Part shown: in pieces, positions 1 through 58,277 of the stretch
How positions within the stretch are numbered: position 1 is the first letter of the stretch
How the letters are laid out: each line of letters starts with the position of its first letter
DNA from: a virus
Lineage: Duplodnaviria; Caudoviricetes
DNA length: 58,277 nt
Virus record (IMG/VR): IMGVR_UViG_3300028829_004880
Location: 1-58,277 of that record
Strand: one strand, 5' to 3'
Notes under the pieces: generated by a model
Database searches by the model: none
What the model saw: only the letters and a program-made list of their open reading frames with translations
Told to the model about the DNA's origin: nothing
Made by a program: the position numbers and the translations under genes

Positions 1-1516
1 ATACTCAGTATCCCATGTACATTCTTCTAACATTACACCATCTTCTTCGTATACTCTTCTTGATGTTGGTGGTCCCATTTCTTCTTCTTCTGGGGAAATC
101 TCACCAGCGGCACCAGTCTCGTTGAGTCTCTCAACAAACTTAAGCATCTTTTTCATACCCTCAGTTAGTTCTGGAATACCCTTATCATCATCACCCTTAC
201 CTCTAAAGAACTCATTGTATAGTTCGTCAAATTCATTCATAATTACTTTCTTTTTAATATAACCTTTATTTTACTAAATATCTTAGTCAAAAACAATACC
301 TTTCTACCAGATGGTGTCAAATTGGCAGTAACCAAAAGATTTGTACCATTCACTATGTCATAACGCTTTTGCTTTAACTTAGTTATTAATTCGTAGTGTT
401 GTTCAATTAAGAATGTGTCAATCCAAGTATCAATAAGGATTAATTGATTTCCAATCGTAGCATCAGTTCGGTCAACCTCATGGTCAAACCATAACAAGAG
501 TGCTTTTAATTTTTTATCAATTAAATCATCCTTGTGAAACCTACAGTTTTTGTATTTATCAATATCGAAATCCATCCTTATTCTTTTATTATAAATACTA
601 TGAAGTGCAAGGATAATACCGTTTATTTCCTCTTCTTTATCCCAATCTTTATAGTAATCGTGGATAATAGGTCTCTAAGGAAACTTTTTGGCTTAACTCC
701 CGACAAATAAAAATATAGTCCAAAGAAGAATGCTGATAATAGGTAGAAAAATAAGGTGGTAGCTACATAGGAATCCATTACCCTTTGGAGCATGTAAAAG
801 GCTACATCGTACCCTAGAGGGAGGAAGAACATCGCCATCATTAGCGACACTACTGCTAGTCTTTTTCTGTTTACTCCCTTCATCGCTATCCATGTTATTA
901 TCTGTTGTCATTTCTTATAAATACTTTCTGAATTCAAATATACACATAAAGTCTGAAAAAATCAAGCTTTTGTTTTATAATAAGAATTGTTTCCACCAAT
1001 ATACTTGGTATGCCAATGCTAACCAATGGGTAAGTATCCAAATAAACATAACAAAATTATTACCAGTTACGTTTAAAAATGTAGTTCTAAAAAGATATGT
1101 GTTACTTAATAATTGGATTGTTCCAAACATAAATGTAACTATAAATAATATTTCTTGCATCATTTTGTTAATTTTAAATGTATTTGTCTATTTGGTCTCT
1201 TATTGTTAGACCCGTTCCTCTAATCTCCATAGCTTTTTTACCTAATTCCTGTAGTATTGATTTAAGTTCTGGATATTCTTTTGCATCAGTAATATCTAAT
1301 CTATCTCTACCCATTGAAAATGAGAAGTAACTCATTTCTGGATTTCGCCAAGTAACATATATAGAACCTAATTTGAAAGATATATAACCACCCTCAGCAT
1401 TTCCACTATGTTCTAAATCTGTAATCTTAGATTTGTTATCTGTTATCTTTTCAATTATAGCCTCAATCTCAACTTTGTTAGCTACTCTTACACTCATTTG
1501 CATACCTACTTCTTTT

Positions 1517-2347
1517 TTATGAATTCATCATTTCTCGTGTGATATCAGCAACTAAATCAATATGACGTTGACCATAAGGTGTCCATGCCATTCCCATTTC
1601 CTTAAGGTCGAAATGCTTAACGATAGTGGCGTATTCACGACTATCATCTGGATAACCAACAACATAAATGCTATCAGCCAATTCAACTGCAAGTCTTAAC
1701 TCGTGAGTAGAATATATAATAGTATTTAACTCATGGTCATTCTTAATTAATTCAAATGAACGCTTAACATCTTCAATGTTACCAACGTCAAGACCAGAGA
1801 ATGGTTCATCTAAAACCATGAAATGTCCAGATGAAAGTATTTGTTCAATGATGGCTGTACGTTGTCTCTGACCACCAGATAATTCGCAAGGGTATTGACC
1901 CTTTTGTTTTACAAGACCCCATTCAATTAAATACTTATTGATTATTTGCACCTTTTCCTCTTTAGACTTACCAGACTTTCTAAGTGCATACTTGAATGTT
2001 TCCTCAACTGTCTTGTGTCTGAAAAGTGTGTACTTTTGGTCTACAAAACCAACATCACCCTCAGCTACCTTCTTAGCATCACTACTGTCTTCCGTATCTA
2101 ACTCAGTGATAAGTACATCACCAACCTTTGGTTTAACAAGACCTGTAAGTGCTTTAAATAGTGTTGACTTACCTCGCCCAGAACGACCTACAATTGCTAT
2201 TACTTGTCCAGTAACATGTCCTTCTCTAACTACATCCTTTTCTATAAGGTTGACATTCTTTAGAACTGTTTTGTAGTCAGCACCTTCACCATAACCCAAC
2301 TCAACGTTGTCTAGGTAAAGTATTGTATCTTTTAATTCGTAACTCAT
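1517..2347 (-). CDS. ABC transporter ATPase (nitrate/sulfonate/taurine type)
   Basis: Walker A GRSGRGKS, LSGGQRQR signature, Walker B VLDEPF, H-loop. Confidence 0.9.
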   Translation of the reverse strand: MSYELKDTILYLDNVELGYGEGADYKTVLKNVNLIEKDVVREGHVTGQVIAIVGRSGRGKSTLFKALTGLVKPKVGDVLITELDTEDSSDAKKVAEGDVGFVDQKYTLFRHKTVEETFKYALRKSGKSKEEKVQIINKYLIEWGLVKQKGQYPCELSGGQRQRTAIIEQILSSGHFMVLDEPFSGLDVGNIEDVKRSFELIKNDHELNTIIYSTHELRLAVELADSIYVVGYPDDSREYATIVKHFDLKEMGMAWTPYGQRHIDLVADITREMMNS

Positions 2348-2351
2348 AATT

Positions 2352-2564
2352 TTATCTTAAAATTAATAATAATCTTCTATTTTTGTTTTCGATTGGTTTG
2401 TCTTGATGGACATACGTAGCCGCCTCACCAATAGTCAATCTATTACCATAAGGGTCAATGAAGTATAGTGGTATTTCACCACATGGATTACGATTATCCT
2501 TTAATATTTTCCGAATCCTCTCGTAATCAGCGTGTTTGTCGTAATGACTGTCTTTTTCCCACAT
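2352..2564 (-). CDS. small hypothetical protein ending RRLLLILR
   Basis: ORF packed in the operon. Confidence 0.55.
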   Translation of the reverse strand: MWEKDSHYDKHADYERIRKILKDNRNPCGEIPLYFIDPYGNRLTIGEAATYVHQDKPIENKNRRLLLILR

Positions 2565-2568
2565 AATC

Positions 2569-2778
2569 TTATCTATTGATTAATAATAATCTTCTTTTAC
2601 CAACTTGGTTAATCTTATCTAGATTCATAAAACCATCTGTAATGTCATGCAATTGCTCATTAGTATACTTAGTATGATTCTTCTCAAGTACACCATTACG
2701 ACCAACTATTACATGTGTCGCATACATTTCGTTTGTATTAAATGGACCAGTAGCACCATCTACGATTTTATATTTCAT
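2569..2778 (-). CDS. small hypothetical protein ending RRLLLINR
   Basis: ORF packed in the operon; C-terminus similar to neighbour. Confidence 0.55.
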   Translation of the reverse strand: MKYKIVDGATGPFNTNEMYATHVIVGRNGVLEKNHTKYTNEQLHDITDGFMNLDKINQVGKRRLLLINR

Positions 2779-2781
2779 ATC

Positions 2782-3555
2782 TTAATACTTTGAATATCTG
2801 AATAAGAACTTTCTAAGTCTCTTAAGACCAAAGTCTAATCCAAGTCCAATGAAAAGGATAACTAATTGAAGTGCAACGATTCTACCATGATTCATGAACT
2901 TATCTGAATTCTTAATAAGAAATCCAAGTCCACCCGCTGATACCATAATCGATTCAACCGTTACAAGCATCATCCACACTATAGCTAGATTCTGTCTTAC
3001 AGTTTCAATTACATAGTCTAAACGACCCTTGATAACTACTTCCCATAGAATCTCCCATCGGTTACATCCAAGGGCTCTAGCGTGATGGAATTCCTCTTCT
3101 GGTATATCTTTAAGCATTGATAGTAAAGATGTTGTTAGGAACGTTCCCATGAAGATTACGAGTACCCATACTTGAATACTTCGACCATCACTAACCATCA
3201 TTGTAATATAGAATGCAATACCTGTAAGTGGTAGATACCTAAACTTAGATATCATGTAGGATATTGGTTTTATGACTGGCATTGGTGAGAGGTAAACAAA
3301 TATCAATGATACAAATACCCCTAAAAATACTGCTTTACCACACAGTGCAAGAGAACTCATAATATGAACCATAAGTCCTTCTTGATATAAACCAGTGAAC
3401 CCCTTCCATACTTGTGATGGTGTTGGGAACATGTGAGTTTCACCACGAGAACCATAGATTCCCCATATAAGACAGATTAGGACGAACCAAGCAGACCCGA
3501 TTATTAGTCGTTGCTTCTTGGTTGTCTCTTCGAATTGTTTGAAGAATTTTAACAT
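2782..3555 (-). CDS. ABC transporter permease
   Basis: several TM helices, FPTPSQV and EAA-like motif HARALGCNRWEILWEV. Confidence 0.85.
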   Translation of the reverse strand: MLKFFKQFEETTKKQRLIIGSAWFVLICLIWGIYGSRGETHMFPTPSQVWKGFTGLYQEGLMVHIMSSLALCGKAVFLGVFVSLIFVYLSPMPVIKPISYMISKFRYLPLTGIAFYITMMVSDGRSIQVWVLVIFMGTFLTTSLLSMLKDIPEEEFHHARALGCNRWEILWEVVIKGRLDYVIETVRQNLAIVWMMLVTVESIMVSAGGLGFLIKNSDKFMNHGRIVALQLVILFIGLGLDFGLKRLRKFLFRYSKY

Positions 3556-3564
3556 AGTTTATTT

Positions 3565-4047
3565 TTAAAATGAATAAGAAAAACCTGGCGTAACATACCA
3601 TGTTCCATCCCAACTAGAAGCTTGAGCAAACATTCCAAAGTTACCAAATTCCTTTGATGCACCTACACCATATTCTATAAACATTCCGTAGTCTCTATCA
3701 ATATATGCACCTACACCTAAAAGACCATAAATTGAAACAAAATCAAGTGAATGTGAAAATGCTGTCTTAACTTCCCACCAGTAATTTTCAATTACTTCTG
3801 GTGAAGTACTAACAAGGTTATTTCTACCTAATACACCACCAATTGACCAATTTTCAATCATAATACCAACTTCAAGTGAAGGGTATGATGTTGTTTGGAA
3901 ATCATTTCCATTGGACATTGATAATCCAGCTGCAATATAAGGTGTGATTGGTGACTCAAGTCCTTCAACGAATCCACCATCTTGTGTGCTCTGTGCAAAT
4001 GTAAGTGTCGAAACCAACAATATTGCGAATAATAATACTTTTTTCAT
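3565..4047 (-). CDS. putative small outer-membrane beta-barrel protein
   Basis: signal peptide, alternating hydrophobic strands, C-terminal YSF. Confidence 0.65.
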   Translation of the reverse strand: MKKVLLFAILLVSTLTFAQSTQDGGFVEGLESPITPYIAAGLSMSNGNDFQTTSYPSLEVGIMIENWSIGGVLGRNNLVSTSPEVIENYWWEVKTAFSHSLDFVSIYGLLGVGAYIDRDYGMFIEYGVGASKEFGNFGMFAQASSWDGTWYVTPGFSYSF

Positions 4048-4115
4048 AATAATTTTATTTTTAAGTTTAAAAAAAGGGGTAGTATAATTACCACCCCTCT
4101 TTATATTTTTATTGA

Positions 4116-5930
4116 TTATCGTAAAAGAGTGATTTGAACTCTACGATTAGTTGCTCGACCAGTTGACGTGTTGTTGGTTGCTATTGGTGTTGAATCACCA
4201 GCACCACTAACCTCTTGGATTCTATCTCTAGAAATTCCTCGACTAATTAAGTATTCAGCTACCGCATTTGCTCTATCTCTAGATAACGGTTGGTTGATTG
4301 AATTAGAACCAGTATTATCAGTATGTCCAATTAAGATTACTTTAGTTTGTTCTGCTTGAATTAACAAGTTATAGATTGTACTTAAGTCTCGATTAGATGT
4401 TGCTTGAATATTATCACTTCCAGTTGCGAAATTGATATGCCATTCACCACTTGCCATTACCTCAGTCTTAGTTGCTGTGTAATCTATAGCTTCTGTTTCA
4501 CCAGCTGTCATATTATCGATATCTTGACCAGCATTAAGTAGATATGTTAAATTAACACCTTCATTGTAAGGAATTACTCTATCAACCGATTCATTAAATC
4601 CGAATGGGTTAAGTTCTACTAAGTAGTTAGATACTTGATTGTATACTGACTTGTAACGATTGTTACCATCAGTGATTCCGTAATATTGAATTGCATCTGC
4701 ATATGATAATACTCGTGTACCACCCATGTTGTAAGACAATCCATTCTTAGTTCCTTTTTGTCCTTGGAACATTCCGTACCAATACTCTGGAGTTTCAAGA
4801 TTAAATGTAGTTTGAATCGCCTCAGACGCTCTTACTCTCCACTTGTCATACAACTTCATTTGATTAGTAGCTGTAAGTGTTGACTTAAGTATATTTGTTA
4901 CGATGTCTGGATGAGTTGCTGCCCATTCTTTAACAACTACAAGTGTTGTTGCCATTTGATTAGGGAAATCAGCTGTTGATGCGATATCTGTGAAACCTGT
5001 AAGGGCATCGAATACCATCTTATCACCTGGAGTCCAAGTAGCACACCCATCAACTTTTTTATCAATTGTCTTACCAGTAAGTTTACCATCAACTACCTCT
5101 TTAAGAGATACTGTGAATCCTTTCTTTTGAGATGCAATTAATTCTTTTGCAGAATTGATATAGTCATCATCAGCAGATGGAAATACATTAACCGCATTAG
5201 GGTCGTAAGTTGTAAAATCTGGATTAACCTTAAGGTTGTTAACTCCACAGAAGTTAAGTAACACTACCCAGTCACCATCACCTGGCACACACGATACTAA
5301 TGACCCTAACATACTATTTGGGTTTGATTTCCATTCAGATGGTCCGATTAATTTATCTTCACCATTAGACATTCCAAATGCACCTACAGCTTCTACATGG
5401 TATTTATCACCAAACTTATCATTAAGTGCTGATTGCATTGTTGATAGGTAATAAGGTACACCATCACCCATAATCATAATTCCCATTGCAGATTTATCTG
5501 ATGATGGATATTCTTGACCCGCATCATACTCTTCGATAAATTTCATCTGCATAGCTTTCAATTCAGAAAGCCAATCTTGACGAATTAATTCAAGATTTAC
5601 ACCATTCGCTTCCATTAACGAACCCGATGTTGTGAATGGACCACCATTTGCTACGGCAATACCTTGTTCACCATTCCAAGCATAACCAGCGACTCTAACA
5701 CGTGGATTTACTAAAATTTTAGTACTTGGTGTAGTACTTGGCAATGGAATAAATGCCGCTTGTGTAACGTTGTCGATAACGTCACCATTTTCATCTAAGG
5801 CAATGACATCAACTGAGCCATCTACTCTAAGACCTGGGGCAAATATATACAACCCACCACCTACGATTGCAAGTGCAATCACTAATAAAAAGATTTTGAA
5901 TCCTTTGTTAAATTTACTGAACATTTTCAT
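4116..5930 (-). CDS. substrate-binding-like protein fused to C-terminal OmpA peptidoglycan-binding domain
   Basis: N-terminal TM; C-terminal GHTDNTGS..N..LSRDRA and NRRVQI motifs. Confidence 0.8.
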   Translation of the reverse strand: MKMFSKFNKGFKIFLLVIALAIVGGGLYIFAPGLRVDGSVDVIALDENGDVIDNVTQAAFIPLPSTTPSTKILVNPRVRVAGYAWNGEQGIAVANGGPFTTSGSLMEANGVNLELIRQDWLSELKAMQMKFIEEYDAGQEYPSSDKSAMGIMIMGDGVPYYLSTMQSALNDKFGDKYHVEAVGAFGMSNGEDKLIGPSEWKSNPNSMLGSLVSCVPGDGDWVVLLNFCGVNNLKVNPDFTTYDPNAVNVFPSADDDYINSAKELIASQKKGFTVSLKEVVDGKLTGKTIDKKVDGCATWTPGDKMVFDALTGFTDIASTADFPNQMATTLVVVKEWAATHPDIVTNILKSTLTATNQMKLYDKWRVRASEAIQTTFNLETPEYWYGMFQGQKGTKNGLSYNMGGTRVLSYADAIQYYGITDGNNRYKSVYNQVSNYLVELNPFGFNESVDRVIPYNEGVNLTYLLNAGQDIDNMTAGETEAIDYTATKTEVMASGEWHINFATGSDNIQATSNRDLSTIYNLLIQAEQTKVILIGHTDNTGSNSINQPLSRDRANAVAEYLISRGISRDRIQEVSGAGDSTPIATNNTSTGRATNRRVQITLLR

Positions 5931-6042
5931 AATTTACTTTTTGTTTTTTAATTATTAAATTAATTTGTCGATACAAATATAGGTAAATTAATTTAATCTA
6001 CCAAATATTTGCTCGATTATTTTTATTTTTTTTTATTATTTA

Positions 6043-7143
6043 TTAAAATACCTCACCAAAACCACCAGACTGCATCTTGTCTTCGTGTGTTAATTGGTAC
6101 TCTGGATTACTATAAGACTTAGCTGATGCAACTGGGTCTTTCCCTGTATTAATATCATCAGCCAATGAATTCAAGTTTGCATATAATTCATCAGAGTCCA
6201 TTGCGTAGTTACTCGTAATACTATCAATATCTTTCAAATTACCAGCAGTAATTGCGATATCTTGTGCTATTGTTGTAGTTACAACATCCATTGCATATTC
6301 TAATTCCCATGGTGTCGTGAAAAGCATTGCATCCTTAGCAGTCTGAGTTGCTTCCTTAGACTTCTGTGCGAATGCATAATCCTTTTTAAGAATTTTAATT
6401 GTTGCATCGAAATCAAGAATCTTGATATCCATTGATGTTTCAACCATGAGTAATTTTTGGCTGAATTTCTTCATAATTGCCGCACGAGAACCATACTTTT
6501 TAACAAAGTTTTTCTCTTGTTCTAATTCATGACCCTTTCTTTGAGCGTCAGCAATTACCTTAAGGAAATCAGAATTAGCATTTACATACTTATCTTCACC
6601 CTTAGCTGAGACACCCATGGTGTTAACCATAGTATCCATAACTCCTTTGTATTTGTCAGCCTTCGCTTTAAGACTTGAAATTTTAGTCTCTAAGTTCTTT
6701 GCAGTCTTTTCTGATTTATCAGCCGAGATTTCCATATCTGTTTTAAGTTGAGATATGCTACCCTTAGACTTCTGGAAGTTCTTCTTATTCGTTTCCATTT
6801 TAGCACGTTGGTCCTCCAACTCAGCAAATGGTGCATGTTTGATTATTAGTTTATGCATAAAACGTGTGAAACGTTTAAGTCCCTTAAGAATTACTGGCAT
6901 TGCAATAACTGCTAATACAATTAAAATAAGTGTACTTGCAATCGCTAAGAATTGTCCAATTGCTTGGAAAACTGGTGGGAGTACATAAATCCATGAGAAA
7001 TATAATACTGCACCTAGTACAGCTAATTTAACGAAGAAGAACATTCCTTTCTCTCCTTTTCTAAAGGCATCTACCGACTTCCCGATATCACTAGACTCAA
7101 AGTGTCTAAGTATTGGAAGATTTTGCATTGATGAATTATCCAT
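6043..7143 (-). CDS. membrane-anchored coiled-coil protein (PspA-like, tentative)
   Basis: two N-terminal TM segments then long heptad-rich helix. Confidence 0.5.
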   Translation of the reverse strand: MDNSSMQNLPILRHFESSDIGKSVDAFRKGEKGMFFFVKLAVLGAVLYFSWIYVLPPVFQAIGQFLAIASTLILIVLAVIAMPVILKGLKRFTRFMHKLIIKHAPFAELEDQRAKMETNKKNFQKSKGSISQLKTDMEISADKSEKTAKNLETKISSLKAKADKYKGVMDTMVNTMGVSAKGEDKYVNANSDFLKVIADAQRKGHELEQEKNFVKKYGSRAAIMKKFSQKLLMVETSMDIKILDFDATIKILKKDYAFAQKSKEATQTAKDAMLFTTPWELEYAMDVVTTTIAQDIAITAGNLKDIDSITSNYAMDSDELYANLNSLADDINTGKDPVASAKSYSNPEYQLTHEDKMQSGGFGEVF

Positions 7144-7178
7144 AATTGTTTTTTTTTATTTAAGTTATTTTTATTTTG

Positions 7179-7886
7179 TTATTTGATATTAGTTTTGATA
7201 CCATTTACCACAGTTGTAATTGTAGAAACGATTTTATCTTTAGCTATATTATTAGCCATGATTTTACACTCAATATCAGTAAGTGTAGGTGTATACTTAG
7301 AATCTATTAAACTTAATTGACTCTCTTTTTTTGATTTCTCCAAATTTAGTCTTACAATCTCATTGTTAATTCCATTCAACTCGTTGGTTAACATTGACTC
7401 TTCTTGACCCTTAGCTTGTAAAGCCTCTTCCCTCTTAGTATTACCATTCTCACTATAAGTAGTGTGAACCTTATTGATTTCACTGATGTAATAGTCTGAT
7501 TGTGAGATTAACGACTCTTTCGTAGCGTTAGCTGTCTTAGCCATTGTAAATGCCATATTATAAGTGGCTGGGTTAGTTGCACCCGCTTCTACTACCATCT
7601 TGAAGAATTCGTAGAAATCATACCCTTCCATGTCAAGACCATCAAAGCCTTTTTCATACATAGCCATGATTTTATCCAAGTGTGGACCACACGCTGGATT
7701 GTCTGGTGTTATCGGAGCCATTGTTGTTGGTGCCGATGTGGGTACTGTTGGTTCATGAAGAGGGGCTGATGCCGCACTCGACGGGAACTTGTTTGTGAAA
7801 CTTTGTTGTGAAGTGTTCGTCTCCTTTTTTTTGTTACCATCATCTCCTTCTTCATTGACGAAGATTAGGTCTTTTAAAAATCCCAT
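7179..7886 (-). CDS. hypothetical coiled-coil protein, first gene of ABC/OmpA operon
   Basis: long ORF downstream of TAnnTTTG promoter at 7927-7934. Confidence 0.6.
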   Translation of the reverse strand: MGFLKDLIFVNEEGDDGNKKKETNTSQQSFTNKFPSSAASAPLHEPTVPTSAPTTMAPITPDNPACGPHLDKIMAMYEKGFDGLDMEGYDFYEFFKMVVEAGATNPATYNMAFTMAKTANATKESLISQSDYYISEINKVHTTYSENGNTKREEALQAKGQEESMLTNELNGINNEIVRLNLEKSKKESQLSLIDSKYTPTLTDIECKIMANNIAKDKIVSTITTVVNGIKTNIK

Positions 7887-7993
7887 TAATTTAGGTTTTA
7901 GTTAATACTATATTTATTAATTGATACAAAGATACGAAATCTTTTTCAATAAAACAAATATTTAATGAAAAAAATTAATATTTCTTTCATTTG

Positions 7994-8119
7994 TGGGCGG
8001 AGTAGTGTTCGAACCTACATCTTCCGTTATGGATTTACGCTACCATAACACGGGGTTACCATGCTGGACTGAATCCAGACAACCTTCGCACGGACGCTCT
8101 ACCATTAAGCTATCCACCC
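7994..8119 (-). ncRNA. tRNA-like RNA with ~54-nt structured insert replacing the anticodon loop
   Basis: acceptor GGGTGGA/TCCGCCC, D arm GCTT..GAGC, stem TCCGT/ACGGA, TTCGAAC T loop. Confidence 0.65.
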
Positions 8120-8606
8120 ATTTATTGGCTTACTAAAACAGTAGCTTGCACGGGGTCAAAACATTGGGCTCTTCGCTTACGTATTCCTCACATCATTTCT
8201 GACGGGTCTCCGCTCCGTGCCTTTTCCCAACTTAGGACCTTTTTACGCTTGCCTTTTCGTCCAACACGTCAATTTATTTTTTTTCGGGTCCATACAGCGT
8301 CATAACGGTGATGCATTCACCTAACTGCTTCCCCTAGTCTTAAATTAACAAATTAGACTACGGTTCTTTAATGTCAATTACTGTTTTCTAAGGGGTGGTA
8401 CTAATAGATTTTTGTTTTGTACACTCTAGGGATATACACCCTAGTTCTCACCCGAAGAATAGACTTAACACGTTCTTAGAATTGTGTTAGTGAATTAGTG
8501 CTACTTGGGGTTGACTCACCTAATGTAGATTTATTTAACGCTCTATCTCGTCTACAACCAGCTTTAGAGTACACTTTCACTTTGTCCATCTTCAACAGTA
8601 ATTTAG

Positions 8607-8697
8607 TGGTGATGGTTGGATTTGCACCAACTTCTGCTCACCGCCCGTATATGGTTAGTATCTTAATCGTAGCCCGCCATATAGGGTTAACATCACC
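8607..8697 (-). ncRNA. tRNA-like RNA (acceptor + T arm, no D or anticodon arm)
   Basis: GGTGATG/CATCACC-A; GTTGG-TGCAAAT-CCAAC; internal TATATGG/CCATATA helix. Confidence 0.5.
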
Positions 8698-8783
8698 ATT
8701 TGGTAGAATTAACCTCTTCTACCATGAGCTTACCTCGCACCCCGAAGGGTGACTCTAAAACAAGTGACCATACTCGCTCTATG

Positions 8784-8854
8784 TGTTATCGACGGGATTC
8801 GAACCCGCATCTCTGCCAGTAATGGAGCGACTTAACCAGTTTGCCCACAATAAC
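8784..8854 (-). ncRNA. pseudo-tRNA with shortened anticodon arm
   Basis: normal acceptor, D and T arms; anticodon region 2-3 nt short (CCA-TTAC-TGG). Confidence 0.55.
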
Positions 8855-9073
8855 TAGGATGTCGTCAGACCACCTAGTTAGTTGTATTGTCCAGCTGGGG
8901 CTCATTGCCCTCCACTCGACTGCTTCGGGACGAACCAAAGCGTTTATACTACCTTTCGGTCAATCTCATCCCTACGTATCTACAATGTATCCATCGTACC
9001 AACTCGTCAATTTGCTTAGGATTAAATAGTACCAGAGACTACCCTAAGACTCGCCATTTCTGGTATAATTGTG

Positions 9074-9146
9074 TTGAGAGGGCTAGACTTGAACTAGCGA
9101 CACGTGACTTTTCAAGCCAATGCTCTACCAACTGAGCTACCTCTCA
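9074..9146 (-). tRNA. tRNA-Phe(GAA)
   Basis: cloverleaf, loop TTGAAAA. Confidence 0.85.
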
Positions 9147-9150
9147 ATTT

Positions 9151-9512
9151 AAACGCAATTAGGTTGCTGTTTAACATTCATCATCACAACACGGCTAGAA
9201 TATTAAAAACCTAAAATTACACCATATCCCGAACCCGTAAATGACTGTTCTATGTATTGATTTTGCGGTTAGTGCGGCACTTGTACGGAAGAACTTAATC
9301 TCACCACCAGTGGGCGGTCTTAACAACACTACTCCGAATGCACAGGTGTTTTCATCCTGTTACAAACTAATACATGAATGACTCAGTCAACAACCAACCG
9401 TACTTCCCCCACGGGGTTACCTAGCATTGGTCCTTGGACGTTCTCACCCTCGGTAATATATCACATCGAACTATAATCCTCTCCCAGCTAAGAGAGGTAG
9501 TTACTTGCGTTT
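9151..9512 (-). ncRNA. candidate ~360-nt structured RNA
   Basis: ORF-free, GC-richer, ends pair (AAACGCAA/TTGCGTTT), internal hairpins; strand inferred from context. Confidence 0.35.
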
Positions 9513-9543
9513 ATTTCTGTTACATTTGAGTAACATAACATAG

Positions 9544-9609
9544 TGGGGCAAAGAGGAATCAAACCTCAACTTTAAAGACCTAAATCTTTAAAGGTAAACA
9601 TACTGCCCC
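9544..9609 (-). ncRNA. D-armless tRNA-like RNA
   Basis: GGGGCAG/TTGCCCC-A, 9-bp hairpin, GAGG-TTTGATT-CCTC. Confidence 0.5.
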
Positions 9610-9779
9610 ATGTGTGTTATTTGGGAGTGGGCACCCAAAATAATAACTCATTCACTGATACTTCTCAGCCCTAAGATAGCCCTTGTCGATTTCTCAACAT
9701 TTTTAGCACTACATTTTGACCGTCAACTATAACGGGTGAATCGATATCACGCCAGTCCATCGACTAACACATATTATCC

Positions 9780-10295
9780 TTACTTGCTCGATGTTATGAG
9801 CAATCTATATCTACTTCGTTTAGTAGAACCTTTAGTTGAATTACTTTCGGATGCGAAGCCTAGTCTATTCTCTAGAACTTGAGCTAATGTTCCTACTTCA
9901 CCCTCATACTTAAAACAAAGGGTTGCGTAATTAACGTAGTCATCTTCACCAGCCACATCAAACTCATCAAATATTCCGAGTCCAAGTTGTTGAGTCCCTT
10001 CGTGATAATAATTTACTATCAATAGGTCACAATCGTTAAGTTTATTACTTTGGAATGCCTCAATTTGTTCAAATAACCCTTTCCCAACATCAAGATATTC
10101 ATCGTCATCATTATCTAAGTCATCACTTAACTCTGGGACAACGATTAACATTTCACACCCTAAGAGGGGTTTATGTGAGTAACCACCACCTTTGTATTCA
10201 ACTATATCAACATCAAATCCTTTTAGTAAGGTTCGAACCGCAGACACAACGTCTGGGTTCGCCCTATTAGATTTGGCTAAATAAATTGAAGTCAT
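9780..10295 (-). CDS. hypothetical protein
   Basis: ORF track; coupled to 10297-10629. Confidence 0.6.
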   Translation of the reverse strand: MTSIYLAKSNRANPDVVSAVRTLLKGFDVDIVEYKGGGYSHKPLLGCEMLIVVPELSDDLDNDDDEYLDVGKGLFEQIEAFQSNKLNDCDLLIVNYYHEGTQQLGLGIFDEFDVAGEDDYVNYATLCFKYEGEVGTLAQVLENRLGFASESNSTKGSTKRSRYRLLITSSK

Positions 10296-10296
10296 A

Positions 10297-10629
10297 TTAG
10301 AACCACTCTTTCAAGATGTCTTGAGCTACTTTCAACTCAATTTTCTTAAGCTCTAATTCAAGTGTAGCTTCATGCATATCATTAACCCAACCTTTGGCGT
10401 TAAAGTCTCCACCACCTGGACGAAGGCTATAAGATGTATCTGGTGCAAGGTCAGATAAATCTAGAATCTTAGATTCCAACTCATCAACTTCACCATCTAA
10501 CTTACGCTCAAGGTCCTCAGCCGCACGTTTAACAGACTTAGCTAGTTTCTCTGCTCTAGCTCCTTTGATTTCTTCGGTAGATGCTGCGATTTGCGCTGCA
10601 AATTTACCTTTGCTTTCTTTTGTACTCAT
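10297..10629 (-). CDS. hypothetical coiled-coil protein
   Basis: ORF after promoter motif at 10675-10682. Confidence 0.6.
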   Translation of the reverse strand: MSTKESKGKFAAQIAASTEEIKGARAEKLAKSVKRAAEDLERKLDGEVDELESKILDLSDLAPDTSYSLRPGGGDFNAKGWVNDMHEATLELELKKIELKVAQDILKEWF

Positions 10630-11158
10630 AACTTTAATTTAGTTAAATTTAATTATTACTAATTGTTTCGACTACAAAGATACGTAACTTATTCCAACCC
10701 CACAAGTTTTTTTGTAAATATTTTCAAATTATTTTTAATAAAACTTATAATTGATTATAAATCAAGACTTTAGAAATAATAAATATTAATCAAGATTAAC
10801 GATTATCCTATCTATTGTATTAATTGTTCTATCTAGAGATAGAACTATTTGGTTTTGATTTTTGATAACTCCCACAATACCTTCATTTAGTTTATCTAAT
10901 CTACCACCAACACAATCAACCTTATTAATAATAGCGTTATATAATTCTTCGTTAGTCATCTATTTAATTATCCAAATTTTTTAATTCTACTCTCAACTCT
11001 TGTATCTTACGTTGGTGAGATGGTACGTTTATCTCAGCTGTTGCTGATGACTTCTTTGTAAGTGACATTCTTAATTCATCTTGAAGATAGTCGATTCTTT
11101 CTTGTAACTTCTTCTTTTTCTTTTCTACTTTTCCCATTGTTTCTATGTTTTAGTATTG

Positions 11159-11232
11159 TGGAGGTGACGGGACTCAAACCCGTGGTCTCTTGAGTGCAAG
11201 TCAAGTGCTTTAGTCATCTAAGCTACACCCCC
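11159..11232 (-). tRNA. tRNA-Ala(TGC)
   Basis: cloverleaf, G3:U70, loop CTTGCAC. Confidence 0.9.
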
Positions 11233-11414
11233 ATTATTTATTACCGTTAGTTACCAGAGGATTACATACTGAAATGTTAATTCATTGATAATTAATGATT
11301 TATGTTTTTGGTAACTTACCAGAGGTTACCGTTGGATAATATATTGTCTGTTTGCTATCATAGTAGCACTTTTAGCTAATATATTATCTGTTTTGCTACT
11401 AGAGTAACGTTTTG

Positions 11415-11490
11415 TGGAGACAATGGGAATTGAACCCATCACATAGACATTGCAAATGTCCATCGCCAAAGCCTTGGAACATGTGCCCCC
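11415..11490 (-). tRNA. tRNA-Ala(TGC), atypical D arm
   Basis: G3:U70, loop TTTGCAA. Confidence 0.75.
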
Positions 11491-11568
11491 GAACGCAAGT
11501 GTTTTCTTATCCCATTAAACTAACCGCCCCAGAAGGGACAGTACGGGGCTCGAACCCGTATCTCTTAC
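11491..11568 (-). ncRNA. circularly permuted tRNA-like RNA
   Basis: order: 3' anticodon strand, T arm, acceptor stem closed by TTCT loop, D arm, 5' anticodon strand. Confidence 0.75.
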
Positions 11569-11646
11569 TGGCGGTCTAGGAGGGAGTCAAACCCTCGTTT
11601 TTGAGCAGAGACAGTGCAAATCCACCTTCAAGGGGCTCACTAGACC
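11569..11646 (-). tRNA. tRNA-Asp(GTC), degenerate D and anticodon stems, encoded CCA
   Basis: GGTCTAG/CTAGACC-G-CCA, loop CTGTCTC. Confidence 0.6.
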
Positions 11647-11763
11647 AATTTTGTTAGATTTCGTATCGTTATCACACTTCAATACAAGTCACTTTCAATT
11701 TATCTAACTTACTTCCTATGCTGCCTCTCTGGGCTACTCCCAGCGGCTTTGTGCAACACCGAG

Positions 11764-11835
11764 CGGACGGTGGGGGACTCGAACCCCGACCTCTTGCGTG
11801 ACAGGCAAGTATGCAGCCATTACACCACACCGTCC
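11764..11835 (-). tRNA. tRNA-Asp(GTC), 8/4 fold
   Basis: 8-bp acceptor GGACGGTG/CACCGTCC, 4-bp T stem, loop CTGTCAC. Confidence 0.85.
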
Positions 11836-11881
11836 ATTTAGCAGTATTTTATTTCGTTCAGAACCGCTAGAAACTGACCCT

Positions 11882-11966
11882 TGGTACTGCGTGTGGGAAT
11901 CGAACCCACTCTCCTATAATTGGCTGGGGTGAAAGCCCAGTCGCTCACCCAATTGCATTACGCAGC
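11882..11966 (-). tRNA. tRNA-Glu(TTC) with long variable region
   Basis: CTGGG-CTTTCAC-CCCAG, 14-nt variable region, encoded CCA. Confidence 0.75.
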
Positions 11967-11972
11967 ATTTTG

Positions 11973-12045
11973 TGGTACTAGAGGGACTTGAACCCCCGAC
12001 ACGTGGATTTTCAGTCCACTGCTCTACCAACTGAGCTATAGTACC
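11973..12045 (-). tRNA. tRNA-Phe(GAA)
   Basis: canonical cloverleaf. Confidence 0.92.
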
Positions 12046-12051
12046 ATTTCG

Positions 12052-12124
12052 TCACCCGTAGGGGAGTCGAACCCCTCACTCTGCCGTGAAAGGGCAGCGT
12101 CTTAAACCGATTGACCAACGGGCG
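12052..12124 (-). tRNA. tRNA-Glu(TTC)
   Basis: canonical cloverleaf. Confidence 0.9.
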
Positions 12125-12132
12125 AAATGAAT

Positions 12133-12148
12133 CAAGATGTCAAAGAAC
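12133..12148 (-). promoter_or_regulatory. boxA-like antitermination element GTTCTTTGACATCTTG
   Basis: identical 16-mer at 45121-45136; resembles rrn boxA. Confidence 0.6.
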
Positions 12149-12159
12149 ATGTGTTCTTG

Positions 12160-12232
12160 TGAGGGCAAACGGTATCGAACCGATATCTCTGGGGTTTCAA
12201 TCCAGCGCATAGCCCATCTTTGCTATACCCCC
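12160..12232 (-). tRNA. tRNA-Phe(GAA), divergent
   Basis: cloverleaf with mismatches, loop TTGAAAC. Confidence 0.75.
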
Positions 12233-12246
12233 AAATTAACGAGCAT

Positions 12247-12276
12247 AAAAAAAGCCCGACCTTTATGGTCGAGCTT
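12247..12276 (-). terminator. attenuator terminator of tRNA array 1
   Basis: GCTCGACC-ATAAA-GGTCGGGC + T7. Confidence 0.85.
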
Positions 12277-12301
12277 ATCAATTTTCGTTATATATTTTAC
12301 A

Positions 12302-12391
12302 TTAACTTTTTGACAATATTCGACCACCCTTGGAACAATCTTCCTCGGCTGCAAAAAATGCAAAATCAAATATGTTAGTTACTGTTATCAT
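12302..12391 (-). CDS. leader peptide MITVTNIFDFAFFAAEEDCSKGGRILSKS
   Basis: hand-translated 29-aa ORF between promoter and terminator; run of F/D/A/E codons. Confidence 0.8.
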   Translation of the reverse strand: MITVTNIFDFAFFAAEEDCSKGGRILSKS

Positions 12392-12442
12392 TATTTCTAT
12401 TTTTTTGTGGAACTTCGTGTTCCTTGTTTATTAAATACAATG

Positions 12443-12450
12443 CAAATATA
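12443..12450 (-). promoter_or_regulatory. Bacteroidota-type -7 promoter element TATATTTG (array 1)
   Basis: TAnnTTTG consensus; same motif recurs at e.g. 5974, 7927, 10675, 19419, 45641, 50488, 52448, 53773. Confidence 0.75.
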
Positions 12451-12545
12451 CGAAAGTTATTTGAATTGACAAGTATTTTTTGTAATTATTTTTAAGTTAT
12501 TTTTACTTTCCCAGTGTTTACTGGGGTTTCAGAGCTAAAATATTT

Positions 12546-13196
12546 TTATCTTTTTACTGCCCCTAAGAACTCTCTAGTCTTTTTAAGACCAATAATTTGA
12601 ATTATCTTTCTTAAGAAACTCATCTTATCACCCAATTCACTTTTAGCATAATAGTTGATTAATTCAACCACTTCCTTTTCTTTATCTCTACTAAGTGATG
12701 TCTTGTAATCCATAACATCTCTAAGACTCATAAAGTAATACCCGTTGATAAATGTAGCCGCACCCATTACCTCTTGTGTTGACCTTACTTTGACATCAGC
12801 ATATGCACCACCAGCTTTAGATGGGTCCCAAACGTCAAATGCTTCAATTGAACCGTCTTGTGTTGGTCTGTAGATACCACCTTGATTATATTCGTTTTCT
12901 AATCCAGCGTTAACCCAAAGTTGTTTGTCTGGAATAACAATATCTAAGTCACCAATACTACCAGTAAGGTTAAATGCTTCTCTAAGGGGTGGGTGAAGAT
13001 ATAGTCTAGCTGAACCAGCTATGAAATAAACTCTATCCTTTGGGTCTATATTAAATTTCTTGAAGATTAACTCATTAGATTTACCAATCAAGTCAGTTAG
13101 ACCACTATCACCTTCATTGATTTCTAAGTCTTCTTCTAAGGTTGACCAAAACTCAGTCAACATAATTTCTTTAATATATATCTCAGATAATCGCAT
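12546..13196 (-). CDS. nucleotidyltransferase-fold protein
   Basis: IAGSARL...GDLDIVI motif. Confidence 0.55.
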   Translation of the reverse strand: MRLSEIYIKEIMLTEFWSTLEEDLEINEGDSGLTDLIGKSNELIFKKFNIDPKDRVYFIAGSARLYLHPPLREAFNLTGSIGDLDIVIPDKQLWVNAGLENEYNQGGIYRPTQDGSIEAFDVWDPSKAGGAYADVKVRSTQEVMGAATFINGYYFMSLRDVMDYKTSLSRDKEKEVVELINYYAKSELGDKMSFLRKIIQIIGLKKTREFLGAVKR

Positions 13197-14671
13197 ATTT
13201 TTTAATTCTTTCTATCACAGTCTTATCATACTGCTTCTCTATTGTCATCTTCTTAATCGAGAAAAACATTCTCAATGGACTAGGTCCCTTTAAATAAAAG
13301 AAATGATAAGCTGACCAAAAATTTCTTTTATGATAATCATCCTTTATAATCTCTGTAAGGTGACTCACGTTGGCATCAACAAAGTTCCAATCATATTCAT
13401 GACATAACTTACTAACCTTTTTAATAAATAGATAGCATTCCACTATTCTAGTTACAATCAACGCAATAATTAAAGTCAAAACTATCATAATCTTTCTTAT
13501 TTAATGTTTATATAGTATAAATATACAAAAAAGAAATCAATTAACCTAATTTTTTCTTAAATATTTATATCCTAGGGTAAATATTATACCATATAATACT
13601 CTAGCACCTAAGACACCCCAAAGTCCAACTGAATATACAGATAAACCAATACCACTGAATATACACGCTGTGCTAATCATCTTAAATAGGTGCCAAGCCT
13701 CAGTTACACCAACAAGAAGTGTTGATGATAGGAAGAATTTCTCCCCATTATCTCTGTTACCACCCTTCCACTTATTCGCACCAGATAGGAATGGATTCCA
13801 GAACTGTGGGTTTAACTTGCTGAATACACTATCCTCAAAGTGATGTGCAAGTGTATCCTTACCAGATTCAGCTAATCCAGCAATGATTATTAATAGTATA
13901 CCAATCGTTAATATCATTTATTTCTCTTGAATATATTACGAAATGACTTGTCAGTAGCTTTCATGTATTCATAAAAGATAATAGCTATAAGCGCACCATG
14001 TGATGCCACTAGGTGTCCAACCAATGGATACCAATTATCATAAACATCACCTCTACCAATGAATACCCAAAATACAATTGAAGTTACAAGCCCAAATATT
14101 AATACATATATTGATGATGCATTATCAAATAATTTTCTCCCTTTGTTTTCAAATCTTTCCATTTTTTTCTTTTTTTAACTTGTTTTTTTTATTGTAGTTA
14201 TTAAACCACTTCTCCATTGACTTACGCTTGCATTCGTTACAATGATAGTCAATTGGATAAGGTACCTTCTTTAAGCATATATTACATTCTTGTTCCATTC
14301 TTGTCCAGATTTATTGCCATAAGCATCACAATGTCTTTTTGTGGCGCAAGAGGCTAATAACGTTAGGGTAATCACAATAATTATTAATCTTTTCATATCT
14401 TAGTTCTTAGGGTGAAATTGTTTTGGTACAATTCCACCAACTTTTATTAGGTTTAATATTGTATGTTCTTTAGCTGAAAGTAATACCATATCATTAGATG
14501 GGTCTCTAGCTATCCAACCATTGATGAATTGTTTCGCAAGGTTATTATGAACATTTTTCAATAGACCTTTAAGGTATGCTTTCGCCACCGTTTGAGCGGA
14601 AGGTCCTAGACCTTCCCTAAGTTGTTGTCTAATGAATTGTTTCATACTAATAAATACTTGTTAGTCATAGG

Positions 14672-15514
14672 TTATTTATTTAAATAAGGTTCCATATAGT
14701 TAGGTAACCAACCAGATTTATCATATTGCCTTCTAACATAAACCCTTTTTTGTTCATCAGTTAAATCATCAAATGCCCATTCCCCCCAAACATACCCCTC
14801 TTCAAATTGAACTTGTAACCAAGCTTTTTTATTTGGACCTAAGTGTGGGTAATAGGTGTCTGGAAAATTAATGTATCTAAAACCACCCTCTATATTATAT
14901 TTTATTATATAGTCAAATATTTTATCAAGAGATTTAATTCTTAGGTCGGTAGGTAAGACTTCAAACCAACTAGGATATTCATCACGATTTTTACCATGTC
15001 CTTGTTGGAGTGATGCGGTTCCTATACTCCTTTTCATATGTCTTTTTACTTGTGAATCAAGATACATATCCTTAACCTTATCACCACCATATTGTAGGAT
15101 TTTATTAGATAATGGATTACCAGCCTCAAGTCTAGTTTTTATAAATCCCTTTTTAATTTCATCTGGTAGGATATCAAACATACTATCATTAATTTGGTTA
15201 CCCTTCTTTGCTCTTGTTGTAGCTAGTTTAATTCTTAATTCAGTATTTAACCTATTAAATTCATAGTCTTTAATGTGAAAACTACGCTCCATTCTATTGT
15301 TTAAATATATAGCTAAAGCATGCTCATCTAACATGGCTAATTCATAATCAACTAATTTATGTGGGCTGCCATCACTGATATTACCATTTTTACTAGCTAT
15401 TAACCTTTTTCTAAAGTATGTTTTCTTAGCCCAGTTTGGTAATTGGTTGTATTGGTATTCTGGAATTGTAAGTCCAGTATCTACGTATTGTGATATGAGG
15501 TCCTTATTGTTCAT
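14672..15514 (-). CDS. repeat-containing hypothetical protein, paralog of 15525-16190
   Basis: shared N-terminus MNNKDLIxQYVDTGLxIPEYQY. Confidence 0.65.
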   Translation of the reverse strand: MNNKDLISQYVDTGLTIPEYQYNQLPNWAKKTYFRKRLIASKNGNISDGSPHKLVDYELAMLDEHALAIYLNNRMERSFHIKDYEFNRLNTELRIKLATTRAKKGNQINDSMFDILPDEIKKGFIKTRLEAGNPLSNKILQYGGDKVKDMYLDSQVKRHMKRSIGTASLQQGHGKNRDEYPSWFEVLPTDLRIKSLDKIFDYIIKYNIEGGFRYINFPDTYYPHLGPNKKAWLQVQFEEGYVWGEWAFDDLTDEQKRVYVRRQYDKSGWLPNYMEPYLNK

Positions 15515-15524
15515 TTTACTAAGT

Positions 15525-16190
15525 TTATTTATTCACGTTTTTATGTTGTTTAACTATATCTAAGATATGTAATGCATCTTCACTATCAAGACCACCTAAA
15601 GAGTGGAGTAAATTGATTCCTTTACCTAATTTAGCAATTCGTTCAGCAATTTGGGATTTATTTATACCATAATAAATTAAACCCACAATATCATGTTTAT
15701 TTAATTTATCACCTTTAACATCAATAATCTTATTAGCCGTTTGGTCCTTATCTGATGAATATCTCATAATATCACTAAATATATTATTCCCATGTTCTTT
15801 AGTGCCCCTTATTTTAAGTATAAGTTCAATTATCTGTTCCGTATTTGAATAGGACTCTACCATCTTCCCTATACCATACTCACCTAAATTGTATATATAA
15901 TCATGTTTTAATTTATCACCAGTTAAAAGGTCAAACTCAAACGATTGAAGGTTAACCCCATAGTCAATTCTATTTTTTAGATATTTAGGTAAAACATCCT
16001 TATCTAATAACATTAATTCATACCTGTCAAGGTTACGTCCACTATCATCACTAATACTACCCATTTTAGTGGCAATAAGTCTCTTACGTATATAAGTCTT
16101 TTTACCCCAGTTAGGGAGTTTGGTGTATTGGTATTCTGGAATTCTAAGTCCAGTATCTACGTATTGCGCTATGAGGTCCTTATTGTTCAT
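15525..16190 (-). CDS. hypothetical protein, paralog of 14672-15514
   Basis: shared N-terminal ~55 aa. Confidence 0.65.
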   Translation of the reverse strand: MNNKDLIAQYVDTGLRIPEYQYTKLPNWGKKTYIRKRLIATKMGSISDDSGRNLDRYELMLLDKDVLPKYLKNRIDYGVNLQSFEFDLLTGDKLKHDYIYNLGEYGIGKMVESYSNTEQIIELILKIRGTKEHGNNIFSDIMRYSSDKDQTANKIIDVKGDKLNKHDIVGLIYYGINKSQIAERIAKLGKGINLLHSLGGLDSEDALHILDIVKQHKNVNK

Positions 16191-17164
16191 TAATTAGAAC
16201 CAATTAAATAATCAAATTGTTCATTACTTAATAGATGTCCTCTTCCAATATAAGCCGACTTATATTCAATTGGTAATTTCATAAACCAATCTAAATCAGT
16301 ATTAAGTGTACCTAACAAGTTATCTTCCTCTTCTTCTTGTGGTGTCTTTGGATTATTAACCATTTTCTCTACTGGTACACCCTTAGACTTCAAGTACTCA
16401 ACATAACTCTGAGTGTCACCACCAAATTTAGCAATAGTTCCAGTAGTGTTATTTGCATCAGTCAATTCAATACCATGTTTAGTATTGTCAAATACAACAA
16501 TGTGTAATGGGTCATCTAAATTAGCGGAACCATCTTCATTTGTTTTAAAGTGATTTTTATCTACAATGAAATAGAATGAAGAATCCTGTGAGTCACGATA
16601 AGATTTATACATAGTATTACCTGGTTGTCCGATACAAAAACCATAACCTTGACCAGTTAATCCACCTTGTGTATATGCAATACACTTACCAACCCCATTT
16701 CCATCATAAATATCGATTCCATTACCACTCCAAAGTGTTTTTTTGTCAGAATTGAAGTCAGCATCAACACTAGACCCACCCTTAGGTTTTTCAGTATATT
16801 TATTGGTTTCACCGTGAATATATTCACCAAACGCTATAAAGCTTGCTATTGGTTTATCACCCATGGTCATACCACCCTTTCTAGAATAGTTTAGTGGTTT
16901 AACTCTTTGTTTTTTAATTAACTCTTCATACTCATTAAAAACACTACTTAAATTATTTATATTTTTTTCACCACCAACATAGAATACAGCCATAAATGGT
17001 AGATTCTTTTGGTTCTTTGAATTATCGATTGATTTTAATTGGTTGAGTACTTCTTCCTTATTATCAAGTGCTTTTAATACCCCTAAACTTTGTTGCTCAC
17101 TAGCCTTTGATTCGCTTATGCGAATAAGATTTTCTCTAAGTAATGTTCTAATGAATGATTTCAT
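16190..17164 (-). CDS. hypothetical protein with MKxFIxxLLRE leader
   Basis: ORF; upstream TATTTAT motif. Confidence 0.65.
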   Translation of the reverse strand: MKSFIRTLLRENLIRISESKASEQQSLGVLKALDNKEEVLNQLKSIDNSKNQKNLPFMAVFYVGGEKNINNLSSVFNEYEELIKKQRVKPLNYSRKGGMTMGDKPIASFIAFGEYIHGETNKYTEKPKGGSSVDADFNSDKKTLWSGNGIDIYDGNGVGKCIAYTQGGLTGQGYGFCIGQPGNTMYKSYRDSQDSSFYFIVDKNHFKTNEDGSANLDDPLHIVVFDNTKHGIELTDANNTTGTIAKFGGDTQSYVEYLKSKGVPVEKMVNNPKTPQEEEEDNLLGTLNTDLDWFMKLPIEYKSAYIGRGHLLSNEQFDYLIGSN

Positions 17165-17194
17165 ACTAATAAATACTACTTAATATGATAAAAG

Positions 17195-17281
17195 TAGGGA
17201 TAATGGGAGTCGAACCCATACGCTAATATTTCAAGCAGTAGCGTTTGAAACTACCATGTCTACCAATTCCAACATACCCCC
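17195..17281 (-). tRNA. tRNA-Leu(CAA)
   Basis: class II cloverleaf, loop TTCAAAC. Confidence 0.85.
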
Positions 17282-17287
17282 ATGTTG

Positions 17288-17371
17288 TACCTAAGGTGGG
17301 ACTCGAACCCACACGCCCTTACGGGCACCAGCTTCTTAGGCTGGCGTGTCTACCAATTCCACCACTTAGGT
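17288..17371 (-). tRNA. tRNA-Leu(AAG)
   Basis: class II cloverleaf, CCAGC-CTAAGAA-GCTGG. Confidence 0.85.
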
Positions 17372-17380
17372 ATATTGTTG

Positions 17381-17469
17381 TACGGGTGGTGGGAATCGAA
17401 CCCACAGGTGTATCTTACGTGTGCCACGGGGTCTAAGCCCGCCAGCTTTACCAATTTGCTCACACCCGC
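17381..17469 (-). tRNA. tRNA-Leu(TAG), atypical variable region
   Basis: GCGGG-CTTAGAC-CCCGT. Confidence 0.8.
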
Positions 17470-17481
17470 ATGTGTGATTTG

Positions 17482-17569
17482 TAGGGATGATGGGAATCGA
17501 ACCCATAATGTCTCTTACGTGTGCCATAGGGTTTAAGCCTACCAACTTTACCAATTTGTTCACACCCCC
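17482..17569 (-). tRNA. tRNA-Leu(TAA), atypical variable region
   Basis: GTAGG-CTTAAAC-CCTAT. Confidence 0.8.
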
Positions 17570-17676
17570 AAGTAACGGTAGCTTATACTCTCAGTACATA
17601 GTGATAGACCACTATAACGTACTTACCCTTTAAGCATGAGCCAGTCTATTCCAACACCCGTTTAGTTGGTGGCTTG

Positions 17677-17756
17677 TAGCGGACCTAGGAGTCGAACCTA
17701 GTATCTCGTGGGTTATGAGCCCAGAATGATTTATATATCCGTTTCACTCGTCCGCA
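17677..17756 (-). tRNA. tRNA-Met(CAT), initiator-like
   Basis: T1:T72 mismatch, GGG/CCC in anticodon stem, enlarged D loop. Confidence 0.75.
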
Positions 17757-17758
17757 AG

Positions 17759-17829
17759 TACCCCCACGTGGAATCGAACCACGGCTTTCTCCATGTAAAA
17801 GAGATGTTCTCCCATTAAACTATGGGGGC
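17759..17829 (-). tRNA. tRNA-Val(TAC)
   Basis: cloverleaf, loop TTTACAT. Confidence 0.85.
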
Positions 17830-17932
17830 ATAAAACAAACATAATACCTCTTCGGTCACAAGTGTCCATTGGTCCAGATTCTTACTGGTGTCCTTGAATG
17901 ATGGGATTTAAACCCAACTTACATTTGTTTAG

Positions 17933-18003
17933 TAACCCTAGACGGATTCGAACCATCGCTTCTTGCATGTAACACAAGGGTGCTCCCGTTACACCATAGG
18001 GTT
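17933..18003 (-). tRNA. tRNA-Val(TAC)
   Basis: cloverleaf, loop GTTACAT; 5' end overlaps HNH stop codon. Confidence 0.8.
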
Positions 18004-18526
18004 ATTTAGAACTTTCAATTTTTGCGTGTCTTATTCTATGACAATTAGAACACAATAACACACATTTGTCTAGTTCATCTTTTATTTTACCCCACTTCTG
18101 GTATTGTATCTTATTCCAGTTTGGGTCCTTTTCATTTGGGTCTAAGTGATGAAAATCAAATACACATTGATAGGTGTTTTCAATATTCAAATCACAATCC
18201 AAACATTGGTCTCCCTTATAATGAACCATTTTAAGTTTAACCCTTTTTATTCTTTTCCCATGATACACATTACTACAGTTTTTACAATAACCACCGTAAC
18301 TATCTCTATTAGACCTTTTATAGAATTCATCTATTGGTTTAATAGTTTCACATCTAGGGCAGAACTTGTCATCACCATACTGTTTATTATGTTGGTTGTG
18401 CTTGGTTTTTAAACCAAACTTCTTTAACCAATACTTTATACTAGTCTGAGAACAATCAAGTTCTTCTGCAATCTGTCTTTGAGACATTCCTGTCTCAATT
18501 AGTGGTTCTAATATTTCTCTTTCCAT
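18002..18526 (-). CDS. HTH + zinc-finger HNH endonuclease
   Basis: N-terminal HTH, CxxC pairs, DFHHLDP...CVLLCSNCHRIRH. Confidence 0.85.
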   Translation of the reverse strand: MEREILEPLIETGMSQRQIAEELDCSQTSIKYWLKKFGLKTKHNQHNKQYGDDKFCPRCETIKPIDEFYKRSNRDSYGGYCKNCSNVYHGKRIKRVKLKMVHYKGDQCLDCDLNIENTYQCVFDFHHLDPNEKDPNWNKIQYQKWGKIKDELDKCVLLCSNCHRIRHAKIESSK

Positions 18527-18555
18527 AACAGTGTTTTATAATAAATATAACTCAC

Positions 18556-18594
18556 TTTCGAAAAAGACACTCTGAACCACTGAGTTACAGATGC
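18556..18594 (-). pseudogene. orphan tRNA 5' half
   Basis: GCATCTG-TA-ACTC-AGTGGTTCA-GAGT with no T arm or 3' acceptor strand; HNH gene follows. Confidence 0.6.
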
Positions 18595-18599
18595 ATTTG

Positions 18600-18687
18600 T
18601 TGCAGTAGTAGGATTCGAACCTACAGTGAGGTTTCAAACCTCGTCCCCCTCCACGGGGGATGTGTATGCCAATTCCACCATACTGCT
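18600..18687 (-). tRNA. Leu-type body with TGG at anticodon position (undetermined)
   Basis: Leu-like D arm, long variable arm, A73; loop CGTGGAG; A1:A72 mismatch. Confidence 0.55.
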
Positions 18688-18716
18688 AAGGTTCTTTGCG
18701 CTTTAGAACCCCTTTG

Positions 18717-18802
18717 TAGCCGAGGTGGGATTCGAACCCACACGGGCATTACTGCCCACTGGATTTTAAGTCCAGCGTGTCTACCAATTCCACCACTCAG
18801 CC
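18717..18802 (-). tRNA. tRNA-Leu(TAA)
   Basis: canonical class II cloverleaf. Confidence 0.92.
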
Positions 18803-18997
18803 ATTTAGGGTGTTTCAACCCTAAAACTTGGTAATTAATTTGTGTGGTGTTTTAACCACTTTTTCAAATTTTTAACTCTTCTTATTTTCTTTATACGAAA
18901 GGCTCTATTAACCTTTTCATGTATGTGTTCTATTTCCTTTTTGGTTAATAAATCACTTTCTTTAGTATCCATTTTCATTTTTAACTCTTATTAGTTG

Positions 18998-19072
18998 AGT
19001 CGGGAGAGGGAATCGAACCCCCATCTATCTGATTTTGCAGACCAGTGCCTAAAGCCATTCGACCATCCCGAC
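18998..19072 (-). tRNA. tRNA-Cys(GCA)
   Basis: loop CTGCAAA, U73. Confidence 0.9.
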
Positions 19073-19229
19073 ATATTTTAATGTTTCACTTCTATTCTCT
19101 TTCCACACTTGACACATTTCTTAATCTCTATATTCTTGGTCCAGAAAAAAACTGTTCTCTCGAATTTATGACTACAAATTGTCGTTCTTATTTTATCTTT
19201 TATTATTTTCATTTCTAATTATTGTGCAT

Positions 19230-19261
19230 AAAAAAATCCGATACTGAATTTCAATATCGGA
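19230..19261 (-). terminator. attenuator terminator of tRNA array 2
   Basis: TCCGATATTGA-AAT-TCAGTATCGGA + T7. Confidence 0.85.
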
Positions 19262-19288
19262 CCTTAACTTGTTGTTATATCTTCAAAT

Positions 19289-19366
19289 TTAACAACACAG
19301 TCCGACACTTACTACTAATAAGACTAGTAGTGAAGAAAGACATAATATGTTGTTAACTGTTTGCAC
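19289..19366 (-). CDS. leader peptide MQTVNNILCLSSLLVLLVVSVGLCC (GTG start)
   Basis: hand-translated 25-aa ORF between promoter (19419-19426) and terminator; L/V/C rich. Confidence 0.75.
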   Translation of the reverse strand: MQTVNNILCLSSLLVLLVVSVGLCC

Positions 19367-19472
19367 TTTTTAAGTTTTTAAGTCGGCACACGAGGCACCT
19401 TGTTTATTAAATACATTGCAAATATACGAAAAACTTTTTAATAAGCAAGTATTTTTTAAATTTATTTTTAAA

Positions 19473-19844
19473 TTATTTTATAATATCCCTAATTTGAAGA
19501 ACAGCTAGATACGCTTCATCCCTTTGTTTATAAAGCTTTATGAGATATTTATCAAACATTAATTTATCTTCAAAAACTTCATCAAATTTAGGTCTTAATT
19601 TCCTTAATTCTTCTGTTGAGTTGACAAGAATCTCTAAATGTTGCAATACCTTCTCAGTATTATACACCTTGTTATAGAAATCTACAACACCACTAACTTC
19701 ATCTAATTCATTTAATAGTTTTTTCTCTTCATCTCTCAACGCAGCAGCCTTTTCGTACTGTTGGTCCATGATGGTTTTGTTCTTTCTTTCTGGCATATCA
19801 TTGAGCTTGTCAATAAGTACCATAATCTCATTTTTTTTCTCCAT
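19473..19844 (-). CDS. UVR (UvrB/C) coiled-coil motif protein
   Basis: QQYEKAAALRDEEK, like the ClpC/McsA UVR motif. Confidence 0.65.
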   Translation of the reverse strand: MEKKNEIMVLIDKLNDMPERKNKTIMDQQYEKAAALRDEEKKLLNELDEVSGVVDFYNKVYNTEKVLQHLEILVNSTEELRKLRPKFDEVFEDKLMFDKYLIKLYKQRDEAYLAVLQIRDIIK

Positions 19845-19908
19845 TTCCTTATTTTTCTTATTTTTCTTAAGTATAACGATTTTAAGATATTAGTAAATAT
19901 TTATAGGT

Positions 19909-20691
19909 ATGAAGTTATTACGATTATATGAAAACATCATAAGGGAAGGTCAAGCTAAGAGTTGTGTTGCTAAATTCGGGGTAGAATTATTTGGTGACCA
20001 ATTAAATGGTAAAGAGGCTAACACTAGTACAGAAGAATTATACTTAAAGTATATTGAAAGATTCACTGAGGATAACTTCGGTGTTGGGCTTACTGCGAAT
20101 TTCGCTAAGTCAATTCAACACCTTAAATCTTGTATGTCATCATACCCAGAAGTATTAGTTCCTTCTAACACAACTGTTTACAGAGGTGAGGTAATACCTG
20201 TTTCGTGGTTTCTAAAGAATAAGGTTCAGTTCTCTAATACACCAGTTGGTTTTACATATGAAACACCAGCACCTATACAAAGTTGGACTGAGGACCGAAA
20301 AACAGCAGCTGGCTTTACCTTTGAAGCAACTGGTGATGGTTATTGGGAAGAAATGGGTAATGAATTTTTAGAATACATGGGTAGAGGTACTGATGGTGAG
20401 GATAAGTTTTTCACTGAGGTATTCTTAAAGAAATATTCAAATCTTAAGGTTCCAATTGTATTAGAACATTATGCAGATGAAAGTGAGTTTATATTCAAGG
20501 CTAAATACTTCGATGCATTGAGTAGCAACCCTGGTGAAATGGAGGTACTTAGATTAGGGAACGAACCATTATCCACAGACTTAACCGTATCATTTGATTC
20601 ATTGCCAAGATACGCTGGAAAAGCATTATTAATGATTAACCAAATAATTGAATTTGGTTTAGAAAGTGGAGAAGATTATGAGATTAGATAA
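19909..20691 (+). CDS. putative mono-ADP-ribosyltransferase (R-S-E type)
   Basis: VYRG, QSWT and EMEVL motifs in the expected order. Confidence 0.6.
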   Translation: MKLLRLYENIIREGQAKSCVAKFGVELFGDQLNGKEANTSTEELYLKYIERFTEDNFGVGLTANFAKSIQHLKSCMSSYPEVLVPSNTTVYRGEVIPVSWFLKNKVQFSNTPVGFTYETPAPIQSWTEDRKTAAGFTFEATGDGYWEEMGNEFLEYMGRGTDGEDKFFTEVFLKKYSNLKVPIVLEHYADESEFIFKAKYFDALSSNPGEMEVLRLGNEPLSTDLTVSFDSLPRYAGKALLMINQIIEFGLESGEDYEIR

Positions 20692-21322
20692 ATTATATGA
20701 AGGTGTTTTAAGTGAACAAGGTGCTGAGGCTTGCATAGCTAGATTTAGTGACCAATTACCAGATGATGCTAGTGGTGTCATTAGACCACAATTTATCAAG
20801 ATAATCAAGTCATTTAAGTCATGTATAGCTAACTATAGTGAGGTAATATATCCAGAAGCTAAAGCATATAGACCGCATCAAATGACGATGCAAGAATTGC
20901 TTAATCAATATGAAGATATTTCTGATGACCTTAAGGATGGTGGAGAATTTGACTTTACATTCAGAGTTTCATTTAAAATTCAAGGATGGTTTGCTGATAA
21001 GGGTACTGCTGAACACTTGGGAACAACATCACCATTTCTTATTTCAATAATCAACCAATATAATAATCTTAAAGAAGACCCTAGGGCACTTAGCTCTTTC
21101 ATACTTGATATTAGCTCACAATTAGGTGATGTTACAGTTCCAGTAACTGTCGAGTTGTTGACTAGTTCTGATGACTTCTTATTGAAGGGTGATATGCTCC
21201 CTAATCTAAAGCATAATGACCTTGTTAGAGTCAACAATCAACCAACTAGAGTAAAGGGATATATACTAGGGGATATATTTGAAGATATTTACGATATTCT
21301 AAGAGAACTTAAGAAAATATAG
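20678..21322 (+). CDS. degenerate paralog of upstream ART-like protein
   Basis: colinear similarity (A..C.A.F, KSC...Y.EV, YR, W, F..K) without the ExE motif; start moved to ATG 20678. Confidence 0.5.
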   Translation: MRLDKLYEGVLSEQGAEACIARFSDQLPDDASGVIRPQFIKIIKSFKSCIANYSEVIYPEAKAYRPHQMTMQELLNQYEDISDDLKDGGEFDFTFRVSFKIQGWFADKGTAEHLGTTSPFLISIINQYNNLKEDPRALSSFILDISSQLGDVTVPVTVELLTSSDDFLLKGDMLPNLKHNDLVRVNNQPTRVKGYILGDIFEDIYDILRELKKI

Positions 21323-21418
21323 TTTACTCTTTTTAAAAAAATCAGTATTCTTAAATCATGGGAAAAGTATACCTTGTAACTTTTTAAATTTCTATATATT
21401 TATAATAAAGAACATGTT

Positions 21419-21991
21419 ATGATTATATATAAAACAACAAATTTAATTAATAATAAATTTTATATCGGAAAAGATGCTAGAGATAATTCAAACTACTATG
21501 GTTCTGGTTTATTATTAAAAAGGTCCATTAAAAAGTATGGTAAGGAAAATTTCATAAAGGAAACACTTGAAGTTTGTTCAACCTATGATGAAATGGCTGA
21601 ACGTGAAATATATTGGATAAGAAAATTAGATGCAAGAAATCTAGATATTGGTTATAACTTAGCCGAGGGTGGTAAAGGTGGTTGTCTTGGTTGTAAATTT
21701 TCTGATGAACATAAAAGGAAAATAGGTGAGGCACTTAAAGGACATGTGGGGTCTAACCCTAGTCCAGAAGCTAGAAAAAAGATTAGTGAAGGTAATAAAG
21801 GTAAAATTGTTACTGAGGAACATAGAGATAAACTAAGAATCCCAATCAAACAATTAACCAAAGAAGGTGAATTGATAAAGATTTGGGGGAGTACAACAGA
21901 AATTTGGGAAGTTTACCCACATTGTAAAGTTTCTGAATGTGCAAGAGGAACTAGAAAAACCTCACATGGTTTTAAATGGGAATATGAATAA
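21419..21991 (+). CDS. GIY-YIG homing endonuclease with NUMOD3/NUMOD1 repeats
   Basis: IIYKTTNLINNKFYIGK, GYNL, KRKIGE..KG, GFKWEY. Confidence 0.88.
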   Translation: MIIYKTTNLINNKFYIGKDARDNSNYYGSGLLLKRSIKKYGKENFIKETLEVCSTYDEMAEREIYWIRKLDARNLDIGYNLAEGGKGGCLGCKFSDEHKRKIGEALKGHVGSNPSPEARKKISEGNKGKIVTEEHRDKLRIPIKQLTKEGELIKIWGSTTEIWEVYPHCKVSECARGTRKTSHGFKWEYE

Positions 21992-22301
21992 CGGTAAGGT
22001 ATATCTTGTAGGAAACTTGGATGAAAATCTATATAAGATTGGTTGGACTAGAGGCGACATTAATAATCGTGTCCTTCAACTCCAAACAGGAAATCCTAAG
22101 AAAATTGAAGCTGTTAATGAATTTGAATCCAAGCATTATGTTAAACTTGAAACATACATGCATAATAGACATGGTAGTAAAAGACAAGAAGGTGAATGGT
22201 TTGAATTAACACAAGAAGATGTCATGAACTTTACCAACGATTGTCAGAGAGGTCATGACACCATTCAAATGCTTGTAGAATCTGGAAATCCATTTATTTA
22301 G
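21984..22301 (+). CDS. GIY-YIG family protein (T5orf172/MUG113-like)
   Basis: VYLV..YKIGWT..R..LQTGNP..E..MH..GEWF. Confidence 0.8.
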   Translation: MNNGKVYLVGNLDENLYKIGWTRGDINNRVLQLQTGNPKKIEAVNEFESKHYVKLETYMHNRHGSKRQEGEWFELTQEDVMNFTNDCQRGHDTIQMLVESGNPFI

Positions 22302-23520
22302 AACCTTCCAACCAATCCAAAAATTTTGTCGCATAAAATCCTTTACGAATCTTAACCAATAACTCATTAACCAATTCTAGGTCAACCTTGTCTGGAAGAC
22401 TTGACTCATCAAAGATGGTATCCATCTTCTCAATTGACTCATCAGCCATTGTGATAAGTTGTTCTAGGTCAACTTCACCACGTCTAATCCCTAATAACTC
22501 CTTAGCATCTGGTCTACGTACAATAATACCCTTTCCAGACCCAATTTCTTGAGCCATTCTGATTAGCCTCATGCAGTGCATCATATTCTTACCATCAATT
22601 TGTTGACCATGAGTCTTCGTATCTACATACCTTTGAGTGTTTCGATTTTCTAACCACTCTTGGTATTCTTTATAGTCCTTACAATGTCTAGTATAACCAT
22701 CCTTATTGTAAGTGAAGATAGCAATTGGATTTAATGGATGACCTAATTGAGTTGTCTTAGGAACCGAAGAAAGTCTAAGTTGGTTTGATTCACCAGCATT
22801 ACTAGAACCACCAACCTTTGTAATACCCTTAAATCCGAATCCGAATGACCTACCCTTTTCTTTTAGATAAGCTTTTCTTTCATCCTTAGATTCTTTTGAT
22901 AGTTGAGGGTGGAAACATCTAGATGCTTCATCATCATAATACAGTGCATACATATCTCTAGCGTTAGGGATATTTACAACACCACAAAACTTTTGTCCAC
23001 GGTAGTCTAAAAATTCCTTCATAGGGATAGTCTTATGACCCTTGATAATATAACAGAAGTCAAGGATTTCTTTACGAGTAACCTTGTCCTTATCATTCTC
23101 CCAATTTTGTTTCTTATTAAGACCCTTCGCTTTCTTGATTTGCTGTCTAGCATATCCACCGAATGAGTTCTTACAACCCTTGGTGATAAATTCAGCCTTG
23201 TGTTCAAGGATGATATCAAATAATGGGTGCTTAGAGATAATACAGTCCTCTGGTGAGTTAAGTAACTCAAGAACCGTTGGATTGTCTGTTCCAAGTAGTT
23301 CAAGGAAACGTCTTATTTCCCATCCCGTATAATCAGCGTTCACATTAAGTTGTTCAATATAACCCGTACCAAGAATGTGTTCTTGTGGTAGGATAAATAC
23401 GAACTTCTTATCAATGTCTGACGTAGGTGTTTGCGTTCCATAGGCTTGTGAACCCACAACTGTTTCAAAGAGAATAAGTCCATTCTCCTTAAGATATTCA
23501 TATGTAATTCCTTTGTTCAT
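22294..23520 (-). CDS. RlaP/NrdC.11-like nucleotidyltransferase (Pol-beta superfamily)
   Basis: VGSQAYGTQTPTSDID, NPTVLELL, KNMMHCMRL motifs. Confidence 0.8.
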   Translation of the reverse strand: MNKGITYEYLKENGLILFETVVGSQAYGTQTPTSDIDKKFVFILPQEHILGTGYIEQLNVNADYTGWEIRRFLELLGTDNPTVLELLNSPEDCIISKHPLFDIILEHKAEFITKGCKNSFGGYARQQIKKAKGLNKKQNWENDKDKVTRKEILDFCYIIKGHKTIPMKEFLDYRGQKFCGVVNIPNARDMYALYYDDEASRCFHPQLSKESKDERKAYLKEKGRSFGFGFKGITKVGGSSNAGESNQLRLSSVPKTTQLGHPLNPIAIFTYNKDGYTRHCKDYKEYQEWLENRNTQRYVDTKTHGQQIDGKNMMHCMRLIRMAQEIGSGKGIIVRRPDAKELLGIRRGEVDLEQLITMADESIEKMDTIFDESSLPDKVDLELVNELLVKIRKGFYATKFLDWLEGSK

Positions 23521-23570
23521 AATCCTTATTTTTATAATTAATTATTCATAACAAATATACGAATAATATT

Positions 23571-24182
23571 TTACTTATACAAACCTTTCTTCAATAATTC
23601 GTGAACCATCTTAGATGTTGTCAAGTCCATTCTACCAGCCTTAGGTGCATGGTCCTCAATGTCTTCATTGGTTCTTCCATCAACAGCATAACCAATACTC
23701 ATATGAAGTCCATAGAACGGTCTTCCAAGACCTACCTCACTTCTTATCTTATGAAGCTCAGTTCTATCTTCCTCTGGCATTACAAGCCACCAATGGTTCC
23801 CATCACTTCTAACATCAGTTGATAGAGTTACTTGAATCTTAGTGTGGTGATACTTCTTCTTAAGTTGGTTCCACATGTGTTCTCTCTCTTCCCTAGTACC
23901 CTTACCACCATTCAAATCACCCTCTCTATCATTGATGAATGAGATGTGTGTTCCCCTAAGTGGTGGGTTAAGAATTATATTATATCTCTTCTTAAGAAAC
24001 CATGCATATAACCCCCAAGTATCTCCTTTGATTCTCTTATTAGGTGCTATCTCACCATCGATAACCACCATAGCAACTTTCTTCCAAGAACTTTGTTTCT
24101 TGTGCTTGGCTGTCCTATCTATTGGGTCAAAGACAAGTGTTCCCTCGAATGTTACTTCTTGTTTCATATCGTAAAGATACAA
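23571..24182 (-). CDS. 2H phosphoesterase family protein
   Basis: two HxS motifs (THISF, LHMSI). Confidence 0.6.
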   Translation of the reverse strand: MYLYDMKQEVTFEGTLVFDPIDRTAKHKKQSSWKKVAMVVIDGEIAPNKRIKGDTWGLYAWFLKKRYNIILNPPLRGTHISFINDREGDLNGGKGTREEREHMWNQLKKKYHHTKIQVTLSTDVRSDGNHWWLVMPEEDRTELHKIRSEVGLGRPFYGLHMSIGYAVDGRTNEDIEDHAPKAGRMDLTTSKMVHELLKKGLYK

Positions 24183-24199
24183 ATAATATTTTAATATTC

Positions 24200-24922
24200 C
24201 TAATTATTAGCTAATCTAAATGCTCGAAGGAATGTTCTAAGGAAGTCATTCTTCTCCCCACCAATCTTTTCAACCCACTTAGCTCTGTTCTTTATGTTTT
24301 CGACTTCCCACTTGTCCATTTCCTTATCGGATGGTTTATAACCTCTTCTATAGTCCTTCCATGGGTAAGGCATATCAACATAGTCTGGGTATAATTCTCT
24401 ATCAAATACTCTTTCATCCGCTAATAGGTTAACAGATGTCAATGCATTATTAAGGTCTGGCTCGTAGAACTCAGAAAATAGGATGTTATTCTCGATTAAT
24501 TGGTCTCTATACTTCTGCATAGAACCATACCACTTGCTAGTCTTATCATTGTTGGTTGTACCACCATTGTAAATGATGTATGTCTTGTACTCAGTAGCCC
24601 ATAGGTTGAAGATAGTTTCTGTTCTACCCATTCCTCTACAATTTTGTTGGTACTCATCCTTTCCGTGACCGAATTGGATACCAGCTTGAATTGGTGAGAT
24701 ATTGTAAGGTACAAGACCGTACATTCTGTACTCTAAGTACATTTCAGTCTTTCTTGGTGTTGAGTTAGGTTTTACACTCTTAACTGTTAACCAATCAAGG
24801 AAGTGTTCCTTTGTTACTCGTGTTGTATAATACCATTCTTCCTCACTGTTGAATAAGTCAAGTATTCTCATATTTGCATCCAAACACCATTGGTATGGTG
24901 TGCATTTATCCATTTCCATCAT
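24200..24922 (-). CDS. phage Pth2-like peptidyl-tRNA hydrolase-fold protein
   Basis: ISPIQAGIQFGH and FYEPDLNNALTSV motifs. Confidence 0.55.
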   Translation of the reverse strand: MMEMDKCTPYQWCLDANMRILDLFNSEEEWYYTTRVTKEHFLDWLTVKSVKPNSTPRKTEMYLEYRMYGLVPYNISPIQAGIQFGHGKDEYQQNCRGMGRTETIFNLWATEYKTYIIYNGGTTNNDKTSKWYGSMQKYRDQLIENNILFSEFYEPDLNNALTSVNLLADERVFDRELYPDYVDMPYPWKDYRRGYKPSDKEMDKWEVENIKNRAKWVEKIGGEKNDFLRTFLRAFRLANN

Positions 24923-25425
24923 TTCTTCATATTTTAAAATTTTCTATATCTAATTCTTGTTCTCCCTTTGTGAAGACCTCATAATAATCAACAGGTTCAT
25001 ATATTACCTCATGACGACCCATAAAGTTCTTGCCAGTACTCTCAATTGTTGGTTCTATGAGTTTTCTATTAGGTATATGAATAGGTTCCCAACCTTGGTT
25101 TGTCATAAGAACATGCTTTTCTGGTGTATCACTGAATGGGTACCTTATAGCATAGTAATGTTGCCAATTACCGTCTCTTGTACATACTGAGTTTCCAACA
25201 CATACCACAATGGCTATCTTTTCTTTATCATCAGTCTTTAATTTATCCTTATGACCATCTTTATCACCCAATAAAAGAAATGCGACACTACCAATACTAA
25301 TTGGAACGATGACTTGATTTACCTTAGCCATACCTCTAAATGTCTCAGCATGTTCACGAGCCATTGAGCGATTAATCGCATTAACAGATGACCTGTGTGC
25401 TATTTCATTAAATAATGCATCCATA

Positions 25426-26742
25426 TTATCCCATTTCTATCATGTAAGCAATCGTACATTGATTTCCATCATATACAATGAACTCATTGTTTCTAAGGTC
25501 AGCACCACCTTGTGCGAATACTGAATCATAACCCTCTTTGTTCATAACAGACTTTGAAAGACTATAACATGAAGAGTTATGGTGAAGGATTTCCTTCTGC
25601 TTTCCTAAGTGTACATCAAACAACGCTAAATACCCCTTATTAGACCCACCATTGGTCCAATGCGAACCTCTTAACGAAGAATACCCTAAAGACTTTTGAG
25701 CCTTGTCAGCGAAGTATATACCATCACCGAACATTGAACCAGTATGTATAGCACCAGAAGGTCTAATCATAAGACCAGTTTGGATAATATTAAACCAATT
25801 CTCATTACGACTACCATGCCAGTAAAGTCTTCGTTTCTTAACCTTAGCTTTCTTAAGGTTTTTATCGAAGGCTACTTGAGTCTTGTTATTCTTAACCTTG
25901 ATAATCTTCTTAGCTTGGTGAGCATTCTTACCTAACAACTTCTTAACAAGTGCAATGGCATCTGCATCAGTTTCTTCCTCAGCACTAAGACCCATTTGTT
26001 CAAGGATTGTAATATCATCAGTATCGATTGCATCATCAGCATCTGTTGTTGCTGTTGTATCCTTTTGTTGTTTAAGTAATTTTACTTGACCAGCCATCGT
26101 ATCAAGAGTATCTTGTTCACCAATTAACAATTCTTTGGCAATATCCAAATCACTCTTAGTTGCAGTTGCTGTAATAAGGTAATCACGAACATCCTTCATA
26201 TTTCTAGGGATGATTGTATATAACTCAATAAGTAAATTATTCACTAATTTGATATCAACACCCTTCTTAAGAACACCTAAAGCATTCGTAATAACTTCTT
26301 GGGCAGCATCAATTTGTGCCTCAGTTACAGCATCTTGACTTACCTTATAGTTTTTCTGAATCGACTTATTGGCGAATGCCATAAGGTCATCAAATAAATT
26401 TCTTGTTTTAGTACACTTGATGTCAGAAACCTTTGATGTACTAGTAGTCTTACTTGTACCATCAGAAGTAGTTTCGGTAATCATCTTAGTTACATCCTTA
26501 TATCCCTTTCTAGGGTTGGTCTTGCTATCATGAACCTTATCCCATTCGTGTGACTCTTTATATGCTGTCTTAAGTTCGTCAAGTTCCTTACCAACTCTAC
26601 CGTATAAGCATTTGATTCTACCATCACTTTGCTCATCCATATAATAAACCTTATTACTGTTACCAGTCTTACCGTTATCCACTGAAACGTGGATTAACTT
26701 TGCATACTTTAATCCGTTCTCTCTAATAATACCTCTTTCCAT
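25426..26742 (-). CDS. PARP-like ADP-ribosyltransferase (WGR + regulatory helical + catalytic)
   Basis: YGRVG, LYTIIP, WHGS, GSMFGDGIYFA, NNEFIVY (H-Y-E triad). Confidence 0.88.
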   Translation of the reverse strand: MERGIIRENGLKYAKLIHVSVDNGKTGNSNKVYYMDEQSDGRIKCLYGRVGKELDELKTAYKESHEWDKVHDSKTNPRKGYKDVTKMITETTSDGTSKTTSTSKVSDIKCTKTRNLFDDLMAFANKSIQKNYKVSQDAVTEAQIDAAQEVITNALGVLKKGVDIKLVNNLLIELYTIIPRNMKDVRDYLITATATKSDLDIAKELLIGEQDTLDTMAGQVKLLKQQKDTTATTDADDAIDTDDITILEQMGLSAEEETDADAIALVKKLLGKNAHQAKKIIKVKNNKTQVAFDKNLKKAKVKKRRLYWHGSRNENWFNIIQTGLMIRPSGAIHTGSMFGDGIYFADKAQKSLGYSSLRGSHWTNGGSNKGYLALFDVHLGKQKEILHHNSSCYSLSKSVMNKEGYDSVFAQGGADLRNNEFIVYDGNQCTIAYMIEMG

Positions 26743-27393
26743 ATCGTGTTTTAATTACCGTGACACAAATATAACCATAAGAAACCAAACTACCAAATTT
26801 TTTGGTAACTTTTTAAAAATTAAATTCATCCTCATCGGACCCACCCTTTATCTTTTCTAGGTATGGTAGACAATACCATGCTGGTCCCTCATTGTCAAAG
26901 TTTGTGTTGAATTCCAATCTACCGAATGGCTTTGCTTCGTTCTTCACATCTATTCTCTTTGTAACCTTTTCCTTAAGCATATTGGGTTGGTTCTCTTTAA
27001 TCCAAGCAATATAGTTAGGATTATTTTTACGTACCCATTCATAGGTCATACCTTGGTATTTTCCACTGCGGAACTTAAAGTCTGGTTTTGGTTCTACCAT
27101 TATCTAACGTCCATCCTAAATAACTTAGGGTTTTTTGTTATCCAATTGTAGAAATAATCTTGCATGTCTGGTGGTAACATATGCCCTTGCATATATACAA
27201 CATCACTTACTATGTGAAATTCTTCACCACCATTGAATGATAAACCTTGGTCTAATTCAACTGCGTTTTTCAAGATGTAAATTTTACTCTGAATCATAAT
27301 TTTTTGTTCTTAATTAATTATATTTTTATCTATTTATTTATATCACAAATATACGAAAAACCCTTGAAAAATCAAGGGTTTTAAGGTATTATT

Positions 27394-28455
27394 TTATAGT
27401 CCTACGTCTTTCATTTCCATCTCAAAGAACCACGTTCTAGCGACCTTTGAAATCTCTCCTTGAATTTCCTTAGGTTCGAATCCGTTACCCATAATGGTAT
27501 CCAATTCTTCCTTTACGATATCACCGACAATCCACTTAAGGAATGGTCCAAGGTTCTTTCTAGTCAAGTCAAGATTCTCCATTCTAAGTTGCTCAAGACC
27601 TTGCTCAAGTCTACCCTCAGTTACAAGGTTAGAAACCAACTCTTTCATGTTGTTGACTCTTTCGATATCAACTGGTGCAAGAGTCTTAGTTTTAGATGAC
27701 TGATGTTTCTCACCCTTCACCTTAAACCAATATCTAGATTTGTTCCACCCTTCGGTGATACATCTCCATACAATACCTTCCCCAACCCCAGAGTTACCAA
27801 ATGATTTACCAACTGGACATTCAGCTTCAATTACATTGGTTAATTCAACCAATTCATTTTGTGATTGTTCTGGATTGTTAAAGTCAATCTTAATCGTATG
27901 TGTTGGGTAATCTAAGATGTTGTAGATTTTATCCTCTGGAAGTTTGATTCTAGATAACTTATCATCATCCAACCATAGGTTATCAATCTTTATTGCAAAG
28001 ATAACAAACATCTTGTCAAGACCATTGAGTGCAACACCCTTTTGGATGTTACCACCACACCATTCACCATAAACTCTGATAACCTCTGGTGTATATCCCA
28101 TATCGTTACCCATTTCCTTTTCAATCTTATTAAGGATTGCTTCGGTGTTGCTAGTATGTGCAAATGCGGCAAATCCAGCATTATCCTTTGTTGGAGTGAT
28201 AATGTTCTTTCTAGATTGTGCATGCATATTATAATCATGCTTAAGCATATCCCATGTATATACAATAGCCGCATTGGTCCCATGTAACTTAACTGTACCC
28301 CTAAACTCAAGTGTTGGAACCTTCTTCGTTAAATCAAATGTTGGTTCACCATTTTCATCTTCACCAGTATAAGTGGCACGATGCTTTACTTGATGAATTA
28401 CCGTTCTAAATTGTTCAATACTAGGAAATTTGTACATTGTTTGTTCCATAATCAA
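27394..28455 (-). CDS. RNA ligase, Rnl2-like
   Basis: KLHGTN motif I, YGEWCG, GEGIVW, FKVKGEKH. Confidence 0.8.
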   Translation of the reverse strand: MIMEQTMYKFPSIEQFRTVIHQVKHRATYTGEDENGEPTFDLTKKVPTLEFRGTVKLHGTNAAIVYTWDMLKHDYNMHAQSRKNIITPTKDNAGFAAFAHTSNTEAILNKIEKEMGNDMGYTPEVIRVYGEWCGGNIQKGVALNGLDKMFVIFAIKIDNLWLDDDKLSRIKLPEDKIYNILDYPTHTIKIDFNNPEQSQNELVELTNVIEAECPVGKSFGNSGVGEGIVWRCITEGWNKSRYWFKVKGEKHQSSKTKTLAPVDIERVNNMKELVSNLVTEGRLEQGLEQLRMENLDLTRKNLGPFLKWIVGDIVKEELDTIMGNGFEPKEIQGEISKVARTWFFEMEMKDVGL

Positions 28456-28899
28456 TAATTTGTTTGCATTTCGTAAATAATTAATTTCGCTTCTTTATCA
28501 CCAACTCTATCCATTTTTAAAAATGGTCTATCAAATTGAAGGTCATGGTCATATTCATCTATGACATTAACATAAAAATCATTTTGACCCATGAGTATCG
28601 GTCTTCTTCGATTCTTAGCTAAGACACCCTTCTTTGTTAGAAATAGATTTTTACCTATTAATTTAGGTAATTTATCTTCAATGTTACTTATTTCCTCACT
28701 AAATTGAGTTCTTAATGCAATAAATAATTCTTCTGTTGGTGCGCCCTCGTGTGGGGTTATACCATCACCATCCGTTCTGTGGTTATTTATATAACGTTCC
28801 TCATTATAGGGGATATTATTAACCTCATTAACTAAAGCATCAATATCATAGGTGACTTCAACACCTTCTACTGTTATTGTCTTTTCCATTCTTTACGAA

Positions 28900-29265
28900 T
28901 TAAAATGGTAAATCATCATCAGTGTCCTCATTAGGAATATCCGTATTGGCTACCTTAGCCTTCGTTTTAACGTCTTTTGTGGCTACTTTACCATCTTTAC
29001 CCATAACACCAATTTTAATACCGTTAAGGTTCGTGTAATACTTACCGTTATACTCGTTTCCTCTAAGTGCGAATGCTACTGTTGCAACATCACCAACTTT
29101 GAATACATCAAGTAATTCAGAACTCTCTTTCAAGAATTCAAACTTAATGTCTTGTGGGTATTTATCATCGTTTGATGTTAATACAATTTCTCTTTTCTTA
29201 AACCCACTATCGTAAGTGATAGTGTCAAAAATCTCTTTGATTGTTCCTTCAAATGTGTAAATCAT
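28900..29265 (-). CDS. DUF3127 OB-fold ssDNA-binding-like protein
   Basis: KYPQ.I.FEF, LRG.EYNGKYY, acidic DDLPF tail. Confidence 0.75.
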   Translation of the reverse strand: MIYTFEGTIKEIFDTITYDSGFKKREIVLTSNDDKYPQDIKFEFLKESSELLDVFKVGDVATVAFALRGNEYNGKYYTNLNGIKIGVMGKDGKVATKDVKTKAKVANTDIPNEDTDDDLPF

Positions 29266-30583
29266 AATTTGTTTTATTTACTTCTTGTTATTTTGGATTA
29301 ATACACTAATTCTGGTATTAATTCCTTAGTTGTGTCATCATCGAATAACACTCGATATTTGACATAATAATTATATTGACCACCACCAATTAGAACATCA
29401 GATATAATCACTCTAGAAGAGTCACTCTTCAAGTAAACTATATCACCAACACCATAAGTAATGTCACTTTTAGCTTCATCTCTATGAACCATAGCTAATG
29501 TTAGGGTTTCATATGCAGATAATCTCTTATTTGCAATAGACAATGAATCTACCTTGTATTCGCAAGTTGTACTCAACTCTAACTCAGAGGTTAACTTATC
29601 TTGAAGTTCCACACGCTCTTTGTTAGCTCTAGTGTCAGATTGATACCTTAGGTACCCATCAGTACCAACCAATGTTAAAATAAGAATGATACCAACCAAA
29701 TTTATTATATTCTGTTTCATATTAACTAATAATTAAAATTAATAAACTAATTATTGATGAGAATAACAATGAAATAATCATATTCATAACTAATAATATT
29801 GTTACCCAAAGCCATGTAGTTTCAATGTAATTACTCATAAAGATTGCAACTCTAGTTATAACCCTTTTATTGTTGATTGCTGGGTGATTTGACATACCCA
29901 TAACTTTAGTAATATCCACCATCTGATTAAGTGTCTTTATTGCACTAATCAATGATTTAATCTTATCCCACTTTAACCAAAGATAAATTGCTTCAACTGC
30001 TGAGATTACTAAGAATGTTATTAAAAATATATATCCCATAATTATTTATTGTCTAATTTTATGTCTTTGATTACAGAACCCTTAGGTAAGTAAATATCAT
30101 ACTTCTGATTACCACGATTTCCATTAAGTGGAAACCAAAAACCATCATTATGATATGGTACCATATGTATCACAATCTTAGGTGTAGTAAGTGTATCTGT
30201 CTCATATATAGTAGCTATATCAGCACTAATTGAACGTCTAACAATACCACCATTATCAGTCTTTCGGTAATAGTTATAAACCATATTCTCTTCAATGTAT
30301 CCACAACCTAAAAAGAATGAAGCGTCAGTATCTGTACCATCACCCATTGAGACAATTTCATGGGTCACTGTTTCACTATACTCTGCTATTTGAAATGCAC
30401 TCCCAAATAGAAGTAACAGACCACTAAATATAAAACCGACTACAAACCCACAGAATAATCCACCAACTCGTCTACCTATTTTTAATAATAATGAATCATA
30501 GTAATCTTCATATTCACTAATAAACCCGAAGATAAAAATAAGTGAAAATAGTATAGAAAAAATAATAATAAATACTAACATAA

Positions 30584-31978
30584 TTATACGTTTTTAAGTT
30601 GTTTTGCCATTTCTTCAATCTCAATACAAGACTCAAGTGAATCACATGTATCCTTGTCTTCTCTCAATTCCACAACCGATGGATGTGCTGTTGACCAATT
30701 ACCCTTATGGTCTTGAGACAACCCACAACATCTAATTTCAACTATACTCCCCATTAATTCATCTTGTCTTTCGGTGATGTCAGCCATCATAGCTTCTTTC
30801 ATTCCAGAAGGGTTTGTTCTAAGTTGTCCACATGAAGTCTCACAATTGATAGTTGAAATTACATTCTCATTCTTAGTGCCCTTTGTACCGTATTCGAATC
30901 CAATGATTCTAAGGTCCATAGACATCTCCAATTTCATCTTGATTTGGTATGTTGGTTTACCATCTTTCCAACCAGCAGTTGAAGACTTGATAATGGTTCC
31001 TTCAAGACCTCTTTCTTGAGTATCTAAGAAGTGTTCCATTGCTTCCTCAAACGTAGTGATATATTTGGTTTCAACTAATGATACCATTGTTGGTTTCAAT
31101 GACCATAATAAGTCTTCTAGACCACCTAAACGGTCTCCGTATTCCGTATCACTTTTCGCCTCACTATACTCATCTAATGTGATTATATCCCAAACAGTAA
31201 AACGCATCTTTTCAAGTGCTTCATCAAAACTACCATGCTTTGCTTCGAATGCTTCTTTTTTCTTAGCAGTTTTCTTTTCACCTCTTTCCTCAGCCTTCTC
31301 GATAATGTCCATCATTGATGCAACCATACCATTAGCCTCAGTTCTCTTGAACCCATCAATGGTTAACTCACCATTTAATACACAATCTGGAAAAGGAGTT
31401 AATTCGTCTAAGAACTTAGTACCCTTAAGGTATGAGACCTCACCTTGTCTTGACTCCATTTCAACAATACCATCGGTGATTATTGCATTTCTGTAAGTAC
31501 CATCAGCCTTAACTTGTGAAATAACCACCTCACCCTTAGCAAATAATTTCTTTGCACCCTTTTCAGAGAATGACTTCGCACCTTGGTATGGTGTTTCCTC
31601 AATCAACTTAGGGATTACCTTGTTGATACCCGTTGACATTCCAATCTTAAGGTTCTTATCAATGATTCGCTCAACAACATATGCATCATCAGTTGATACG
31701 GATGAAAGGATATGCTTTAAGTGTTCAGTAGCTTGTCCACCTCTAAGTGCACCACTTGAAATAGTATCAAGATTTTCTAAAGCCCAATCCATTGATTCAT
31801 TTCTACCATTTGCTTCATATGCTGGAATTTGCTTGATATAGAAATTCACTCTAGGTGAATGTGCAAGATAAATAACATCTCTAAGTACTCGATTGTCCTT
31901 ATACTTAGTAAGGGTATCTCTCTTGTAAATCTTACCACCATCGGCAGATATTTCGTTTAAAATTGATTTTATTGTCAT
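30584..31978 (-). CDS. ATP-dependent DNA ligase
   Basis: KADG motif I, LNGEL, EGTIIK, C-terminal OB domain HPS...REDK. Confidence 0.88.
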   Translation of the reverse strand: MTIKSILNEISADGGKIYKRDTLTKYKDNRVLRDVIYLAHSPRVNFYIKQIPAYEANGRNESMDWALENLDTISSGALRGGQATEHLKHILSSVSTDDAYVVERIIDKNLKIGMSTGINKVIPKLIEETPYQGAKSFSEKGAKKLFAKGEVVISQVKADGTYRNAIITDGIVEMESRQGEVSYLKGTKFLDELTPFPDCVLNGELTIDGFKRTEANGMVASMMDIIEKAEERGEKKTAKKKEAFEAKHGSFDEALEKMRFTVWDIITLDEYSEAKSDTEYGDRLGGLEDLLWSLKPTMVSLVETKYITTFEEAMEHFLDTQERGLEGTIIKSSTAGWKDGKPTYQIKMKLEMSMDLRIIGFEYGTKGTKNENVISTINCETSCGQLRTNPSGMKEAMMADITERQDELMGSIVEIRCCGLSQDHKGNWSTAHPSVVELREDKDTCDSLESCIEIEEMAKQLKNV

Positions 31979-32013
31979 ACTTTTAATTAATTAGTTAATA
32001 CAAATATACGAAA

Positions 32014-32637
32014 TTATTTTGACAATTCCAAAGTTTCTTTCAATAAAGCTTTATAAAGTCTTAATTGATTTGTCATAACAAACTTAATATTTTCAAATAT
32101 AAGTTCTTCCGATGGAAAATCACGTCTTGCAATCTTAAGCATTGGAACCACATATTCCTCAGTTTCTAGTATATATCTCTCTTGCTTTGCTGGCTTGAAC
32201 CCATGAAGCATTGTCATAAGATTATGTGCTCTATCAAACCCCTTTGCAAGTGCTGTAAGAACATCTTTCTTAAGTATACCATAGTAAACATCGTTAGGTA
32301 GTGTTTTATCACCATCTACCTTAGACATATTCATTGCACCTTGTGCTACTCTTCTACCAAACTTAGCTCTCATTTCGTCATATGATAAGTTATAGTCCTC
32401 TGGTGTATCATGTAAAAATAAGATACAAATAAGGTCTTCCTCATAAGATAAAACATGTGTAAGTGTCATAGCATATGAAACAATGCTAACTTGATGAGAG
32501 AACTCAGCAGAACCATCTTTCCTAGTACCACTATGATACTTCTCAGCCAAAGCCATTGCTTCTAATGCTTTAGTGTACCCTTTACCTTGTAATCGGTAAC
32601 GTAAAGCCATTTTCATTTTTTGATAATTCTGTTCCAT
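32014..32637 (-). CDS. SpoT/Mesh1-like HD hydrolase (small alarmone hydrolase-like)
   Basis: H.G.RKDG...H, LHDTPED, K..DR.HN motifs. Confidence 0.75.
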   Translation of the reverse strand: MEQNYQKMKMALRYRLQGKGYTKALEAMALAEKYHSGTRKDGSAEFSHQVSIVSYAMTLTHVLSYEEDLICILFLHDTPEDYNLSYDEMRAKFGRRVAQGAMNMSKVDGDKTLPNDVYYGILKKDVLTALAKGFDRAHNLMTMLHGFKPAKQERYILETEEYVVPMLKIARRDFPSEELIFENIKFVMTNQLRLYKALLKETLELSK

Positions 32638-32683
32638 AATAATTGTTTTTACAAATATACTAATAATATTTTAAACTACCAAA

Positions 32684-33901
32684 TTAAAATGGTAAATCTT
32701 CATCAGCATTGACACATAAGTCATCTATGTTGATGCTAATATCATCCGTAACTACATTACTTGTGGTACTTGAGGTTAATGGTGGATTGATTTTACGGAA
32801 CTCTTCGATAGTATATTTAACAGCTTCAATTAACTCTGTTGGTGGTTCTTCGTTTCCTATACCTTTGAATTGTAACATATCGTAGTGTTTACCAAACTCT
32901 TTATTGTGTAACCTACCGAACTCTAAGGTATAACCCTTAACATGGTAAATTCCACAATTACCCCTATCAACCTTATTGATGTAAGACGCAACACAGTGAG
33001 ATTGTCTTTTACCCTCAATAGCCATATCTTTCGTTGTTTTTAATAATTTGAATCCAGAGAACTCTTCGAATTTATTGTAAACATCATCAATTTTTAATGG
33101 TCTATCACCATCGATATATATAACGTCAGTAATTATCTCAGCCCACTTACCATGCTCTAACTTAAGACGCTTGTTTGACCAAGAACAATTGATTTTATTG
33201 CCAGTTGTTTTAGCCATTCTTAGTGAATCATAAAATATTTGGAATAAACCACCAGTAACCCACTCAGCCCTTAACGCTTCAACATTATCTAAATACTCTA
33301 GATAGTGGACGACACTTTTCATTATCTTATTATAACGAGTACCATCATCAGCCTCATGAATTAACTTAGCTTGTGGTGCTGGAATTTTATATATGTGTCT
33401 AAGAGCTTTCTTGTATGAATATACCTTATGTTCAATTATACTGTTGAATGCTGTTCGATGCATGATACTCTTTTCTTGCATGAATTTAATCCAAGAAAAA
33501 CCATTATTAATCAAGTAGTCAACTATAACCGTAAAGTTTGAATTATGGTCTAAATATTGACCTAGACTAGATAGAGTAAGTGTTAATATTCGACTTCCCT
33601 TACTATTACTAATCAACCAGAATTTACCATCCTTATACTTAACACTTAACAACCGTTTTTCAGAATTATAAATTCTATTGGTCTTACTTATACCAAATTT
33701 CTTAGAAAAATAAACAATATCAAAATCACCATTCTCCCCTTTGAATAGAACAATTCTATTTCTATGATACCCCTCGGTGTCATTCATATAAAGAACCCTA
33801 GCCTTATAAGGGTCTTTCTTGTAAAGAGAAAATAATACATCTATTTTTTCCTCGTTACTCATCGTGTTCAACACTTCATACTCTACCTTATCCTCCTTCA
33901 T
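32684..33901 (-). CDS. PcfJ-domain protein
   Basis: EGKRQSHCVASY..., QFKGIGN. Confidence 0.65.
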   Translation of the reverse strand: MKEDKVEYEVLNTMSNEEKIDVLFSLYKKDPYKARVLYMNDTEGYHRNRIVLFKGENGDFDIVYFSKKFGISKTNRIYNSEKRLLSVKYKDGKFWLISNSKGSRILTLTLSSLGQYLDHNSNFTVIVDYLINNGFSWIKFMQEKSIMHRTAFNSIIEHKVYSYKKALRHIYKIPAPQAKLIHEADDGTRYNKIMKSVVHYLEYLDNVEALRAEWVTGGLFQIFYDSLRMAKTTGNKINCSWSNKRLKLEHGKWAEIITDVIYIDGDRPLKIDDVYNKFEEFSGFKLLKTTKDMAIEGKRQSHCVASYINKVDRGNCGIYHVKGYTLEFGRLHNKEFGKHYDMLQFKGIGNEEPPTELIEAVKYTIEEFRKINPPLTSSTTSNVVTDDISINIDDLCVNADEDLPF

Positions 33902-34618
33902 AGTTACTTAGTTTTTAATTTATTTCCAGCTAATTTTCATAGTATCACCATTATCCATTTGACCACCATATTTACAGTCAACCTTGAATCCTCTATTTTC
34001 AGTTAATACGTAAACTGTTAAATCTTGAGGATAAAAGTATAATGTGGTTTCAAACTTATTTTCCCTAACCGCAATTTTTATTGCGGTTTCACACTTTTCT
34101 ATTTCCTTCTTAACCTTTTCACCTAGAACCTTCTCAGATTCTGCCTTAGCCCACTTTGCTGTTATACATTTATCCATATCTTCTTTTTTATTACAATTTA
34201 AACCAAAGTATTCATTGGCTGTCTTACTAGTCCGAATATATTCTCCACCACCATCAATTAACATAATTCCTTACCTTTTAAATGCCAATAATCAATTGCT
34301 GGTCTATTCGGACCATCATCTTCACCTTCTTGGTAATCCCATTCCCATCCAGCGTCTTCAAACCTTCTCATTAGTTCCTTCTTCATCAACGCCTTTCTAG
34401 TCATCTTAAATACACCATAGGCATTCCATTCTGATGGTCTGTCTGGGTTCCATTTAAGGTCAACTACTTCGGTTGTAAAGGAAATGTACCCACCATCAAA
34501 GCTAGATACAATTTTCTCATCAATCCATTTCTCAATGTGAGAAATGACCGCTAATTCTTTGTCATTAAGAGGTGCCGTTTCCAACACCTCTTTGACTCTT
34601 TTATATTCTACTGCCATA

Positions 34619-35737
34619 TTATAATACTTTATATAACTTTTTGTTATCGTACTTTCTAAGGTACTCCTTTACTGACTCTACCTTACCATCTTTCATTCCG
34701 AAGAATAATCCACTGTAAGCCTTAAGGTCATCCTTGCCAATCAATTCAAATACCGCCATGGCGAATTTCTTTTGTTCTTTTGGTGTGATGTTCTTTGGTT
34801 TCTTGTCTTGCAACTTATCCCAAGCATCCTCAAGTGTATCAATTAATTTATTGTAACCTTCATAAAGCTTGAATATCTCTTCCTTTCTTTCTGGGAAAGT
34901 AGCGGAGAATTCCTCAATTTCATTAGATTTAACAACGTCCATTATAGCATGTTCTGATGTCTTAGACTTCAAGTGGTGAACCGCAACATATGCTGGGTTC
35001 TTTATCTTCACTCTATTGAAGTCACCATCAACAACAACGTAACCTTCTTCATGAAATGGCATTCCGTCGAAAGTCTTTTCAATATGACCTACGTTGGTTG
35101 CGTTAAGGTCAAATGACTTAACAAGTGGAATTCCAATTGACTCAGAAACCATCTTCATATCCTCGTAAGTTACCTCTTTAAGTGTCTTTCTATTTCTCAT
35201 TGCTAAGAACGTAGCAGAAGACTCCCCATGTGGCTTCACAACGATATTGTATGGAGTAGTTAACTCGAATACGTAAATGTGGTCCTTATCTAATAAACAG
35301 TCATTGAATCCGTACTTTTCAGCAACAGTATTCCAAAACAAATCATTAAATGTTGTACCATACTTGTTATTCACTTCCCCTTCACCTTCGGCTGTACCAG
35401 TAGTAGCAGCGAACCACTTCTCCTTGTTCCAATCGAAATATACTTGTATCATTGTACCATCACACTTTTCAAGTATACGTGCTGTGTTCCAATCTATCTT
35501 TGCAGCATGACCCTCAGCTGAGTTGAAGAACTTTCTAAATGAAAGACATAATATATTCCATGTATCCTTTTCAAGTATAAGTCCTCTACAATCTTGTACC
35601 TCAGAAAACCCCATAGACGATGCTATTTGGTCATACTTGATAAGAACCTTCTTATCGTAGTCCCTAGTCTTCAACTTAAACTCAGCTACTGCCTTATCAA
35701 GTCCATTTTCTTTTATGTATTTGATTATACTTAACAT
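34619..35737 (-). CDS. RNA ligase, T4 Rnl1-like
   Basis: CRGLIL, KFFN, EKCDGT, FELT, EGYVV, RVKIK. Confidence 0.85.
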   Translation of the reverse strand: MLSIIKYIKENGLDKAVAEFKLKTRDYDKKVLIKYDQIASSMGFSEVQDCRGLILEKDTWNILCLSFRKFFNSAEGHAAKIDWNTARILEKCDGTMIQVYFDWNKEKWFAATTGTAEGEGEVNNKYGTTFNDLFWNTVAEKYGFNDCLLDKDHIYVFELTTPYNIVVKPHGESSATFLAMRNRKTLKEVTYEDMKMVSESIGIPLVKSFDLNATNVGHIEKTFDGMPFHEEGYVVVDGDFNRVKIKNPAYVAVHHLKSKTSEHAIMDVVKSNEIEEFSATFPERKEEIFKLYEGYNKLIDTLEDAWDKLQDKKPKNITPKEQKKFAMAVFELIGKDDLKAYSGLFFGMKDGKVESVKEYLRKYDNKKLYKVL

Positions 35738-37040
35738 CTTTTAAAATAATTGTGCAAGTCCATATCCGACTGCAATTAATACTATAACAACAACAATAAT
35801 TGATGTTATCACTTGTTTCTTTTTTGGAAACTTCAAACTATCCATAATTAACTAATTTCTACAAATATAGACAAAAAAAAGGGAACTACCAAATAATTCC
35901 CCATTTATTTTTAAAATATTTTATTTTAGTAATAACTTATCAGTCTGGTGGGGTATCTTCTGGTGAATTATCATCCCCTACTTCTGAGTCATCTTCATCA
36001 TTACCTTCGAAGAAATCATTGTGCATTCGTTTAACCATATCTGGTATGGTTTCACTAGGACCTTCTGGGTTATCCCTTAATTGGGACATCTCATCTTCTG
36101 TTAACTCTCCATTTGAAATACGCTCTATTAAGTTTCTACTACTTATCATAGTACTTAGTTGATTGAATAATTGTAGGTCACGGTGACTATATACAATAGT
36201 ACTTATAAATGTTAAATAATTCCCAAGACTAGCGATTACAAAGTCCTTTTCTACTAAACCCTCTTGAGTCAAGGCTCGACCCATTTTTAAAAACTTAAGG
36301 CTTAAGTCTTTTTGTCTTTCTGTAATTTCACTCATATGCAAATATACTACAATTTGTTGAATAAATCAATCCTTAGTTAAATTTATATTGGTGCATATTC
36401 ACCATTACAAGTTTTCCATTCTTCTTTAGATATTGGGATTAGTTCACTACCATTTAAATGGTCCATATTCGAAGTACAATATAATTTACCGTTTTCAATT
36501 CTAAAACCACAACCCCAAGCACCACCATCTCTCCAATACCCAGCACGACCTTCACTTTCTGTAAGTCTAAGGCAAGAATTCCGCAATCTTACATATTTTG
36601 GTAGGTTATCTAAACTAATTGTTTGGTTTCTCCTTCTTAGTAATATACTCATATAACTATTTTTGTACTCCTACTTGATAGGAATCTTTGTAATTCTTCT
36701 ATTGTGAAGTCCTCATGATATGTCTTTAAGATACTCAATTTCTCTTGTTCTATGTATGTTTCTGGGTTGTATGACTTACCTTCCATTTCCTCGAACTCAC
36801 CCAACAACTCTTCATACTCACTATCCTTCTCTTTACAGTCATCACAACCATCATTGCAAGTGTCACATTCAGTTTCCTTACATTCATGTCCTATTACACT
36901 AGCGATATCATCACTGTGGTCTCGAATTGCATCACCTAAGTCACTGTAGTCCTTAGCGTCTTCTATATCACCCTTAAGACCATCACATAACTTAAATTCC
37001 AATTCAAGGAATAAAATAAGTCGTTTTTTAAATTCTTCCA

Positions 37041-37865
37041 TTATACTATTACTTTAGATTCAACCCATTGGGTTAATGATTTAACATACTTCTCAATATC
37101 TGCATGATAGAAACCAACAGAGTTCATACACCCACACTCAATGATATAGTATCTCATATCACCATCGTCGTGTCTTGTTTCCGCTATATCCATAGCAAAT
37201 ACCTCATGTGGTTGGTATTCCTTGCATCTGTCCTCTACGAACTTAATCATATCTTCTGGGATATCATCACCAGACTTAGAAAGTCTAAAATTATTTCTAT
37301 ATCTTGAAGATGTGATAACCTTCCCATCCACAACATAGTTTCTCCACTCACGTTGTAGGTTATAGGCTGGTCCTAAGACTAATTTAGATTCCATGGTCAT
37401 TGGTGACTCATAATCCATCATTCTCTTAACCATGGACTTTAATTCCTCAACCTCACCAACTTGACCATCGAATTCTTTACCATCACCATCTGGGCGAAGG
37501 AACATATTCAATTGATGACCAAAATCCTCCAACTCAATGAAGTCTTTAACTGTTATAATCTCAGCATCAGAACTCAACATATGTTCACCCCACTTTTCGA
37601 AGTAATTCTCCATTGAAAATGTTTCATGATTATAGAATAACCCAATTGGTTTTAACTTATTATAAAGATTATTCATGAATGTAGTGGAACCGTAATATAT
37701 GTTCTCATACTCATCATCTAATGGGAAATCTGGTAACTCATCTGAAAATGGTACCACAATCACCTCATGATGTGCAATATTAAGTTTATCACAAGCCTCT
37801 TGAAATTGATTTCTATCATTTTCCGCTATTAGATTATTTTGAATAATCCATCGTACTTTCTTCAT
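37041..37865 (-). CDS. ATP-grasp protein (R2K/DUF4343-like)
   Basis: FLRP..DGKEFDG, EWRNYVVDG, MDIA, IIECGCMNSVGFY. Confidence 0.75.
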   Translation of the reverse strand: MKKVRWIIQNNLIAENDRNQFQEACDKLNIAHHEVIVVPFSDELPDFPLDDEYENIYYGSTTFMNNLYNKLKPIGLFYNHETFSMENYFEKWGEHMLSSDAEIITVKDFIELEDFGHQLNMFLRPDGDGKEFDGQVGEVEELKSMVKRMMDYESPMTMESKLVLGPAYNLQREWRNYVVDGKVITSSRYRNNFRLSKSGDDIPEDMIKFVEDRCKEYQPHEVFAMDIAETRHDDGDMRYYIIECGCMNSVGFYHADIEKYVKSLTQWVESKVIV

Positions 37866-38812
37866 TATAATTTGTTTTCAGTAACAACCCCACTAAGGTT
37901 AATATATGAATCCAATTTTTCCCAATTAGTGATTTGGTTAGACATAACTGGCTTCCCACCAGCGTTGACGTTTACCGCTACTGTTACGTGTGGTAAATCG
38001 TTATCTGAATGATATCCTTCTACCTTTACAGCAATAGCCATATCAGATATACCTATCTCAGTAGCTCTAATAGAAACACTATTACCTAAATCACCCTTCA
38101 AATTCTCTGGTAATCCCTTACCATAATTAACTGTCATGTGATGTGCGTAAATCTTCCACCCTTCTGGAATTTGATGTCCTATAGCAGTAAGTAGTTTCTT
38201 CTTAGACGCATCATCTAATACTACCATAGCAATCTTACGTTGCTTATTCTTATACATTGGCTTCGCACCTACAACCTTTTCAACTGTAAGTGGACCTACA
38301 CTCTTATAAGACTGAATCATAGCCTCAATCTTATCCAATGGTACACCATGAGTATTTCTCTCAGCCAATTCCTCAGCTGACACACCACCAGTACCAACTT
38401 CAACGAATTTAATATTCTCGTTAGTATAACCTAATCTTAATGCCGCTTCAACATAATTTTTTGGTTCGTTAGCTTTGATATTGGTATTATCTATAATAAC
38501 TGGTGAGATACCCATAGACATAGACTTCTTAGCCCTATTAAAATTCTCAGAATGTACTTGGGATAATGGTGAGAAATCTTTATTCTCTATCATATCACTA
38601 AAAAACTGACGATAATCAAATTTAGATTCAATAATATCATCTGTTGAATGAATTACTCCAGAACCAACTAATTGTTTGGCTTTGGTAGATTTACCAGAAC
38701 CAGGAATTCCACGCATAATAATCAATACTTGATTTGGTCTCGTCATTGCGAAACCCATTGCATTTACTTCTTTACCTTCTCTAAGGATTTTCTTTATAGA
38801 CTCTTTACTCAT
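37865..38812 (-). CDS. polynucleotide kinase (AAA_33) fused to 2H cyclic phosphodiesterase
   Basis: MRGIPGSGKST, IIDNTN, RNTHGVP; HHMT and PHVT motifs. Confidence 0.8.
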   Translation of the reverse strand: MSKESIKKILREGKEVNAMGFAMTRPNQVLIIMRGIPGSGKSTKAKQLVGSGVIHSTDDIIESKFDYRQFFSDMIENKDFSPLSQVHSENFNRAKKSMSMGISPVIIDNTNIKANEPKNYVEAALRLGYTNENIKFVEVGTGGVSAEELAERNTHGVPLDKIEAMIQSYKSVGPLTVEKVVGAKPMYKNKQRKIAMVVLDDASKKKLLTAIGHQIPEGWKIYAHHMTVNYGKGLPENLKGDLGNSVSIRATEIGISDMAIAVKVEGYHSDNDLPHVTVAVNVNAGGKPVMSNQITNWEKLDSYINLSGVVTENKL

Positions 38813-38936
38813 AACTAAAATATATCTTTTAATTCATCTGGACAATCATCAACAATGTGTCTTTTCCACCATCCTTTAATCCATTTTATAATTTTCATAA
38901 AGCAAATATACGAATAATTTATTGGATAAACAAATT

Positions 38937-39542
38937 TTAACCCATCTTTGTTAATACAGCGTCTTGAATTTCTGATGGAAGTGCATCGAAGATAGTATCT
39001 ATCTCTATTGGAGAACCGTCAAGTGTTTCGAATCTATTAGATTGTTCGTAATACCTAATCACAGTACCATTAGATAATTTCAATTTCTTAAATTTATCCT
39101 TAGGTGCGTTGGGTGTTGGTTTATTCTTGGACCCAACTGGTAATATTGGTGTGGTTGATTTGAAACCCTTCTTTCTCATTATTGTCTTGGTGACAAGGTC
39201 CAATTCTTGATTATTACTATCCCAATTTAATATAAATGGTATATTTATGTCTGTTGGTGGGTTCTTGAATACACCCTCAAAACCAGTTCCGTATTTCTTA
39301 AGTTTGTTTTTGTATTCACCATAAACATCCTTGAATATCATTCTAAGTTCCTCGATAGTAATATCTCGTTTGTTTCTCTCATGATTAACACGCTCCATAA
39401 AGTGTTTTGTGAATTCAATGTCAACCCCAATAGATTGGAATAGGTTATCTAATTCCCCCTCAAGACTCTTTAATTGAGATGGGGTTATATAATCCTCTTT
39501 GATAAGACCTTCTCTAAGTAATTTTTTGATAAATGACTTCAT
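38937..39542 (-). CDS. hypothetical protein with MKSFIKKLLRE leader
   Basis: C-terminal domain shared with 39837-40478. Confidence 0.6.
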   Translation of the reverse strand: MKSFIKKLLREGLIKEDYITPSQLKSLEGELDNLFQSIGVDIEFTKHFMERVNHERNKRDITIEELRMIFKDVYGEYKNKLKKYGTGFEGVFKNPPTDINIPFILNWDSNNQELDLVTKTIMRKKGFKSTTPILPVGSKNKPTPNAPKDKFKKLKLSNGTVIRYYEQSNRFETLDGSPIEIDTIFDALPSEIQDAVLTKMG

Positions 39543-39836
39543 AATTATCTATATTCAATATTTAATGGGTAGCCTCTCTTTACCATATATCTAAGTTTAG
39601 GTTTTAAGAATCTTATTGCTAATTTGATATCATCAAATGAATCTCCCTTATAGTGATATGTGTGCTGGATATCCACTCTATTACCATTTCTCGTTACTAT
39701 CCATTCACTATCAACGATGAAATCTACCTTATCATTATTTATTAAGACACTAATAACATCATCAATGGTGTTTTGTTTAACATCACCTTCATTTAAAAGA
39801 CCCTCTCTAAGTAATTTTTTGATAAAATTTTTCATC

Positions 39837-40478
39837 TTACCCCATCTGGTTTAAAACAATATTTTGAACGTCTTCTGGTAGTTCATCAAATATATCATCT
39901 ATCTCTATGGTATTACCATCCATAGTTTCAAACTTATTTAGTACATTAAAGTATTTAACCTTAACACCATTTTTAAGTGTTAATTTCTTGAATTTATTCT
40001 GATTTGGTTGTTGCTGTTTTGTTTTACTCTCAATAAACTTATTAATATCTTTTATAACAACATCAACTCTTAATTTCTCTTTGTTGTGTTCAACATCAGC
40101 TGTTTGAATTGCCTTTCTAAGCATTACTGTTGTTGCGTTGTTTGCTCTAACAACAACCCAAATTTGGTCACCAGTAGAGTCATGAATCACCCCATCATCA
40201 ATAATTGAATAATAACCTCTACCATCCTTAGTCTCAACGTAGTATTCTGAATTCTTATTTGGGTGGAAGCTACCTATCATAACCCCATATGATTTATTAG
40301 TGCTTAAATCGTGTGAATCTAATATATCTAGATTTCTATTTACAGCATCTTTAATATGCTTAGGCATATCCTCATCAGAAAAAACCTTAAACCTTTCTTT
40401 GATTCTATCATTAGAATGTCCCATGAAATAAATTTCATCAAGAGATTCTCTAAGTAATTTTCTTATAAAGGTCTTCAT
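39837..40478 (-). CDS. hypothetical protein with MKTFIRKLLRE leader
   Basis: start moved to ATG 40478, after TATTTAT motif. Confidence 0.6.
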   Translation of the reverse strand: MKTFIRKLLRESLDEIYFMGHSNDRIKERFKVFSDEDMPKHIKDAVNRNLDILDSHDLSTNKSYGVMIGSFHPNKNSEYYVETKDGRGYYSIIDDGVIHDSTGDQIWVVVRANNATTVMLRKAIQTADVEHNKEKLRVDVVIKDINKFIESKTKQQQPNQNKFKKLTLKNGVKVKYFNVLNKFETMDGNTIEIDDIFDELPEDVQNIVLNQMG

Positions 40479-40491
40479 ACTAATAAATATC

Positions 40492-41262
40492 TCATTTTTC
40501 AGCTTTCTTCTTCTTACGTTTAGCATATATCCAATAAAATAATGGTAAAAGTAGTGTACTGAATAACCATTGCCAGTAATCACCTATGAAGTGTGGTACT
40601 GATTTAGTAACATCGGCTTTGACTCTAACCTCATCAATGTAAACAGTTTCTTTTGTTGACCCACCTCTGATTATAGAAATAACAATCTTTAATTTAGTTT
40701 TACCAGACCTAAGAGGTGTGATATTCCAACTCCACTGAGTTATCTCTTCATTATCCTCAACCATTTGAACAGCTGAGTTATCAGCAATTATATCAAACAT
40801 CTTCCTATCAGATGGACTTACATCAATAAGCTTGACTTCCATTGTCTCTGTGATTGGAATGGATGTTGTTTTAACCTCACCATTAAGGTTCTCGAAAATA
40901 TTTAGTGTTGACTTGGAAATTCTAACGATTACTTGATATGTAGTCCTAACCGTCATATCTTTAGGTATCTTATAAGCCACGTGACCTTGAGTAGTAGAAT
41001 TAGTGGTGATAGTGGTGTTTGGTACCTCTACGATAACCAACTCACTTGATTCATCCACAAACATAATCGGTTCAAATTGCATTTCATCTGGTGGTGGTGA
41101 CATAGCCACTTCCTCTAATTCAAATGATTCCTCAATAAATACAGGTTCAACATCAACTATATCTGGAACACCATCAGCGTCAAAGTCAGTTGTGTCTTTG
41201 AATAGACTACAAGAGTAAAGTATTGCAGCAAAAATAATTATAAGTATGGTTATTAGTTTCAT
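40492..41262 (-). CDS. putative lipoprotein / membrane protein
   Basis: lipobox-like LYSC, C-terminal TM. Confidence 0.5.
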   Translation of the reverse strand: MKLITILIIIFAAILYSCSLFKDTTDFDADGVPDIVDVEPVFIEESFELEEVAMSPPPDEMQFEPIMFVDESSELVIVEVPNTTITTNSTTQGHVAYKIPKDMTVRTTYQVIVRISKSTLNIFENLNGEVKTTSIPITETMEVKLIDVSPSDRKMFDIIADNSAVQMVEDNEEITQWSWNITPLRSGKTKLKIVISIIRGGSTKETVYIDEVRVKADVTKSVPHFIGDYWQWLFSTLLLPLFYWIYAKRKKKKAEK

Positions 41263-41799
41263 ACTAATAAATACACCTCACTCCAAGGAAATCAAGCTAT
41301 TCTTTCAACTTCAACCTCAACGTCTTCAAGTTTGTTTCTATTATCTACCAATAAACCTTCTAAAGCCTTCTCTATAGTTTTTTGAATAGTTTCTTCGTCG
41401 AAGCTACACCAAGGTGATACAACCTTCACAGTTGCTTTATATACTGTTGCCATAATATTAAGGTTTAATTTTTTACGATGAGGATAAGTAGTATTATTAT
41501 TACTAATAAGCAAGAGTAAATCCCCGTTAACCATCCTCTTATTGATTTAAACTGTTTTTCTGTCATAAACTAAGATTTAATTTCTATTAACTCTTTAATT
41601 GGTTGTTGTGTGAACCATCTTTTGTAAAATGGTAAGTTATACCATTCTAATATTTCTATGTAGTTGGTTAATGCAAATTTTCGCTCGTCTGATACTAATG
41701 TAAATGTCTTAATCATAATTAAGGTTATTTTACAAAGATACGAAATTAAAATTAATAAAACAATTTATTTGGATATAAATGACATCTTGGTCCTTGAAG

Positions 41800-41884
41800 C
41801 GGAGAGAACAGGAATCGAACCTAATACCCTTTCGGGTACCCTTTCTTTAGCAAAGAAGGACGGTCCCAGACCGCATTACTCTCC
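41800..41884 (-). tRNA. tRNA-Ser(GCT), long D stem
   Basis: loop TTGCTAA, long variable arm, G73. Confidence 0.8.
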
Positions 41885-42059
41885 ATTTGAAGTAGTAACT
41901 GGTTTTTCACCAGTATCAGTACTCTAGGGCTTATTTACCGTATCCCATCTCAATTAGGTGTAGGGCTACGGCTACTGATTCATCCCCTCGATAATGGCTG
42001 TTCCTACCAAAACCTTAACGACTTAACTCGTTAGTGATTAATTCACGATACTACTTTTG

Positions 42060-42131
42060 TACCCCCACCTAGACTCGAACTAGGATTATCGGTTTAGAAA
42101 ACCGAGGTTCTATCCCTTGAACTATGGGGGC
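42060..42131 (-). tRNA. tRNA-Arg(TCT)
   Basis: canonical cloverleaf. Confidence 0.88.
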
Positions 42132-42136
42132 ATCAT

Positions 42137-42577
42137 TTATTTATAAAGATATGACCTATAAATCTGTTCACTTACAATACACACCGCCTCAGCAGCATAG
42201 TCAACATTTTTATTGTCACCATAAATGGAAATCATTACATTGTATAAGTTATCATATGTTATCATCAGTGTTCGTACGATATTTCTAACATCTAACTCAT
42301 CTAATATTTCTAACCTTTCCTCTTTAATTGCTTGACCATATATTCTTCTAATAACTGGGAAAGATATAGTATCTAAATCTTCATGTAAATCAGTTGGTAG
42401 TGAAATATTCAACTCTATCAAATATAAAGCAACTTCATCTAAATGTTTAGAGATACTTAAATGAAATTGGCTTGGTAATTGTTCTAATAGACCACTCATT
42501 TCCCAAAACTTTATCATTTCTTCATCATTTTCATGATTCCCAAATTTATCTCTTCCGTATTCTACTAATTCACTCAT
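42137..42577 (-). CDS. protein resembling the N-terminal part of a T4-like major capsid protein
   Basis: KFWEMSGLLEQL and FPVIRRI motifs (recognised by eye). Confidence 0.4.
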   Translation of the reverse strand: MSELVEYGRDKFGNHENDEEMIKFWEMSGLLEQLPSQFHLSISKHLDEVALYLIELNISLPTDLHEDLDTISFPVIRRIYGQAIKEERLEILDELDVRNIVRTLMITYDNLYNVMISIYGDNKNVDYAAEAVCIVSEQIYRSYLYK

Positions 42578-42625
42578 ATCTTTTTCTTTTAATGATACGA
42601 ATTAACAATCGATTTGTAAATAGTT

Positions 42626-42706
42626 GAGACGGTGGAGGGAATCGAACCCACATTTTCAGCTCCTTTTACGGATGACAATTTAGAAAAATGCCTCGGCTAC
42701 ACCGCC
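42626..42706 (-). tRNA. D-armless tRNA-Arg(TCT)-like
   Basis: GGCGGTG/CACCGTC, TAGCCGAG linker, loop TTTCTAA, 23-nt variable region. Confidence 0.6.
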
Positions 42707-42714
42707 ATGTGTTG

Positions 42715-42788
42715 TACACTTACAGGGACTCGAACCCCGAATCTCTCGGTTCGTAGCCGAGTGCTTTATCCAATTAAGCGATAAGTGC
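42715..42788 (-). tRNA. tRNA-Arg(ACG)
   Basis: canonical cloverleaf. Confidence 0.9.
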
Positions 42789-42793
42789 ATTTG

Positions 42794-42866
42794 TGGACCC
42801 ACCCAGAATCAAACTGGGACCCGAAGTTTAGGAAACTTCAATTCTATTCAGTTAAACTATGGTTCC
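42794..42866 (-). tRNA. tRNA-Arg(CCT)
   Basis: GAAGT-TTCCTAA-ACTTC. Confidence 0.8.
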
Positions 42867-42978
42867 ATATACCTAAGATAAAAAGCAGTGTCTAGTTTCA
42901 TACGGTAACTTACTCCTAACTTACTTCCGTGCTGACATACAATAAGGGTTACCACCACGAGTATGCTTCTAGGTATTG

Positions 42979-43048
42979 TACCGAGTACGAGGTTCGAACT
43001 CGCTTAACCATCCATATGAAGGACGGTCCTTTTCCACTAAGCCTCGGC
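42979..43048 (-). tRNA. tRNA-Met(CAT), weak D arm
   Basis: CGTCC-TTCATAT-GGATG. Confidence 0.65.
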
Positions 43049-43060
43049 ATGTGTATATTG

Positions 43061-43132
43061 CTCTAGTGGAGAATTTCGAAATCTCGACCTATCCGTTAAC
43101 AGCGGATTGCTCTGCCTCTGAGCTACACTAGA
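43061..43132 (-). tRNA. tRNA-Asn(GTT)
   Basis: cloverleaf, G73. Confidence 0.88.
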
Positions 43133-43184
43133 ATATTAAAGTGCCAAATTGTTATTTTAATTGGTGATTTGGCACACCAATAAG

Positions 43185-43258
43185 TGGTCCCAGCTGGGCT
43201 CGAACCAGCGACCCTCGCATTATGAGTGCGATACTCTAACCAACTGAGCTATAGGACC
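43185..43258 (-). tRNA. tRNA-CAT (Met or lysidine-type Ile2)
   Basis: canonical cloverleaf, loop CTCATAA. Confidence 0.85.
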
Positions 43259-43278
43259 TGTAAAACATTTCTCTTTTT

Positions 43279-43596
43279 TTAATTTATCATTTCTAACGTA
43301 ATTGCCATCAAAAATGAACCAAGACCAGTACCAAAGAATGTTGCCCATGCATCAACAAGGTCAAATTGACCCTTCTTTAGTAATAAGTCCCAAATAACTT
43401 CCTTAGCTATACCAGCGGCTACACCAGCACCCACACCGACTAACACACCTCTTTCAATGTTATTGAAGGCTGTTCCATCATAAGCGAAGATAAGTCCTAC
43501 TATTACTGAGATACCAAATCCAGCATAGAAATGTAATTTTTTGTCTTTTGGTATTGAACCAATAAAATCTTTAATTTTTTTCATAATTTTTTTCAT
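43279..43596 (-). CDS. small membrane protein
   Basis: DKKLHF..G and KE..WD motifs, TM helices; start moved to 43596 to avoid tRNA overlap. Confidence 0.55.
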   Translation of the reverse strand: MKKIMKKIKDFIGSIPKDKKLHFYAGFGISVIVGLIFAYDGTAFNNIERGVLVGVGAGVAAGIAKEVIWDLLLKKGQFDLVDAWATFFGTGLGSFLMAITLEMIN

Positions 43597-43619
43597 AATA
43601 ATTGTTTTATTATAAATAG

Positions 43620-43699
43620 TCGGGAAAGTGGGATTCGAACCCACGTTTTCAAGTACCGCTACGAATATACATGATATAAGCATGCCTCGCTATATCCCG
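43620..43699 (-). tRNA. D-armless tRNA-Ile(TAT)-like
   Basis: TAGCGAG linker, GCATG-CTTATAT-CATGT, long variable region, canonical T arm. Confidence 0.6.
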
Positions 43700-43790
43700 A
43701 TTGGTGTGCTCATCCTAATGCCTCACATCCCCGAAGGTATGGTTTGCATAACAGGGCTATAGTTCCTGTTCTAAGCGTGGGTAGAACGTG

Positions 43791-43869
43791 TTGCGCTGGT
43801 GGATTCTGAGACCACATTTCCAACACCTTTACGAATATCCAAGTTATCAGCTTGGCTCGGTACAGCGCA
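43791..43869 (-). tRNA. D-armless tRNA-Ile(GAT)-like
   Basis: TACCGAG linker, CCAAG-CTGATAA-CTTGG, long variable region, odd T loop. Confidence 0.55.
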
Positions 43870-43875
43870 ATTTAG

Positions 43876-43958
43876 TTGTGTCGGTGGGAATCGAACCCAC
43901 TTTGTACTTTCGTACCCACGTTATCAGCGTGGTGCCTAAACCATCCAACCCCGACACA
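43876..43958 (-). tRNA. tRNA-Ile(GAT) with variable-arm hairpin
   Basis: CCACG-CTGATAA-CGTGG, GTAC-GAAA-GTAC. Confidence 0.75.
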
Positions 43959-44239
43959 ATGTGGGTGGAAGCCCCATTACTTCCACCTTGTTTTTCTGTT
44001 GTGTTTCCACGTTTTATACATTCTCATTTGGAAACCCATTAACCCAGTACCATGAAACGATACACATTCATCCCAATAAATAGGGTAGTTAATGCTGTAT
44101 TGAATAGCTAAGTATTCTTTACTTGTTTTTGCTTTGTTCAGTTTTGCTCTGTTTCTGTTAATACTCATAAGCTTATAAGTCTGTTGTTTAGCAGACCTTA
44201 AAGCATGTCGAATTCTTTCTTCATAATTTTAAATTTTAG

Positions 44240-44313
44240 CGGACTGACTTGGATTCGAACCAAGACCTTTTCGATTAACAGTCGAAAGCATTTGACCATT
44301 GTGCTACCAGTCC
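44240..44313 (-). tRNA. tRNA-Asn(GTT)
   Basis: cloverleaf, G73. Confidence 0.85.
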
Positions 44314-44370
44314 ATGAAAGAGCTTTGCACTCTATTTGGGGGTCTGGCTTTACCCCTAAGGTTATATGTG

Positions 44371-44444
44371 GGTGACCGACGAGAATCGAACTCGCATTAA
44401 CTGCACCACAAGCAGTCGTGTTAAGCCATTACACTACGGTCACC
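44371..44444 (-). tRNA. tRNA-His(GTG)
   Basis: G-1:C73, loop TTGTGGT. Confidence 0.88.
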
Positions 44445-44658
44445 ATGTCAGTAAACCTGTTTTTGTACAATAAACAAGGTACGTTTATTATTCCAATTTT
44501 GCGTTTACTATCCTGTTTACCAATTCTTTACTTCTCTTAAGTTTATCCTTGATACGTTTGATTTCTTCTTCTGTTGGATTATCGTTTAAGGTATATTCAA
44601 TACCATGTCTCTTACAATAATCAATTACTTCTTTTATATACATAATCTTAATTTTTAG

Positions 44659-44744
44659 CGGAGAGAACTGGACTCGAACCAGCACTACGAATGAACGTAG
44701 AACAACTTTCCAAGCTGCGGCAGTACCATTATGCTTACCTCTCC
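44659..44744 (-). tRNA. tRNA-Ser(GGA)
   Basis: class II, G73. Confidence 0.85.
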
Positions 44745-44803
44745 ATGGGTCCCGTTATAATTTTTACATCTCATCACATCACGGGACCACGGGGATGAGT
44801 TTG

Positions 44804-44898
44804 CGGAGAGAGAGGGATTCGAACCCTCACGCCACCCAGAGGACGAGACGGTTTTCAAAACCGCTACCGTTACCCAGAATCTATCGGTTAACCTCTCC
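44804..44898 (-). tRNA. tRNA-Ser(TGA), enlarged D loop
   Basis: class II, loop TTTGAAA, G73. Confidence 0.8.
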
Positions 44899-44961
44899 GT
44901 TTTGTAGCATTCTAACCTATAAGTTAGACAAGACACCGCTGAGTGCTACACCCAGTCCTCG

Positions 44962-45034
44962 CACAGACGGTAGAAATCGAATCCACCCAGTCGGATTTGG
45001 AATCCAACTCGCCAGCCTTGGGACATTCGCCTGT
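44962..45034 (-). tRNA. tRNA-Trp(CCA), divergent
   Basis: TTGGA-TTCCAAA-TCCGA, G73. Confidence 0.7.
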
Positions 45035-45039
45035 ATTTG

Positions 45040-45112
45040 CACGGGTGGTAGGACTCGAACCTACAGCCAACGGTTTTGGAGACCGCTACTCTACCAATTG
45101 AGCTACACCCGT
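45040..45112 (-). tRNA. tRNA-Trp(CCA)
   Basis: canonical cloverleaf. Confidence 0.9.
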
Positions 45113-45166
45113 GTTTGGACCAAGATGTCAAAGAACTTATTAAAACCTACCGTTGTAGGTTCTGTG

Positions 45167-45238
45167 GGTGTAAGGACGGTATCGAGCCGTCTTCTCTAGA
45201 TTCACAGTCTAACGCTTCACCTTAAAGCTTCAAACACC
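45167..45238 (-). tRNA. tRNA-His(GTG), divergent
   Basis: G-1:C73, loop CTGTGAA, acceptor mismatches. Confidence 0.7.
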
Positions 45239-45438
45239 ATATATTTTAGAGTTTTACAAAAACGACCATCTTTCCATGTTCCTTCTTGAAGGTTAACTCC
45301 CCCTTGTATCCAGACGCATCTGCTATCTTTCTATACTTGTCTACTATCAAATCAAAATTTTCTTTAAAATCTATCATCTTTTCAACTCCTAACTTTCTTC
45401 CTAAATCTCCCTCACTCATATTTCAAATTTTTAAGCAC

Positions 45439-45468
45439 AAAAAAAGCCTTGATATTATATCAAGGCTT
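45439..45468 (-). terminator. attenuator terminator of tRNA array 3
   Basis: GCCTTGATA-TAA-TATCAAGGC + T7. Confidence 0.85.
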
Positions 45469-45492
45469 CGTTAATTTTATATTATTGAATTC

Positions 45493-45591
45493 TTAGAACT
45501 CAATGATGTCATTAAACATACCTTGACCGTTATGGATGCTATTGCGTCTCCAATTACTAATCGAAATCATATGTATGTTTATTGTTCTCAT
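45493..45591 (-). CDS. leader peptide MRTINIHMISISNWRRNSIHNGQGMFNDIIEF
   Basis: hand-translated 32-aa ORF between promoter (45641-45648) and terminator. Confidence 0.8.
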   Translation of the reverse strand: MRTINIHMISISNWRRNSIHNGQGMFNDIIEF

Positions 45592-46421
45592 TTTTCTTTT
45601 TTGTTGTGGGACTATTTGTCCCTTTTAATTAAATACTCTGCAAATATACAAAAGTTATTTCGATTTGTCAAGTATTTTGCAATTTATTTTCAATTTATTT
45701 TAAAAATCGTTGTTTTTAGTGGCTGGTTTCGTGAATACCACTGAAATTACTTGTGGGTCTAAATGTATATTAAAGTATGGAATATCACGATACTTTGCTT
45801 CTAATGTTTTTTTAGCAGCGAATATACTAGGATAATCATTTGGTGATGATACACCAAACTTAACCTTTACTGGAGTTCTCTCATTTGATGGAGAATCAAC
45901 CAAGTGAGTTACATATTTCATTAACTCATCACCATTACCCACCGTGTTATCAGAAGTTATATATGGAGTACCCTCTTTGATATCAGTTTCAGTAGCCATG
46001 GTTGGTAATGATTCTATTGTATTTAAATACCATTCTTGTACTTCATCTGTCATTCTATCATAGTAAACATTAATACTCCATTGCTCACCATTTTGGTCAG
46101 TACCTACGAATGTATCCTCACCAGTCACATCTTCCTTATCTTCGAATGTAACAACACGCTCAGTACCATCTTGGTTACTAATAAACCTTACAGTTGGTGA
46201 TTGATTGTGCCAGCCAACTATCTTAGCTGATGATGCATCATTTGAAGCTAGGCTACTTACACCATCCTCATTGATTCTCTTAATCTTATTGAACGTGTTT
46301 GTGAAGCTTTCAAATATTGCTTTATGTGTATTAGCTCTTAATTTAGCTCTATCTGCGTTGTTATAAAATTTCTTACTTCTCATGATTAAACTCTTTTATT
46401 ATAAATATTGCATTTCTCTTA

Positions 46422-46859
46422 TTAAATTGATTTTTTCAAGATATTCATAACAGATTTCTTGAATTTATCATTTTCTTCTGGTGTAACTCTTAGTTCACCA
46501 CCAAAAGCTCTAGAAAAAACCCTCTCTTTAGATGGATAATCTCCGTCTTCTCGGATATTAATCATGGTTATAGTTCGAGTTAAAAAATTTATAAGATACT
46601 TTACACCTATAGCTTTACTATATTTAACGGGTGGTGGGTTTGTAAAAATATACATTATTTTTTCATCACCAAATAAATCAAACTCTCCAGCTTCACATTT
46701 ATTAAGAGCATCCATTATACTACTTACATCAGTTTTATTTTCATTAGACTCATAAACCACTTCAACGTCTTCCGATACAATACCCTTAGATTCTAAATGT
46801 CTTGATTCAGCTAAAAGGTTAGCCTTCTTAATATGTTTGTCTTTATCGAATCGTCTCAT
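46422..46859 (-). CDS. hypothetical protein with duplicated N-terminal leader
   Basis: first 26 aa identical to 46864-47436. Confidence 0.65.
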   Translation of the reverse strand: MRRFDKDKHIKKANLLAESRHLESKGIVSEDVEVVYESNENKTDVSSIMDALNKCEAGEFDLFGDEKIMYIFTNPPPVKYSKAIGVKYLINFLTRTITMINIREDGDYPSKERVFSRAFGGELRVTPEENDKFKKSVMNILKKSI

Positions 46860-47436
46860 AGTATTAAGCTAATATATCCCCAAAGTCAAAACTAACAGCC
46901 CAACCTCTTAAATTGCAATATTCTTTCCACAATTCACCATTTTTATTTTCATCATATCCAACATAACGTGGATTTCCAACAAAATTCATTGGTTCATGAA
47001 TTTTATCACCAAATTTTCTGTAAAGTGTTTGAGTACTAACACCTCTATATTTAGCGGCACTGGCAGATGAGATAACTTTCTCTATAAACATAATGGCATT
47101 TTTCCATTCAATGGGTGCGTCCATTTGTGCAAGTGCCACATCTACTTTTGGTTTATCAATTGAAAGCCACGTACTTGTTTTTTTAAGTTGGTTAGGTTTT
47201 ACCCCAAGATGATTAAAAAAGCCTTTGTAGGCGATTTTCTGCTCCTTAGACATATTACCATATTTATAATTATGAATCCAAATATCAACCTCATCACTTG
47301 AATATGTTTTCCCACTTCGTTCATCAGTATAGACCTTTCCTTCATCTTCCGTTATAACACCCTTAGATTCTAAATGTCTTGATTCAGCTAAAAGGTTAGC
47401 CTTCTTAATATGTTTGTCTTTATCGAATCGTCTCAT
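46782..47436. repeat. exact 78-bp direct repeat (46782-46859 and 47359-47436)
   Basis: base-by-base comparison. Confidence 0.9.
46864..47436 (-). CDS. hypothetical protein with duplicated N-terminal leader
   Basis: first 26 aa identical to 46422-46859. Confidence 0.65.
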   Translation of the reverse strand: MRRFDKDKHIKKANLLAESRHLESKGVITEDEGKVYTDERSGKTYSSDEVDIWIHNYKYGNMSKEQKIAYKGFFNHLGVKPNQLKKTSTWLSIDKPKVDVALAQMDAPIEWKNAIMFIEKVISSASAAKYRGVSTQTLYRKFGDKIHEPMNFVGNPRYVGYDENKNGELWKEYCNLRGWAVSFDFGDILA

Positions 47437-47447
47437 GTTTATAAATA

Positions 47448-48608
47448 CTATAACATTACCTTAAACTTCTCCGTTTCAAGTTGTTTTATTGCTTTACCCA
47501 TTTCTGGTCCAGCTTCCACACCTAACTCTTTTTGAGCATCAGCACCAGTTACACTCAATCTAAAGTCTATAAATGCGTCAAGCATCTTAGAATCTAAGTT
47601 GATAAATCTACCGAACTTTCTTATTTGTTCATCTGATAACCCAGCGTTAACTTGTTGCTTCTTGAATACAAATACATCCTCTGGGTTATTGAATTGTTGT
47701 AATGCAACCAAGAATGTGATAGCCTTAACCTCAGTACTTGAGTAAGTCAACTTATTAAGTACCTTACCTAACTTATGTGGGTCGTTATCCTTAAGTAACC
47801 AAGCAAGTAGCACAATTGGGTCTCTTTCTTCTAAGAAGTTCTTAGATACACTTAATCCCTTGAATACATCATTGAATAAGTTGTACTTATCTAATAACCC
47901 TAAGAATTGGTTGATTGTCTTTGTTGTCTTAACACCCTTTAAGAATTCATCTCTGATTCTCTCTGGACTAATACCATCAAGACTAGCATCCTTCTTAAGT
48001 GCCGCATCAACGTTTGGTTCCAATTCACTACCAAATCTACCAGCAAATCTAATTGCTCTAAGGATTCTAAGTCTATCTTCTTCAAATCTTTCCTCTGGTG
48101 CGCCAACAGTTCTCACAATACCTTTCTTAAGGTCTGAGATACCACCTACAAGGTCAACTATCTCATTTGTATTTATATCAAAGAAAAGTGCATTGATTGT
48201 AAGGTCACGTCTCTTAACATCTTGGTCAATAGTCGTAAACTCAACTGCATCTGGTCTTCTACCAGAACCTATATCTTTTCTGAATGTTGCGATTTCATAT
48301 TCATCAGTATCACTGAATACATTGATTACTCCGAATGCCTTACCAGTTGGGATAGTCTTGAAACCACCCTTCGCCATTATAGCTTCCACTTGGTCTGGGT
48401 TAGCATCAGTTGCGAGGTCCCAATCCTTAGGTGTTTTACCTAAAAGGGCATCTCTTACAGCACCACCAACAACATACAATTTAAAACCGTTTTTAACAAA
48501 CACGTCTTTAATCTCAAGTATATCACTTGGTATTGTAAGGTTAAACTTAACTCGGTTCTCCGTGATAAGTCCTTCTCTAATTCTATTTCTAATAAATTCT
48601 TTCATCAT
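47448..48608 (-). CDS. cca: CCA-adding enzyme (class II tRNA nucleotidyltransferase)
   Basis: VGGAVRD..G..PKDWD, EIATFR, RRDLTINA, EDRLRILRAIRF, ERIRDE. Confidence 0.9.
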   Translation of the reverse strand: MMKEFIRNRIREGLITENRVKFNLTIPSDILEIKDVFVKNGFKLYVVGGAVRDALLGKTPKDWDLATDANPDQVEAIMAKGGFKTIPTGKAFGVINVFSDTDEYEIATFRKDIGSGRRPDAVEFTTIDQDVKRRDLTINALFFDINTNEIVDLVGGISDLKKGIVRTVGAPEERFEEDRLRILRAIRFAGRFGSELEPNVDAALKKDASLDGISPERIRDEFLKGVKTTKTINQFLGLLDKYNLFNDVFKGLSVSKNFLEERDPIVLLAWLLKDNDPHKLGKVLNKLTYSSTEVKAITFLVALQQFNNPEDVFVFKKQQVNAGLSDEQIRKFGRFINLDSKMLDAFIDFRLSVTGADAQKELGVEAGPEMGKAIKQLETEKFKVML

Positions 48609-48642
48609 AACAAATATAGTCATTTAAATCTTAGTATCCAAA

Positions 48643-49401
48643 TTAATTCCTCATATTTTTACCCAACAACCCTTCACGATACATTCTTGTCTTAATATCC
48701 CTAACCCATCGATTCTTAACCTCAACACTGAAAGTACTAGTCATTGTGTTTAGTGCTGGTGAGTATTTTATCATGTCCTCAAATGTTAATGAATCCCAAA
48801 TCTCACCATACTTACGTTTTAATTGTACTATATTGTGAATTTGTGATTGGATTTCCATTTTATCCGCATTTATTGGTATGCCTTTTTTGGTTATACCTCT
48901 TTCACTAGCCCTTTCTATTCGTTTATTAATATGTTTATTATGTAACGTGTCATCAATCCAATGTACCAATTCATGGTGGATACTACCTTTTATTGATGAT
49001 GAGCTAAACTCATTCATAAAATTACTAAGTTGATTATCTGGTAAATAACTAGCGGCAGATTTTATTGACCCACCATTATCCTTTATAAAACTTATAGCAC
49101 TTGTGTTTGGACCAATAGATATTACATGTTCTGTTGGGGCATAGAAATTACCTCCACCCTCATTAATAAGTATAATACAAAGATTAAGTTTGTCTGCTTT
49201 TACTGCTAAGGGTGATTTTAATGTTGATGTATTAATCAGTGTTTTCTTAAACATATCATCCGTGATAATTCCAGTTTTATCAATTTCCTCATAATCCTTT
49301 TTAAAATAAGTATCATAAATGAAATCCACATCATCAGTAACATCCATAAGGCGTTCCTCAATTAATGATTCTCTAATTCTATTTCTAATAAATTCTTTCA
49401 T
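48643..49401 (-). CDS. HExxH zincin-like protein with MKEFIRNRIRE leader
   Basis: IHHELVHW motif. Confidence 0.5.
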   Translation of the reverse strand: MKEFIRNRIRESLIEERLMDVTDDVDFIYDTYFKKDYEEIDKTGIITDDMFKKTLINTSTLKSPLAVKADKLNLCIILINEGGGNFYAPTEHVISIGPNTSAISFIKDNGGSIKSAASYLPDNQLSNFMNEFSSSSIKGSIHHELVHWIDDTLHNKHINKRIERASERGITKKGIPINADKMEIQSQIHNIVQLKRKYGEIWDSLTFEDMIKYSPALNTMTSTFSVEVKNRWVRDIKTRMYREGLLGKNMRN

Positions 49402-49865
49402 ATGTTCATAAACATTTCAACATTGTGACCAGAGTCTATAAGTGTTTGGAAACCAAATGATTTATAGAAACCTACAAGGTCATTTATTCTAAGCCCTTTG
49501 AATCCCATTGGTGACGCATTCAAGTACATTATGTTATCACCCTCACTTCTAGCATATGCAATGCTTTTCTGCATAAGTGCCTTTCCAATTCCAGTACCCT
49601 TAGCTTTATCTTCAACATCTAAATGTTCTATCTTAGTAAATCTATCGTTGGGGAACAATTTATTGTAATCATTATCATCAAAATCTATGTCTGGGTCTTC
49701 TATAGCGTCCTCAAATTCTCTATAAGCATCGAATATCATTACTATAACTATCTTACCAAGTGTTTCTCTATTTTTGATAGCACTTATAGTTACCCCGTCT
49801 TCATCCTCATCATAATCAAAGATAAGTTCATTCATTGCATCCTCATATAAAGACATTAATTTCAT
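49398..49865 (-). CDS. GNAT acetyltransferase
   Basis: V...KGTGIGKALM and FYKSFGF motifs; start moved to 49865. Confidence 0.8.
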   Translation of the reverse strand: MKLMSLYEDAMNELIFDYDEDEDGVTISAIKNRETLGKIVIVMIFDAYREFEDAIEDPDIDFDDNDYNKLFPNDRFTKIEHLDVEDKAKGTGIGKALMQKSIAYARSEGDNIMYLNASPMGFKGLRINDLVGFYKSFGFQTLIDSGHNVEMFMNI

Positions 49866-49888
49866 ACTAATAAATACTTCATATAAAT

Positions 49889-49919
49889 AAAAAAAGCCCC
49901 ACCAGTAAAGGTAGGGCTT
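49889..49919 (-). terminator. intrinsic terminator after large ncRNA candidate
   Basis: GCCCTACC..GGTGGGGC + T run. Confidence 0.6.
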
Positions 49920-49967
49920 CTTAAAAAAAACAACTTTAATACAGTTCACAGTAATACGTGAACATAG

Positions 49968-50443
49968 TGGGGGAAATTAAAAGGAATCTTCTTAACACCT
50001 CTAGCATTTGGATTAATTCGGATTCGAACCGTTTTCTACCTCATTACACACATATCTAAGCGGTAGCCTAGATTCTTCTCCGTCATTAGACTCTCGAAGC
50101 GGTATTCCTACCTTATGCATTGCCTTAACCCACTAATCAAAGGTTATTAGGCTACAAGACTGGATTTATGTATTTACCAGTAAATGAGGCTACAAGTAGA
50201 TAATTACATCTAGCTTTGCCTTTCAAATGTACTAACGTTGGACCGACTGTTAGGAATATTTGCTTGACTCAACTACTAACTCCCAAAGGAAGCTTCGCCT
50301 GTATCATCTAACATCTACCCTGTCCATTCTTAAGCAGTTTGCCATCAGAATCCCACCATAGGAACGTCATCTCTTATCACCCCTGTAGGTAGTGATTATT
50401 CGAGCATAATTGTCATGTTCATGTGCCCATAAACATGCCCCCA
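49968..50443 (-). ncRNA. candidate ~475-nt structured ncRNA
   Basis: ORF-free, own promoter and terminator, ends TGGGGG/CCCCCA, internal GGTTCGAATCC. Confidence 0.55.
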
Positions 50444-50807
50444 TAAAATTAAAGAACTTGTTTTAATGATTCCGAAGAATCGTTGCACAAATATACTACA
50501 TTTATTTCCTCGTGTCAAGTATATTTATGTTTTTTTTTATTTTTTTTTTAATAATGAGCTTATCCTCGATTACGATGCATCTTTCTACACATCTTATTTC
50601 TTTTCTTATTTGCTCGTTTACCTTTTCGACCCTTCTTTTTATTTTTCTTACCGCCTGGGTAACCAGGTCCATAAGAAGCTTCAATACTATAACTTGTCTT
50701 CTCAGCAACAATACCATCATTGGCAAGGCTTGAAAAAGACATTAGTAGAAATAATGTAATAATGATTTTCATAACAATTTGTTTATTTATATATACATAC
50801 AAATATA

Positions 50808-51446
50808 CTACTTTTTTTCTAAACTTGCAATAATTTCTTTATTACACCCAATACAGATTATAAACTTCTCATTATCCAATACCATTACATTGGGCTTAGG
50901 GTATTCACAATTACAAAAATCAGTCTCATTAATGGTTGTTGGTTCGTGATTCATTAGAATACTTCCAATCCTTTTAACCTTACCCTTAAACTCATCTAGA
51001 GTTCCATTGTTCTCAATAATTATATCAGCACAACTCATATCAATGTTGAAGGAGGTGGATGGTTCGAGTGGAAGTCTTCCAGATGCGTCAACCCAAATAA
51101 TTAGGTCGAATAGTCCTTGATTCATACATTCAGTAATCTCCCCATGGTCTCTCATACCAACATAACAATCCGCACGTTCAAGAATCCCCTTAGCTAGTCT
51201 TGCTCGGTCATCCTTGTTATAATCAAGGATTAACTCATACCATTCTTGCCTATGACCCTCTCGGTCTTCGAAACACTCTGCTGGTGTTGAATAGTTGTAC
51301 TTGTCTTTAAGTGTATCGTAAATGAATATGTCAGCAGCTGCTTGTGATGATGATTGGAATTTAAGCCCGTAATATTCACCCATCAATTCTGCGAACGTAT
51401 CCTTACCATGTCGCATATTCCCTAGTATCAAAAATTTTCTATTCAT
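50808..51446 (-). CDS. deoxynucleotide monophosphate kinase-like protein
   Basis: GNMRHGKDT P-loop, DIIIENNGT. Confidence 0.65.
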   Translation of the reverse strand: MNRKFLILGNMRHGKDTFAELMGEYYGLKFQSSSQAAADIFIYDTLKDKYNYSTPAECFEDREGHRQEWYELILDYNKDDRARLAKGILERADCYVGMRDHGEITECMNQGLFDLIIWVDASGRLPLEPSTSFNIDMSCADIIIENNGTLDEFKGKVKRIGSILMNHEPTTINETDFCNCEYPKPNVMVLDNEKFIICIGCNKEIIASLEKK

Positions 51447-51690
51447 GATGCAAATATACTAAAAAATATAATACGGTGCAAAACTAAGAACGCCAACCGT
51501 CAAGGGTTAGCGTTTAAGTATCTCTATCACCCTAATCGGGCAACGAGTGTGTCCTATTTTTATACAAAAAATGGTAAAAAATTGTTGGGTTATGATATCG
51601 TGGACTATCGTTTCAACCACATCTGTCATTTTGATTCATAACCCAGTACCAAAAAAATCTAAGGGGAAGCTTTCGCTTCCCCTCGTTTAG

Positions 51691-51739
51691 TGGAGATGTA
51701 AGATATTGCTCCTTAATCATGCCTAATGCATGCATCTCC
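51691..51739 (-). ncRNA. 49-nt mini-tRNA-like RNA
   Basis: 7-bp acceptor, 5-bp hairpin, T-like arm with AGCAATA loop. Confidence 0.6.
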
Positions 51740-51744
51740 ATTTG

Positions 51745-51817
51745 TAGCGGGAGCCCGACTCGAACGGACGACCTCAAGGTTATGAGCCTTGCGAGCTACC
51801 AACTGCTCCACCCCGCA
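51745..51817 (-). tRNA. tRNA-fMet(CAT)
   Basis: T1:T72 mismatch, GAGC/GCTC D stem, loop CTCATAA. Confidence 0.85.
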
Positions 51818-51822
51818 ATATG

Positions 51823-51872
51823 TGGGAGTAGATAGTATCGCTCTACCAATAAGACTTACATCTTATACTCCC
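51823..51872 (-). ncRNA. 50-nt mini-tRNA-like RNA
   Basis: same fold as 51691-51739, AGCGATA loop. Confidence 0.6.
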
Positions 51873-52074
51873 ATTTGCACTTCCTATCCCTCGGTATCGT
51901 ATAGTGCTAACCGCTAAAGTACCCCACAATAGACTTACACTATTAGCTATCGTTACCATGACGATAGGTGGAGTATGATTCGCTGAAATCATTTAAATAC
52001 TTCAACGTAATGTTGTCAGAAAGGGACTGTTTTTTTTTTTTGAAAAAAGTTAATTGCTGAATCCTTTCTTTTAG

Positions 52075-52179
52075 TGGGGAGACTAGGACTTGAACCTAGA
52101 CTTACCGAAGTCGTACTCGAATATTTCATAAAGAAGGAGGTTCTCTATGAAATAGTATTCTCTCTTATACTATCTCCCC
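52075..52179 (-). ncRNA. tRNA-like RNA with 13-bp anticodon stem and CCTCC loop
   Basis: GGGGAGA/TCTCCCC-A, GTAT/ATAC D stem, CTAGG-TTCAAGT-CCTAG. Confidence 0.7.
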
Positions 52180-52849
52180 AGTTGTTGATTAAGGTCAGAG
52201 GTCACCATTCTAGATGGAGTTCGAACATTGCTGTTACACACTTAGGACCCTTAGACCTTAATCAATTTTTTTAAGTCACAGAATAATGGTTTAGTGTTTT
52301 TTTTACATGGGTCTAGACACCATGGCGGTTTATTTTATGTGGAACCTATACTTAACCACTTCCTTTAGATTTTGTTTTACGGTTTGCCGTAATTATCCTT
52401 TTTGACTATATCTTAATTTTCAATGAACTATTTCGCTTAATAGAATACAAATATACTACATATATACTCACTTGTCAAGTAAAATTTCATTTTTCTTTGA
52501 AATTAATTTACTTTTCCTTGATTTTCAATGATTTATTATCCATTTCACCAACAATAATAAATATACCTTGTTTCTTATTTAGATAATAAACTACATTTAA
52601 TACCTTATAATATTGGTGGGTTTCTTCAATCCAGACAATTTCATCATATCTAGGTATGTGTTTTAATTTTACACCTTGTTTAATTGGTTTCCAATCTTTA
52701 TCAAGAATTGAAATACTCGTACGTTTAAATAAGTTTATCATACCTTAAATATAACATTTTTAATAAATTTGTCAACAATTAGACTTTATTTTCAATTAAA
52801 ATGATATTTATTAGTATAAGATAATAAGTTTAACTAAAAAATATAAATT

Positions 52850-52924
52850 ATGGGATGTGGATGCAAAAAGAAAAATAAGCCGAAGCCGAAACCAGCGGCA
52901 AATACTACTAATACTAGTAAATAA
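52850..52924 (+). CDS. tiny basic peptide MGCGCKKKNKPKPKPAANTTNTSK
   Basis: hand-translated; TATTTAT motif upstream and hairpin terminator downstream. Confidence 0.5.
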   Translation: MGCGCKKKNKPKPKPAANTTNTSK

Positions 52925-52954
52925 CTTTAAAGGGTCTTAATTGACCCTTTTATT

Positions 52955-53248
52955 TTACCCCTCATTTTCTGATTCAGATTTATTTCCTCGAACTACTTTC
53001 ACTACTTCTAAGAACTTACCACCAAATACATAACCACCGAATAATGTCATTGCATATTCTAATGCATCAACAATCATCTTAAAGTTTTCCATTTCTATTT
53101 CATCCTTTCTAATACCAGAGAAAGTAAGTATACCTAATGTAATATAATATGCTACCACAGACCAAAGAAGATAAACTCTACCTTGAGAATACTTTCCATT
53201 TTGTTTTAGAATATCTGTGAATAATTTAAATCTTTTTTTCTTTGACAT
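52955..53248 (-). CDS. small two-TM membrane protein (holin-like)
   Basis: GKYSQGR then two TM helices. Confidence 0.4.
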   Translation of the reverse strand: MSKKKRFKLFTDILKQNGKYSQGRVYLLWSVVAYYITLGILTFSGIRKDEIEMENFKMIVDALEYAMTLFGGYVFGGKFLEVVKVVRGNKSESENEG

Positions 53249-53370
53249 AACGTTGTTTTTATGATAAATACCTTCGTAAACGTAAAAGTATAAAAACAAC
53301 GAAGCCCCGCATTCTTGTCAATACGAGGCTTAATATTTCACTCCCAACTTGTGGGTGTGGAGCGTTAGCG

Positions 53371-53739
53371 TGGAGTTGGAGAGATTCGAACTCTCGTCTT
53401 GCTTACACATAAAGTGTTTTCTACATGCTTATCTAGTTTCTAATTCTAGCAAAGTTTACTAGTTCCCGATTTTACAAGTCGGTGTTTCTAATAAAAGTTA
53501 TCTTGGATATATGTTTACTTCGTTTATCATTGAAGTTCGGTACGATACCAGTACCATGTGCTGTTTTAGGCTACAGCCATCTCTCCGTCAAGCACACCTA
53601 TCGATGCGTTGTCAAGGAAATTTTCGGATACAGTTAAGTTTCCAGTTAAATTTGTGTCTCAGTTTTAACAGCTTGTCCACTTCGCTGTGCATGCTTACAA
53701 ATCATGTTTTAATAAACAATCAAATGCCAGTCAACCCCA
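53371..53739 (-). ncRNA. ssrA: tmRNA; tag (A)GNLTVSENFLDNASIGVLDGEMAVA at 53566-53643
   Basis: GGGGTTG/CAACTCC-A with G3:U70, 5' GGCATTTGA, T arm GAGAG-TTCGAAT-CTCTC, resume context TTAACT-GGA. Confidence 0.9.
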
Positions 53740-54503
53740 TAAATTAAAGAACGTGTATCTTTTAAATATGTGCAAATATACTAAAAGTTTTATCTAATGT
53801 CAAGTTTTTTAATAAAAAAAGAGGAAAACTTTCGAATCCCTCTTTTATTGTGTTACTTCTTATTGTTATTTTTATTCTTATTTAATCGGTTAGTAATTGT
53901 TTACCACCCTTGATTATTGTTTTATTTAAGTTTTGTATTTTGGTGTCTAACTTATCACACCTAGAGTCTATGACCCTTCTTGTTTCTAAATCTGTATCAT
54001 TGGTTGTTCGATATAAGTCATCAAACCTCTGATTCATTTCATTTGTTAAGCTATCTAAATCTGTATAATCAACCTTATTCTTCAACTTAAAGAACGCAAC
54101 CACTATAGCCGTAACTATAGCAACAACACCCAATGTTGAAGCGACTGATATCAATATTAATATAATTGTTTCCATATATTTTTATTTTTTTTTATGGAAG
54201 TAACACAATTTTAATAATTATTCTATTCCCAAGTTACAGTTATCACCTCTTTACGAGTTACTTCGTTCCAATCTTCATCATAATGATAATTTTCACTACG
54301 TGTTAACATCCAAAAGAATAGGAAGTACTTCTTATCCGATTCTCTTTGTACAACAACATTATGACATTCCCCATCACAATCTCTACTTGGATAATCCTCA
54401 ACGAAATTATAAGTCTCACCATTTATTTCCCAACTATCTTCACTTGTGAAGTCATCAATTTCTTCTTCACTTACCGTGAATCTTTCTCTTTCTTTTACCA
54501 TAA

Positions 54504-54851
54504 CTAATAATATAATGTAAGTGTATCTTTCTTTTGTTGTTTTGCCAATGCTATTGAATTGTTGGTTCCTCGGCTTTCACCATTCCAACAAGCAACAACT
54601 ATATCAGCATCAGTTATTATTAATTCATTTCTAATGAAACCAGCAGCCTTTCCGTGTAGGTCCCAATCTGGAAGATGAATTATCTTTTTAAGACCTCTCT
54701 CGTCCGCATATCTAGCTCCAAGTGAATCAGCACCTATAGCACCACCACTTACGATGGTGTCAAATCCAGCACCAGCTAAAATTGAATCTAGGGTACGCTC
54801 AAGTCTCTTATAATCATCAAAGGTTCTACCCCCAACAACTGCGACCTTCAT
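54504..54851 (-). CDS. SLOG-family (YspA/DUF2493-like) protein
   Basis: VVGGRTF, VSGGAIGAD, AGFIRN, SRGT. Confidence 0.8.
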   Translation of the reverse strand: MKVAVVGGRTFDDYKRLERTLDSILAGAGFDTIVSGGAIGADSLGARYADERGLKKIIHLPDWDLHGKAAGFIRNELIITDADIVVACWNGESRGTNNSIALAKQQKKDTLTLYY

Positions 54852-55582
54852 TAGATATTCTTTTTAACCTTATTCTTGATAATACCATCGATAATACCAT
54901 ACTTGAGTGCTTCATCAGCATCCAACCAATTATCTCTGTTACAATCAGCAATTACTTTCTTTTTGGTCTTACCAGTATAATCACCAAGCATATCAAATAA
55001 CTTATCATTATACTTAACAGCTTGTTCAAGACTAATCTTCATATCTTCAACATGACCTCGTGCACCAGATGAAACTTGGTGAAGCATCACAACTGAATTT
55101 GGTAAAGAGAAACGTTTCCCCTTCTCACCATTACCTAATAGAATTGAACCCATTGATGCAGCCATACCAAAGTTAATTGTTGAGACATCGGAAGCAATAT
55201 AGTTCATGGTATCTACCATTGATAGTCCAGACTTGACCGACCCACCAGGTGAATCTACATGCATCTTAATATCAGTCTCATCAACATTATCTAAGAACAT
55301 AAGCTGTGCTGAAACAACATTACTCATTTGGTCATTAACTGGTCCAGCAACCCAAAGGATTCTATCCATCATCATTCGTGAAAAGATATCCATTTGAGTC
55401 ATATTCATTTGACGTTCCTCAATAATGTAAGGTGTCATATTTCCTTGAATACCATAATTAGCTTGTGTCATCACATTCGAGTATAACGTCTCTTGTACCT
55501 TCTCCCAATCATGGAATTGGAGACCGCTAATACCCATATGTTTTATTGCGTAGTCTTTAAATTCTGAATAAAAATCTATCAT
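54851..55582 (-). CDS. clpP: ATP-dependent Clp protease proteolytic subunit
   Basis: DIFSR..DRI, SPGGSV, AASMGS, MLHQ, RDNWL. Confidence 0.92.
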   Translation of the reverse strand: MIDFYSEFKDYAIKHMGISGLQFHDWEKVQETLYSNVMTQANYGIQGNMTPYIIEERQMNMTQMDIFSRMMMDRILWVAGPVNDQMSNVVSAQLMFLDNVDETDIKMHVDSPGGSVKSGLSMVDTMNYIASDVSTINFGMAASMGSILLGNGEKGKRFSLPNSVVMLHQVSSGARGHVEDMKISLEQAVKYNDKLFDMLGDYTGKTKKKVIADCNRDNWLDADEALKYGIIDGIIKNKVKKNI

Positions 55583-56078
55583 ATTTTTTTTTCTTTTTTA
55601 AGCCGTAGCTTCTTCCTCCTTAGCTTCTTTTAATGAATTGAAAGCAGCTTTGATTATTGTAAGTGTGTCAAGGTAAAGTTTGTCACCAAATTTACTAATA
55701 ACTCCAGAGTGACCCATAACATCTGGTTTGTTAATCTTAACCGTATCCTTTTCATAGTTGTATTCAACATATGCTAATGCTTCTTCCACAATTATCATTT
55801 GTTGAACCTCGTCAAGCATTTCAAATACCTCTTCATTGATAAAGATTTTAATATCAACACCAGTTCTGTGTTTTTCGTAATCGTTGGTCTTCGCTACCTT
55901 GAAAATTTCCCTAAGTTTGTTGTTAGTGATGATATCAAAAGTTAATACTTTGTCTAACTCTGTAAAATCAATAACTGTTTTGAATACTGATTTTGTACTG
56001 TCAAATGGTTCTTCGAATTTTGCCATAATTTTTCTTTTTTGTTTTAAATATTAGATTACAAATATACACCTAATATGC

Positions 56079-57107
56079 TTACTGTGCAACCTTATTTTGG
56101 ATATCCTGTAATTTTTCTAGCAATTCTTTTTCCTCATCACTCACTTCTGTTGGTACTGAGACACTTAGAATTATTATCATATCACCTCGCTGTCCATTTG
56201 AATGTAAAATATTCATTCCCTTGTTAGGAATTCTAAGATTATCATCAACATTGCTATATGGTGGAATAGTTGCTCGTATCTTACCACCCTCTATGGTTTC
56301 AATCTCAATCTTATCACCTAATACTAATTGTGTATAACTTAATTTTAAATTAACCTTCAAGTCATTACCACTTCTAATAAATGTGTTGTGAGATAATTGT
56401 GTTAATACAACCATTACATCACCATTGTGACCATTAGGTGTTTCATGACCACCACCTTCGGATATTATTTGCATTCCATCCATAACTCCAGATGGTATGT
56501 CAACTTCAAGTGTGTTTGTTTTACTAATCGTTTTAGCACCCTTACAGTTCTTACATATATCTGATATCATCTCACCAGTACCTCTACAGCTTTGACATGT
56601 ACTTTGTTCTTGAAACATTTGGTTACCCATCCTTATGTTTCTAAACATCATTCCAGAACCCTTGCAGACACCACAACCTTTTACGTTATGACCACCCTTA
56701 CCATTACAAGGTTTACAAACAACTTGTTTAGCATACTTTAATGTTTTTTTAGCACCACTAAACATTTCTTCAAGTGACATCTTAAGATTCAATCTAAGAC
56801 TTTCACCCTTCCTAACTTGTTGTCGTTGGTTGCCGAACATCTCACGCATCATATCTTCCATGTCTTGCCTACCCTTAACTCTCTGAGCACCTTGGTGACC
56901 GAATCTATCATAGTTATTCTTCTTATCCTTATCACTTAAGGTTTCGTAGGCTTCTGCGGCTTCTCTGAATACTTCCTCAGCTGCTTTGTCGTCTGGTTTA
57001 ACGTCTGGATGATTCTCCTTAGCTATTGTTCTATAAGCTTTTTTAATTTCCTTTTCTGATGCAGTTTTACTTACACCTAATACTTCATAATAATCTCTTT
57101 TCGCCAT
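56079..57107 (-). CDS. dnaJ: chaperone DnaJ
   Basis: J domain HPD, four CxxCxGxG-type repeats, C-terminal domains. Confidence 0.92.
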   Translation of the reverse strand: MAKRDYYEVLGVSKTASEKEIKKAYRTIAKENHPDVKPDDKAAEEVFREAAEAYETLSDKDKKNNYDRFGHQGAQRVKGRQDMEDMMREMFGNQRQQVRKGESLRLNLKMSLEEMFSGAKKTLKYAKQVVCKPCNGKGGHNVKGCGVCKGSGMMFRNIRMGNQMFQEQSTCQSCRGTGEMISDICKNCKGAKTISKTNTLEVDIPSGVMDGMQIISEGGGHETPNGHNGDVMVVLTQLSHNTFIRSGNDLKVNLKLSYTQLVLGDKIEIETIEGGKIRATIPPYSNVDDNLRIPNKGMNILHSNGQRGDMIIILSVSVPTEVSDEEKELLEKLQDIQNKVAQ

Positions 57108-57161
57108 GCAGTTTATCTTTTTTTTAATTTACGTATATTTAAGGAATAAATAAAGACTAAC

Positions 57162-57824
57162 ATGGTATATAGAGTCATTTTATTGAGAAATGGAGAGTAT
57201 AAGAAGACAATTCATCGTTGTAAGACGAAAGATACCTCTTTTATTAACTATCAATCCATTAAACTGGAGAATGAAAGTGTTATCTTCCCTAGGAAGTATA
57301 TCAATAGCAACGGAATTCGCCCCGTAACGTACAAAATATGCGTTGTAAAGGACTTTGAGGAAGAAGACAAGGAAAGAACACTCCGAGATGATTACGGGCG
57401 TGTATACAAAGAAAAAACCCTATTCGGGATATGGACAGTATTAGCTTCATGTGAATACAACTACGAAGAAACATTCTGGTTGTATGGTCACAACCCAATA
57501 CACGATAGAAAAACCATAGCAGATATAATGAGACCACTAATGAAGGGTGCTCATAGAGCTAAGTATGCAAAGCAAATTATTGTTGTACACAATAAGTTAT
57601 TGATTCACAGTGAGGAAGAGTTTAATATGGTTGTTTGTAAGAATAAGCGTGATGCTCAAAGACTTCACCATGCATTGCATGATGCCGCAAAGAAGAATAG
57701 TGTCAAGAGTCTTATCTTTATGGGTACTGCTAGTCCAGCTACCGTATCAAGGATGTATGATGTAATTCTAGAAAATACGGATTGGTCAATAGAAAAGATT
57801 CGTAGAACTTCTACAAAACCCTAA
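57162..57824 (+). CDS. hypothetical phage protein
   Basis: ORF track. Confidence 0.6.
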   Translation: MVYRVILLRNGEYKKTIHRCKTKDTSFINYQSIKLENESVIFPRKYINSNGIRPVTYKICVVKDFEEEDKERTLRDDYGRVYKEKTLFGIWTVLASCEYNYEETFWLYGHNPIHDRKTIADIMRPLMKGAHRAKYAKQIIVVHNKLLIHSEEEFNMVVCKNKRDAQRLHHALHDAAKKNSVKSLIFMGTASPATVSRMYDVILENTDWSIEKIRRTSTKP

Positions 57825-58277
57825 CTTAAGTCTTGTTCATCTTGAAGATAATTCTCCAAGTTCTTTATAATAATACCAAGTCGCTTGTAATCTTCACTAT
57901 CTTTACCACCAGCACGTAGCTCAAGTAGTAATTCGTCAACTCTATAGAGTAGAGCCAGTAATTGATGTTCCTTCTGATTCTTATCACTCATAATTATCTA
58001 CTATTATACAACCAATTAATTTAGAGTTGAATTCTGTGTTCTCATCGATAGTAAAATCACTTGTAGGTATGAATGTTACGGTAGCCATCTCACCATCAGC
58101 AATACCTACAGTTGTCTTAGGAATCGATTTAACCTTATTCCATGTTGATTGATAGATAAATACTTCATTTAAGTATAGATTTTCATCATACTCAACCATG
58201 TATCGACCAAGTATATCACCATCCTTATAATACTCTAAAGTCTCAAATAACTTTTTTAAGTGTGGGTGTGTTTTTAT

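What the first reader, a model, noticed from the sequence alone, without database searches (positions are those of the whole stretch)
11159..45648. System: codon-matched leader-peptide attenuators controlling three phage tRNA arrays
Seen: three times the same layout on the minus strand: TAnnTTTG promoter, small 5' hairpin, 25-32 codon leader ORF starting M-x-T-(V/I), a segment at the leader 3' end complementary to the 5' arm of a downstream intrinsic terminator, then a tRNA array. tRNAs are sorted among arrays by amino acid (A/D/E/F; C/L/V/fMet; H/I/M/N/R/S/W), and each leader is enriched in that same set. Established: ribosome-mediated attenuation works this way in trp/his/ilv-type biosynthetic operons. 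Inference: the phage senses loss of specific charged tRNAs (starvation or host anticodon nucleases) by ribosome stalling and transcribes only the array that supplies them. I know of no description of this for phage tRNA genes, but did not search. Prediction: a further array elsewhere in the genome with Gly/Lys/Pro/Gln/Thr/Tyr tRNAs behind a leader rich in G/K/P/Q/T/Y.
Basis: partly seen in the sequence, partly recalled or inferred. Interest (0 to 1): 0.97.

Follow-up and report, generated by a model that had tools for sequence, protein, structure and literature searches.

The report
Leader-peptide attenuators gating phage tRNA arrays
In this fragment of a giant phage of Bacteroidota-type hosts, each block of tRNA genes sits behind a tiny test gene written in the amino acids those tRNAs carry and wired to a switchable transcription stop, so the phage probably makes a tRNA block only when those codons are read slowly.

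Summary
On the minus strand, three paralogous modules (TAnnTTTG promoter, 5' hairpin, leader ORF of 29, 25 or 32 codons, intrinsic terminator) precede three tRNA arrays. Each leader's centre is written in the amino acids of its own array.

The window is the whole 58-kb record, so I tested relatives. A fourth array (Pro/Gln/Tyr/Thr/Gly/Lys) lies behind an intact matching leader in three relatives, one a complete 363-kb genome; a complete 353-kb genome has a 5'-truncated one.

Across 26 modules from 10 records:
- Residues 6-20 are 68-95% in the array's own set, against 15-32% background.
- 160 of 177 array anticodons have a cognate leader codon.
- A segment in the leader's 3' part pairs with its own terminator's 5' arm. 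No one of 10,000 swapped pairings reached the observed sum.

Two published 635-642-kb huge phages sort their tRNAs differently, and their leaders follow that sorting, including a poly-Gln leader before a Gln-only array. A third huge phage with unsorted tRNAs has no matching leaders.

Best reading: ribosome-mediated attenuation that senses the supply of charged tRNA. This is inferred, not shown by experiment. No protector (1:2) stem was found.

Ten literature searches found no description. The scan had already noted this system on other DNA.

The parts
12443..12450 (-). Module 1: promoter -7 box (TAnnTTTG type) with a TTG about 20 nt upstream
   Evidence: Read. It is one of 3 copies of a 21-base promoter-proximal pattern. 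This box is frequent and strand-biased in the window.
12409..12423 (-). Module 1: 5-bp hairpin in the 5' untranslated leader
   Evidence: 5' UTR MFE -6.1 kcal/mol. A comparable hairpin is present in 15 of 26 modules across relatives.
12302..12391 (-). Module 1: leader ORF, ATG start, 29 codons plus stop. Codons 8-18 are an unbroken run of Phe, Asp, Ala and Glu.
   Evidence: run 11, unique among 638 short ORFs. 4 of 4 array anticodons have a cognate codon. Orthologues are found in G001, G002, G003, G004, G006 and G007.
12319..12326 (-). Module 1: antiterminator segment inside the leader's 3' part, complementary to the terminator's 5' arm
   Evidence: duplex -9.1 kcal/mol, p 0.063 against shuffles; the weakest of the three. 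The nascent-transcript fold pairs it with the 5' arm.
12247..12274 (-). Module 1: intrinsic terminator (8-bp G+C-rich stem, 5-nt loop, run of T)
   Evidence: -13.3 kcal/mol.
11158..12232 (-). tRNA array 1: Phe, Glu, Phe, Glu, Asp, Ala, Ala, with uncalled tRNA-like stretches at about 11500-11760
   Evidence: ARAGORN. All 7 are also Rfam tRNA hits.
19419..19426 (-). Module 2: promoter -7 box
19385..19399 (-). Module 2: 5' hairpin (5 bp, two of them G-U)
   Evidence: 5' UTR MFE -4.5.
19289..19366 (-). Module 2: leader ORF, GTG start, 25 codons plus stop. From codon 8 on, 14 of 18 residues are Leu, Cys or Val.
   Evidence: frame 2. The fraction in the array's set is 0.62, the top of 638 short ORFs. 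5 of 7 anticodons are represented. Orthologues in 6 relatives start with ATG in this frame. An overlapping 22-codon ATG ORF in another frame is not conserved.
19300..19310 (-). Module 2: antiterminator segment
   Evidence: -11.4 kcal/mol, p 0.000. It pairs with its own arm better than all 23 leaders of unlike terminators do. It forms in the nascent fold.
19230..19261 (-). Module 2: intrinsic terminator (11-bp stem, 3-nt loop, run of T)
   Evidence: -13.7 kcal/mol.
19078..19212 (-). Small ORF (44 codons, two Cys-x-x-Cys pairs) between the terminator and the first tRNA of array 2
   Evidence: Read. Function not tested.
17194..19072 (-). tRNA array 2: Cys, Leu, ('Pro' call of doubtful standing), Val, Val, Leu x4. 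It is interrupted by an HNH/HTH endonuclease-like ORF at 18002-18526.
   Evidence: The ORF has HTH Pfam matches and an HNH-like motif read.
45641..45648 (-). Module 3: promoter -7 box
45608..45622 (-). Module 3: 5' hairpin (5 bp)
   Evidence: 5' UTR MFE -8.5.
45493..45591 (-). Module 3: leader ORF, ATG start, 32 codons plus stop. Codons 2-21 all lie in the array's set (Arg, Thr, Ile, Asn, His, Met, Ser, Trp).
   Evidence: run 20, unique among 638. 9 of 11 anticodons are represented. The same leader family precedes His/Trp/Ser/Asn/Ile/Met/Arg arrays in G001, G003, G004, G006, G007, L068, L076 and L077.
45519..45528 (-). Module 3: antiterminator segment
   Evidence: -11.4 kcal/mol, p 0.007.
45438..45469 (-). 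Module 3: intrinsic terminator (9-12-bp stem, 3-nt loop, run of T)
45246..45419 (-). Small ORF (57 codons) between the terminator and the first tRNA of array 3; conserved at the same place in G002
   Evidence: Function unknown.
41799..45237 (-). tRNA array 3: His, Trp, Trp, Ser, His, Asn, Ile, (weak Thr), Met, Asn, Arg x3, Ser. It holds three small ORFs and several uncalled tRNA-like stretches.

Best explanation
These are ribosome-mediated (leader-peptide) transcription attenuators placed in front of tRNA genes.

How it would work:
1. A Bacteroidota-type promoter starts a transcript whose first element is a 25-32-codon ORF.
2. The centre of that ORF is written almost only in codons read by the tRNAs of the array that follows.
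3. Near the ORF's 3' end lies a segment that can pair with the 5' arm of a downstream intrinsic terminator.
4. If the ribosome reads the sensing codons quickly, it runs over that segment to the stop codon. The terminator hairpin then forms and transcription ends before the array.
5. If any of the sensed charged tRNAs is scarce, the ribosome stalls upstream. The segment stays free and pairs with the terminator's 5' arm, and RNA polymerase reads into the array.

Each array is thus under negative feedback from the decoding capacity it supplies. The 20 amino acids are divided among four such channels in this phage clade, and among seven or eight in two larger phages.

Because no protector stem was found, an untranslated leader should also read through. 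The device would then also respond to a general failure of translation.

Shown by sequence and comparison:
- The parts and their order.
- The match of codons to tRNAs.
- The covariation of leader with array, and of antiterminator with terminator.

Inferred:
- That the leaders are translated.
- That stalling controls termination.
- That the physiological trigger is loss of host tRNAs during infection (shut-off, tRNA-cleaving defences) or demand from phage codon usage.
For: 1. Anatomy in the window was read directly. The three modules are paralogous.

2. Codon match in the window.
- Runs of 20, 7 and 11 consecutive array-set residues.
- The leader is the only one of 638 short ORFs to reach the run for arrays 3 and 1, and it is top by fraction for array 2.
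- 9 of 11, 5 of 7 and 4 of 4 array anticodons have a cognate codon in the leader.

3. Relatives.
- A fixed rule (promoter box, first ATG/GTG ORF of 15-50 codons, hairpin plus T run, tRNAs downstream) gave 31 candidates in 13 stretches of 10 records.
- I removed 5 by hand: two not adjacent to the array, one inside a gene, one inside an array and one truncated leader. That left 26.
- In the 26, residues 6-20 lie in the own set at 0.76, 0.68, 0.95 and 0.91 for the four families. Background is 0.23, 0.15, 0.30 and 0.32, and off-diagonal values are 0.00-0.23.
- 160 of 177 anticodons are represented. Own mean is 0.92, against 0.43 for leaders paired with arrays of other families.

4. Prediction fulfilled. 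A fourth array (Pro, Gln, Tyr, Thr, Gly, Lys) lies behind a matching leader in G003 (complete, 362,532 bp), G004 and G007. G002 (complete, 353,143 bp) has a truncated version.

5. Covariation of leader and array.
- LR745206.1 and LR756502.1 group the amino acids otherwise: His/Phe/Trp/Lys; Arg/Ser; Glu/Tyr; Ile/Gly/Ala/Met; Asn/Arg/Leu/Val/Ile/Thr/Met; Pro/Asp; and Gln alone behind a poly-Gln leader.
- The true pairing is the only one of 720 permutations, one of 2 of 40,320, and the only one of 5040 to reach the observed score.
- In the window it is the best of 6, and in G003 the best of 24.
- LR756511.1, whose tRNAs are not sorted, shows no match: 64 of 120 permutations reach the score.

6. 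Switch.
- The leader's 3' segment pairs with the terminator's 5' arm better than shuffles do (p <= 0.05) in 19 of 26 modules and in 3 of 6 modules in LR745206.1.
- Terminator stems differ widely between modules, and the segment follows them.
- The sum of own duplex energies is -271.7, against -188.2 (sd 10.8) for swapped pairings; 0 of 10,000 permutations reach it. The own leader is the best among unlike terminators in 10 of 26.
- The segment ends 7-36 nt before the stop codon in 25 of 26 modules, where a ribosome finishing the ORF would cover or have just unwound it.
- The stop-to-T-run distance is 45-68 nt in all 26.
- In folds of the nascent transcript without the 3' arm, the antiterminator forms in 6 of 7 modules examined.

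7. Selection acts on amino-acid identity, not RNA sequence. At differing codon positions 6-20 between orthologous leaders, both residues stay inside the array's set in 76 of 139, 98 of 204, 102 of 152 and 9 of 11 non-synonymous cases. Synonymous switches needing 2 or more base changes also occur: 33 of 54 in family C.

8. Context. The window also encodes T4 Rnl1-type and Rnl2-type RNA ligases, a kinase-like AAA_33 protein, an RlaP nucleotidyltransferase, a CCA-adding enzyme and a tmRNA. This is a tRNA-repair and translation-rescue setting.
Against: - There are no expression or ribosome data. Translation of the leaders and conditional read-through are not shown.
- The trp-type protector/pause pairing of the sensing region with the antiterminator segment is not supported: 0 of 26 modules at p <= 0.05. 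The device differs from the textbook four-segment model.
- Equilibrium folds of the full leader always keep the terminator, with or without a masked ribosome footprint, in the three window modules and in 2 of 4 G003 modules. The switch therefore has to be kinetic.
- The antiterminator is weak or indistinct in 7 of 26 modules, including module 1 of the window (p 0.063) and the G001 copy of module 3 (p 0.52).
- The match is not perfect. 17 of 177 anticodons lack a cognate codon. Leader 2 holds three Ser and one Gly codon in its core, although the Ser tRNAs lie in array 3 and no Gly tRNA was called anywhere in the window. Every leader begins with residues outside its set.
- ARAGORN calls a 'Pro' in array 2 and a 'Thr' in array 3.
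- Arrays 2 and 3 have a small protein ORF between terminator and first tRNA, so tRNAs are not the only cargo.
- In G001 a further promoter-like box lies directly before the first tRNA of array 1. In G002 two leaders are cut short by an identical promoter cassette. Control can therefore be bypassed or lost.
- Several tRNAs of the window (8783-9146, 51744-51817) have no module.
- The records are related, so the 26 modules are not 26 independent events. Independent support comes from the four families and from the re-sorted huge phages.
Confidence: 0.8

Rival explanations
1. General translation-status sensor. The leader/terminator switch reports only whether ribosomes follow the polymerase at all (initiation failure, ribosome-targeting toxins or antibiotics, host shut-off). 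The particular codons add little.
For: No protector stem was found (0 of 26). The antiterminator forms by default in nascent folds without a ribosome (6 of 7), so any loss of leader translation would give read-through.
Against: This reading does not explain three things:
- Each leader is written in its own array's amino acids.
- The leaders follow a different sorting in LR745206.1 and LR756502.1.
- Replacements stay inside the set.

It is better seen as an added property than as a rival.
Confidence: 0.08
2. Constitutive terminators or insulators with incidental short ORFs. The hairpins merely end upstream transcription, the arrays have promoters of their own, and the ORFs are not functional.
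For: - G001 has promoter-like boxes after the terminator of array 1.
- Full-length equilibrium folds keep the terminator.
Against: - In the window each module has its own promoter directly upstream of the leader, and there is no other copy of that promoter pattern.
- ORF presence, length, stop-to-terminator spacing (45-68 nt) and composition are conserved over 26 modules in records whose flanking proteins are 48-77% identical.
- The match statistics and the segment/arm covariation are not expected of incidental ORFs.
Confidence: 0.04
3. Ribosome-free RNA sensing of tRNAs (T-box-like). The codons in the leader pair directly with anticodons of uncharged tRNAs to stabilise an antiterminator.
For: The codons match the anticodons of the array, and an antiterminator/terminator pair is present.
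Against: - There is no T-box or other riboswitch hit in Rfam at gathering or at E <= 0.05.
- The codons sit in a maintained reading frame with start and stop in every module.
- Up to 11 different anticodons would have to be read by one RNA.
- Synonymous multi-base switches point to decoding rather than to a fixed RNA surface.
Confidence: 0.03
4. The short ORFs encode functional micropeptides, for instance small hydrophobic or charged effectors, and the likeness to the arrays is secondary.
For: - Family C is strongly conserved as a peptide. Its first 20 residues are identical between the window and G001, although a neighbouring protein is 63% identical.
- Family B is hydrophobic.
Against: - Families A, B and D keep composition but not sequence.
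- The C-terminal parts change with the terminator stem they must pair with.
- Four to eight unrelated 'peptides' would each have to mirror the neighbouring tRNAs by accident.
Confidence: 0.03

Closest known systems
Multivalent leader-peptide attenuators of enterobacterial amino-acid operons (thr leader with Thr and Ile codons; ilvGMEDA leader with Ile, Leu, Val; also his, trp, leu, pheA).
   Same: - A short translated leader rich in the codons of the controlled pathway's amino acids.
- An intrinsic terminator with an overlapping alternative pairing.
- The same logic: slow decoding gives read-through.
- More than one amino acid sensed by one leader.
   Different: - The cargo is tRNA genes rather than biosynthetic enzymes, so the sensed quantity (charged tRNA) is closer to the product.
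- Up to 8 amino acids and 11 anticodons are sensed per leader.
- The leaders together cover all 20 amino acids.
- It is phage-borne, with Bacteroidota-type promoters.
- No protector (1:2) stem was detected.
pheM leader attenuator of the E. coli pheST operon (phenylalanyl-tRNA synthetase).
   Same: A codon-matched leader-peptide attenuator that controls a component of the translation apparatus serving that same codon.
   Different: - It controls a synthetase, not tRNAs.
- It senses one amino acid.
- It is cellular, not viral.
T-box leader RNAs of Gram-positive aminoacyl-tRNA synthetase and amino-acid genes. Recalled; Rfam family searched here.
   Same: They sense the state of a specific tRNA and switch between terminator and antiterminator.
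   Different: - T-box RNAs bind uncharged tRNA directly, without a ribosome, one tRNA per leader.
- No T-box match was found here.
- The sensing codons lie in an ORF.
Long tRNA gene array (trn operon) of Anabaena sp. PCC 7120, silent normally and induced under translational stress. PMC8421152: passages found by term search. PMC10272220: abstract start in the listing.
   Same: An accessory tRNA array that is switched on when translation is impaired. Homing endonucleases lie beside the tRNA arrays.
   Different: - The follow-up abstract attributes control to a transcriptional repressor (TrcR).
- The words 'attenuat', 'leader' and 'terminator' do not occur in the main text of PMC8421152.
- It is one array for all amino acids, with no codon-matched leaders.
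Phage tRNAs as counter-defence against tRNA-targeting host systems. PMC10264068 and PMC11464382: titles and abstract starts in the listing only.
   Same: They give a reason for a phage to supply tRNAs when host tRNAs are cleaved. The window also carries RNA ligases and a CCA-adding enzyme.
   Different: In what I saw, those abstracts concern what phage tRNAs do; they do not mention conditional transcription of the tRNA genes.

Membership tests
Ribosome-mediated (leader-peptide) transcription attenuator | Short ORF with start and stop codon in the 5' leader of the controlled transcription unit | tested here: met
   The window has ORFs of 29, 25 and 32 codons, 57-60 nt after the promoter box. 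26 modules were found in 10 records. Under a promoter-free rule, 3 of 3, 8 of 8 and 7 of 7 terminators upstream of tRNAs have such an ORF in the window, LR745206.1 and LR756502.1.
Ribosome-mediated (leader-peptide) transcription attenuator | Regulatory codons for the amino acid(s) tied to the controlled genes, enriched beyond chance | tested here: met
   Residues 6-20 are 0.68-0.95 in the own set, against 0.15-0.32 background. Permutation tests give 1 of 6, 1 of 24, 1 of 720 and 1 of 5040.
Ribosome-mediated (leader-peptide) transcription attenuator | Intrinsic terminator between the leader ORF and the structural genes | tested here: met
   Hairpins of -10.9, -13.7 and -13.3 kcal/mol, each followed by a T run, lie 47-52 nt after the stop codons.
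Ribosome-mediated (leader-peptide) transcription attenuator | Alternative (antiterminator) pairing that uses the terminator's 5' arm and lies where a ribosome completing the leader would block it | tested here: met
   19 of 26 modules reach p <= 0.05 against shuffles. The segment ends 7-36 nt before the stop in 25 of 26. Own pairings beat swapped ones: 0 of 10,000 permutations reach the observed sum. In the window, 2 of 3 reach p <= 0.05 and the third is at 0.063.
Ribosome-mediated (leader-peptide) transcription attenuator | Protector or pause pairing (segment 1:2) that sequesters the antiterminator when the leader is not translated (typical of trp, his, leu, thr) | tested here: not met
   0 of 26 modules have a sensing-region/segment duplex better than shuffles at p <= 0.05. 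A 5' UTR hairpin upstream of the start codon exists in 15 of 26 but does not involve the segment.
Ribosome-mediated (leader-peptide) transcription attenuator | Read-through rises when the cognate charged tRNA is limiting and depends on leader translation | not testable with these tools
   This needs reporter, Term-seq or Ribo-seq experiments. The public RNA libraries that were laid gave only short contigs (see Tried and rejected).
T-box riboswitch | Conserved T-box sequence and specifier-loop architecture recognisable by the Rfam model | tested here: not met
   In the window, Rfam gave only tRNA and tmRNA at gathering scores and nothing riboswitch-like at E <= 0.05 over 7500-54000.

The most novel reading that the evidence does not exclude
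Giant phages of Bacteroidota run a multi-channel, ribosome-based gauge of the whole decoding apparatus. Every amino acid, and most isoacceptors, are represented by a test codon in one of four to eight leaders, and each leader switches on only the tRNA block that supplies what is missing.

This would let the phage replace host tRNAs selectively as they are lost to shut-off or to tRNA-cleaving defences. The sorting of tRNA genes by amino acid would then exist because of this control, and would co-evolve with it.
Probability: 0.6. Interest if true: 0.95.

Novelty: new variant of a known kind. Interest (0 to 1): 0.9.

Why it matters
Why phages carry tRNA genes, and how they deploy them, is a long-standing question.

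- If these leaders work as the sequence says, tRNA supply in giant phages is not constitutive. It would be regulated codon by codon, by the oldest known RNA switch logic, applied to the translation apparatus itself.
- It would explain an otherwise odd fact: tRNA genes sorted by amino acid into separate arrays.
- It would give a direct, testable read-out of which tRNAs become limiting during infection, whether from codon-usage demand, host shut-off or anticodon nucleases.
- It would provide compact natural parts (about 200 nt) that report the decoding speed of chosen codons in Bacteroidota, where few regulatory RNA devices are characterised.
- It occurs in already published huge-phage genomes (LR745206.1, LR756502.1), where the main text of the describing paper does not mention it. 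Its supplements could not be seen.

Tried and rejected
1. Searching IMG/VR for the shared promoter-proximal DNA pattern gave 63 stretches. None was a homologous module when read. The relatives were found through proteins instead.

2. The search for related loci with the 227-aa protein upstream of module 3 found no relative. megablast of 24 kb of the window against the phage collection found nothing. So did tblastn with the 216-aa protein and blastn with module 3.

3. My recollection that the Anabaena tRNA operon is controlled by a leader peptide was wrong. The paper's main text has none of the words 'attenuat', 'leader' or 'terminator'.

4. Public RNA libraries.
- Two metatranscriptome runs (X7, X10) hold short contigs identical to parts of array 3: for example 42000-42150, 44576-44726 and 44714-44962 in X10, and 42672-42815, 44505-44655 and 44755-44905 in X7.
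- Neither run has any contig over the leader (45436-45763). Two DNA runs of the same study each cover 45455-45690.
- These are contigs at depth 2-6, and DNA carry-over cannot be excluded. This shows neither transcription nor termination, and I draw nothing from it.

5. Equilibrium folding with a masked ribosome footprint did not reproduce the switch in the window's modules. I rely on covariation instead.

6. The protector (1:2) stem was sought and not found.

7. The promoter-free ORF rule.
- It missed the family-C module of G003, which the promoter-anchored rule does find.
- It picked up one spurious ORF each in G003 and LR745206.1. These were left in the permutation tests.

8. In one search I used amino-acid background frequencies that I set by hand. 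One search repeats the test with frequencies measured from long ORFs and gives the same result. Use.

9. Items left out or not searched.
- L075 is identical to L074 and was left out.
- L069 and L070 lie inside the G002 and G003 stretches.
- The record behind L077 is not held and was not searched.
- LR756508.1 was listed for tRNAs but not examined further.

10. Whether the window belongs to the 'moraphage' lineage of aquatic jumbo phages (PMC12619734, passages seen; no mention of leaders or attenuation) was not tested.

11. Supplementary files of papers were closed. Supplementary tables of PMC7162821 on tRNAs could bear on whether the sorting was noted.

This second call adds it and changes nothing else of substance.

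Full report
**What the window is.** The window is the whole of a 58,277-bp virus record. Nearly all long ORFs lie on the minus strand.

Its contents:
- ARAGORN finds 32 tRNA genes and a tmRNA.
- Rfam at gathering scores finds 31 tRNAs and the tmRNA. Two of those tRNAs ARAGORN missed (45167-45237 and 7994-8119). It does not support three ARAGORN calls (18599-18687 'Pro', 44961-45034 'Trp', 41799-41884 'Ser').
- Pfam matches mark a tRNA-repair and translation-support region:
  - T4 Rnl1-type RNA ligase, 34619-35737.
  - Rnl2-type RNA ligase, 27394-28455.
  - AAA_33 kinase-like protein, 37865-38812.
  - RlaP nucleotidyltransferase, 22294-23520.
  - CCA-adding enzyme, 47448-48623.
  - PARP-domain protein, 25426-26742.
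  - ATP-dependent DNA ligase, 30584-31978.
  - DnaJ, 56079-57107.
- The promoter box TAnnTTTG occurs 98 times, against 78 expected, mostly on the gene strand and often between genes. I recall this box as the Bacteroidota housekeeping -7 element; that attribution comes from memory.
- The best DNA holders of the sequence are marine metagenomes.

**The observation.** Reading the minus strand shows the same order of parts three times:
1. A promoter box.
2. A 5-bp hairpin.
3. An A-rich stretch.
4. A short ORF of 29, 25 or 32 codons. The second starts with GTG.
5. An intrinsic terminator 47-52 nt after the stop codon.
6. A tRNA array.

The three copies are paralogues:
- A 21-base pattern spanning the promoter box and the bases just downstream of it occurs only at these three places. 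Shuffles expect 0.10.
- The copies align at 68% mean column identity, with paired changes in the hairpin stem.

Each leader's centre is written in the amino acids of the array behind it:
- Leader 1: 11 consecutive Phe/Asp/Ala/Glu codons before Phe, Glu, Asp and Ala tRNAs.
- Leader 2: 14 of 18 Leu/Cys/Val codons before Cys, Leu and Val tRNAs.
- Leader 3: 20 consecutive codons from the set of the His, Trp, Ser, Asn, Ile, Met, Arg (and a weak Thr) array.

Against all 638 short ORFs of the window, these values are at the extreme. At codon level, 9 of 11, 5 of 7 and 4 of 4 distinct anticodons of the arrays have a cognate codon in their leader. Separate codons stand for separate Arg, Ser, Ile and Leu isoacceptors.

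The sorting has blemishes. There is a doubtful 'Pro' in array 2 and a weak 'Thr' in array 3. Several tRNAs lie outside the arrays without any module.

DNA searches found nothing. Protein searches in IMG/VR found relatives:
- One relative through the protein upstream of module 1 (63% identity).
- 14 relatives through the CCA-adding enzyme (48-77% identity). These include two complete genomes with terminal repeats, of 353,143 and 362,532 bp.

So the window is about a sixth of a roughly 350-kb jumbo phage genome.

A fixed detection rule gave 31 candidates in 13 stretches of 10 records. I removed five by hand for stated reasons and kept 26. They fall into four families by array content: 7, 7, 9 and 3 modules.

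It is a Pro, Gln, Tyr, Thr, Gly, Lys array behind a leader with a run of 13-16 residues from that set. With it the four leaders cover all 20 amino acids.

Measures over the 26 modules:
- Residues 6-20 lie in the own set at 0.76, 0.68, 0.95 and 0.91, against backgrounds of 0.23, 0.15, 0.30 and 0.32.
- 160 of 177 anticodons are represented.

**Covariation.** Within the 350-kb clade the partition is fixed, so the stronger test comes from more distant genomes. The CCA enzyme's best hits in GenBank phages are uncultured huge phages.

| Record | Size | tRNA sorting | Result |
|---|---|---|---|
| LR745206.1 | 634,780 bp | Differently grouped arrays | Leaders match their own arrays. True pairing is the only one of 720 permutations to reach the score; 2 of 40,320 under the promoter-free rule. 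|
| LR756502.1 | 642,428 bp | Differently grouped arrays, including a Gln-only array behind a poly-Gln leader | Leaders match. True pairing is the only one of 5040. |
| LR756511.1 | 595,163 bp | tRNAs not sorted by amino acid | No match; 64 of 120 permutations reach the score. |

The groupings in the two matching genomes are His/Phe/Trp/Lys; Arg/Ser; Glu/Tyr; Ile/Gly/Ala/Met; Asn/Arg/Leu/Val/Ile/Thr/Met; Pro/Asp; and Gln alone.

Sorting and leaders therefore go together, and leaders follow the arrays when the sorting changes.

**The switch.** In every module a segment in the 3' part of the leader ORF is complementary to the 5' arm of its own terminator.
- It beats shuffled controls in 19 of 26 modules and in 3 of 6 in LR745206.1.
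- Terminator stems differ greatly among modules, and the segment changes with them.
- Own pairings sum to -271.7 kcal/mol, against -188.2 (sd 10.8) for swapped ones. None of 10,000 permutations reaches that.
- The peptide's C-terminal part varies accordingly, while the centre keeps its composition.
- At differing positions, most non-synonymous differences stay inside the array's set. Ser and Arg codons switch between boxes.
- The segment ends 7-36 nt before the stop codon in 25 of 26 modules.

A ribosome stalled on the early sensing codons would leave the segment free, and a ribosome reaching the stop would cover it.

Two departures from the textbook model:
- I found no protector pairing between the sensing region and the segment (0 of 26).
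- Equilibrium folds keep the terminator.

The device is therefore a three-segment, kinetically controlled attenuator. Its default without translation should be read-through.

**What it most likely does.** The logic is negative feedback. An array is transcribed when any of the charged tRNAs it supplies is short, and shut off when they suffice.

The trigger could be any of the following, and the sequence does not decide among them:
- Demand from phage codon usage.
- Decay of host tRNAs after shut-off.
- Cleavage by host tRNA-targeting defences. The RNA ligases, kinase-like protein and CCA enzyme next to the arrays fit this option.

Natural variants show that the control can be bypassed. G001 has extra promoter-like boxes after one terminator. 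In G002 two leaders are cut short by an identical promoter cassette.

**Comparison with what is known.** In working principle this is leader-peptide attenuation, closest to the multivalent thr and ilvGMEDA leaders and to the pheM leader of pheST (recalled, not read here).

What differs:
- The cargo is tRNA genes.
- The carrier is a phage.
- Up to eight amino acids are sensed per leader.
- All 20 amino acids are divided among parallel channels.
- There is no protector stem.

It is not a T-box. The Anabaena stress-induced tRNA array is the nearest case of a conditionally expressed accessory tRNA array. Its papers describe a repressor, not a leader.

**Is it in print?** Ten full-text searches found no description:
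-. 'tRNA array' together with 'leader peptide' returned 0 papers.
- A term search of the huge-phage paper PMC7162821 found no occurrence of 'attenuat', 'leader' or 'terminator' in its main text.

The library lacks most subscription journals, and supplements were closed.

The scan's own notebook shows that the same system was noted and supported on other DNA before. Those notes are not independent evidence, but they agree with what I found.

**Verdict.**
- Observation: confirmed.
- Interpretation: supported by comparative evidence, but experimentally untested.
- Novelty: a new variant of a known kind of control.
- Interest: high.

Noticed in passing
window 22294-23520, 27394-28455, 34619-35737, 37865-38812, 47448-48623, 25426-26742, 30584-31978: A cluster of RNA-repair and tRNA-maturation genes lies between and beside the tRNA arrays. 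It comprises an RlaP nucleotidyltransferase, Rnl2-type and T4 Rnl1-type RNA ligases, an AAA_33 kinase-like protein and a CCA-adding enzyme, together with a PARP-domain protein and an ATP-dependent DNA ligase. It looks like a tRNA-repair counter-defence set.
   Followed up: partly
window 53368-53738: A phage-borne tmRNA (Rfam 67.5 bits). ARAGORN reads a 9-residue tag. A relative (G001) has a tmRNA at the syntenic place with a 20-residue tag.
   Followed up: no
window 18002-18526: An ORF with an N-terminal helix-turn-helix and an HNH-like motif sits inside tRNA array 2. A similar endonuclease-like ORF sits just before the first tRNA of array 3 in G001. These are probably homing endonucleases of the kind known beside tRNA arrays.
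   Followed up: partly
window 45246-45419 and 19078-19212: Small protein ORFs (57 and 44 codons) lie between the attenuator terminator and the first tRNA. The 57-codon one is conserved at the same place in G002. They would be co-regulated with the arrays. Their function is unknown.
   Followed up: partly
window about 11500-11760, 17570-17760, 42870-43060, 43700-43875, 44745-44960: These stretches inside the arrays look tRNA-like to the eye (T-arm-like ends) but are called by neither ARAGORN nor Rfam at gathering score. 44805-44898 gives 34 bits and 42627-42706 gives 28.8 bits at the looser threshold.
   Followed up: partly
window about 9150-9780 and 51818-52450: Long stretches without ORFs but with many short helices lie upstream of the stand-alone tRNA-Phe and tRNA-Met. 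There is no Rfam match apart from a 105-nt tRNA-like hit at 52075-52179. They may be unknown structured RNAs or decayed tRNAs.
   Followed up: no
G002 (L082-L085): record positions about 154250-154450 and 205700-205880: The leaders of the third and fourth arrays are cut short at their 5' ends by an identical promoter cassette of about 50 nt. They lose the start codon and the early sensing codons but keep the antiterminator segment and the terminator. These are natural variants that should read through constitutively if the model is right.
   Followed up: partly
G002 stretch (L084), just after the Cys/Val/Leu array: An ORF starts there with what I recall as a class I aminoacyl-tRNA synthetase HIGH-type motif, possibly a leucyl-tRNA synthetase next to the Leu tRNAs. 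It was seen only as a by-product of the module scan and was not searched against families.
   Followed up: no
LR745206.1 about 407600-407760 and LR756502.1 about 422930-423050: A Gln-only tRNA array lies behind a 16-17-codon leader with a run of Gln codons. This is a single-amino-acid attenuator of the his-leader style inside published huge-phage genomes.
   Followed up: yes
LR756511.1 231001-294000 and 426001-440000 (L104-L106): This huge phage has more than 50 tRNAs that are not sorted by amino acid, apart from a Ser/Leu/Tyr group. It has no matching leaders and is a useful contrast genome.
   Followed up: partly

What the first reader, a model, noticed from the sequence alone, without database searches (positions are those of the whole stretch)
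12247..12450. Attenuator 1: FDFAFFAAEED leader before the Phe/Glu/Asp/Ala array
Eleven consecutive codons are all F, D, A or E; the downstream array (11159-12232) has two each of Phe, Glu, Asp and Ala tRNAs and no other amino acid. Leader segment GTGGTCGA-ATA-TTGTCAA can pair with TTGATAA-GC-TCGACCAT, which includes the terminator's 5' arm, so the two folds are mutually exclusive; the pairing reaches to within two codons of the stop.
Basis: seen in the sequence. Interest (0 to 1): 0.9.

Follow-up and report, generated by a model that had tools for sequence, protein, structure and literature searches.

The report
Leader-peptide attenuator gating phage tRNA genes
A giant phage puts a tiny test gene, spelled only in Phe, Asp, Ala and Glu codons and wired to a switchable stop signal, in front of its Phe, Glu, Asp and Ala tRNA genes, so it probably makes these tRNAs only when ribosomes run short of them.

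Summary
On the minus strand a promoter (12472-12444), a 29-codon ORF (12391-12302) and the region's best intrinsic terminator (12276-12252 plus a T run) sit 14 nt before a tRNA array: Phe, Glu, Phe, Glu, Asp, Ala, Ala.

- **Codon match:** codons 8-18 are all F, D, A or E. In the six-frame translation of the whole window the next longest such run is 6.
- **Switch:** the ORF's 3' end can pair either with the Phe-Asp-Phe codons or with the terminator's 5' arm.
- **Recurrence:** the design recurs at two more arrays in this window and in three related phage records, 14 units in all. In each of the four records the true leader-to-array assignment is the single best permutation.
- **Specific pairing:** each leader end fits its own terminator arm (mean -16.3 against -9.1 kcal/mol).
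- **Orthologues:** 11 of 22 metagenome loci keep the F/D/E/A core while the terminator sequence is replaced.

Best reading: a trp-type ribosome-mediated attenuator that feeds back on tRNA supply. No experiment exists. RNA-library contigs bridging the terminator are only a weak hint.

Ten literature searches found no published account. This scan has reported the same design before on other DNA.

The parts
12444..12472 (-). Promoter: TTG box (12472-12470) and TAnnTTTG-type -7 box (12451-12444)
   Evidence: Promoter-like site. The 11-nt motif around the -7 box occurs 15 times with at most 1 mismatch, all on the minus strand, against 1.97 expected. It is shared by the two other leader units. The name 'Bacteroidota-type consensus' is recalled, not tested.
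12409..12423 (-). 5' stem-loop (5 bp, loop of 5) between the likely transcript start and the leader ORF
   Evidence: The unit at 45.6 kb has a hairpin at the same place with a changed but still pairing stem. Its function is unknown.
12302..12391 (-). Leader ORF: 29 codons plus stop (stop codon 12304-12302)
   Evidence: It is the best-scoring ORF against the array's amino-acid set among 4 ORFs in the 330 nt upstream. Orthologues occur in 11 of 22 metagenome loci.
12338..12370 (-). Regulatory core: codons 8-18, all Phe, Asp, Ala or Glu
12362..12375 (-). Segment 1: Ile-Phe-Asp-Phe codon region that pairs with segment 2
   Evidence: Present in the MFE fold and in the folds. RNAalifold finds a consensus helix over 11 orthologues, mostly invariant pairs with little covariation.
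12310..12327 (-). Segment 2: 3' end of the leader ORF, which pairs with segment 1 or with segment 3
   Evidence: The nucleotides are kept across a compensated frameshift relative to orthologue L028.
12265..12281 (-). Segment 3: spacer plus terminator 5' arm, which pairs with segment 2 (antiterminator) or segment 4
12247..12276 (-). Intrinsic terminator: stem 12276-12267 / 12261-12252, loop 12266-12262, T run 12253-12247
   Evidence: -15.8 kcal/mol. In a variant contig of run X4 the differences fall in the loop, the spacer and the third base of the stop codon, not in the stems.
11158..12232 (-). Regulated tRNA array: Phe(GAA), Glu(TTC), Phe(GAA), Glu(TTC), Asp(GTC), a sub-threshold tRNA-like, Ala(TGC), Ala(TGC)
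   Evidence: There is no minus-strand promoter-like site or copy of the promoter motif inside the array.

Best explanation
This is a ribosome-mediated (trp/his/phe-type) transcription attenuator whose regulated genes are the phage's own tRNA genes.

Transcription starts at the promoter at 12472-12444 and must pass the terminator at 12276-12247 to reach the Phe/Glu/Asp/Ala array. A ribosome translates the 29-codon leader while RNA polymerase moves on.

- **Fast decoding.** If Phe, Asp, Ala and Glu codons are decoded quickly, the ribosome reaches the end of the ORF. There it covers segment 2 (12327-12310), the terminator hairpin forms, and transcription stops.
- **Slow decoding.** If any of these codons is decoded slowly, the ribosome stalls in codons 8-18 and occupies segment 1. 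Segment 2 then pairs with the terminator's 5' arm as it emerges, the terminator cannot form, and the tRNA genes are transcribed.

New tRNAs speed up leader decoding and shut the gate again, which is negative feedback on tRNA supply.

Shown by sequence analysis: the parts, their geometry, the codon-to-tRNA match and the alternative pairings. Inferred: translation of the leader, the kinetic order of folding, and the physiological trigger.
For: 1. Anatomy at this site.

2. Codon match. 11 of 11 core residues are in the array's set, and the next longest such run in the window is 6. 10 of 11 core codons are readable by array anticodons, and 7 of 7 array tRNAs are sampled.

3. Switch at this site. 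The antiterminator duplex is -15.9 kcal/mol against -15.8 for the terminator stem. On the transcript cut before the 3' arm, the 5' arm is paired at P = 0.79 with no ribosome or a ribosome on the core codons, and at 0.24 with a ribosome on the stop codon.

4. Recurrence. 14 units were found: 3 in the window, 3 in G004, 4 in G001 and 4 in G002. Their leader cores are drawn from the downstream array's amino acids. Examples are 20 of 20 for the 8-amino-acid array at 45.6 kb, 9 of 9 for a Pro/His/Gln array and 32 of 33 for a Cys/Ile/Ser/Phe/Gly/Asn/Thr/Arg array. The true leader-array assignment is the only best one among 6, 6, 24 and 24 permutations. Over all units, 105 of 112 array tRNAs have a cognate codon in the leader core.

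5. Specific complementarity. Leader ends against terminator arms average -16.25 kcal/mol for own pairs and -9.07 for non-own pairs. The own arm ranks first for 10 of 14 leaders, and 0 of 100,000 random assignments do as well.

6. Conserved geometry. The gap from stop codon to terminator is 23-32 nt.

7. Orthologues. 11 of 22 metagenome loci with the neighbouring protein carry the F/D/E/A leader before Phe/Glu/Asp/Ala arrays. They fall into five different terminator sequences, and own pairing is the best of 120 permutations of class representatives.

8. Selection on the RNA. A compensated frameshift changes the peptide after the core but keeps the nucleotides.

9. Weak hint of read-through. Two RNA-library contigs bridge leader, terminator and tRNA-Phe: 12164-12380 with 0 differences and 12207-12453 with 1 difference.
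Against: - No experiment exists. Translation of the leader and regulated termination are both inferred.
- There is no Shine-Dalgarno sequence before the ATG. This is expected for a Bacteroidota host, but the host is not identified.
- At equilibrium, on the full-length RNA, the terminator dominates wherever the ribosome is placed in most units. For this unit P(terminator) is 0.50-0.99. The switch therefore has to be kinetic.
- On the truncated transcript the antiterminator also forms with no ribosome at all. The untranslated state cannot be predicted from energies.
- In 7 of 14 units a ribosome modelled on the stop codon barely lowers antiterminator pairing.
- The antiterminator is weak in orthologue class C (-7.8 to -8.7 kcal/mol) and no better than shuffles in G004-a (58 of 300).
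- The 1:2 helix shows almost no covariation: only 2 of 20 pairs have double changes, both in inner hairpins.
- Some leaders hold residues with no tRNA in the array: Ser in the 19.3 kb unit and Val in L025-L027.
- Three related loci (L032-L034) have Asp and Ala tRNAs directly after the neighbouring gene with no leader.
- The RNA contigs have depth 2.7 and 4.05, and DNA carry-over is not excluded.
Confidence: 0.8

Rival explanations
1. The device is the same, but the signal is different. The leader reads amino-acid starvation (uncharged host tRNA) or general translation stress in the infected cell, not the abundance or integrity of tRNAs. The tRNA arrays are then switched on as part of a stress or timing programme.
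For: A stalled ribosome cannot tell a missing tRNA from an uncharged one; this is established for classical attenuators (recalled). Leaders that pool up to 8 amino acids would respond to many kinds of translation slowdown. The Anabaena tRNA array is induced by impaired translation in general (PMC8421152, passages seen).
Against: Each leader lists exactly the amino acids of its own array, at codon and anticodon resolution (105 of 112 tRNAs sampled). A general stress sensor does not need that. More tRNA does not cure amino-acid starvation, whereas it does cure tRNA loss.
Confidence: 0.12
2. Opposite polarity. A ribosome that follows RNA polymerase closely suppresses the terminator (pyrBI-type coupling). 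Good decoding then gives read-through and stalling gives termination.
For: Leader ORFs that end shortly before a terminator also occur in coupling-type attenuators (recalled).
Against: The stop codon lies 25 nt before the terminator's 5' arm here and 23-32 nt before it in all units. A terminating ribosome therefore cannot cover the hairpin. The specific leader-to-arm complementarity has no role in this model. Less tRNA leading to less tRNA synthesis would be a runaway loop.
Confidence: 0.04
3. There is no regulation. The ORF is a chance frame or a small protein gene, and the hairpin is a constitutive, leaky terminator or a processing or stability element at the head of the tRNA precursor.
For: Terminators before tRNA blocks are annotated in other phages without comment (phiCbK record). 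The 19.3 kb unit's amino-acid set is not unique in the window-wide null (5 ORFs score at least as high).
Against: The window-wide null for this unit is 11 against 6. Four permutation tests each have a single best assignment. Complementarity is to the own terminator only. The core composition is conserved across orthologues while the peptide tail and the terminator sequence change.
Confidence: 0.03

Closest known systems
Leader-peptide attenuators of Phe genes in enterobacteria (pheL-pheA; pheM-pheST) and the trpL and hisL type in general (textbook knowledge, recalled; the pheL paper PMC3082878 was seen only as one passage)
   Same: A short ORF with a run of cognate codons, then an intrinsic terminator, with a terminator/antiterminator alternative and a helix between the regulatory codons and the antiterminator strand. 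The logic is the same: a stalled ribosome gives read-through.
   Different: The regulated genes are tRNA genes, not biosynthetic or synthetase genes, so the output acts directly on the sensed quantity. The setting is a phage, there is no Shine-Dalgarno sequence, and four amino acids are read at once. Rfam Phe_leader, Trp_leader and Thr_leader match only below threshold: 22.6, 20.6 and 18.9 bits against cut-offs of 55, 41 and 55.
Multivalent leaders ilvL (Ile/Val/Leu) and thrL (Thr/Ile) (recalled)
   Same: One leader integrates several amino acids that all relate to the operon behind it.
   Different: Here the leaders cover 2 to 8 amino acids. The list equals the set of tRNA genes behind the terminator, and it changes from array to array within one genome.
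T-box riboswitches (recalled)
   Same: A transcription attenuator that responds to the state of a specific tRNA.
   Different: A T-box binds uncharged tRNA directly and needs no translation. No T-box or any other Rfam family reaches its threshold here. The sensor here would be the ribosome.
Inducible long tRNA array (trn operon) of Anabaena sp. PCC 7120, PMC8421152 (listing abstract; passages)
   Same: A supernumerary tRNA array that is silent by default and switched on when translation is impaired. An RNA repair gene (rtcB) is co-regulated there, and RNA repair genes lie beside the arrays here.
   Different: [quoted passage not shown] The words for attenuation, leader and terminator occur 0 times in that text.
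Phage tRNAs as escape from tRNA-cleaving host defences, PMC10264068 and PMC11555353 (listing abstracts; PMC10264068 also searched for terms)
   Same: Gives a plausible reason why a phage would need tRNAs on demand.
   Different: These papers concern what phage tRNAs do, not how their genes are controlled. 'attenuat', 'leader' and 'terminator' occur 0 times in PMC10264068 and 0 times in the 2026 survey PMC13015707.

Membership tests
Ribosome-mediated leader-peptide transcription attenuators | Short ORF between the promoter and the first regulated gene | tested here: met
   29-codon ATG ORF at 12391-12302, downstream of the promoter-like site at 12472-12445.
Ribosome-mediated leader-peptide transcription attenuators | Cluster of codons for the amino acid(s) tied to the regulated genes | tested here: met
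   11 of 11 consecutive codons are from {F,D,A,E}. The window-wide next best run is 6. 10 of 11 codons are readable by array anticodons.
Ribosome-mediated leader-peptide transcription attenuators | Intrinsic terminator between the leader ORF and the regulated genes | tested here: met
   10-bp stem plus a 7-T run at 12276-12247, 14 nt before tRNA-Phe.
Ribosome-mediated leader-peptide transcription attenuators | Antiterminator that uses the terminator's 5' arm and is blocked by a ribosome at the end of the ORF | tested here: met
   Duplex of -15.9 kcal/mol, matched by 7 of 300 shuffles. Pairing falls from 0.79 to 0.24 with a ribosome on the stop codon. Own arms average -16.25 against -9.07 kcal/mol for non-own arms over 14 units. 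This is computation only.
Ribosome-mediated leader-peptide transcription attenuators | Helix between the regulatory-codon region and the antiterminator strand (1:2) | tested here: inconclusive
   Present in the MFE folds and in the consensus of 11 orthologues. The pairs are mostly invariant, and the helix is weaker than the 2:3 pairing.
Ribosome-mediated leader-peptide transcription attenuators | Termination frequency changes with leader translation and with the supply of charged tRNA | not testable with these tools
   Needs an in vitro or in vivo assay. RNA-library contigs across the terminator cannot show regulation.
Ribosome-mediated leader-peptide transcription attenuators | Regulated genes are amino-acid biosynthesis, transport or aminoacyl-tRNA synthetase genes (the scope of described members, as recalled) | tested here: not met
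   The genes behind the terminator are 7 tRNA genes.
Rfam Phe_leader (RF01859), Trp_leader (RF00513), Thr_leader (RF00506) | Score at or above the family's gathering threshold | tested here: not met
   22.6, 20.6 and 18.9 bits against cut-offs of 55, 41 and 55. Nothing but tRNA and tmRNA matches at gathering score in the whole window.
T-box riboswitch | Match to the T-box covariance model (specifier loop and T-box sequence) | tested here: not met
   No T-box match at gathering score, and none among the 14 matches up to E = 10 on 12235-12480.

The most novel reading that the evidence does not exclude
The leaders are codon-resolved gauges of the infected cell's tRNA pool. They make each tRNA array a damage-inducible counter-defence module. 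When a host anticodon nuclease, or phage-induced tRNA turnover, removes any tRNA of a set, ribosomes stall on that leader and the matching replacement tRNAs are transcribed. This would work together with the RNA ligase, kinase and CCA-adding repair genes encoded nearby. A whole clade of giant phages would then run demand-driven, partitioned tRNA supply, with sensors that integrate up to eight amino acids.
Probability: 0.4. Interest if true: 0.95.

Novelty: new variant of a known kind. Interest (0 to 1): 0.88.

Why it matters
Leader-peptide attenuation is a textbook mechanism, but as far as I could find it is described only for genes that make or charge amino acids. Here the same switch appears to control tRNA genes themselves, and the leader acts as a readable list of the tRNAs behind it.

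If this is true, three things follow:
- It explains how tRNA-rich phages regulate tRNA supply, an open point in a 50-year-old question about why phages carry tRNAs.
- It gives a sequence rule, leader composition equals array content, that can be used to annotate transcription units and odd tRNAs in uncultured phages.
- It offers compact, programmable sensors of the decoding speed of chosen codons.

The idea is directly testable with a roughly 250-nt template.

Tried and rejected
1. **E. coli pheV.** I recalled, uncertainly, that E. coli tRNA-Phe genes have an attenuator-like leader. The 100 nt before pheV in K-12 hold no Phe-rich ORF, and no ORF of 20 aa or more rich in Phe is listed. I dropped this. 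pheU was not looked at.

2. **Equilibrium folding.** I folded the full-length leaders with a masked ribosome footprint. The terminator dominates in most units whatever the mask, so this is not informative about a kinetic switch. I replaced it with folding of transcripts cut before the 3' arm.

3. **Wrong frame at 19.3 kb.** My first reading of that unit used an ATG frame, which was wrong.

4. My scripts had wrong coordinates for G001-d, G004-c and G002-a. These were corrected. The first antiterminator table has a wrong row for G002-a, which I do not use.

5. **Cultured relatives.** DNA search of the phage collection found only tRNA-sized matches (5% of the query). The neighbouring protein has no match there.

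6. **RNA evidence.** Parts of the stretch without cover in the RNA runs, and runs holding a small share of the words, are not used as evidence of anything.

7. **Alignment covariation.** RNAalifold on 11 orthologues gave only 2 of 20 pairs with double changes. The terminators themselves are not alignable between classes, so I used own-against-non-own duplex energies instead.

8. **Literature.** None found a paper describing leader-peptide or other attenuation of tRNA genes. The library lacks most subscription journals, and supplementary files were not opened.

9. **phiCbK.** Two of its four tRNA blocks in 47.2-52.8 kb follow a short ORF partly enriched in the block's amino acids plus an annotated terminator. 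The match is weaker than here and I ran no statistics. It is a lead, not support.

Full report
**What the window is.** The window is a complete IMG/VR virus record of 58,277 bases. CheckV rates it 16% complete, so it is a fragment of a very large phage. It carries 32 tRNA genes and a tmRNA by ARAGORN; Rfam adds two more tRNA matches. Almost all of them lie on the minus strand. An 11-nt motif with a TAnnTTTG-type -7 box occurs 15 times with at most one mismatch, all on the minus strand, against 1.97 expected. I recall this as the Bacteroidota promoter type; the host itself is not identified. Marine metagenome runs hold the stretch, and one of them may be its source. Pfam finds an RNA repair and translation set in the window: RlaP, a T4 Rnl1-like RNA ligase, an AAA_33 kinase and a CCA-adding enzyme.

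**The site.** Reading the minus strand from 12472 downward gives these parts in order:
- the promoter;
- a 5-bp stem-loop (12423-12409);
- an A-rich stretch;
- a 29-codon ATG ORF (12391-12302);
- 25 nt of spacer;
- a 10-bp G+C-rich hairpin followed by seven T (12276-12247);
- 14 nt further on, tRNA-Phe.

The hairpin is the best terminator-like site in 8000-20000. The array to 11158 holds Phe, Glu, Phe, Glu, Asp, Ala, Ala by both ARAGORN and Rfam. It also holds a tRNA-like stretch at 11572-11646 that stays below the Rfam cut-off (25.3 against 29 bits). No other amino acid is represented. No minus-strand promoter-like site or promoter motif lies inside the array, so transcription of the array should have to pass the hairpin.

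**Is the codon run more than chance?** Codons 8-18 are all Phe, Asp, Ala or Glu.
- In the six-frame translation of the whole window (108,422 residues) the longest run from this four-letter set is 11, which is this ORF. The next is 6.
- Among 2609 ORFs of 12-70 aa it scores 21.9 bits and the next 11.0.
- At the codon level, 10 of 11 core codons can be read by an anticodon of the array under strict wobble rules. The eleventh, GCC, needs extended reading by the U34 Ala tRNA.
- All 7 array tRNAs have a cognate codon in the core.

**The switch.**
- This is the best duplex between the leader and that region: -15.9 kcal/mol, matched by 7 of 300 dinucleotide shuffles. It equals the terminator stem in stability (-15.8).
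- The 5' half of segment 2 can instead pair with the Phe-Asp-Phe codons (segment 1, about 12375-12362). This helix appears in the MFE fold of the whole leader, in the fold of the transcript up to segment 2, and in the consensus of 11 orthologues.
- On a transcript cut before the terminator's 3' arm, the 5' arm is paired with P = 0.79 whether no ribosome is present or one sits on any core codon. With a ribosome on the stop codon this falls to 0.24.
- On the full-length RNA at equilibrium the terminator wins in most settings. As in classical attenuators, the choice would therefore have to be made kinetically during transcription.
- I cannot predict the outcome for an untranslated leader, because 2:3 is more stable than 1:2.

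**The design recurs.** A self-search found two paralogous promoter-leader regions at 45564-45678 and 19398-19456. Both are followed by a short ORF, a terminator and a tRNA array.
- The unit at 45.6 kb has 20 of 20 core codons from the eight amino acids of its 13-tRNA array. The window-wide longest run for that set is 21 against 11 for the next.
- The unit at 19.3 kb uses a GTG start in the homologous frame. It has 14 of 18 core codons from Cys/Leu/Pro/Val, with three Ser and one Gly unmatched. Its score is not unique in the window-wide null: 5 ORFs reach it.
- A promoter-pattern scan of viral contigs gave 9 loci, of which 3 carry tRNAs after the match.
- The two complete relatives, G001 (325,854 bp) and G002 (327,676 bp), have 49 and 42 tRNA matches. 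I looked at nine tRNA starts in G001 and G002 and found a leader plus terminator at seven. A lone Arg tRNA in G002 has none. The Gly start in G001 follows an HNH-like ORF and belongs to the unit that begins before the Thr tRNA. With the two leaders already seen in L005 and L012, that makes 4 units in each genome. Other scattered tRNAs of these genomes were not examined.
- A closer relative, G004, whose neighbouring protein is 63% identical, adds three units.

**Statistics over the 14 units.**
- For each upstream region I took the best-scoring ORF against each array's amino-acid set, so the choice of ORF is treated alike for own and foreign sets. In each of the four records the true assignment is the single best permutation: 1 of 6, 1 of 6, 1 of 24 and 1 of 24. 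Units of different records are partly homologous, so these four tests are not fully independent.
- Over all units, 105 of 112 array tRNAs have a cognate codon in their leader core.
- The distance from stop codon to terminator arm is 23-32 nt throughout.
- Leader ends are complementary to their own terminator arm. The mean is -16.25 kcal/mol for own pairs against -9.07 for non-own pairs. The own arm ranks first for 10 of 14 leaders, and 0 of 100,000 random assignments reach the own total. Within records the own assignment is best in 3 of 4 and tied second in G002 (2 of 24 permutations).
- The ribosome-at-stop model lowers antiterminator pairing clearly in 7 of 14 units. In the other 7, segment 2 lies further upstream of the stop and only a ribosome still translating through it would block it.

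**Orthologues of this very unit.** A metagenome scan with the neighbouring protein gave 22 loci, which break down as follows:
- 11 carry an F/D/E/A-core leader. In 10 of them it is followed by Phe/Glu/Asp/Ala arrays. The eleventh, L029, ends at the contig end and was left out of the energy and alignment work.
- 3 near-identical loci (L032-L034) have Asp and Ala tRNAs directly after the gene with no leader.
- 4 have no tRNA or leader in the 300-2500 nt available.
- 4 are too short to tell.

The order of residues in the core varies, but its composition is kept; one subgroup has one Val. The terminators fall into five unrelated sequences. With one representative per class, own leader-to-arm pairing is the best of 120 permutations. 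Class C pairs weakly, however (-7.8 to -8.7 kcal/mol).

The window's leader differs from L028 by a one-base deletion and a one-base insertion 24 columns apart. This changes the peptide after the core completely, while the nucleotides of segment 2 and the position of the stop stay the same. Selection therefore acts on the RNA and on the length of the frame, not on the peptide tail.

A variant contig in run X4 differs in the terminator loop, in the spacer, and at the third base of the stop codon, where TAA becomes TAG and so remains a stop. It does not differ in the stems or the core.

**Expression.** Two metatranscriptome runs of one study hold contigs that bridge leader, terminator and tRNA-Phe:
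- 12164-12380 with no difference, at depth 2.7;
- 12207-12453 with one difference, at depth 4.05.

This fits read-through transcripts. However, contigs cannot show ends or strand, the second contig starts above the predicted transcript start, and DNA carry-over is not excluded. I count it as a weak hint only.

**Comparison with what is known.** The anatomy and logic are those of trp/his/phe-type leader-peptide attenuators and of the multivalent ilv and thr leaders (recalled textbook knowledge).
- Rfam's Phe, Trp and Thr leader models match the full element only below threshold, and no family reaches threshold.
- The defining difference is the regulated gene class: tRNA genes.
- T-box elements also sense tRNA but bind it directly, and none matches here.
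- The Anabaena inducible tRNA array is a functional analogue controlled at the promoter. Its text never mentions attenuation, leader or terminator.
- Ten full-text searches and term look-ups in two phage-tRNA papers found no description of attenuation of tRNA genes. The library misses most subscription journals, and supplements were closed.
- This scan has reported the same design before on other DNA, including a roughly 330-kb phage, marine Bacteroidota phages and phiCbK-like Caulobacter phages. In phiCbK I saw annotated terminators before tRNA blocks, and short ORFs partly enriched in the block's amino acids at 2 of 4 blocks. I ran no statistics on these.

**Verdict.** The most likely mechanism is a classical ribosome-mediated attenuator applied to tRNA genes, giving negative feedback on the supply of the very tRNAs it reads. 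I give this 0.8. The remainder lies mostly with a different physiological signal for the same device. It is a new variant of a known kind of control, and it is directly testable.

Noticed in passing
window 22297-23520, 25429-26742, 34622-35737, 37868-38812, 47451-48623 (all minus strand): An RNA repair and translation gene set by Pfam: RlaP, a PARP-like domain, a T4 Rnl1-like RNA ligase, an AAA_33 kinase and a CCA-adding enzyme. This fits a phage that repairs or replaces damaged tRNAs.
   Followed up: partly
window 53368-53738 (-): A phage-encoded tmRNA (67.5 bits against a cut-off of 47) with its own promoter motif at 53771-53781 and no leader ORF.
   Followed up: no
Rfam gives only a chance-level YrlA match there (E = 4.5).
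   Followed up: partly
window 7994-8119 (-) and 45167-45237 (-): Two tRNA matches by Rfam that ARAGORN misses. The first is 126 nt long, suggesting an insert or intron. The second (43.8 bits) has a His-like anticodon loop by eye and is the first gene behind the 45.6 kb leader.
   Followed up: no
L007 7776 and below (record G003), compared with L005 (G001): A 32-nt deletion inside the leader of the Ala/Glu/Leu/Val/Trp/Asp/Met unit cuts the ORF to 12 codons and leaves the terminator intact. It is either a natural leader mutant or an assembly variant.
   Followed up: no
L013 2145 upstream; L014 5354 upstream; L017 13605 upstream; L016 5588 upstream: A second promoter-like motif (TGTAACC, a spacer, then ACGTAT) stands before some leaders and before a lone Arg tRNA in G001 and G002, in place of the TAnnTTTG type.
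   Followed up: no
L015 15218-15288 (G001); L017 977-1048 (G002): tRNAs with anticodon CTA, which would read the amber stop codon. ARAGORN labels them Pyl.
   Followed up: no
L020 (reverse complement) about 620-1300: A tRNA-like 5' half is followed by an ORF with HNH-like motifs before the His/Trp/Ser array. It is possibly an intron- or endonuclease-interrupted tRNA gene.
   Followed up: no
L047 (phiCbK, JX100813) 47200-52800: A cultured Caulobacter phage has annotated terminators directly before three tRNA blocks. At two of the four tRNA blocks in the stretch a short ORF precedes the block (one annotated as gp083), partly enriched in that block's amino acids.
   Followed up: partly

What the first reader, a model, noticed from the sequence alone, without database searches (positions are those of the whole stretch)
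19230..19426. Attenuator 2: Leu/Val/Cys-rich leader before the Cys/Leu/Val array
GTG-start leader MQTVNNILCLSSLLVLLVVSVGLCC uses TTA, CTT, CTA, CTG, GTC, GTA and TGT; the array has Cys, Leu TAA/TAG/AAG/CAA, two Val and an initiator-like Met. GTGTCGGACT pairs with GGTCCGATAT (terminator 5' arm) and TGTTGTTA (overlapping the stop codon) with TAACAACA. The three Ser codons are not matched by this array.
Basis: seen in the sequence. Interest (0 to 1): 0.88.

Follow-up and report, generated by a model that had tools for sequence, protein, structure and literature searches.

The report
Leader-peptide attenuator gating phage tRNA array
In this uncultured giant phage a tiny test gene, written mostly in leucine, valine and cysteine codons and wired to a switchable transcription stop, sits in front of a block of leucine, valine and cysteine tRNA genes, so the phage probably makes those tRNAs only when ribosomes read those codons slowly.

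Summary
On the minus strand, 19448-19230 holds a Bacteroidota-type promoter, a 25-codon GTG-start ORF, three mutually exclusive helices and an intrinsic terminator, just upstream of a Cys/Leu/Val tRNA array. It is one of three paralogous units in the window (12472-12247, 45671-45439). I found the same architecture in four other phage records (three unnamed virus records and GenBank LR756500.1) and in 17 metagenome loci.

In 15 elements from four records, each leader matches its own array best: the true pairing is the single best of 82,944 within-genome permutations, and 74 of 75 array isotypes occur in their own leader. The signal is frame-specific. The stop-to-T-run distance is 42-64 nt in 31 of 31 leaders. 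An antiterminator pairing of -10 kcal/mol or better occurs in 27 of 31 leaders against 9 of 49 other terminators. Four orthologs carry ATG where this element has GTG.

The best reading is a trp/ilv-style ribosome-mediated attenuator that gates tRNA genes by decoding speed.

Seven literature searches found no published account. Earlier AI notes of this scan report the same phenomenon on other DNA. I class it as a new variant of a known kind.

The parts
19419..19448 (-). Promoter of Bacteroidota type: TTG at 19448-19446, 19-nt spacer, TAnnTTTG-type box at 19426-19419. The predicted start of transcription a few bases downstream is inferred.
   Evidence: The motif TTG-N18-21-TAnnTTTG occurs 25 times on the coding (minus) strand and 2 times on the plus strand; simulated mean 3.1. 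The consensus itself is recalled from the literature on Bacteroides and Flavobacterium promoters.
19385..19399 (-). Small 5' hairpin (5 bp, 5-nt loop) between the promoter and the leader ORF. Its role is unknown.
   Evidence: The two paralogs have a 5-bp hairpin at the same place with different stem sequences.
19289..19366 (-). Leader ORF of 25 codons with a GTG start and a TAA stop at 19291-19289. It has 7 Leu, 5 Val and 3 Cys codons.
   Evidence: ATG stands at the aligned position in 4 of 4 orthologs and in both paralogs.
19346..19356 (-). Region 1: the 5' strand of the 1:2 helix, covering leader codons 4-7.
   Evidence: 1:2 helix, -22.4 kcal/mol. 90.1% of cells are paired in 5 orthologs, against 26-63% when the partner is slid.
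19289..19309 (-). Region 2: it pairs either with region 1 or with region 3, and it contains the stop codon.
19253..19277 (-). Region 3: the 3' strand of the antiterminator (19277-19270 and 19263-19253). The second part is also the terminator 5' arm.
   Evidence: 2:3 helix, -20.1 kcal/mol; 86.4% of cells paired, against 35-47% when slid.
19230..19265 (-). Intrinsic terminator: stem 19265-19251 with 19247-19233, then a run of 7 T at 19236-19230, 52 nt after the stop codon.
19078..19212 (-). 44-codon ORF with two Cys-x-x-Cys pairs, lying between the terminator and the first tRNA. It would be co-transcribed on read-through.
   Evidence: Pfam YhfH-like match below cut-off (21.1 bits against 27) and phrog_4188, E = 7.5e-5. 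A similar short ORF start is seen by eye in L037, L039 and L083.
17194..19072 (-). The tRNA array behind the terminator: Cys(gca), Leu(taa), an odd class-II tRNA, [HNH endonuclease ORF 18526-18002], Val(tac) x2, a tRNA-like Met(cat), and Leu(taa), Leu(tag), Leu(aag), Leu(caa).
12247..12472 (-). Paralogous attenuator 1: leader ORF 12391-12302 with 11 consecutive Phe/Asp/Ala/Glu codons, ahead of the Phe, Glu, Phe, Glu, Asp, Ala, Ala array.
45439..45671 (-). Paralogous attenuator 3: leader ORF 45591-45493 with a run of 20 codons drawn from the array's own set, ahead of the Trp, Trp, Ser, His, Asn, Ile, Thr, Met, Asn, Arg x3, Ser array.

Best explanation
The element is a ribosome-mediated (leader-peptide) transcription attenuator that gates a phage tRNA array.

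Transcription starts at the Bacteroidota-type promoter (19448-19419), and a ribosome begins translating the 25-codon leader.

- Fast decoding of the Leu, Val and Cys codons: the ribosome reaches the stop codon, which lies inside region 2. Region 2 is then covered, the terminator (19265-19230) forms, and RNA polymerase stops before the tRNA genes.
- Slow decoding, because charged cognate tRNA is scarce: the ribosome stalls over or just behind region 1. Region 2 is left free to pair with region 3, which is the terminator's 5' arm. The terminator cannot form, and transcription runs on into the small ORF and the Cys/Leu/Val tRNA array.
- No translation at all: helices 1:2 and 3:4 both form, and transcription terminates.

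Because the products are the tRNAs that read the test codons, the circuit would be a negative feedback on decoding capacity. The window's three arrays would each be under their own sensor.

What is shown here is the anatomy, its recurrence and the leader/array match. What is inferred is that the leader is translated, that transcription and translation are coupled, that the element responds to tRNA supply, and that the loop is a feedback.
For: 1. Anatomy of this element. It has a promoter, an ORF, and helices 1:2 (-22.4), 2:3 (-20.1) and 3:4 (-16.9 kcal/mol). The stop codon lies in region 2.

2. Paralogs. Three units in the window share the promoter, the 5' hairpin, the start position and the N-terminal codons. 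They differ in the regulatory codons and in all helix sequences, yet keep complementarity between the ORF's 3' part and the terminator 5' arm.

3. Leader/array match. In 15 elements from 4 phage records, the own pairing is the only one of 82,944 within-genome permutations that reaches the observed summed match fraction, and the same holds for the summed longest run. The own array gives the longest run in 14 of 15 elements. 74 of 75 array isotypes occur in their own leader (first 11 elements).

4. Codon level. Under strict wobble, 12 of 24 codons of this leader (all 7 Leu, all 3 Cys, 2 of 5 Val) are read by the array's anticodons. The figure reaches 32 of 38 in another element.

5. Frame specificity. 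In 31 distinct leaders the mean match is 0.44 in frame, against 0.17 and 0.18 in the other two frames. The mean longest run is 7.4, against 1.6 and 1.8. The in-frame run beats both other frames in 28 of 31 leaders.

6. Architecture. The stop-to-T-run distance is 42-64 nt in 31 of 31 leaders. The best duplex between the terminator 5' arm and upstream sequence is -10 kcal/mol or better in 27 of 31 leaders, against 9 of 49 other strong terminators of the same records (Mann-Whitney p = 8e-11).

7. Blind scan. In the window and in the fetched parts of G001, G002 and G004, the strong terminators that the scan flagged within 600 nt upstream of a tRNA carried such an ORF, 14 elements in all. The few weaker flagged T-runs (around -8 kcal/mol) did not, and a fifteenth element lay 1.5 kb upstream of its array.

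8. Orthologs of this element (L037, L039, L083, L085). All have ATG where this one has GTG. The three helices are kept (84-90% of cells paired). One column of the terminator 5' arm changes U to C, while its antiterminator partner changes A to G and its terminator partner changes A to G. A 1-nt indel shifts the frame of the last codons, yet a stop is kept 49-53 nt before the T-run.
Against: There is no experimental evidence of any kind.

Within the five orthologs the covariation tests are not significant: 51, 72 and 154 of 500 shuffles reach the observed score. The structural support therefore rests mostly on recurrence across non-alignable elements.

Three Ser codons and one Gly codon in the regulatory stretch have no tRNA in the array. 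GTC (twice) and GTT are not read by anticodon UAC under strict wobble.

The tRNA called Pro has no Pro codon in the leader.

This leader taken alone is hydrophobic and could pass for a membrane peptide.

Not every tRNA has such a unit. One Cys tRNA of G004 follows an ordinary ORF. In LR756500.1 my scan found at most 2 candidate leaders for 26 tRNAs. I did not examine the window's Met tRNA at 51817 or the tRNAs at 9146-8783 for leaders.

No other promoter of the same motif lies between 19448 and 12472, so read-through might also feed the protein genes at 17164-12546.
Confidence: 0.8

Rival explanations
1. The ORF encodes a small hydrophobic membrane or secreted peptide, and the hairpin is simply its terminator. 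On this view the Leu/Val/Cys richness reflects a transmembrane segment, not sensing.
For: Of the last 18 residues, 14 are Leu, Val or Cys. The unit has its own promoter and terminator.
Against: The two paralogs and 28 other leaders share the same architecture but have acidic, polar or basic compositions, each matching its own array. In the orthologs the C-terminal residues change through a frameshift while the stop position is kept. The antiterminator pairing with the terminator arm is far stronger than at other terminators.
Confidence: 0.04
2. The ORF is incidental. The RNA is a protein-independent switch, riboswitch-like or T-box-like, or a small RNA, that senses a ligand or uncharged tRNA directly.
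For: The RNA is strongly structured (z = -3.34) and has alternative helices. T-box leaders do sense tRNA; that point is recalled.
Against: No Rfam family reaches threshold; the best match is the trpB motif at 26 bits against 59, carried by the terminator. The match to the array is frame-specific. The start codon and the stop-to-terminator distance are conserved. No conserved aptamer-like core is shared among the non-alignable leaders.
Confidence: 0.05
3. The element is a constitutive, leaky terminator that only sets a low fixed level of array transcription. On this view the leader ORF and its composition have no regulatory role.
For: The terminator alone is well formed. Nothing here shows a response to any signal.
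Against: This does not explain why leader composition follows array content in 15 of 15 elements when tRNAs are grouped differently in different phages. It also does not explain the specific antiterminator complementarity.
Confidence: 0.07
4. The element is a true leader-peptide attenuator, but what it reads is amino-acid starvation of the host (tRNA charging), as in ilv/leu operons. On this view the tRNA amount is not sensed and there is no feedback through the phage tRNAs.
For: The mechanism cannot tell low tRNA from uncharged tRNA; that follows from established knowledge of trp/his/ilv attenuation, recalled. Leu/Val leaders are classic for branched-chain operons; also recalled.
Against: Making more tRNA does not relieve amino-acid starvation, so the output would not fit the signal. 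The leaders sample the particular isoacceptor codons of the array's anticodons. The arrays sit among tRNA-maintenance genes: a CCA-adding-type enzyme, two RNA ligases, a kinase-like protein and a tmRNA.
Confidence: 0.15

Closest known systems
Multivalent leader-peptide attenuators of enterobacterial amino-acid operons (ilvGMEDA, ilvBN, leu, thr; also trp, his, pheA). Recalled, not tested against sequences here.
   Same: A short translated leader rich in the regulatory codons. A 1:2 / 2:3 / 3:4 set of alternative helices. A stop codon placed so that a finishing ribosome blocks the antiterminator. An intrinsic terminator ahead of the regulated genes.
   Different: The regulated genes are tRNA genes, not biosynthetic enzymes. 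The element belongs to a phage that uses Bacteroidota-type promoters. The codon set is defined by the tRNAs behind it and covers up to 8 amino acids. There are several parallel units per genome, one for each main array found. There is no sequence similarity to any Rfam leader family.
pheST (phenylalanyl-tRNA synthetase) attenuator of E. coli. Recalled.
   Same: Leader-peptide attenuation applied to a gene of the translation apparatus rather than to biosynthesis.
   Different: It controls a synthetase, responds to a single amino acid, and is a cellular gene. The element here controls tRNA genes, so the product itself reads the test codons.
T-box leaders (Rfam RF00230; the accession is recalled)
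   Same: They sense the state of a specific tRNA and switch a terminator/antiterminator.
   Different: T-boxes bind uncharged tRNA directly and need no ORF. No T-box match was found at any threshold used. Here the signal is frame-specific.
The cryptic long tRNA array (trn operon) of Anabaena sp. PCC 7120, induced under translational stress and repressed by TrcR (PMC8421152 and PMC10272220: abstracts in search listings, plus term searches of the texts)
   Same: An accessory tRNA array that is expressed only when translation is impaired.
   Different: Control there is by a protein repressor. The words for attenuation, leader and terminator do not occur in PMC8421152. 'Attenuat', 'leader peptide', 'small ORF' and 'ribosome stalling' do not occur in PMC10272220.

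Membership tests
Ribosome-mediated (leader-peptide) transcription attenuator | A short ORF with a start codon in the 5' leader, just downstream of a promoter | tested here: met
   GTG ORF 19366-19289, 53 nt after the promoter box. ATG stands at the aligned position in 2 of 2 paralogs and 4 of 4 orthologs.
Ribosome-mediated (leader-peptide) transcription attenuator | The leader is enriched in codons whose decoding is the signal | tested here: met
   The match to the array set is 0.62 against a background of 0.18; 0 of 2274 windows reach it. The enrichment is frame-specific in 28 of 31 leaders. 12 of 24 codons are read by the array's anticodons under strict wobble.
Ribosome-mediated (leader-peptide) transcription attenuator | An intrinsic terminator between the leader and the regulated genes | tested here: met
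   Stem 19265-19233 plus 7 T, -16.9 kcal/mol. All 31 of 31 leaders have a T-run 42-64 nt after the stop.
Ribosome-mediated (leader-peptide) transcription attenuator | An antiterminator that excludes the terminator and is itself excluded by an upstream helix, with the ORF end overlapping the middle strand | tested here: met
   Helix 1:2 -22.4, 2:3 -20.1, 3:4 -16.9 kcal/mol, with the stop codon in region 2. 27 of 31 leaders against 9 of 49 control terminators have a duplex of -10 kcal/mol or better.
Ribosome-mediated (leader-peptide) transcription attenuator | Covariation that supports the alternative helices | tested here: inconclusive
   One column of the terminator arm covaries with both partners. 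With 5 orthologs, however, the shuffle controls are not significant (51, 72 and 154 of 500).
Ribosome-mediated (leader-peptide) transcription attenuator | The leader is translated, and read-through responds to the supply of charged cognate tRNA | not testable with these tools
   No cultured host or phage is available.
Classical amino-acid-operon attenuators (trpL, hisL, leuL, ilvL, thrL, pheL) | The regulated genes are biosynthetic genes for the amino acid that is sensed | tested here: not met
   What lies downstream is a 44-codon ORF and then tRNA genes. No Rfam leader family is matched.
T-box leader | A specifier loop and a conserved T-box sequence, detectable with the Rfam model | tested here: not met
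   There is no match at the gathering score in the window, and none at E up to 10 in 19000-19600.

The most novel reading that the evidence does not exclude
The phage runs a multi-channel decoding-capacity sensor. Its tRNA genes are sorted into arrays so that each array can be polled by its own leader. Each leader samples every isotype, and often each isoacceptor codon, of that array and acts as an any-of-N gate. tRNA genes would then be under direct negative feedback from their own decoding activity, which would be the first such control described for tRNA genes. Together with the neighbouring tRNA-repair genes (CCA-adding-type enzyme, RNA ligases, kinase-like protein, tmRNA), it would let the phage refill exactly those tRNA classes that the host's tRNA-cutting defences, or host shut-off, deplete.
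Probability: 0.35. Interest if true: 0.92.

Novelty: new variant of a known kind. Interest (0 to 1): 0.86.

Why it matters
Why phages carry tRNA genes, and when they use them, is an old question. These units would show that at least one clade of giant phages meters tRNA production by the speed at which ribosomes read the matching codons.

That extends leader-peptide attenuation, a textbook mechanism, to a new class of target: the decoders themselves. It extends it to phages and to hosts with Bacteroidota-type promoters, and to leaders that integrate up to eight amino acids.

It also gives a practical rule. The leader predicts the content of the array, which can flag mis-called tRNAs. Here the one isotype of 75 that is missing from its leader belongs to an aberrant tRNA whose body looks Leu-like. 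The rule also yields a set of natural, compact, codon-specific sensors that could be tested directly in reporter assays.

Tried and rejected
Known RNA families. Rfam at gathering score over the whole window, and at E up to 10 over 19000-19600, gave only tRNAs, the tmRNA and sub-threshold chance-level hits.

Generic scan. The sigma-70/terminator scan did not flag this unit. Its loop and stem limits exclude this terminator, and the promoter is not of sigma-70 type.

Cultured relatives. A blastn of 17000-21000 against the phage collection hit only tRNA genes.

Synteny. The upstream 123-residue protein has no relative in viral contigs. Relatives of the downstream 324-residue protein (L018, L019) have no tRNAs nearby. 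L019 nevertheless led to record G004, which has four such units.

Alternative ATG ORF. The ORF at 19343-19275 was rejected as the leader. Its stop-to-T-run distance is 38 nt, outside the 42-64 nt range of the family. It lacks the shared N-terminal codons, and no ORF of 15-60 codons starts at that position in ortholog L085.

Hydrophobic-peptide reading. Rejected on the family evidence.

RNA evidence. The look-up of sequencing runs listed two metatranscriptome runs with small shares, 0.18 and 0.10. Nothing was laid, so they say nothing here.

Promoter-motif hits without an attenuator. Of the 9 viral-contig hits, 6 (L001, L003, L005-L008) show the motif before what look like ordinary coding regions; tRNA scans were run only on L001 and L003. 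Of the 96 metagenome loci, 79 had no tRNA within 1.5 kb downstream of the motif and were not examined further.

Limits of the literature claim. It rests on full-text searches of the held library only. Subscription papers are not covered, and I did not open any supplementary files.
Full report
Context. The window is a whole 58,277-base virus record. It has about 34% G+C, and nearly all ORFs, 33 tRNA or tmRNA calls and all features discussed here lie on the minus strand. Neighbouring genes are phage-like. They include HNH and GIY-YIG homing endonucleases, an RlaP-type nucleotidyltransferase, two RNA ligases, a CCA-adding-type enzyme, a kinase-like P-loop protein, DnaJ and a tmRNA. The promoter motif TTG-N18-21-TAnnTTTG is known to me from Bacteroides and Flavobacterium (recalled). 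It occurs 25 times on the minus strand and 2 times on the plus strand, against about 3 expected. A Bacteroidota host is therefore likely but not shown. The nearest record in the phage collection is an uncultured 462-kb phage, LR756500.1, at 61.6% protein identity over one gene.

The element. Read on the minus strand, the 260-nt gap after the ORF 19844-19473 holds the following parts:
- a promoter of the above type (19448-19419);
- a 5-bp hairpin (19399-19385);
- an A-rich stretch;
- a 25-codon ORF that starts with GTG at 19366 and stops at 19291-19289;
- a strong hairpin followed by seven T (19265-19230).

Next come a 44-codon ORF (19212-19078) and then the tRNA genes from 19072 down to 17194.

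Folding the parts separately gives three mutually exclusive helices:
- region 1 (19356-19346) with region 2 (19303-19289), -22.4 kcal/mol;
- region 2 (19309-19290) with region 3 (19277-19253), -20.1 kcal/mol;
- region 3 with region 4, which is the terminator, -16.9 kcal/mol.

The 201-nt stretch folds better than all 200 shuffles, z = -3.34. No Rfam family matches.

Paralogs in the window. A 29-nt stretch that covers the promoter box and the first transcribed bases occurs three times in the window, against none expected. Each copy heads the same kind of unit in front of a tRNA array. The three units share the promoter, a 5-bp hairpin with different stem sequences, the position of the start codon and the first six or seven codons. 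After that they diverge completely, yet each has a 1:2 helix, a terminator, and a segment near the ORF's end that is complementary to its own terminator 5' arm.

The codons follow the arrays:
- Unit 1 has 11 consecutive Phe/Asp/Ala/Glu codons before a Phe, Glu, Phe, Glu, Asp, Ala, Ala array.
- Unit 3 has a run of 20 codons from the set of its Trp, Ser, His, Asn, Ile, Thr, Met, Arg array.
- Unit 2, the finding, has 14 Leu/Val/Cys codons among its last 18, before Cys, Leu and Val tRNAs.

For unit 2, none of 2274 windows of equal length from the record's long ORFs reaches its match fraction (0.62, background 0.18) or its run of 7 (background maximum 5).

Relatives. An exact scan of viral contigs with the promoter-plus-start motif gave 9 loci. 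Three of them (two records, G001 with its near-copy G003, and G002; 326 and 328 kb) carry such a unit before tRNAs. I listed all tRNAs of G001 and G002, fetched the tRNA-rich parts and looked upstream of nine array starts. Eight had a promoter, a short ORF and a terminator, and every leader mirrored its array. The ninth start lies inside the array headed by one of the eight. Examples are a Pro/Gln/His leader before Pro, Pro, His, Gln(His) and a Tyr/Lys leader before Tyr, Lys, Lys, Lys, with the same pattern in both genomes.

A third record, G004, was reached through a protein relative. It groups its tRNAs differently: Arg/Leu/Gln; Lys/Ile/Val; Tyr/Pro/Ser/Trp/Glu; and Phe/Asn/Asp/Arg/Met/Thr/Gly. 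A blind scan looked for a strong hairpin plus T-run with an ORF ending 35-70 nt before it. It recovered four leaders whose composition follows those groupings, one of them 1.5 kb upstream of its array.

In 17 of them, 19 motif matches were followed by a tRNA within 1.5 kb, and all 19 had a short ATG ORF starting 47-77 nt after the motif. Among them are orthologs of all three window units. GenBank LR756500.1 has one clear unit near position 118,853, before His, Glu, Val, Trp and Leu tRNAs, and one weaker candidate. Most of its 26 dispersed tRNAs have none by my rule.

Statistics.
- Pairing. For the 15 elements with complete arrays (window, G001, G002, G004), the true leader-to-array pairing is the only one of 82,944 within-genome permutations that reaches the observed summed match fraction or summed longest run. 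The own array gives the longest run for 14 of 15 leaders; the exception is a Tyr/Lys leader with a run of 5 against 6. 74 of 75 array isotypes appear in their own leader.
- Frame. The signal sits in the reading frame. Over 31 distinct leaders the match is 0.44 in frame, against 0.17 and 0.18 out of frame. The mean longest run is 7.4, against 1.6 and 1.8, and the in-frame run is the longest in 28 of 31. Some metagenome arrays are cut by contig ends, which lowers their values.
- Codons. Leaders largely use codons that the array's anticodons read under strict wobble: 12 of 24 for this element and up to 32 of 38 elsewhere.
- Architecture. The stop-to-T-run distance is 42-64 nt in all 31. The best duplex between the terminator 5' arm and the 95 nt upstream is -10 kcal/mol or better in 27 of 31 leaders, against 9 of 49 other strong terminators of the same records (medians -13.8 and -7.1; Mann-Whitney p = 8e-11).

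Orthologs of this element. Four metagenome loci (L037, L039, L083, L085) align with it at 82% mean column identity.
- All four have ATG where the window has GTG, and the first ten codons are identical at the nucleotide level.
- The three helices are kept: 90.1%, 86.4% and 84.0% of cells paired, against 26-70% when partners are slid.
- One base of the terminator 5' arm is U here and C in the four orthologs. Its antiterminator partner is A here and G there, and its terminator partner is A here and G there. One column thus covaries with both alternative partners.
- With only five close sequences the shuffle controls are not significant (51, 72 and 154 of 500), so I count this as consistent, not as proof.
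- A 1-nt indel puts the last codons in another frame in the orthologs, yet a stop is kept 49-53 nt before the T-run. That fits selection on stop position rather than on peptide sequence.
- Two orthologous arrays hold a Met tRNA, and their leaders hold internal Met codons.

Loose ends in this unit.
- GTC (twice) and GTT would need extended wobble by the UAC anticodon.
- The tRNA called Pro(tgg) at 18687-18599 is aberrant. It scores 36.5 bits, has G at position 33 in ARAGORN's reading, a five-G:C anticodon stem and a long variable arm. Its D-arm region resembles the neighbouring Leu(taa) tRNA. It is the only one of 75 array isotypes absent from its leader, so I suspect it is not a Pro acceptor. 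That is inference.
It is found only with a relaxed ARAGORN threshold.

Mechanism. The anatomy is that of trp/ilv-type attenuation (recalled). A ribosome that runs to the stop codon covers region 2, so the terminator forms. A ribosome stalled in the Leu/Val/Cys stretch holds region 1 and leaves region 2 free to pair with the terminator's 5' arm. Without translation, 1:2 and 3:4 both form. The energies fit: 2:3 is stronger than 3:4 alone, and 1:2 plus 3:4 is stronger than 2:3. The new point is the output. The genes behind the terminator are the tRNAs that read the test codons, so the loop would hold decoding capacity at a set point, one loop for each main array. Whether the trigger in nature is low tRNA amount, tRNA damage or poor charging cannot be told from sequence. 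The nearby tRNA-maintenance genes make tRNA loss a reasonable guess.

Caveats.
- No experiment stands behind any step.
- No further promoter of this motif lies before 12472, so read-through may also reach the protein genes at 17164-12546.
- Some tRNAs lack such units.

Novelty. Seven full-text searches found no description of leader-peptide attenuation of tRNA genes, in phages or in cells. The nearest published case I found is the stress-induced tRNA array of Anabaena, which is controlled by the repressor TrcR. Term searches of both papers found no mention of attenuation or of a leader peptide. Earlier AI notes of this scan describe the same phenomenon on other phage DNA and likewise report no publication. 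Those notes are not independent evidence. My scores rest on the tests above.

Verdict. It works like a multivalent leader-peptide attenuator and meets every sequence-level criterion of that mechanism. It is not a member of any described leader family, and it controls a new kind of target.

Noticed in passing
window 18599-18687 (-): An aberrant class-II tRNA that ARAGORN calls Pro(tgg). It has G at position 33 in that reading, an all-G:C anticodon stem, a long variable arm and a D-arm region like the neighbouring Leu(taa) tRNA. It is the only array isotype of 75 that is not represented in its leader. Its identity is doubtful.
   Followed up: partly
window 17678-17755 (-): A tRNA-like unit with a CAU anticodon loop, three G:C pairs in the anticodon stem and a poor D arm. 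It is called only at a relaxed ARAGORN threshold and not by Rfam.
   Followed up: partly
window 51820-52480 (-): A promoter of the same type, followed by several hundred bases of structured, ORF-poor RNA with tRNA-like pieces, upstream of tRNA-Met 51817-51744. No Rfam family reaches the gathering score.
   Followed up: no
window 22294-23520, 27394-28455, 34619-35737, 37865-38812, 47448-48623, 53368-53738 (-): A tRNA-maintenance gene set interleaved with the arrays: an RlaP-type nucleotidyltransferase, two RNA ligases, a P-loop kinase-like protein, a CCA-adding-type enzyme and a tmRNA. A PARP-like domain protein lies at 25426-26742 and a DnaJ at 56079-57107.
   Followed up: no
window 18002-18526 (-) and 21419-21991 (+): An HNH homing endonuclease lies inside tRNA array 2, and a GIY-YIG/NUMOD3 homing endonuclease lies nearby.
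   Followed up: no
window 19078-19212 (-): A 44-codon ORF with two Cys-x-x-Cys pairs lies between the terminator and tRNA-Cys, so it would be co-regulated. It gives weak YhfH-like and phrog_4188 matches. A similar short ORF start is seen in three of four orthologous loci (by eye).
   Followed up: partly
whole window, minus strand: The motif TTG-N18-21-TAnnTTTG occurs 25 times on the coding strand and 2 times on the other, against about 3 expected. This points to host-type Bacteroidota promoters. None lies between 19448 and 12472.
   Followed up: partly
L015, L016, L020/L021 (records G001, G002, G004) and L119/L120 (LR756500.1): Each related giant phage carries a tRNA with anticodon CUA, which ARAGORN labels 'Pyl' and which would be a possible amber suppressor, within or near the arrays.
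   Followed up: no
L119/L120 = LR756500.1 60001-121000: This public GenBank record has one clear leader/terminator unit ending near record position 118,853, ahead of His, Glu, Val, Trp and Leu tRNAs, and a weaker candidate near 94,987. Its other tRNAs are dispersed and have no unit by my scan.
   Followed up: partly

What the first reader, a model, noticed from the sequence alone, without database searches (positions are those of the whole stretch)
42626..43869. Family of three D-armless tRNAs with a shared long variable region
Arg(TCT) 42626-42706, Ile(TAT) 43620-43699 and Ile(GAT) 43791-43869 all replace the D arm with a 7-8 nt linker ending CGAG and carry a related 23-24 nt variable region (AT(T/C)CGTA..GG...GAAA). 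Their acceptor and anticodon sequences differ while the architecture is kept, and the anticodons fit the array's leader, which argues for a functional alternative tRNA fold rather than decay. D-armless tRNAs are mainly known from mitochondria.
Basis: partly seen in the sequence, partly recalled or inferred. Interest (0 to 1): 0.8.

Follow-up and report, generated by a model that had tools for sequence, protein, structure and literature searches.

The report
Phage tRNAs with a rearranged D arm
The three odd tRNA genes are real members of a large, so far unannotated family of phage arginine and isoleucine tRNAs in which the usual D hairpin is replaced by a helix built from two distant parts of the molecule, a tRNA architecture I could not find described.

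Summary
All three elements are present on the minus strand as described: c1 Arg-TCT 42627-42706, c2 Ile-TAT 43620-43699, c3 Ile-GAT 43791-43869. Each has a 7-bp acceptor stem, a 7-8 nt linker, a normal anticodon arm, a 23-24 nt "variable region" and a T arm.

They are not isolated. Pattern scans plus a covariance model recovered 136 distinct homologues, mostly in viral contigs. Members also occur, unannotated, in cultured Maribacter, Pseudomonas, Vibrio and Caulobacter phages. Of these, 135 of 136 carry Arg or Ile anticodons.

All classical stems covary. So do linker nt 10-13 with two segments of the variable region. Those segments flank an 8-10 nt bulge that reads like a D loop (U-A-R-N-N-G-G). 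Its R covaries with the last variable-region base, like the R15-Y48 Levitt pair.

The fold is therefore not D-armless. The D stem forms in trans and the anticodon arm is nested inside it.

Isotype-specific marks argue for charged, decoding tRNAs:
- A after GG in 101 of 102 Arg.
- A73 in all Ile.
- CCA encoded in 56 of 136.

c3 has an aberrant T loop and is less certain. Expression and charging are not shown. I found no prior description in seven literature searches.

The parts
42627..42706 (-). c1: non-canonical tRNA-Arg(UCU), 80 nt including discriminator T; no encoded CCA (next bases CAA)
   Evidence: Sequence. Rfam tRNA 28.8 bits. Family model R1 91.4 bits (c1 was a training sequence). Compensatory differences against L120 and L009 homologues in the acceptor and T stems.
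42694..42699 (-). c1 nt 8-13 (TAGCCG): 5' strand of the trans D stem. 8-11 pair with 47-50; 12-13 pair with 38-37.
   Evidence: Covariation of 10-48, 11-47 and 13-37 in 58 gapless homologues.
42675..42691 (-). c1 anticodon arm (GCATT TTTCTAA ATTGT); anticodon TCT at 42682-42684
   Evidence: All five stem pairs show double changes in the family.
42661..42670 (-). c1 CG (pairs with nt 12-13) followed by the 8-nt D-loop-like bulge TAAAAGGA (A14-, R15-, G18G19- and A20-like positions)
   Evidence: the base after GG is A in 101 of 102 Arg members; the R after TA pairs with the last variable-region base in 101 of 102.
42652..42660 (-). c1 GCTG (3' strand pairing with nt 11-8) plus the AAAAT spacer. 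The final T pairs with the bulge A (Levitt-like).
42635..42651 (-). c1 T arm GTGGG TTCGATT CCCTC (one U-U in the stem, recurrent in the family)
   Evidence: In one search, pair 76-90 is 'other' in 14 of 136.
43620..43699 (-). c2: non-canonical tRNA-Ile(UAU), 80 nt, discriminator A; acceptor stem has one T-T mismatch
   Evidence: Rfam 33.1 bits; R1 58.1 bits; not a training sequence. Compared with the L120 homologue there are compensatory changes G10-C to C10-G and an anticodon-stem T-A to A-T.
43686..43692 (-). c2 linker TAGCGAG. G10 pairs with C at 43653; CG pairs with CG at 43662-43663; the following A pairs with T at 43664.
   Evidence: (Ile, n=35): nt 10 against the base before TTG is 88% canonical with 5 pair types; 13-13' is 97%; 14-36 is 86%.
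43669..43685 (-). c2 anticodon arm GCATG CTTATAT CATGT; anticodon TAT at 43676-43678
43645..43668 (-). c2 24-nt 'variable region': ATATT, CG, bulge TAGCGGTA (43654-43661), C (43653), TTG, AAAAC. Bulge G pairs with the final C (Levitt-like).
   Evidence: the Levitt-like pair is G-C in 25 and A-T in 10 of 35 Ile members.
43791..43869 (-). c3: family member with anticodon GAT (Ile) and an aberrant T arm (GTGGT CTCAGAA TCCAC); discriminator A
   Evidence: R1 41.6 bits with a full-length alignment. No Rfam tRNA match up to E=10. Nearly identical copy, same T loop, in L120:4356-4434.
43816..43838 (-). c3 23-nt 'variable region': ATATT, CG (43832-43833), bulge TAAAGGT (43825-43831), G (43824, pairs with C10), TTG, GAAAT
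   Evidence: Sequence; family rules.
43856..43862 (-). c3 linker TACCGAG
47448..48623 (-). Context: a CCA-adding-enzyme-like gene that could finish these tRNAs, none of which encodes CCA. The association is inferred.
   Evidence: Pfam PolyA_pol head domain, E 2.9e-37.

Best explanation
c1, c2 and probably c3 are working phage tRNA genes of a distinct architectural family that carries only arginine and isoleucine anticodons.

Proposed structure (shown by covariation):
- The acceptor stem (7 bp), anticodon arm (5 bp, 7-nt loop, U33, R37) and T arm are standard.
- There is no D hairpin. Instead nt 8-13 after the acceptor stem form one continuous strand that pairs with two separate segments of the 23-26 nt region between the anticodon arm and the T arm.
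- Nt 12-13(-14) pair with the two or three bases just before a conserved U-A.
- Nt 10-11, and probably 8-9, pair with the bases just before an A-rich 5-nt spacer.
- The 8-10 nt between these two segments bulge out and read like a D loop: U-A(14)-R(15)-N-N-G(18)-G(19)-A/U(20).
- The R pairs with the pyrimidine just before the T stem, as in the R15-Y48 Levitt pair.
- The spacer AAAAY corresponds to variable loop 44-48.
- The anticodon arm is therefore nested inside the D stem.

Inferred steps:
- The trans D stem stacks on the anticodon stem and gives an arm of about canonical length.
- The bulge supplies the elbow and core contacts.
- The genes are transcribed with the neighbouring tRNAs, trimmed, and given CCA by the host or by the phage enzyme at 47448-48623.
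- They are charged by ArgRS or IleRS through the anticodon plus A20-like or A73 marks.
- They then read AGA, AUA and AUY, which are heavily used in this AT-rich phage.
For: 1. Homologues.
- A strict pattern found 23 viral stretches, all with the same layout.
By my parser, 79 of 106 new viral loci hold a member, against 1 of 119 new genome loci.
- Model R1 gives 138 matches (136 distinct) at E<=1e-7.

2. Hypothesis-free mutual information over all column pairs of 58 gapless 80-nt members.
- The top 21 pairs are 16 classical stem pairs plus 10-48, 11-47, 13-37, 14-36 and 41-55.

3. Pair counts on the MAFFT alignment, which was not fitted to any structure.
- 10-48: GC32 AU21 CG2 UA2 other1.
- 11-47: CG37 UA13 AU4 UG1 other3.
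- 13-37: GC46 AU6 CG3 GU1 other2.
- 41-55: AU53 GC5.
- For the new pairs alone, 91.4% of cells are paired against 73.5% when shuffled (0 of 500 shuffles reach it).
- The covariation score is 0.55 against 0.20 shuffled, and 0.06-0.11 when partners are slid.

4. Anchor-based counts that use no complementarity.
- Arg, n=102: 12-12' 100%, 13-13' 99% (5 types); among the 82 with an 8-nt linker, 10-10' 98% (5 types) and 11-11' 91%.
- Ile, n=35: 13-13' 97%; 10-10' 88% (5 types; n=33 with a 7-nt linker).

5. Isotype marks.
- The base after GG is A in 101 of 102 Arg members, but T26/G7/A2 in Ile.
- The discriminator is A in 31 of 31 Ile members and variable in Arg.
- These match bacterial identity sets: A20 and C35 for Arg, A73 for Ile (PMC9976931, Table 1 and text seen).

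6. tRNA hallmarks in the model-defined set.
- U33 in 136 of 136, R37 in 136 of 136.
- CCA directly after the discriminator in 56 of 136.

7. Close-relative comparison shows compensatory changes in c1 and c2.

8. Position in arrays.
- Members sit in tRNA arrays.
- In 135 of 154 occurrences, no canonical tRNA with the same anticodon lies in the fetched locus.

9. Codon use in the window: AGA is 63% of Arg codons and ATA is 30% of Ile codons.
Against: - No direct evidence of expression, processing or aminoacylation. One contig from an RNA library (X6 record 27, 42640-42790, no differences) bridges c1 and the next tRNA, but at depth 2.1. That is similar to neighbouring coding stretches, and DNA carry-over is not excluded.
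- RNAalifold on the 138-row alignment predicts only the three classical stems, not the new helices. Single-sequence MFE folds do not show them either.
- Pair 14-36 is canonical in only 60% of the Arg class.
- 8-50 and 9-49 are nearly invariant, so their pairing is untested. The 3D arrangement is inference.
- c3 has a T loop lacking the usual TTCRA and a T-T at the stem end. Its L120 copy breaks the nt10 pair (C-C). Its 41.6-bit score lies in the range (37-43 bits) that R1 also gives to ordinary tRNA-Gly or tRNA-Met through alignments that skip the middle of the model.
- c2 has a T-T mismatch in the acceptor stem, and its L120 homologue carries a 9-nt insertion in the A-rich spacer.
- The retrieval patterns were built on the variable-region and T-arm motif. 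The 'Arg and Ile only' result therefore holds for this sequence family, not necessarily for the architecture.
Confidence: 0.8

Rival explanations
1. Truly D-armless tRNAs. The 7-8 nt linker is an unpaired connector as in mitochondrial tRNA-Ser(AGY), and the long variable region is an independent extra arm.
For: - There is no hairpin at the D position.
- RNAalifold predicts only three stems.
- A TCC/GGA mini-hairpin can be drawn inside the variable region of c1.
Against: - Linker nt 10, 11 and 13 covary with variable-region bases.
- The self-contained variable hairpin (35-37 with 44-46) has 66.7% paired cells against 66.6% shuffled, and no double change.
- The canonical T loop and the conserved GG speak for a structured core, not a floppy one.
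Confidence: 0.05
2. Decayed tRNA pseudogenes left by duplication within the tRNA array, with no function.
For: - c1 and c3 duplicate anticodons of canonical neighbours: Arg-TCT at 42059-42131 and Ile-GAT at 43875-43958.
- c3 has an aberrant T loop, and c2 has an acceptor mismatch.
- The window holds several other degenerate tRNA-like stretches.
Against: - There are 136 distinct homologues with compensatory changes in all stems, isotype-specific marks and encoded CCA in 56 of 136.
- c1 and c2 show compensatory changes against L120.
- In most arrays the member is the only tRNA with that anticodon in the locus (135 of 154).
- For c3 alone, decay remains possible (about 0.25).
Confidence: 0.03
3. 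tRNA-shaped RNAs whose main role is not decoding. They could be decoys or nuclease-resistant substitutes in the conflict with host tRNA-targeting defences, or regulators or primers.
For: - The window encodes two RNA ligases, an RlaP-family protein, a kinase-like AAA_33 protein, a CCA-adding enzyme and a tmRNA.
- In Pseudomonas phage Boevelstad the member lies just downstream of an RNA ligase gene.
- The window carries canonical and non-canonical tRNAs with the same anticodon side by side.
Against: - No defence system or nuclease was linked to them here.
- The anticodon loop, identity marks and CCA conservation are what a decoding tRNA needs.
- Duplicates with canonical isoacceptors are the minority (19 of 154).
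- A resistant-substitute role would add to decoding rather than replace it.
Confidence: 0.1

Closest known systems
Canonical bacterial and phage tRNA-Arg and tRNA-Ile (Rfam RF00005)
   Same: - 7-bp acceptor stem, 5-bp anticodon stem with U33 and R37, 5-bp T stem with a TTCRA loop (c1, c2).
- U8-A9, a G-G dinucleotide, an R-Y Levitt-type pair, a 5-nt stretch before the T stem.
- A20-like and A73 identity marks, and a position inside tRNA arrays.
   Different: - There is no D hairpin between nt 9 and the anticodon arm.
- The 3' strand of the D stem and the D-loop-like sequence lie after the anticodon arm.
- The loop is a bulge that splits the 3' strand.
- ARAGORN missed 143 of 154 occurrences, and Rfam scores fall near or below threshold.
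Mitochondrial D-armless tRNAs, e.g. tRNA-Ser(AGY) and nematode tRNA-Ser (review PMC7609411, passages seen)
   Same: No hairpin at the D position, and a short connector after the acceptor stem.
   Different: - The mitochondrial forms have a short variable region, an unpaired connector and relaxed T loops, and they rely on flexibility.
- Here the connector is base-paired to a long downstream region, D-loop-like and Levitt-like elements are kept, and the T loop is canonical.
- These are found in phages, not organelles.
Class II tRNAs (Leu, Ser, Tyr in bacteria) with a long variable arm
   Same: More than 20 nt between the anticodon arm and the T arm; total length 79-82 nt.
   Different: - Class II tRNAs keep the D arm and their variable region is a self-contained hairpin.
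- Here that hairpin is not supported, and the region pairs with nt 8-13 instead.
- The isotypes are Arg and Ile.
allo-tRNAs and 8/4 or 9/3 tRNAs of bacteria and phages (PMC5389517, abstract and passages seen)
   Same: Non-standard cloverleaf variants found by metagenome mining, some of them in phage tRNA clusters.
   Different: - Those change the acceptor and T stem lengths and keep a D stem-loop.
- Here the acceptor/T split is the standard 7/5 and the D domain is rearranged.
- The supplements of that paper were not seen.
Engineered D-arm-less 'mini HisT' used by E. coli (PMC11551756, abstract and passages seen)
   Same: It shows that the bacterial aaRS, EF-Tu and ribosome can use a tRNA without a D hairpin.
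   Different: - That tRNA is artificial and truly lacks the D arm.
- It needed a host mutation in pnp (an RNase gene involved in tRNA degradation).
[quoted passage not shown]

Membership tests
tRNA (Rfam RF00005 / canonical cloverleaf) | Score at or above the gathering threshold of 29 bits | tested here: inconclusive
   c2 33.1 bits (met). c1 28.8 bits (just below). c3 no match up to E=10.
tRNA (Rfam RF00005 / canonical cloverleaf) | 7-bp acceptor stem, 5-bp anticodon stem with a 7-nt loop, U33 and R37 | tested here: met
   Met in c1-c3. In the family, U33 136 of 136 and R37 136 of 136, and every pair of both stems shows double changes.
tRNA (Rfam RF00005 / canonical cloverleaf) | D stem-loop hairpin between nt 9 and nt 26 | tested here: not met
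   Only 7-8 nt separate the acceptor and anticodon stems. Infernal deletes the D arm.
tRNA (Rfam RF00005 / canonical cloverleaf) | T arm with G53-C61 and a T-psi-C-R-A loop | tested here: inconclusive
   Met in c1 and c2. Not met in c3, which has loop CTCAGAA and T-T at the stem end.
New family: trans-D-stem Arg/Ile phage tRNAs (model R1) | Nt 10-13 pair with two variable-region segments that flank a UAR..GG bulge | tested here: met
   - c1: G10-C, C11-G, C12-G, G13-C.
- c2: G10-C, C-G, G-C, A-T.
- c3: C10-G, C-G, G-C, A-T.
- Family covariation.
New family: trans-D-stem Arg/Ile phage tRNAs (model R1) | The bulge R pairs with the pyrimidine before the T stem | tested here: met
   c1 A-T, c2 G-C, c3 A-T. 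In the family, 58 of 58, 101 of 102 Arg and 35 of 35 Ile.
New family: trans-D-stem Arg/Ile phage tRNAs (model R1) | Full-length R1 match clearly above ordinary tRNAs | tested here: inconclusive
   - c1 91.4 bits (a training sequence) and c2 58.1 bits are clear.
- c3 at 41.6 bits is a full-length alignment. It overlaps the 37-43 bits given to canonical tRNA-Gly or tRNA-Met through alignments that skip the model's middle.
Mitochondrial-type D-armless tRNA | D arm replaced by an unpaired connector; short variable region; relaxed T loop | tested here: not met
   The connector covaries with downstream bases. The variable region is 23-24 nt. The T loop is canonical in c1 and c2.
Class II tRNA | D arm present plus a self-contained variable hairpin; isotype Leu, Ser or Tyr | tested here: not met
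   No D hairpin. The variable hairpin shows no covariation. Anticodons are Arg or Ile.
allo-tRNA (8/4, 9/3) | 8-9 bp acceptor stem with a 3-4 bp T stem | tested here: not met
   7-bp acceptor and 5-bp T stems, with covariation at all positions.
Substrates of ArgRS / IleRS (functional identity) | Aminoacylation with Arg or Ile | not testable with these tools
   Only indirect evidence: A20-like A in 101 of 102 Arg, C35 in all Arg anticodons, and A73 in 31 of 31 Ile. The identity rules come from PMC9976931.

The most novel reading that the evidence does not exclude
Phages have evolved and spread a second, topologically different tRNA architecture: a D stem formed in trans, a D loop present as a bulge, and the anticodon arm nested inside. 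It still works with host synthetases and ribosomes.

On this reading it is kept because the altered D domain makes these Arg and Ile tRNAs invisible or resistant to host factors that act on canonical tRNAs, such as tRNA-cleaving defence nucleases, degradation or modification enzymes. That would make it part of the same counter-defence toolkit as the RNA ligases, RlaP, CCA-adding enzyme and tmRNA encoded around it.
Probability: 0.25. Interest if true: 0.9.

Novelty: new variant of a known kind. Interest (0 to 1): 0.85.

Why it matters
- **Textbook rule.** Apart from mitochondrial oddities, tRNAs are taken to share one cloverleaf. A 2024 paper states that all known bacterial tRNAs adopt it (PMC11551756, abstract). 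Here is a natural, widespread, apparently functional exception used in bacterial cells. The D domain is rebuilt from non-contiguous strands while D-loop-like, Levitt-like and identity positions are kept.
- **Structure questions.** It offers a natural experiment on which tRNA core features are really required by ArgRS, IleRS, EF-Tu, RNase P, CCA-adding enzymes and the ribosome.
- **Annotation gap.** ARAGORN missed 143 of 154 occurrences. Members are unannotated in the cultured Maribacter, Pseudomonas, Vibrio and Caulobacter phage records inspected. Phage tRNA repertoires and codon-usage analyses therefore undercount Arg and Ile tRNAs.
- **Engineering.** It could provide scaffolds for orthogonal tRNAs.
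- **Phage-host conflict.** If the fold protects against host tRNA-directed defences, it would be a new counter-defence principle.
- **Tractability.** Cultured, harmless phage-host pairs carry members, so the question can be tested directly.

Tried and rejected
- **ARAGORN's readings rejected.** It calls c2 Thr(tgt), L009 Asp(atc) and L254 Arg(ccg). The stem I call the anticodon stem shows double changes at all five pairs, with invariant U33 and R37.
- **MAFFT alignment of mixed Arg and Ile members (A1).** It misaligned the 7- and 8-nt linkers and was not used for counts.
- **RNAalifold on A4.** It returned only the three classical stems.
- **Self-contained variable hairpin.** No support.
- **Broad pattern in genome contigs.** Nearly all hits were chance matches; 1 of 119 new loci is a member. 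The members found in MAGs sit in phage-like tRNA arrays.
- **R1 on 151 Flavobacteriaceae genomes.** 0 matches at E<=1e-5, but only 31 candidates were scored per genome.
- **R1 on 151 genomes of the class of G006.** 48 genomes gave 71-73 nt matches of 37-43 bits.
  - The three I inspected are canonical tRNA-Gly(TCC) twice and tRNA-Met once, aligned with the model's middle skipped. The other matches were not inspected.
  - That tally includes one match each from G195 and G297, which are flagged unpublished. No other claim rests on them.
- **Sequencing runs.**
  - Two metatranscriptome libraries hold parts of the stretch as low-depth contigs.
  - In the pieces listed, no RNA-library contig covered c2 or c3.
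  - This says nothing either way, and DNA carry-over is possible.
- **Fold of the conserved 91-nt spacer 43700-43790.** z = 0.05, no sign of structure.
- **Literature.** Seven searches found no description of phage or bacterial tRNAs without a D hairpin or with a rearranged D arm. Subscription journals and supplements were not searchable.
- **Not attempted.** No 3D modelling of RNA was available, so the orientation of the trans D stem is unresolved.
Full report
**What the window is**

The window is a 58,277-nt IMG/VR virus record estimated to be 16% complete, with 35% G+C. ARAGORN finds 32 tRNAs and a tmRNA, all on the minus strand. Rfam finds 31 tRNA matches and the tmRNA at gathering score.

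Pfam scans of 20 ORFs found the following:
- Two RNA ligases (27394-28455 and 34619-35737).
- An RlaP-family RNA-repair protein (22294-23520).
- A kinase-like AAA_33 protein (37865-38812).
- A CCA-adding-enzyme-like protein (47448-48623).
- A PARP-like protein, ClpP and DnaJ.

The best DNA matches among named phage records are two uncultured phages of 635-642 kb. The window is therefore a fragment of a large phage with a heavy investment in tRNA biology.

**The observation**

Each has:
- a 7-bp acceptor stem;
- a linker of 8 nt (c1, TAGCCGAG) or 7 nt (c2 TAGCGAG, c3 TACCGAG);
- a 5-bp anticodon stem with a 7-nt loop (anticodons TCT, TAT, GAT);
- 23, 24 and 23 nt before the T arm;
- a 5-bp T stem, the 3' acceptor strand and a discriminator.

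ARAGORN calls only c2, with a wrong anticodon. The Rfam tRNA model gives c2 33.1 bits, deleting the D arm and inserting 21 nt in the variable region. It gives c1 28.8 bits and c3 nothing up to E=10.

**Homologues**

- A strict pattern taken from the shared variable-region and T-arm motif found 23 stretches in viral contigs. All 23 have the same layout but different acceptor and anticodon stems.
- The same pattern found only 3 stretches in one genome for each of 185,579 prokaryote species. All 3 are on MAG contigs.
- By a structural parser, 79 of the 106 new viral loci hold a member, against 1 of the 119 new genome loci.
- The genome-derived members sit in phage-like arrays of 11-14 tRNAs.

A covariance model (R1) was built from nine 80-nt Arg-type members. 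In the first 27 sources it separates members (at least 41.6 bits) from ordinary tRNAs (at most 31.8 bits). Over 92 sources it gives 138 matches, 136 of them distinct, at E<=1e-7. In the window, with filters off, only c1 (91.4 bits; a training sequence), c2 (58.1) and c3 (41.6) match along the full model.

**Structure**

I first ran a hypothesis-free mutual-information scan (APC-corrected) over all column pairs of 58 gapless 80-nt members. At the top it returned 16 pairs of the acceptor, anticodon and T stems and, interleaved with them, five further pairs:

| Pair | Share canonical | Pair types |
|---|---|---|
| 10-48 | 98% | 4 |
| 11-47 | 95% | 4 |
| 13-37 | 97% | 4 |
| 14-36 | 60% | 5 |
| 41-55 | 100% | 2 (A-U or G-C) |

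On the MAFFT alignment of the same 58 sequences, which contains no gaps and was not fitted to any structure, the pair counts are:
- 10-48: GC32 AU21 CG2 UA2 other1.
- 11-47: CG37 UA13 AU4 UG1 other3.
- 12-38: CG57 other1.
- 13-37: GC46 AU6 CG3 GU1 other2.
- 41-55: AU53 GC5.

For the six new pairs alone:
- 91.4% of cells pair, against 73.5 +/- 1.1% in shuffles (0 of 500 reach it).
- The covariation score is 0.55, against 0.20 shuffled.
- When the partner is slid by 1-3 columns, pairing is 22-33% and the score is 0.06-0.11.

Because I derived the structure from these sequences, the slid control is favoured. The mutual-information scan is the unbiased result.

Counts anchored only on conserved sequence (the UA before GG, and the distance from the T stem) extend this to all length classes:

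| Pair | Arg | Ile |
|---|---|---|
| 12-12' | 100% (n=102) | 97% (n=35) |
| 13-13' | 99%, 5 types (n=102) | 97% (n=35) |
| 10-10' | 98%, 5 types (n=82 with an 8-nt linker) | 88%, 5 types (n=33 with a 7-nt linker) |
| 11-11' | 91% (n=82 with an 8-nt linker) | n=2 only, not informative |
| 14-36 | 62% (n=102) | 86% (n=35) |

Neighbouring registers give 2-20% for most comparisons. On the model-fitted alignment of 136 distinct rows the same pairs hold.

A self-contained hairpin inside the variable region is not supported. It shows 66.7% paired against 66.6% shuffled, with no double change. RNAalifold does not predict the new helices. That is expected for 2-bp segments split by a bulge, but it is a result against them.

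**Reading of the structure**

- Nt 8-13 form one strand.
- Its partners are the two or three bases before a conserved U-A, and the two to four bases before an A-rich pentamer.
- Between them lies an 8-10 nt bulge: U-A-R-N-N-G-G-(A in Arg; U or G in Ile).
- The R covaries with the base immediately before the T stem, exactly as R15-Y48 does in ordinary tRNAs. The spacing from R to GG also matches 15 to 18/19.
- The pentamer AAAAY has the length and position of variable loop 44-48.

So D-stem, D-loop, Levitt-pair and variable-loop equivalents are all present. However, the 3' strand of the D stem and the loop lie downstream of the anticodon arm, which is nested inside the D stem.

Pairing of U8-G50 and A9-U49 is plausible. 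In one search the counts are UG130 UA3 CG1 and AU127 other4. These positions are almost invariant, so the pairing is untested.

Two points are inference:
- A coaxial stack of this helix on the anticodon stem would give about 12-14 layers, similar to the canonical anticodon/D arm.
- Whether the GG still contacts the T loop cannot be decided here.

**Are they working tRNAs?**

In the model-defined set:
- U33 is present in 136 of 136, R37 in 136 of 136 and Y32 in 135 of 136.
- The anticodons are TCT 50, TCG 23, ACG 23, CCT 6, GCG 2 (Arg), TAT 22, GAT 9 (Ile) and one CTT.
- CCA follows the discriminator in 56 of 136.

All 31 Ile members have A73. Arg members have A, G, U and rarely C. The base after GG is A in 101 of 102 Arg members, but T26/G7/A2 in Ile. 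These match the bacterial identity sets listed in PMC9976931: Arg needs A20, C35 and U/G36, with A/G/U73; Ile needs A73 plus D-loop positions (Table 1 and the two identity sections seen).

Compared with the syntenic relative L120 (75-85% identical overall), the alignment shows that c2 differs by G10-C to C10-G and by a T-A to A-T swap in the anticodon stem. The parsed sequences show that c1 differs by compensatory changes in the acceptor and T stems.

Of 154 occurrences in 106 loci, only 19 have a canonical tRNA with the same anticodon in the fetched stretch. The member is therefore usually the only such isoacceptor nearby. The window, with canonical Arg-TCT and Ile-GAT next to c1 and c3, is in the minority.

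In 41 window ORFs, AGA is 63% of Arg codons and ATA is 30% of Ile codons.

Direct evidence of expression is lacking. One contig from a metatranscriptome library covers 42640-42790 without differences, bridging c1 and the adjacent tRNA-Arg(ACG). Its depth is 2.1, and DNA carry-over cannot be excluded.

**c3**

c3 follows all the family rules: C10-G, C-G, G-C, A-T and the A-T Levitt-like pair.

Its T arm reads GTGGT CTCAGAA TCCAC. This keeps U55- and C56-like bases but lacks T54, A58 and the G53-C61 pair. No other of the 139 parsed members has this except its near-identical copy in L120.

That copy differs at two variable-region positions, one of which breaks the nt10 pair. The whole block, including 91 nt downstream, is almost identical between the two phages. 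Conservation is therefore uninformative here.

R1 also gives 37-43 bits to canonical tRNA-Gly and tRNA-Met through alignments that skip the middle of the model. That tally, 48 of 151 genomes, includes one match each from the unpublished genomes G195 and G297. c3's 41.6 bits therefore counts only because its alignment is full-length. I rate c3 as a family member of uncertain activity.

**Distribution**

Members occur in contigs from 4 kb to 479 kb with 39-64% G+C. Complete or named records hold 1-3 copies.

| Cultured phage | Record and position | Type | R1 bits | Annotation there |
|---|---|---|---|---|
| Maribacter phage Panino | PP540027.1, 28066-28145 | Arg-TCT | 90.3 | partly overlapped by a 'hypothetical protein' |
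| Pseudomonas phage Boevelstad | PQ464592.1, 16691-16770 | Arg-TCT | 80.3 | none; just downstream of an RNA ligase gene |
| Vibrio phage vB_VpS_PG07 | MH645904.1, 39749-39828 | Arg-ACG | 81.8 | none |
| Caulobacter phage CcrPW | NC_048046.1, about 76771-76851 | Arg-ACG | 69.9 | none |

A blastn search with the PG07 member matched 298 Vibrio phage records. Every one of the 60 listed rows shows either no feature under the match or a record without annotation. ARAGORN missed 143 of 154 occurrences and gave a wrong anticodon for 6.

No member was found in 151 Flavobacteriaceae genomes (only 31 candidates were scored per genome). In 151 genomes of another class, the matches I inspected were not members.

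**Comparison with known kinds and novelty**

- The family shares the missing D hairpin with mitochondrial D-armless tRNAs, but not their unpaired connector, short variable region or relaxed T loop.
- It shares length with class II tRNAs, but not their D arm or autonomous variable hairpin.
- It is unlike allo-tRNAs, which alter the acceptor/T split.
- Seven full-text searches found no description of such tRNAs in phages or bacteria.
- A 2020 review of non-canonical tRNAs does not contain the words phage or virus.
- Subscription journals and supplementary files were not searchable, so prior mention cannot be excluded.

I classify this as a new variant of a known kind: a tRNA with a new secondary-structure topology.

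**Why phages keep it**

This is open. The simplest view is descent. An Arg tRNA with this fold spread among phages, diversified over the Arg anticodons, and gave Ile(UAU) by one anticodon change from UCU. This is inference, not tested by a tree.

The bolder view is that the altered D domain evades host factors acting on canonical tRNAs. The surrounding RNA-repair genes, and the side-by-side canonical and non-canonical isoacceptors in this window, suggest it. Nothing here tests it.

Noticed in passing
window 43875-43958 (-); also 11882-11966 (-) and 18599-18687 (-): tRNA-Ile(GAT) of 84 nt that keeps a D arm but also has a long variable hairpin (GTAC GAAA GTAC), i.e. class-II-like for a non-class-II isotype. 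It shows compensatory differences against L120. ARAGORN also calls an 85-nt tRNA-Glu and an 89-nt tRNA-Pro in the window, and 85-90 nt Asn, Ile, Met and Thr tRNAs in related loci.
   Followed up: partly
window 43700-43790 (-): The 91-nt spacer between c3 and c2 is almost identical in the relative L120, whereas flanking DNA is 75-85% identical. Folding gives z = 0.05, so no sign of structure. The conservation is unexplained.
   Followed up: partly
window 11572-11646 (-): A tRNA-like element with a good acceptor stem and T arm, a TGAG...CTCA helix and an AAAAAC spacer like the family's outer helix. Its 30-nt interior fits no anticodon arm. R1 31.8 bits, Rfam tRNA 25.3 bits.
   Followed up: partly
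window 42979-43048 (-): Another odd tRNA-like gene (anticodon CAT) that seems to lack nt 8-9. Rfam tRNA 23.8 bits. An RNA-library contig covers 42992-43142.
   Followed up: no
window 7994-8119 (-), 52075-52179 (-), 44805-44898 (-), 9544-9609 (-): Further non-standard tRNA matches:
- Two with large insertions (126 nt and 105 nt).
- A Ser(TGA)-like tRNA seen only by the tRNA-Sec model (34.4 bits).
- A 24.7-bit match.

   Followed up: no
window 22294-23520, 27394-28455, 34619-35737, 37865-38812, 47448-48623, 53368-53738 (all -): A cluster of RNA-repair and tRNA-maturation functions: RlaP, two RNA ligases of different families, an AAA_33 kinase-like protein, a CCA-adding enzyme and a tmRNA. PARP-like, ClpP and DnaJ genes lie nearby.
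   Followed up: partly
L008:2940-3033, L010:9102-9192, L072:9282-9372, L103:10655-10744, L026:4036-4128: ARAGORN-94 nt tRNA-Ile(tat) genes with the anticodon at position 31-34. These may be yet another long, non-standard Ile(UAU) type in phage arrays.
   Followed up: no
L120:4093-4190: The close homologue of c2 carries a 9-nt insertion (GATTACTTC) inside the A-rich spacer before the T stem. It scores only 39.3 bits with R1.
   Followed up: no
L103:11003-11080: One family member has anticodon CTT (Lys), one base away from the Arg anticodon CCT. It could be an anticodon shift or a dead copy.
   Followed up: no
L253 (Pseudomonas phage Boevelstad, PQ464592.1): Here the non-canonical tRNA-Arg(UCU) is a lone tRNA gene. 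ARAGORN finds none in 5 kb. It lies about 300 nt downstream of an annotated RNA ligase gene.
   Followed up: no
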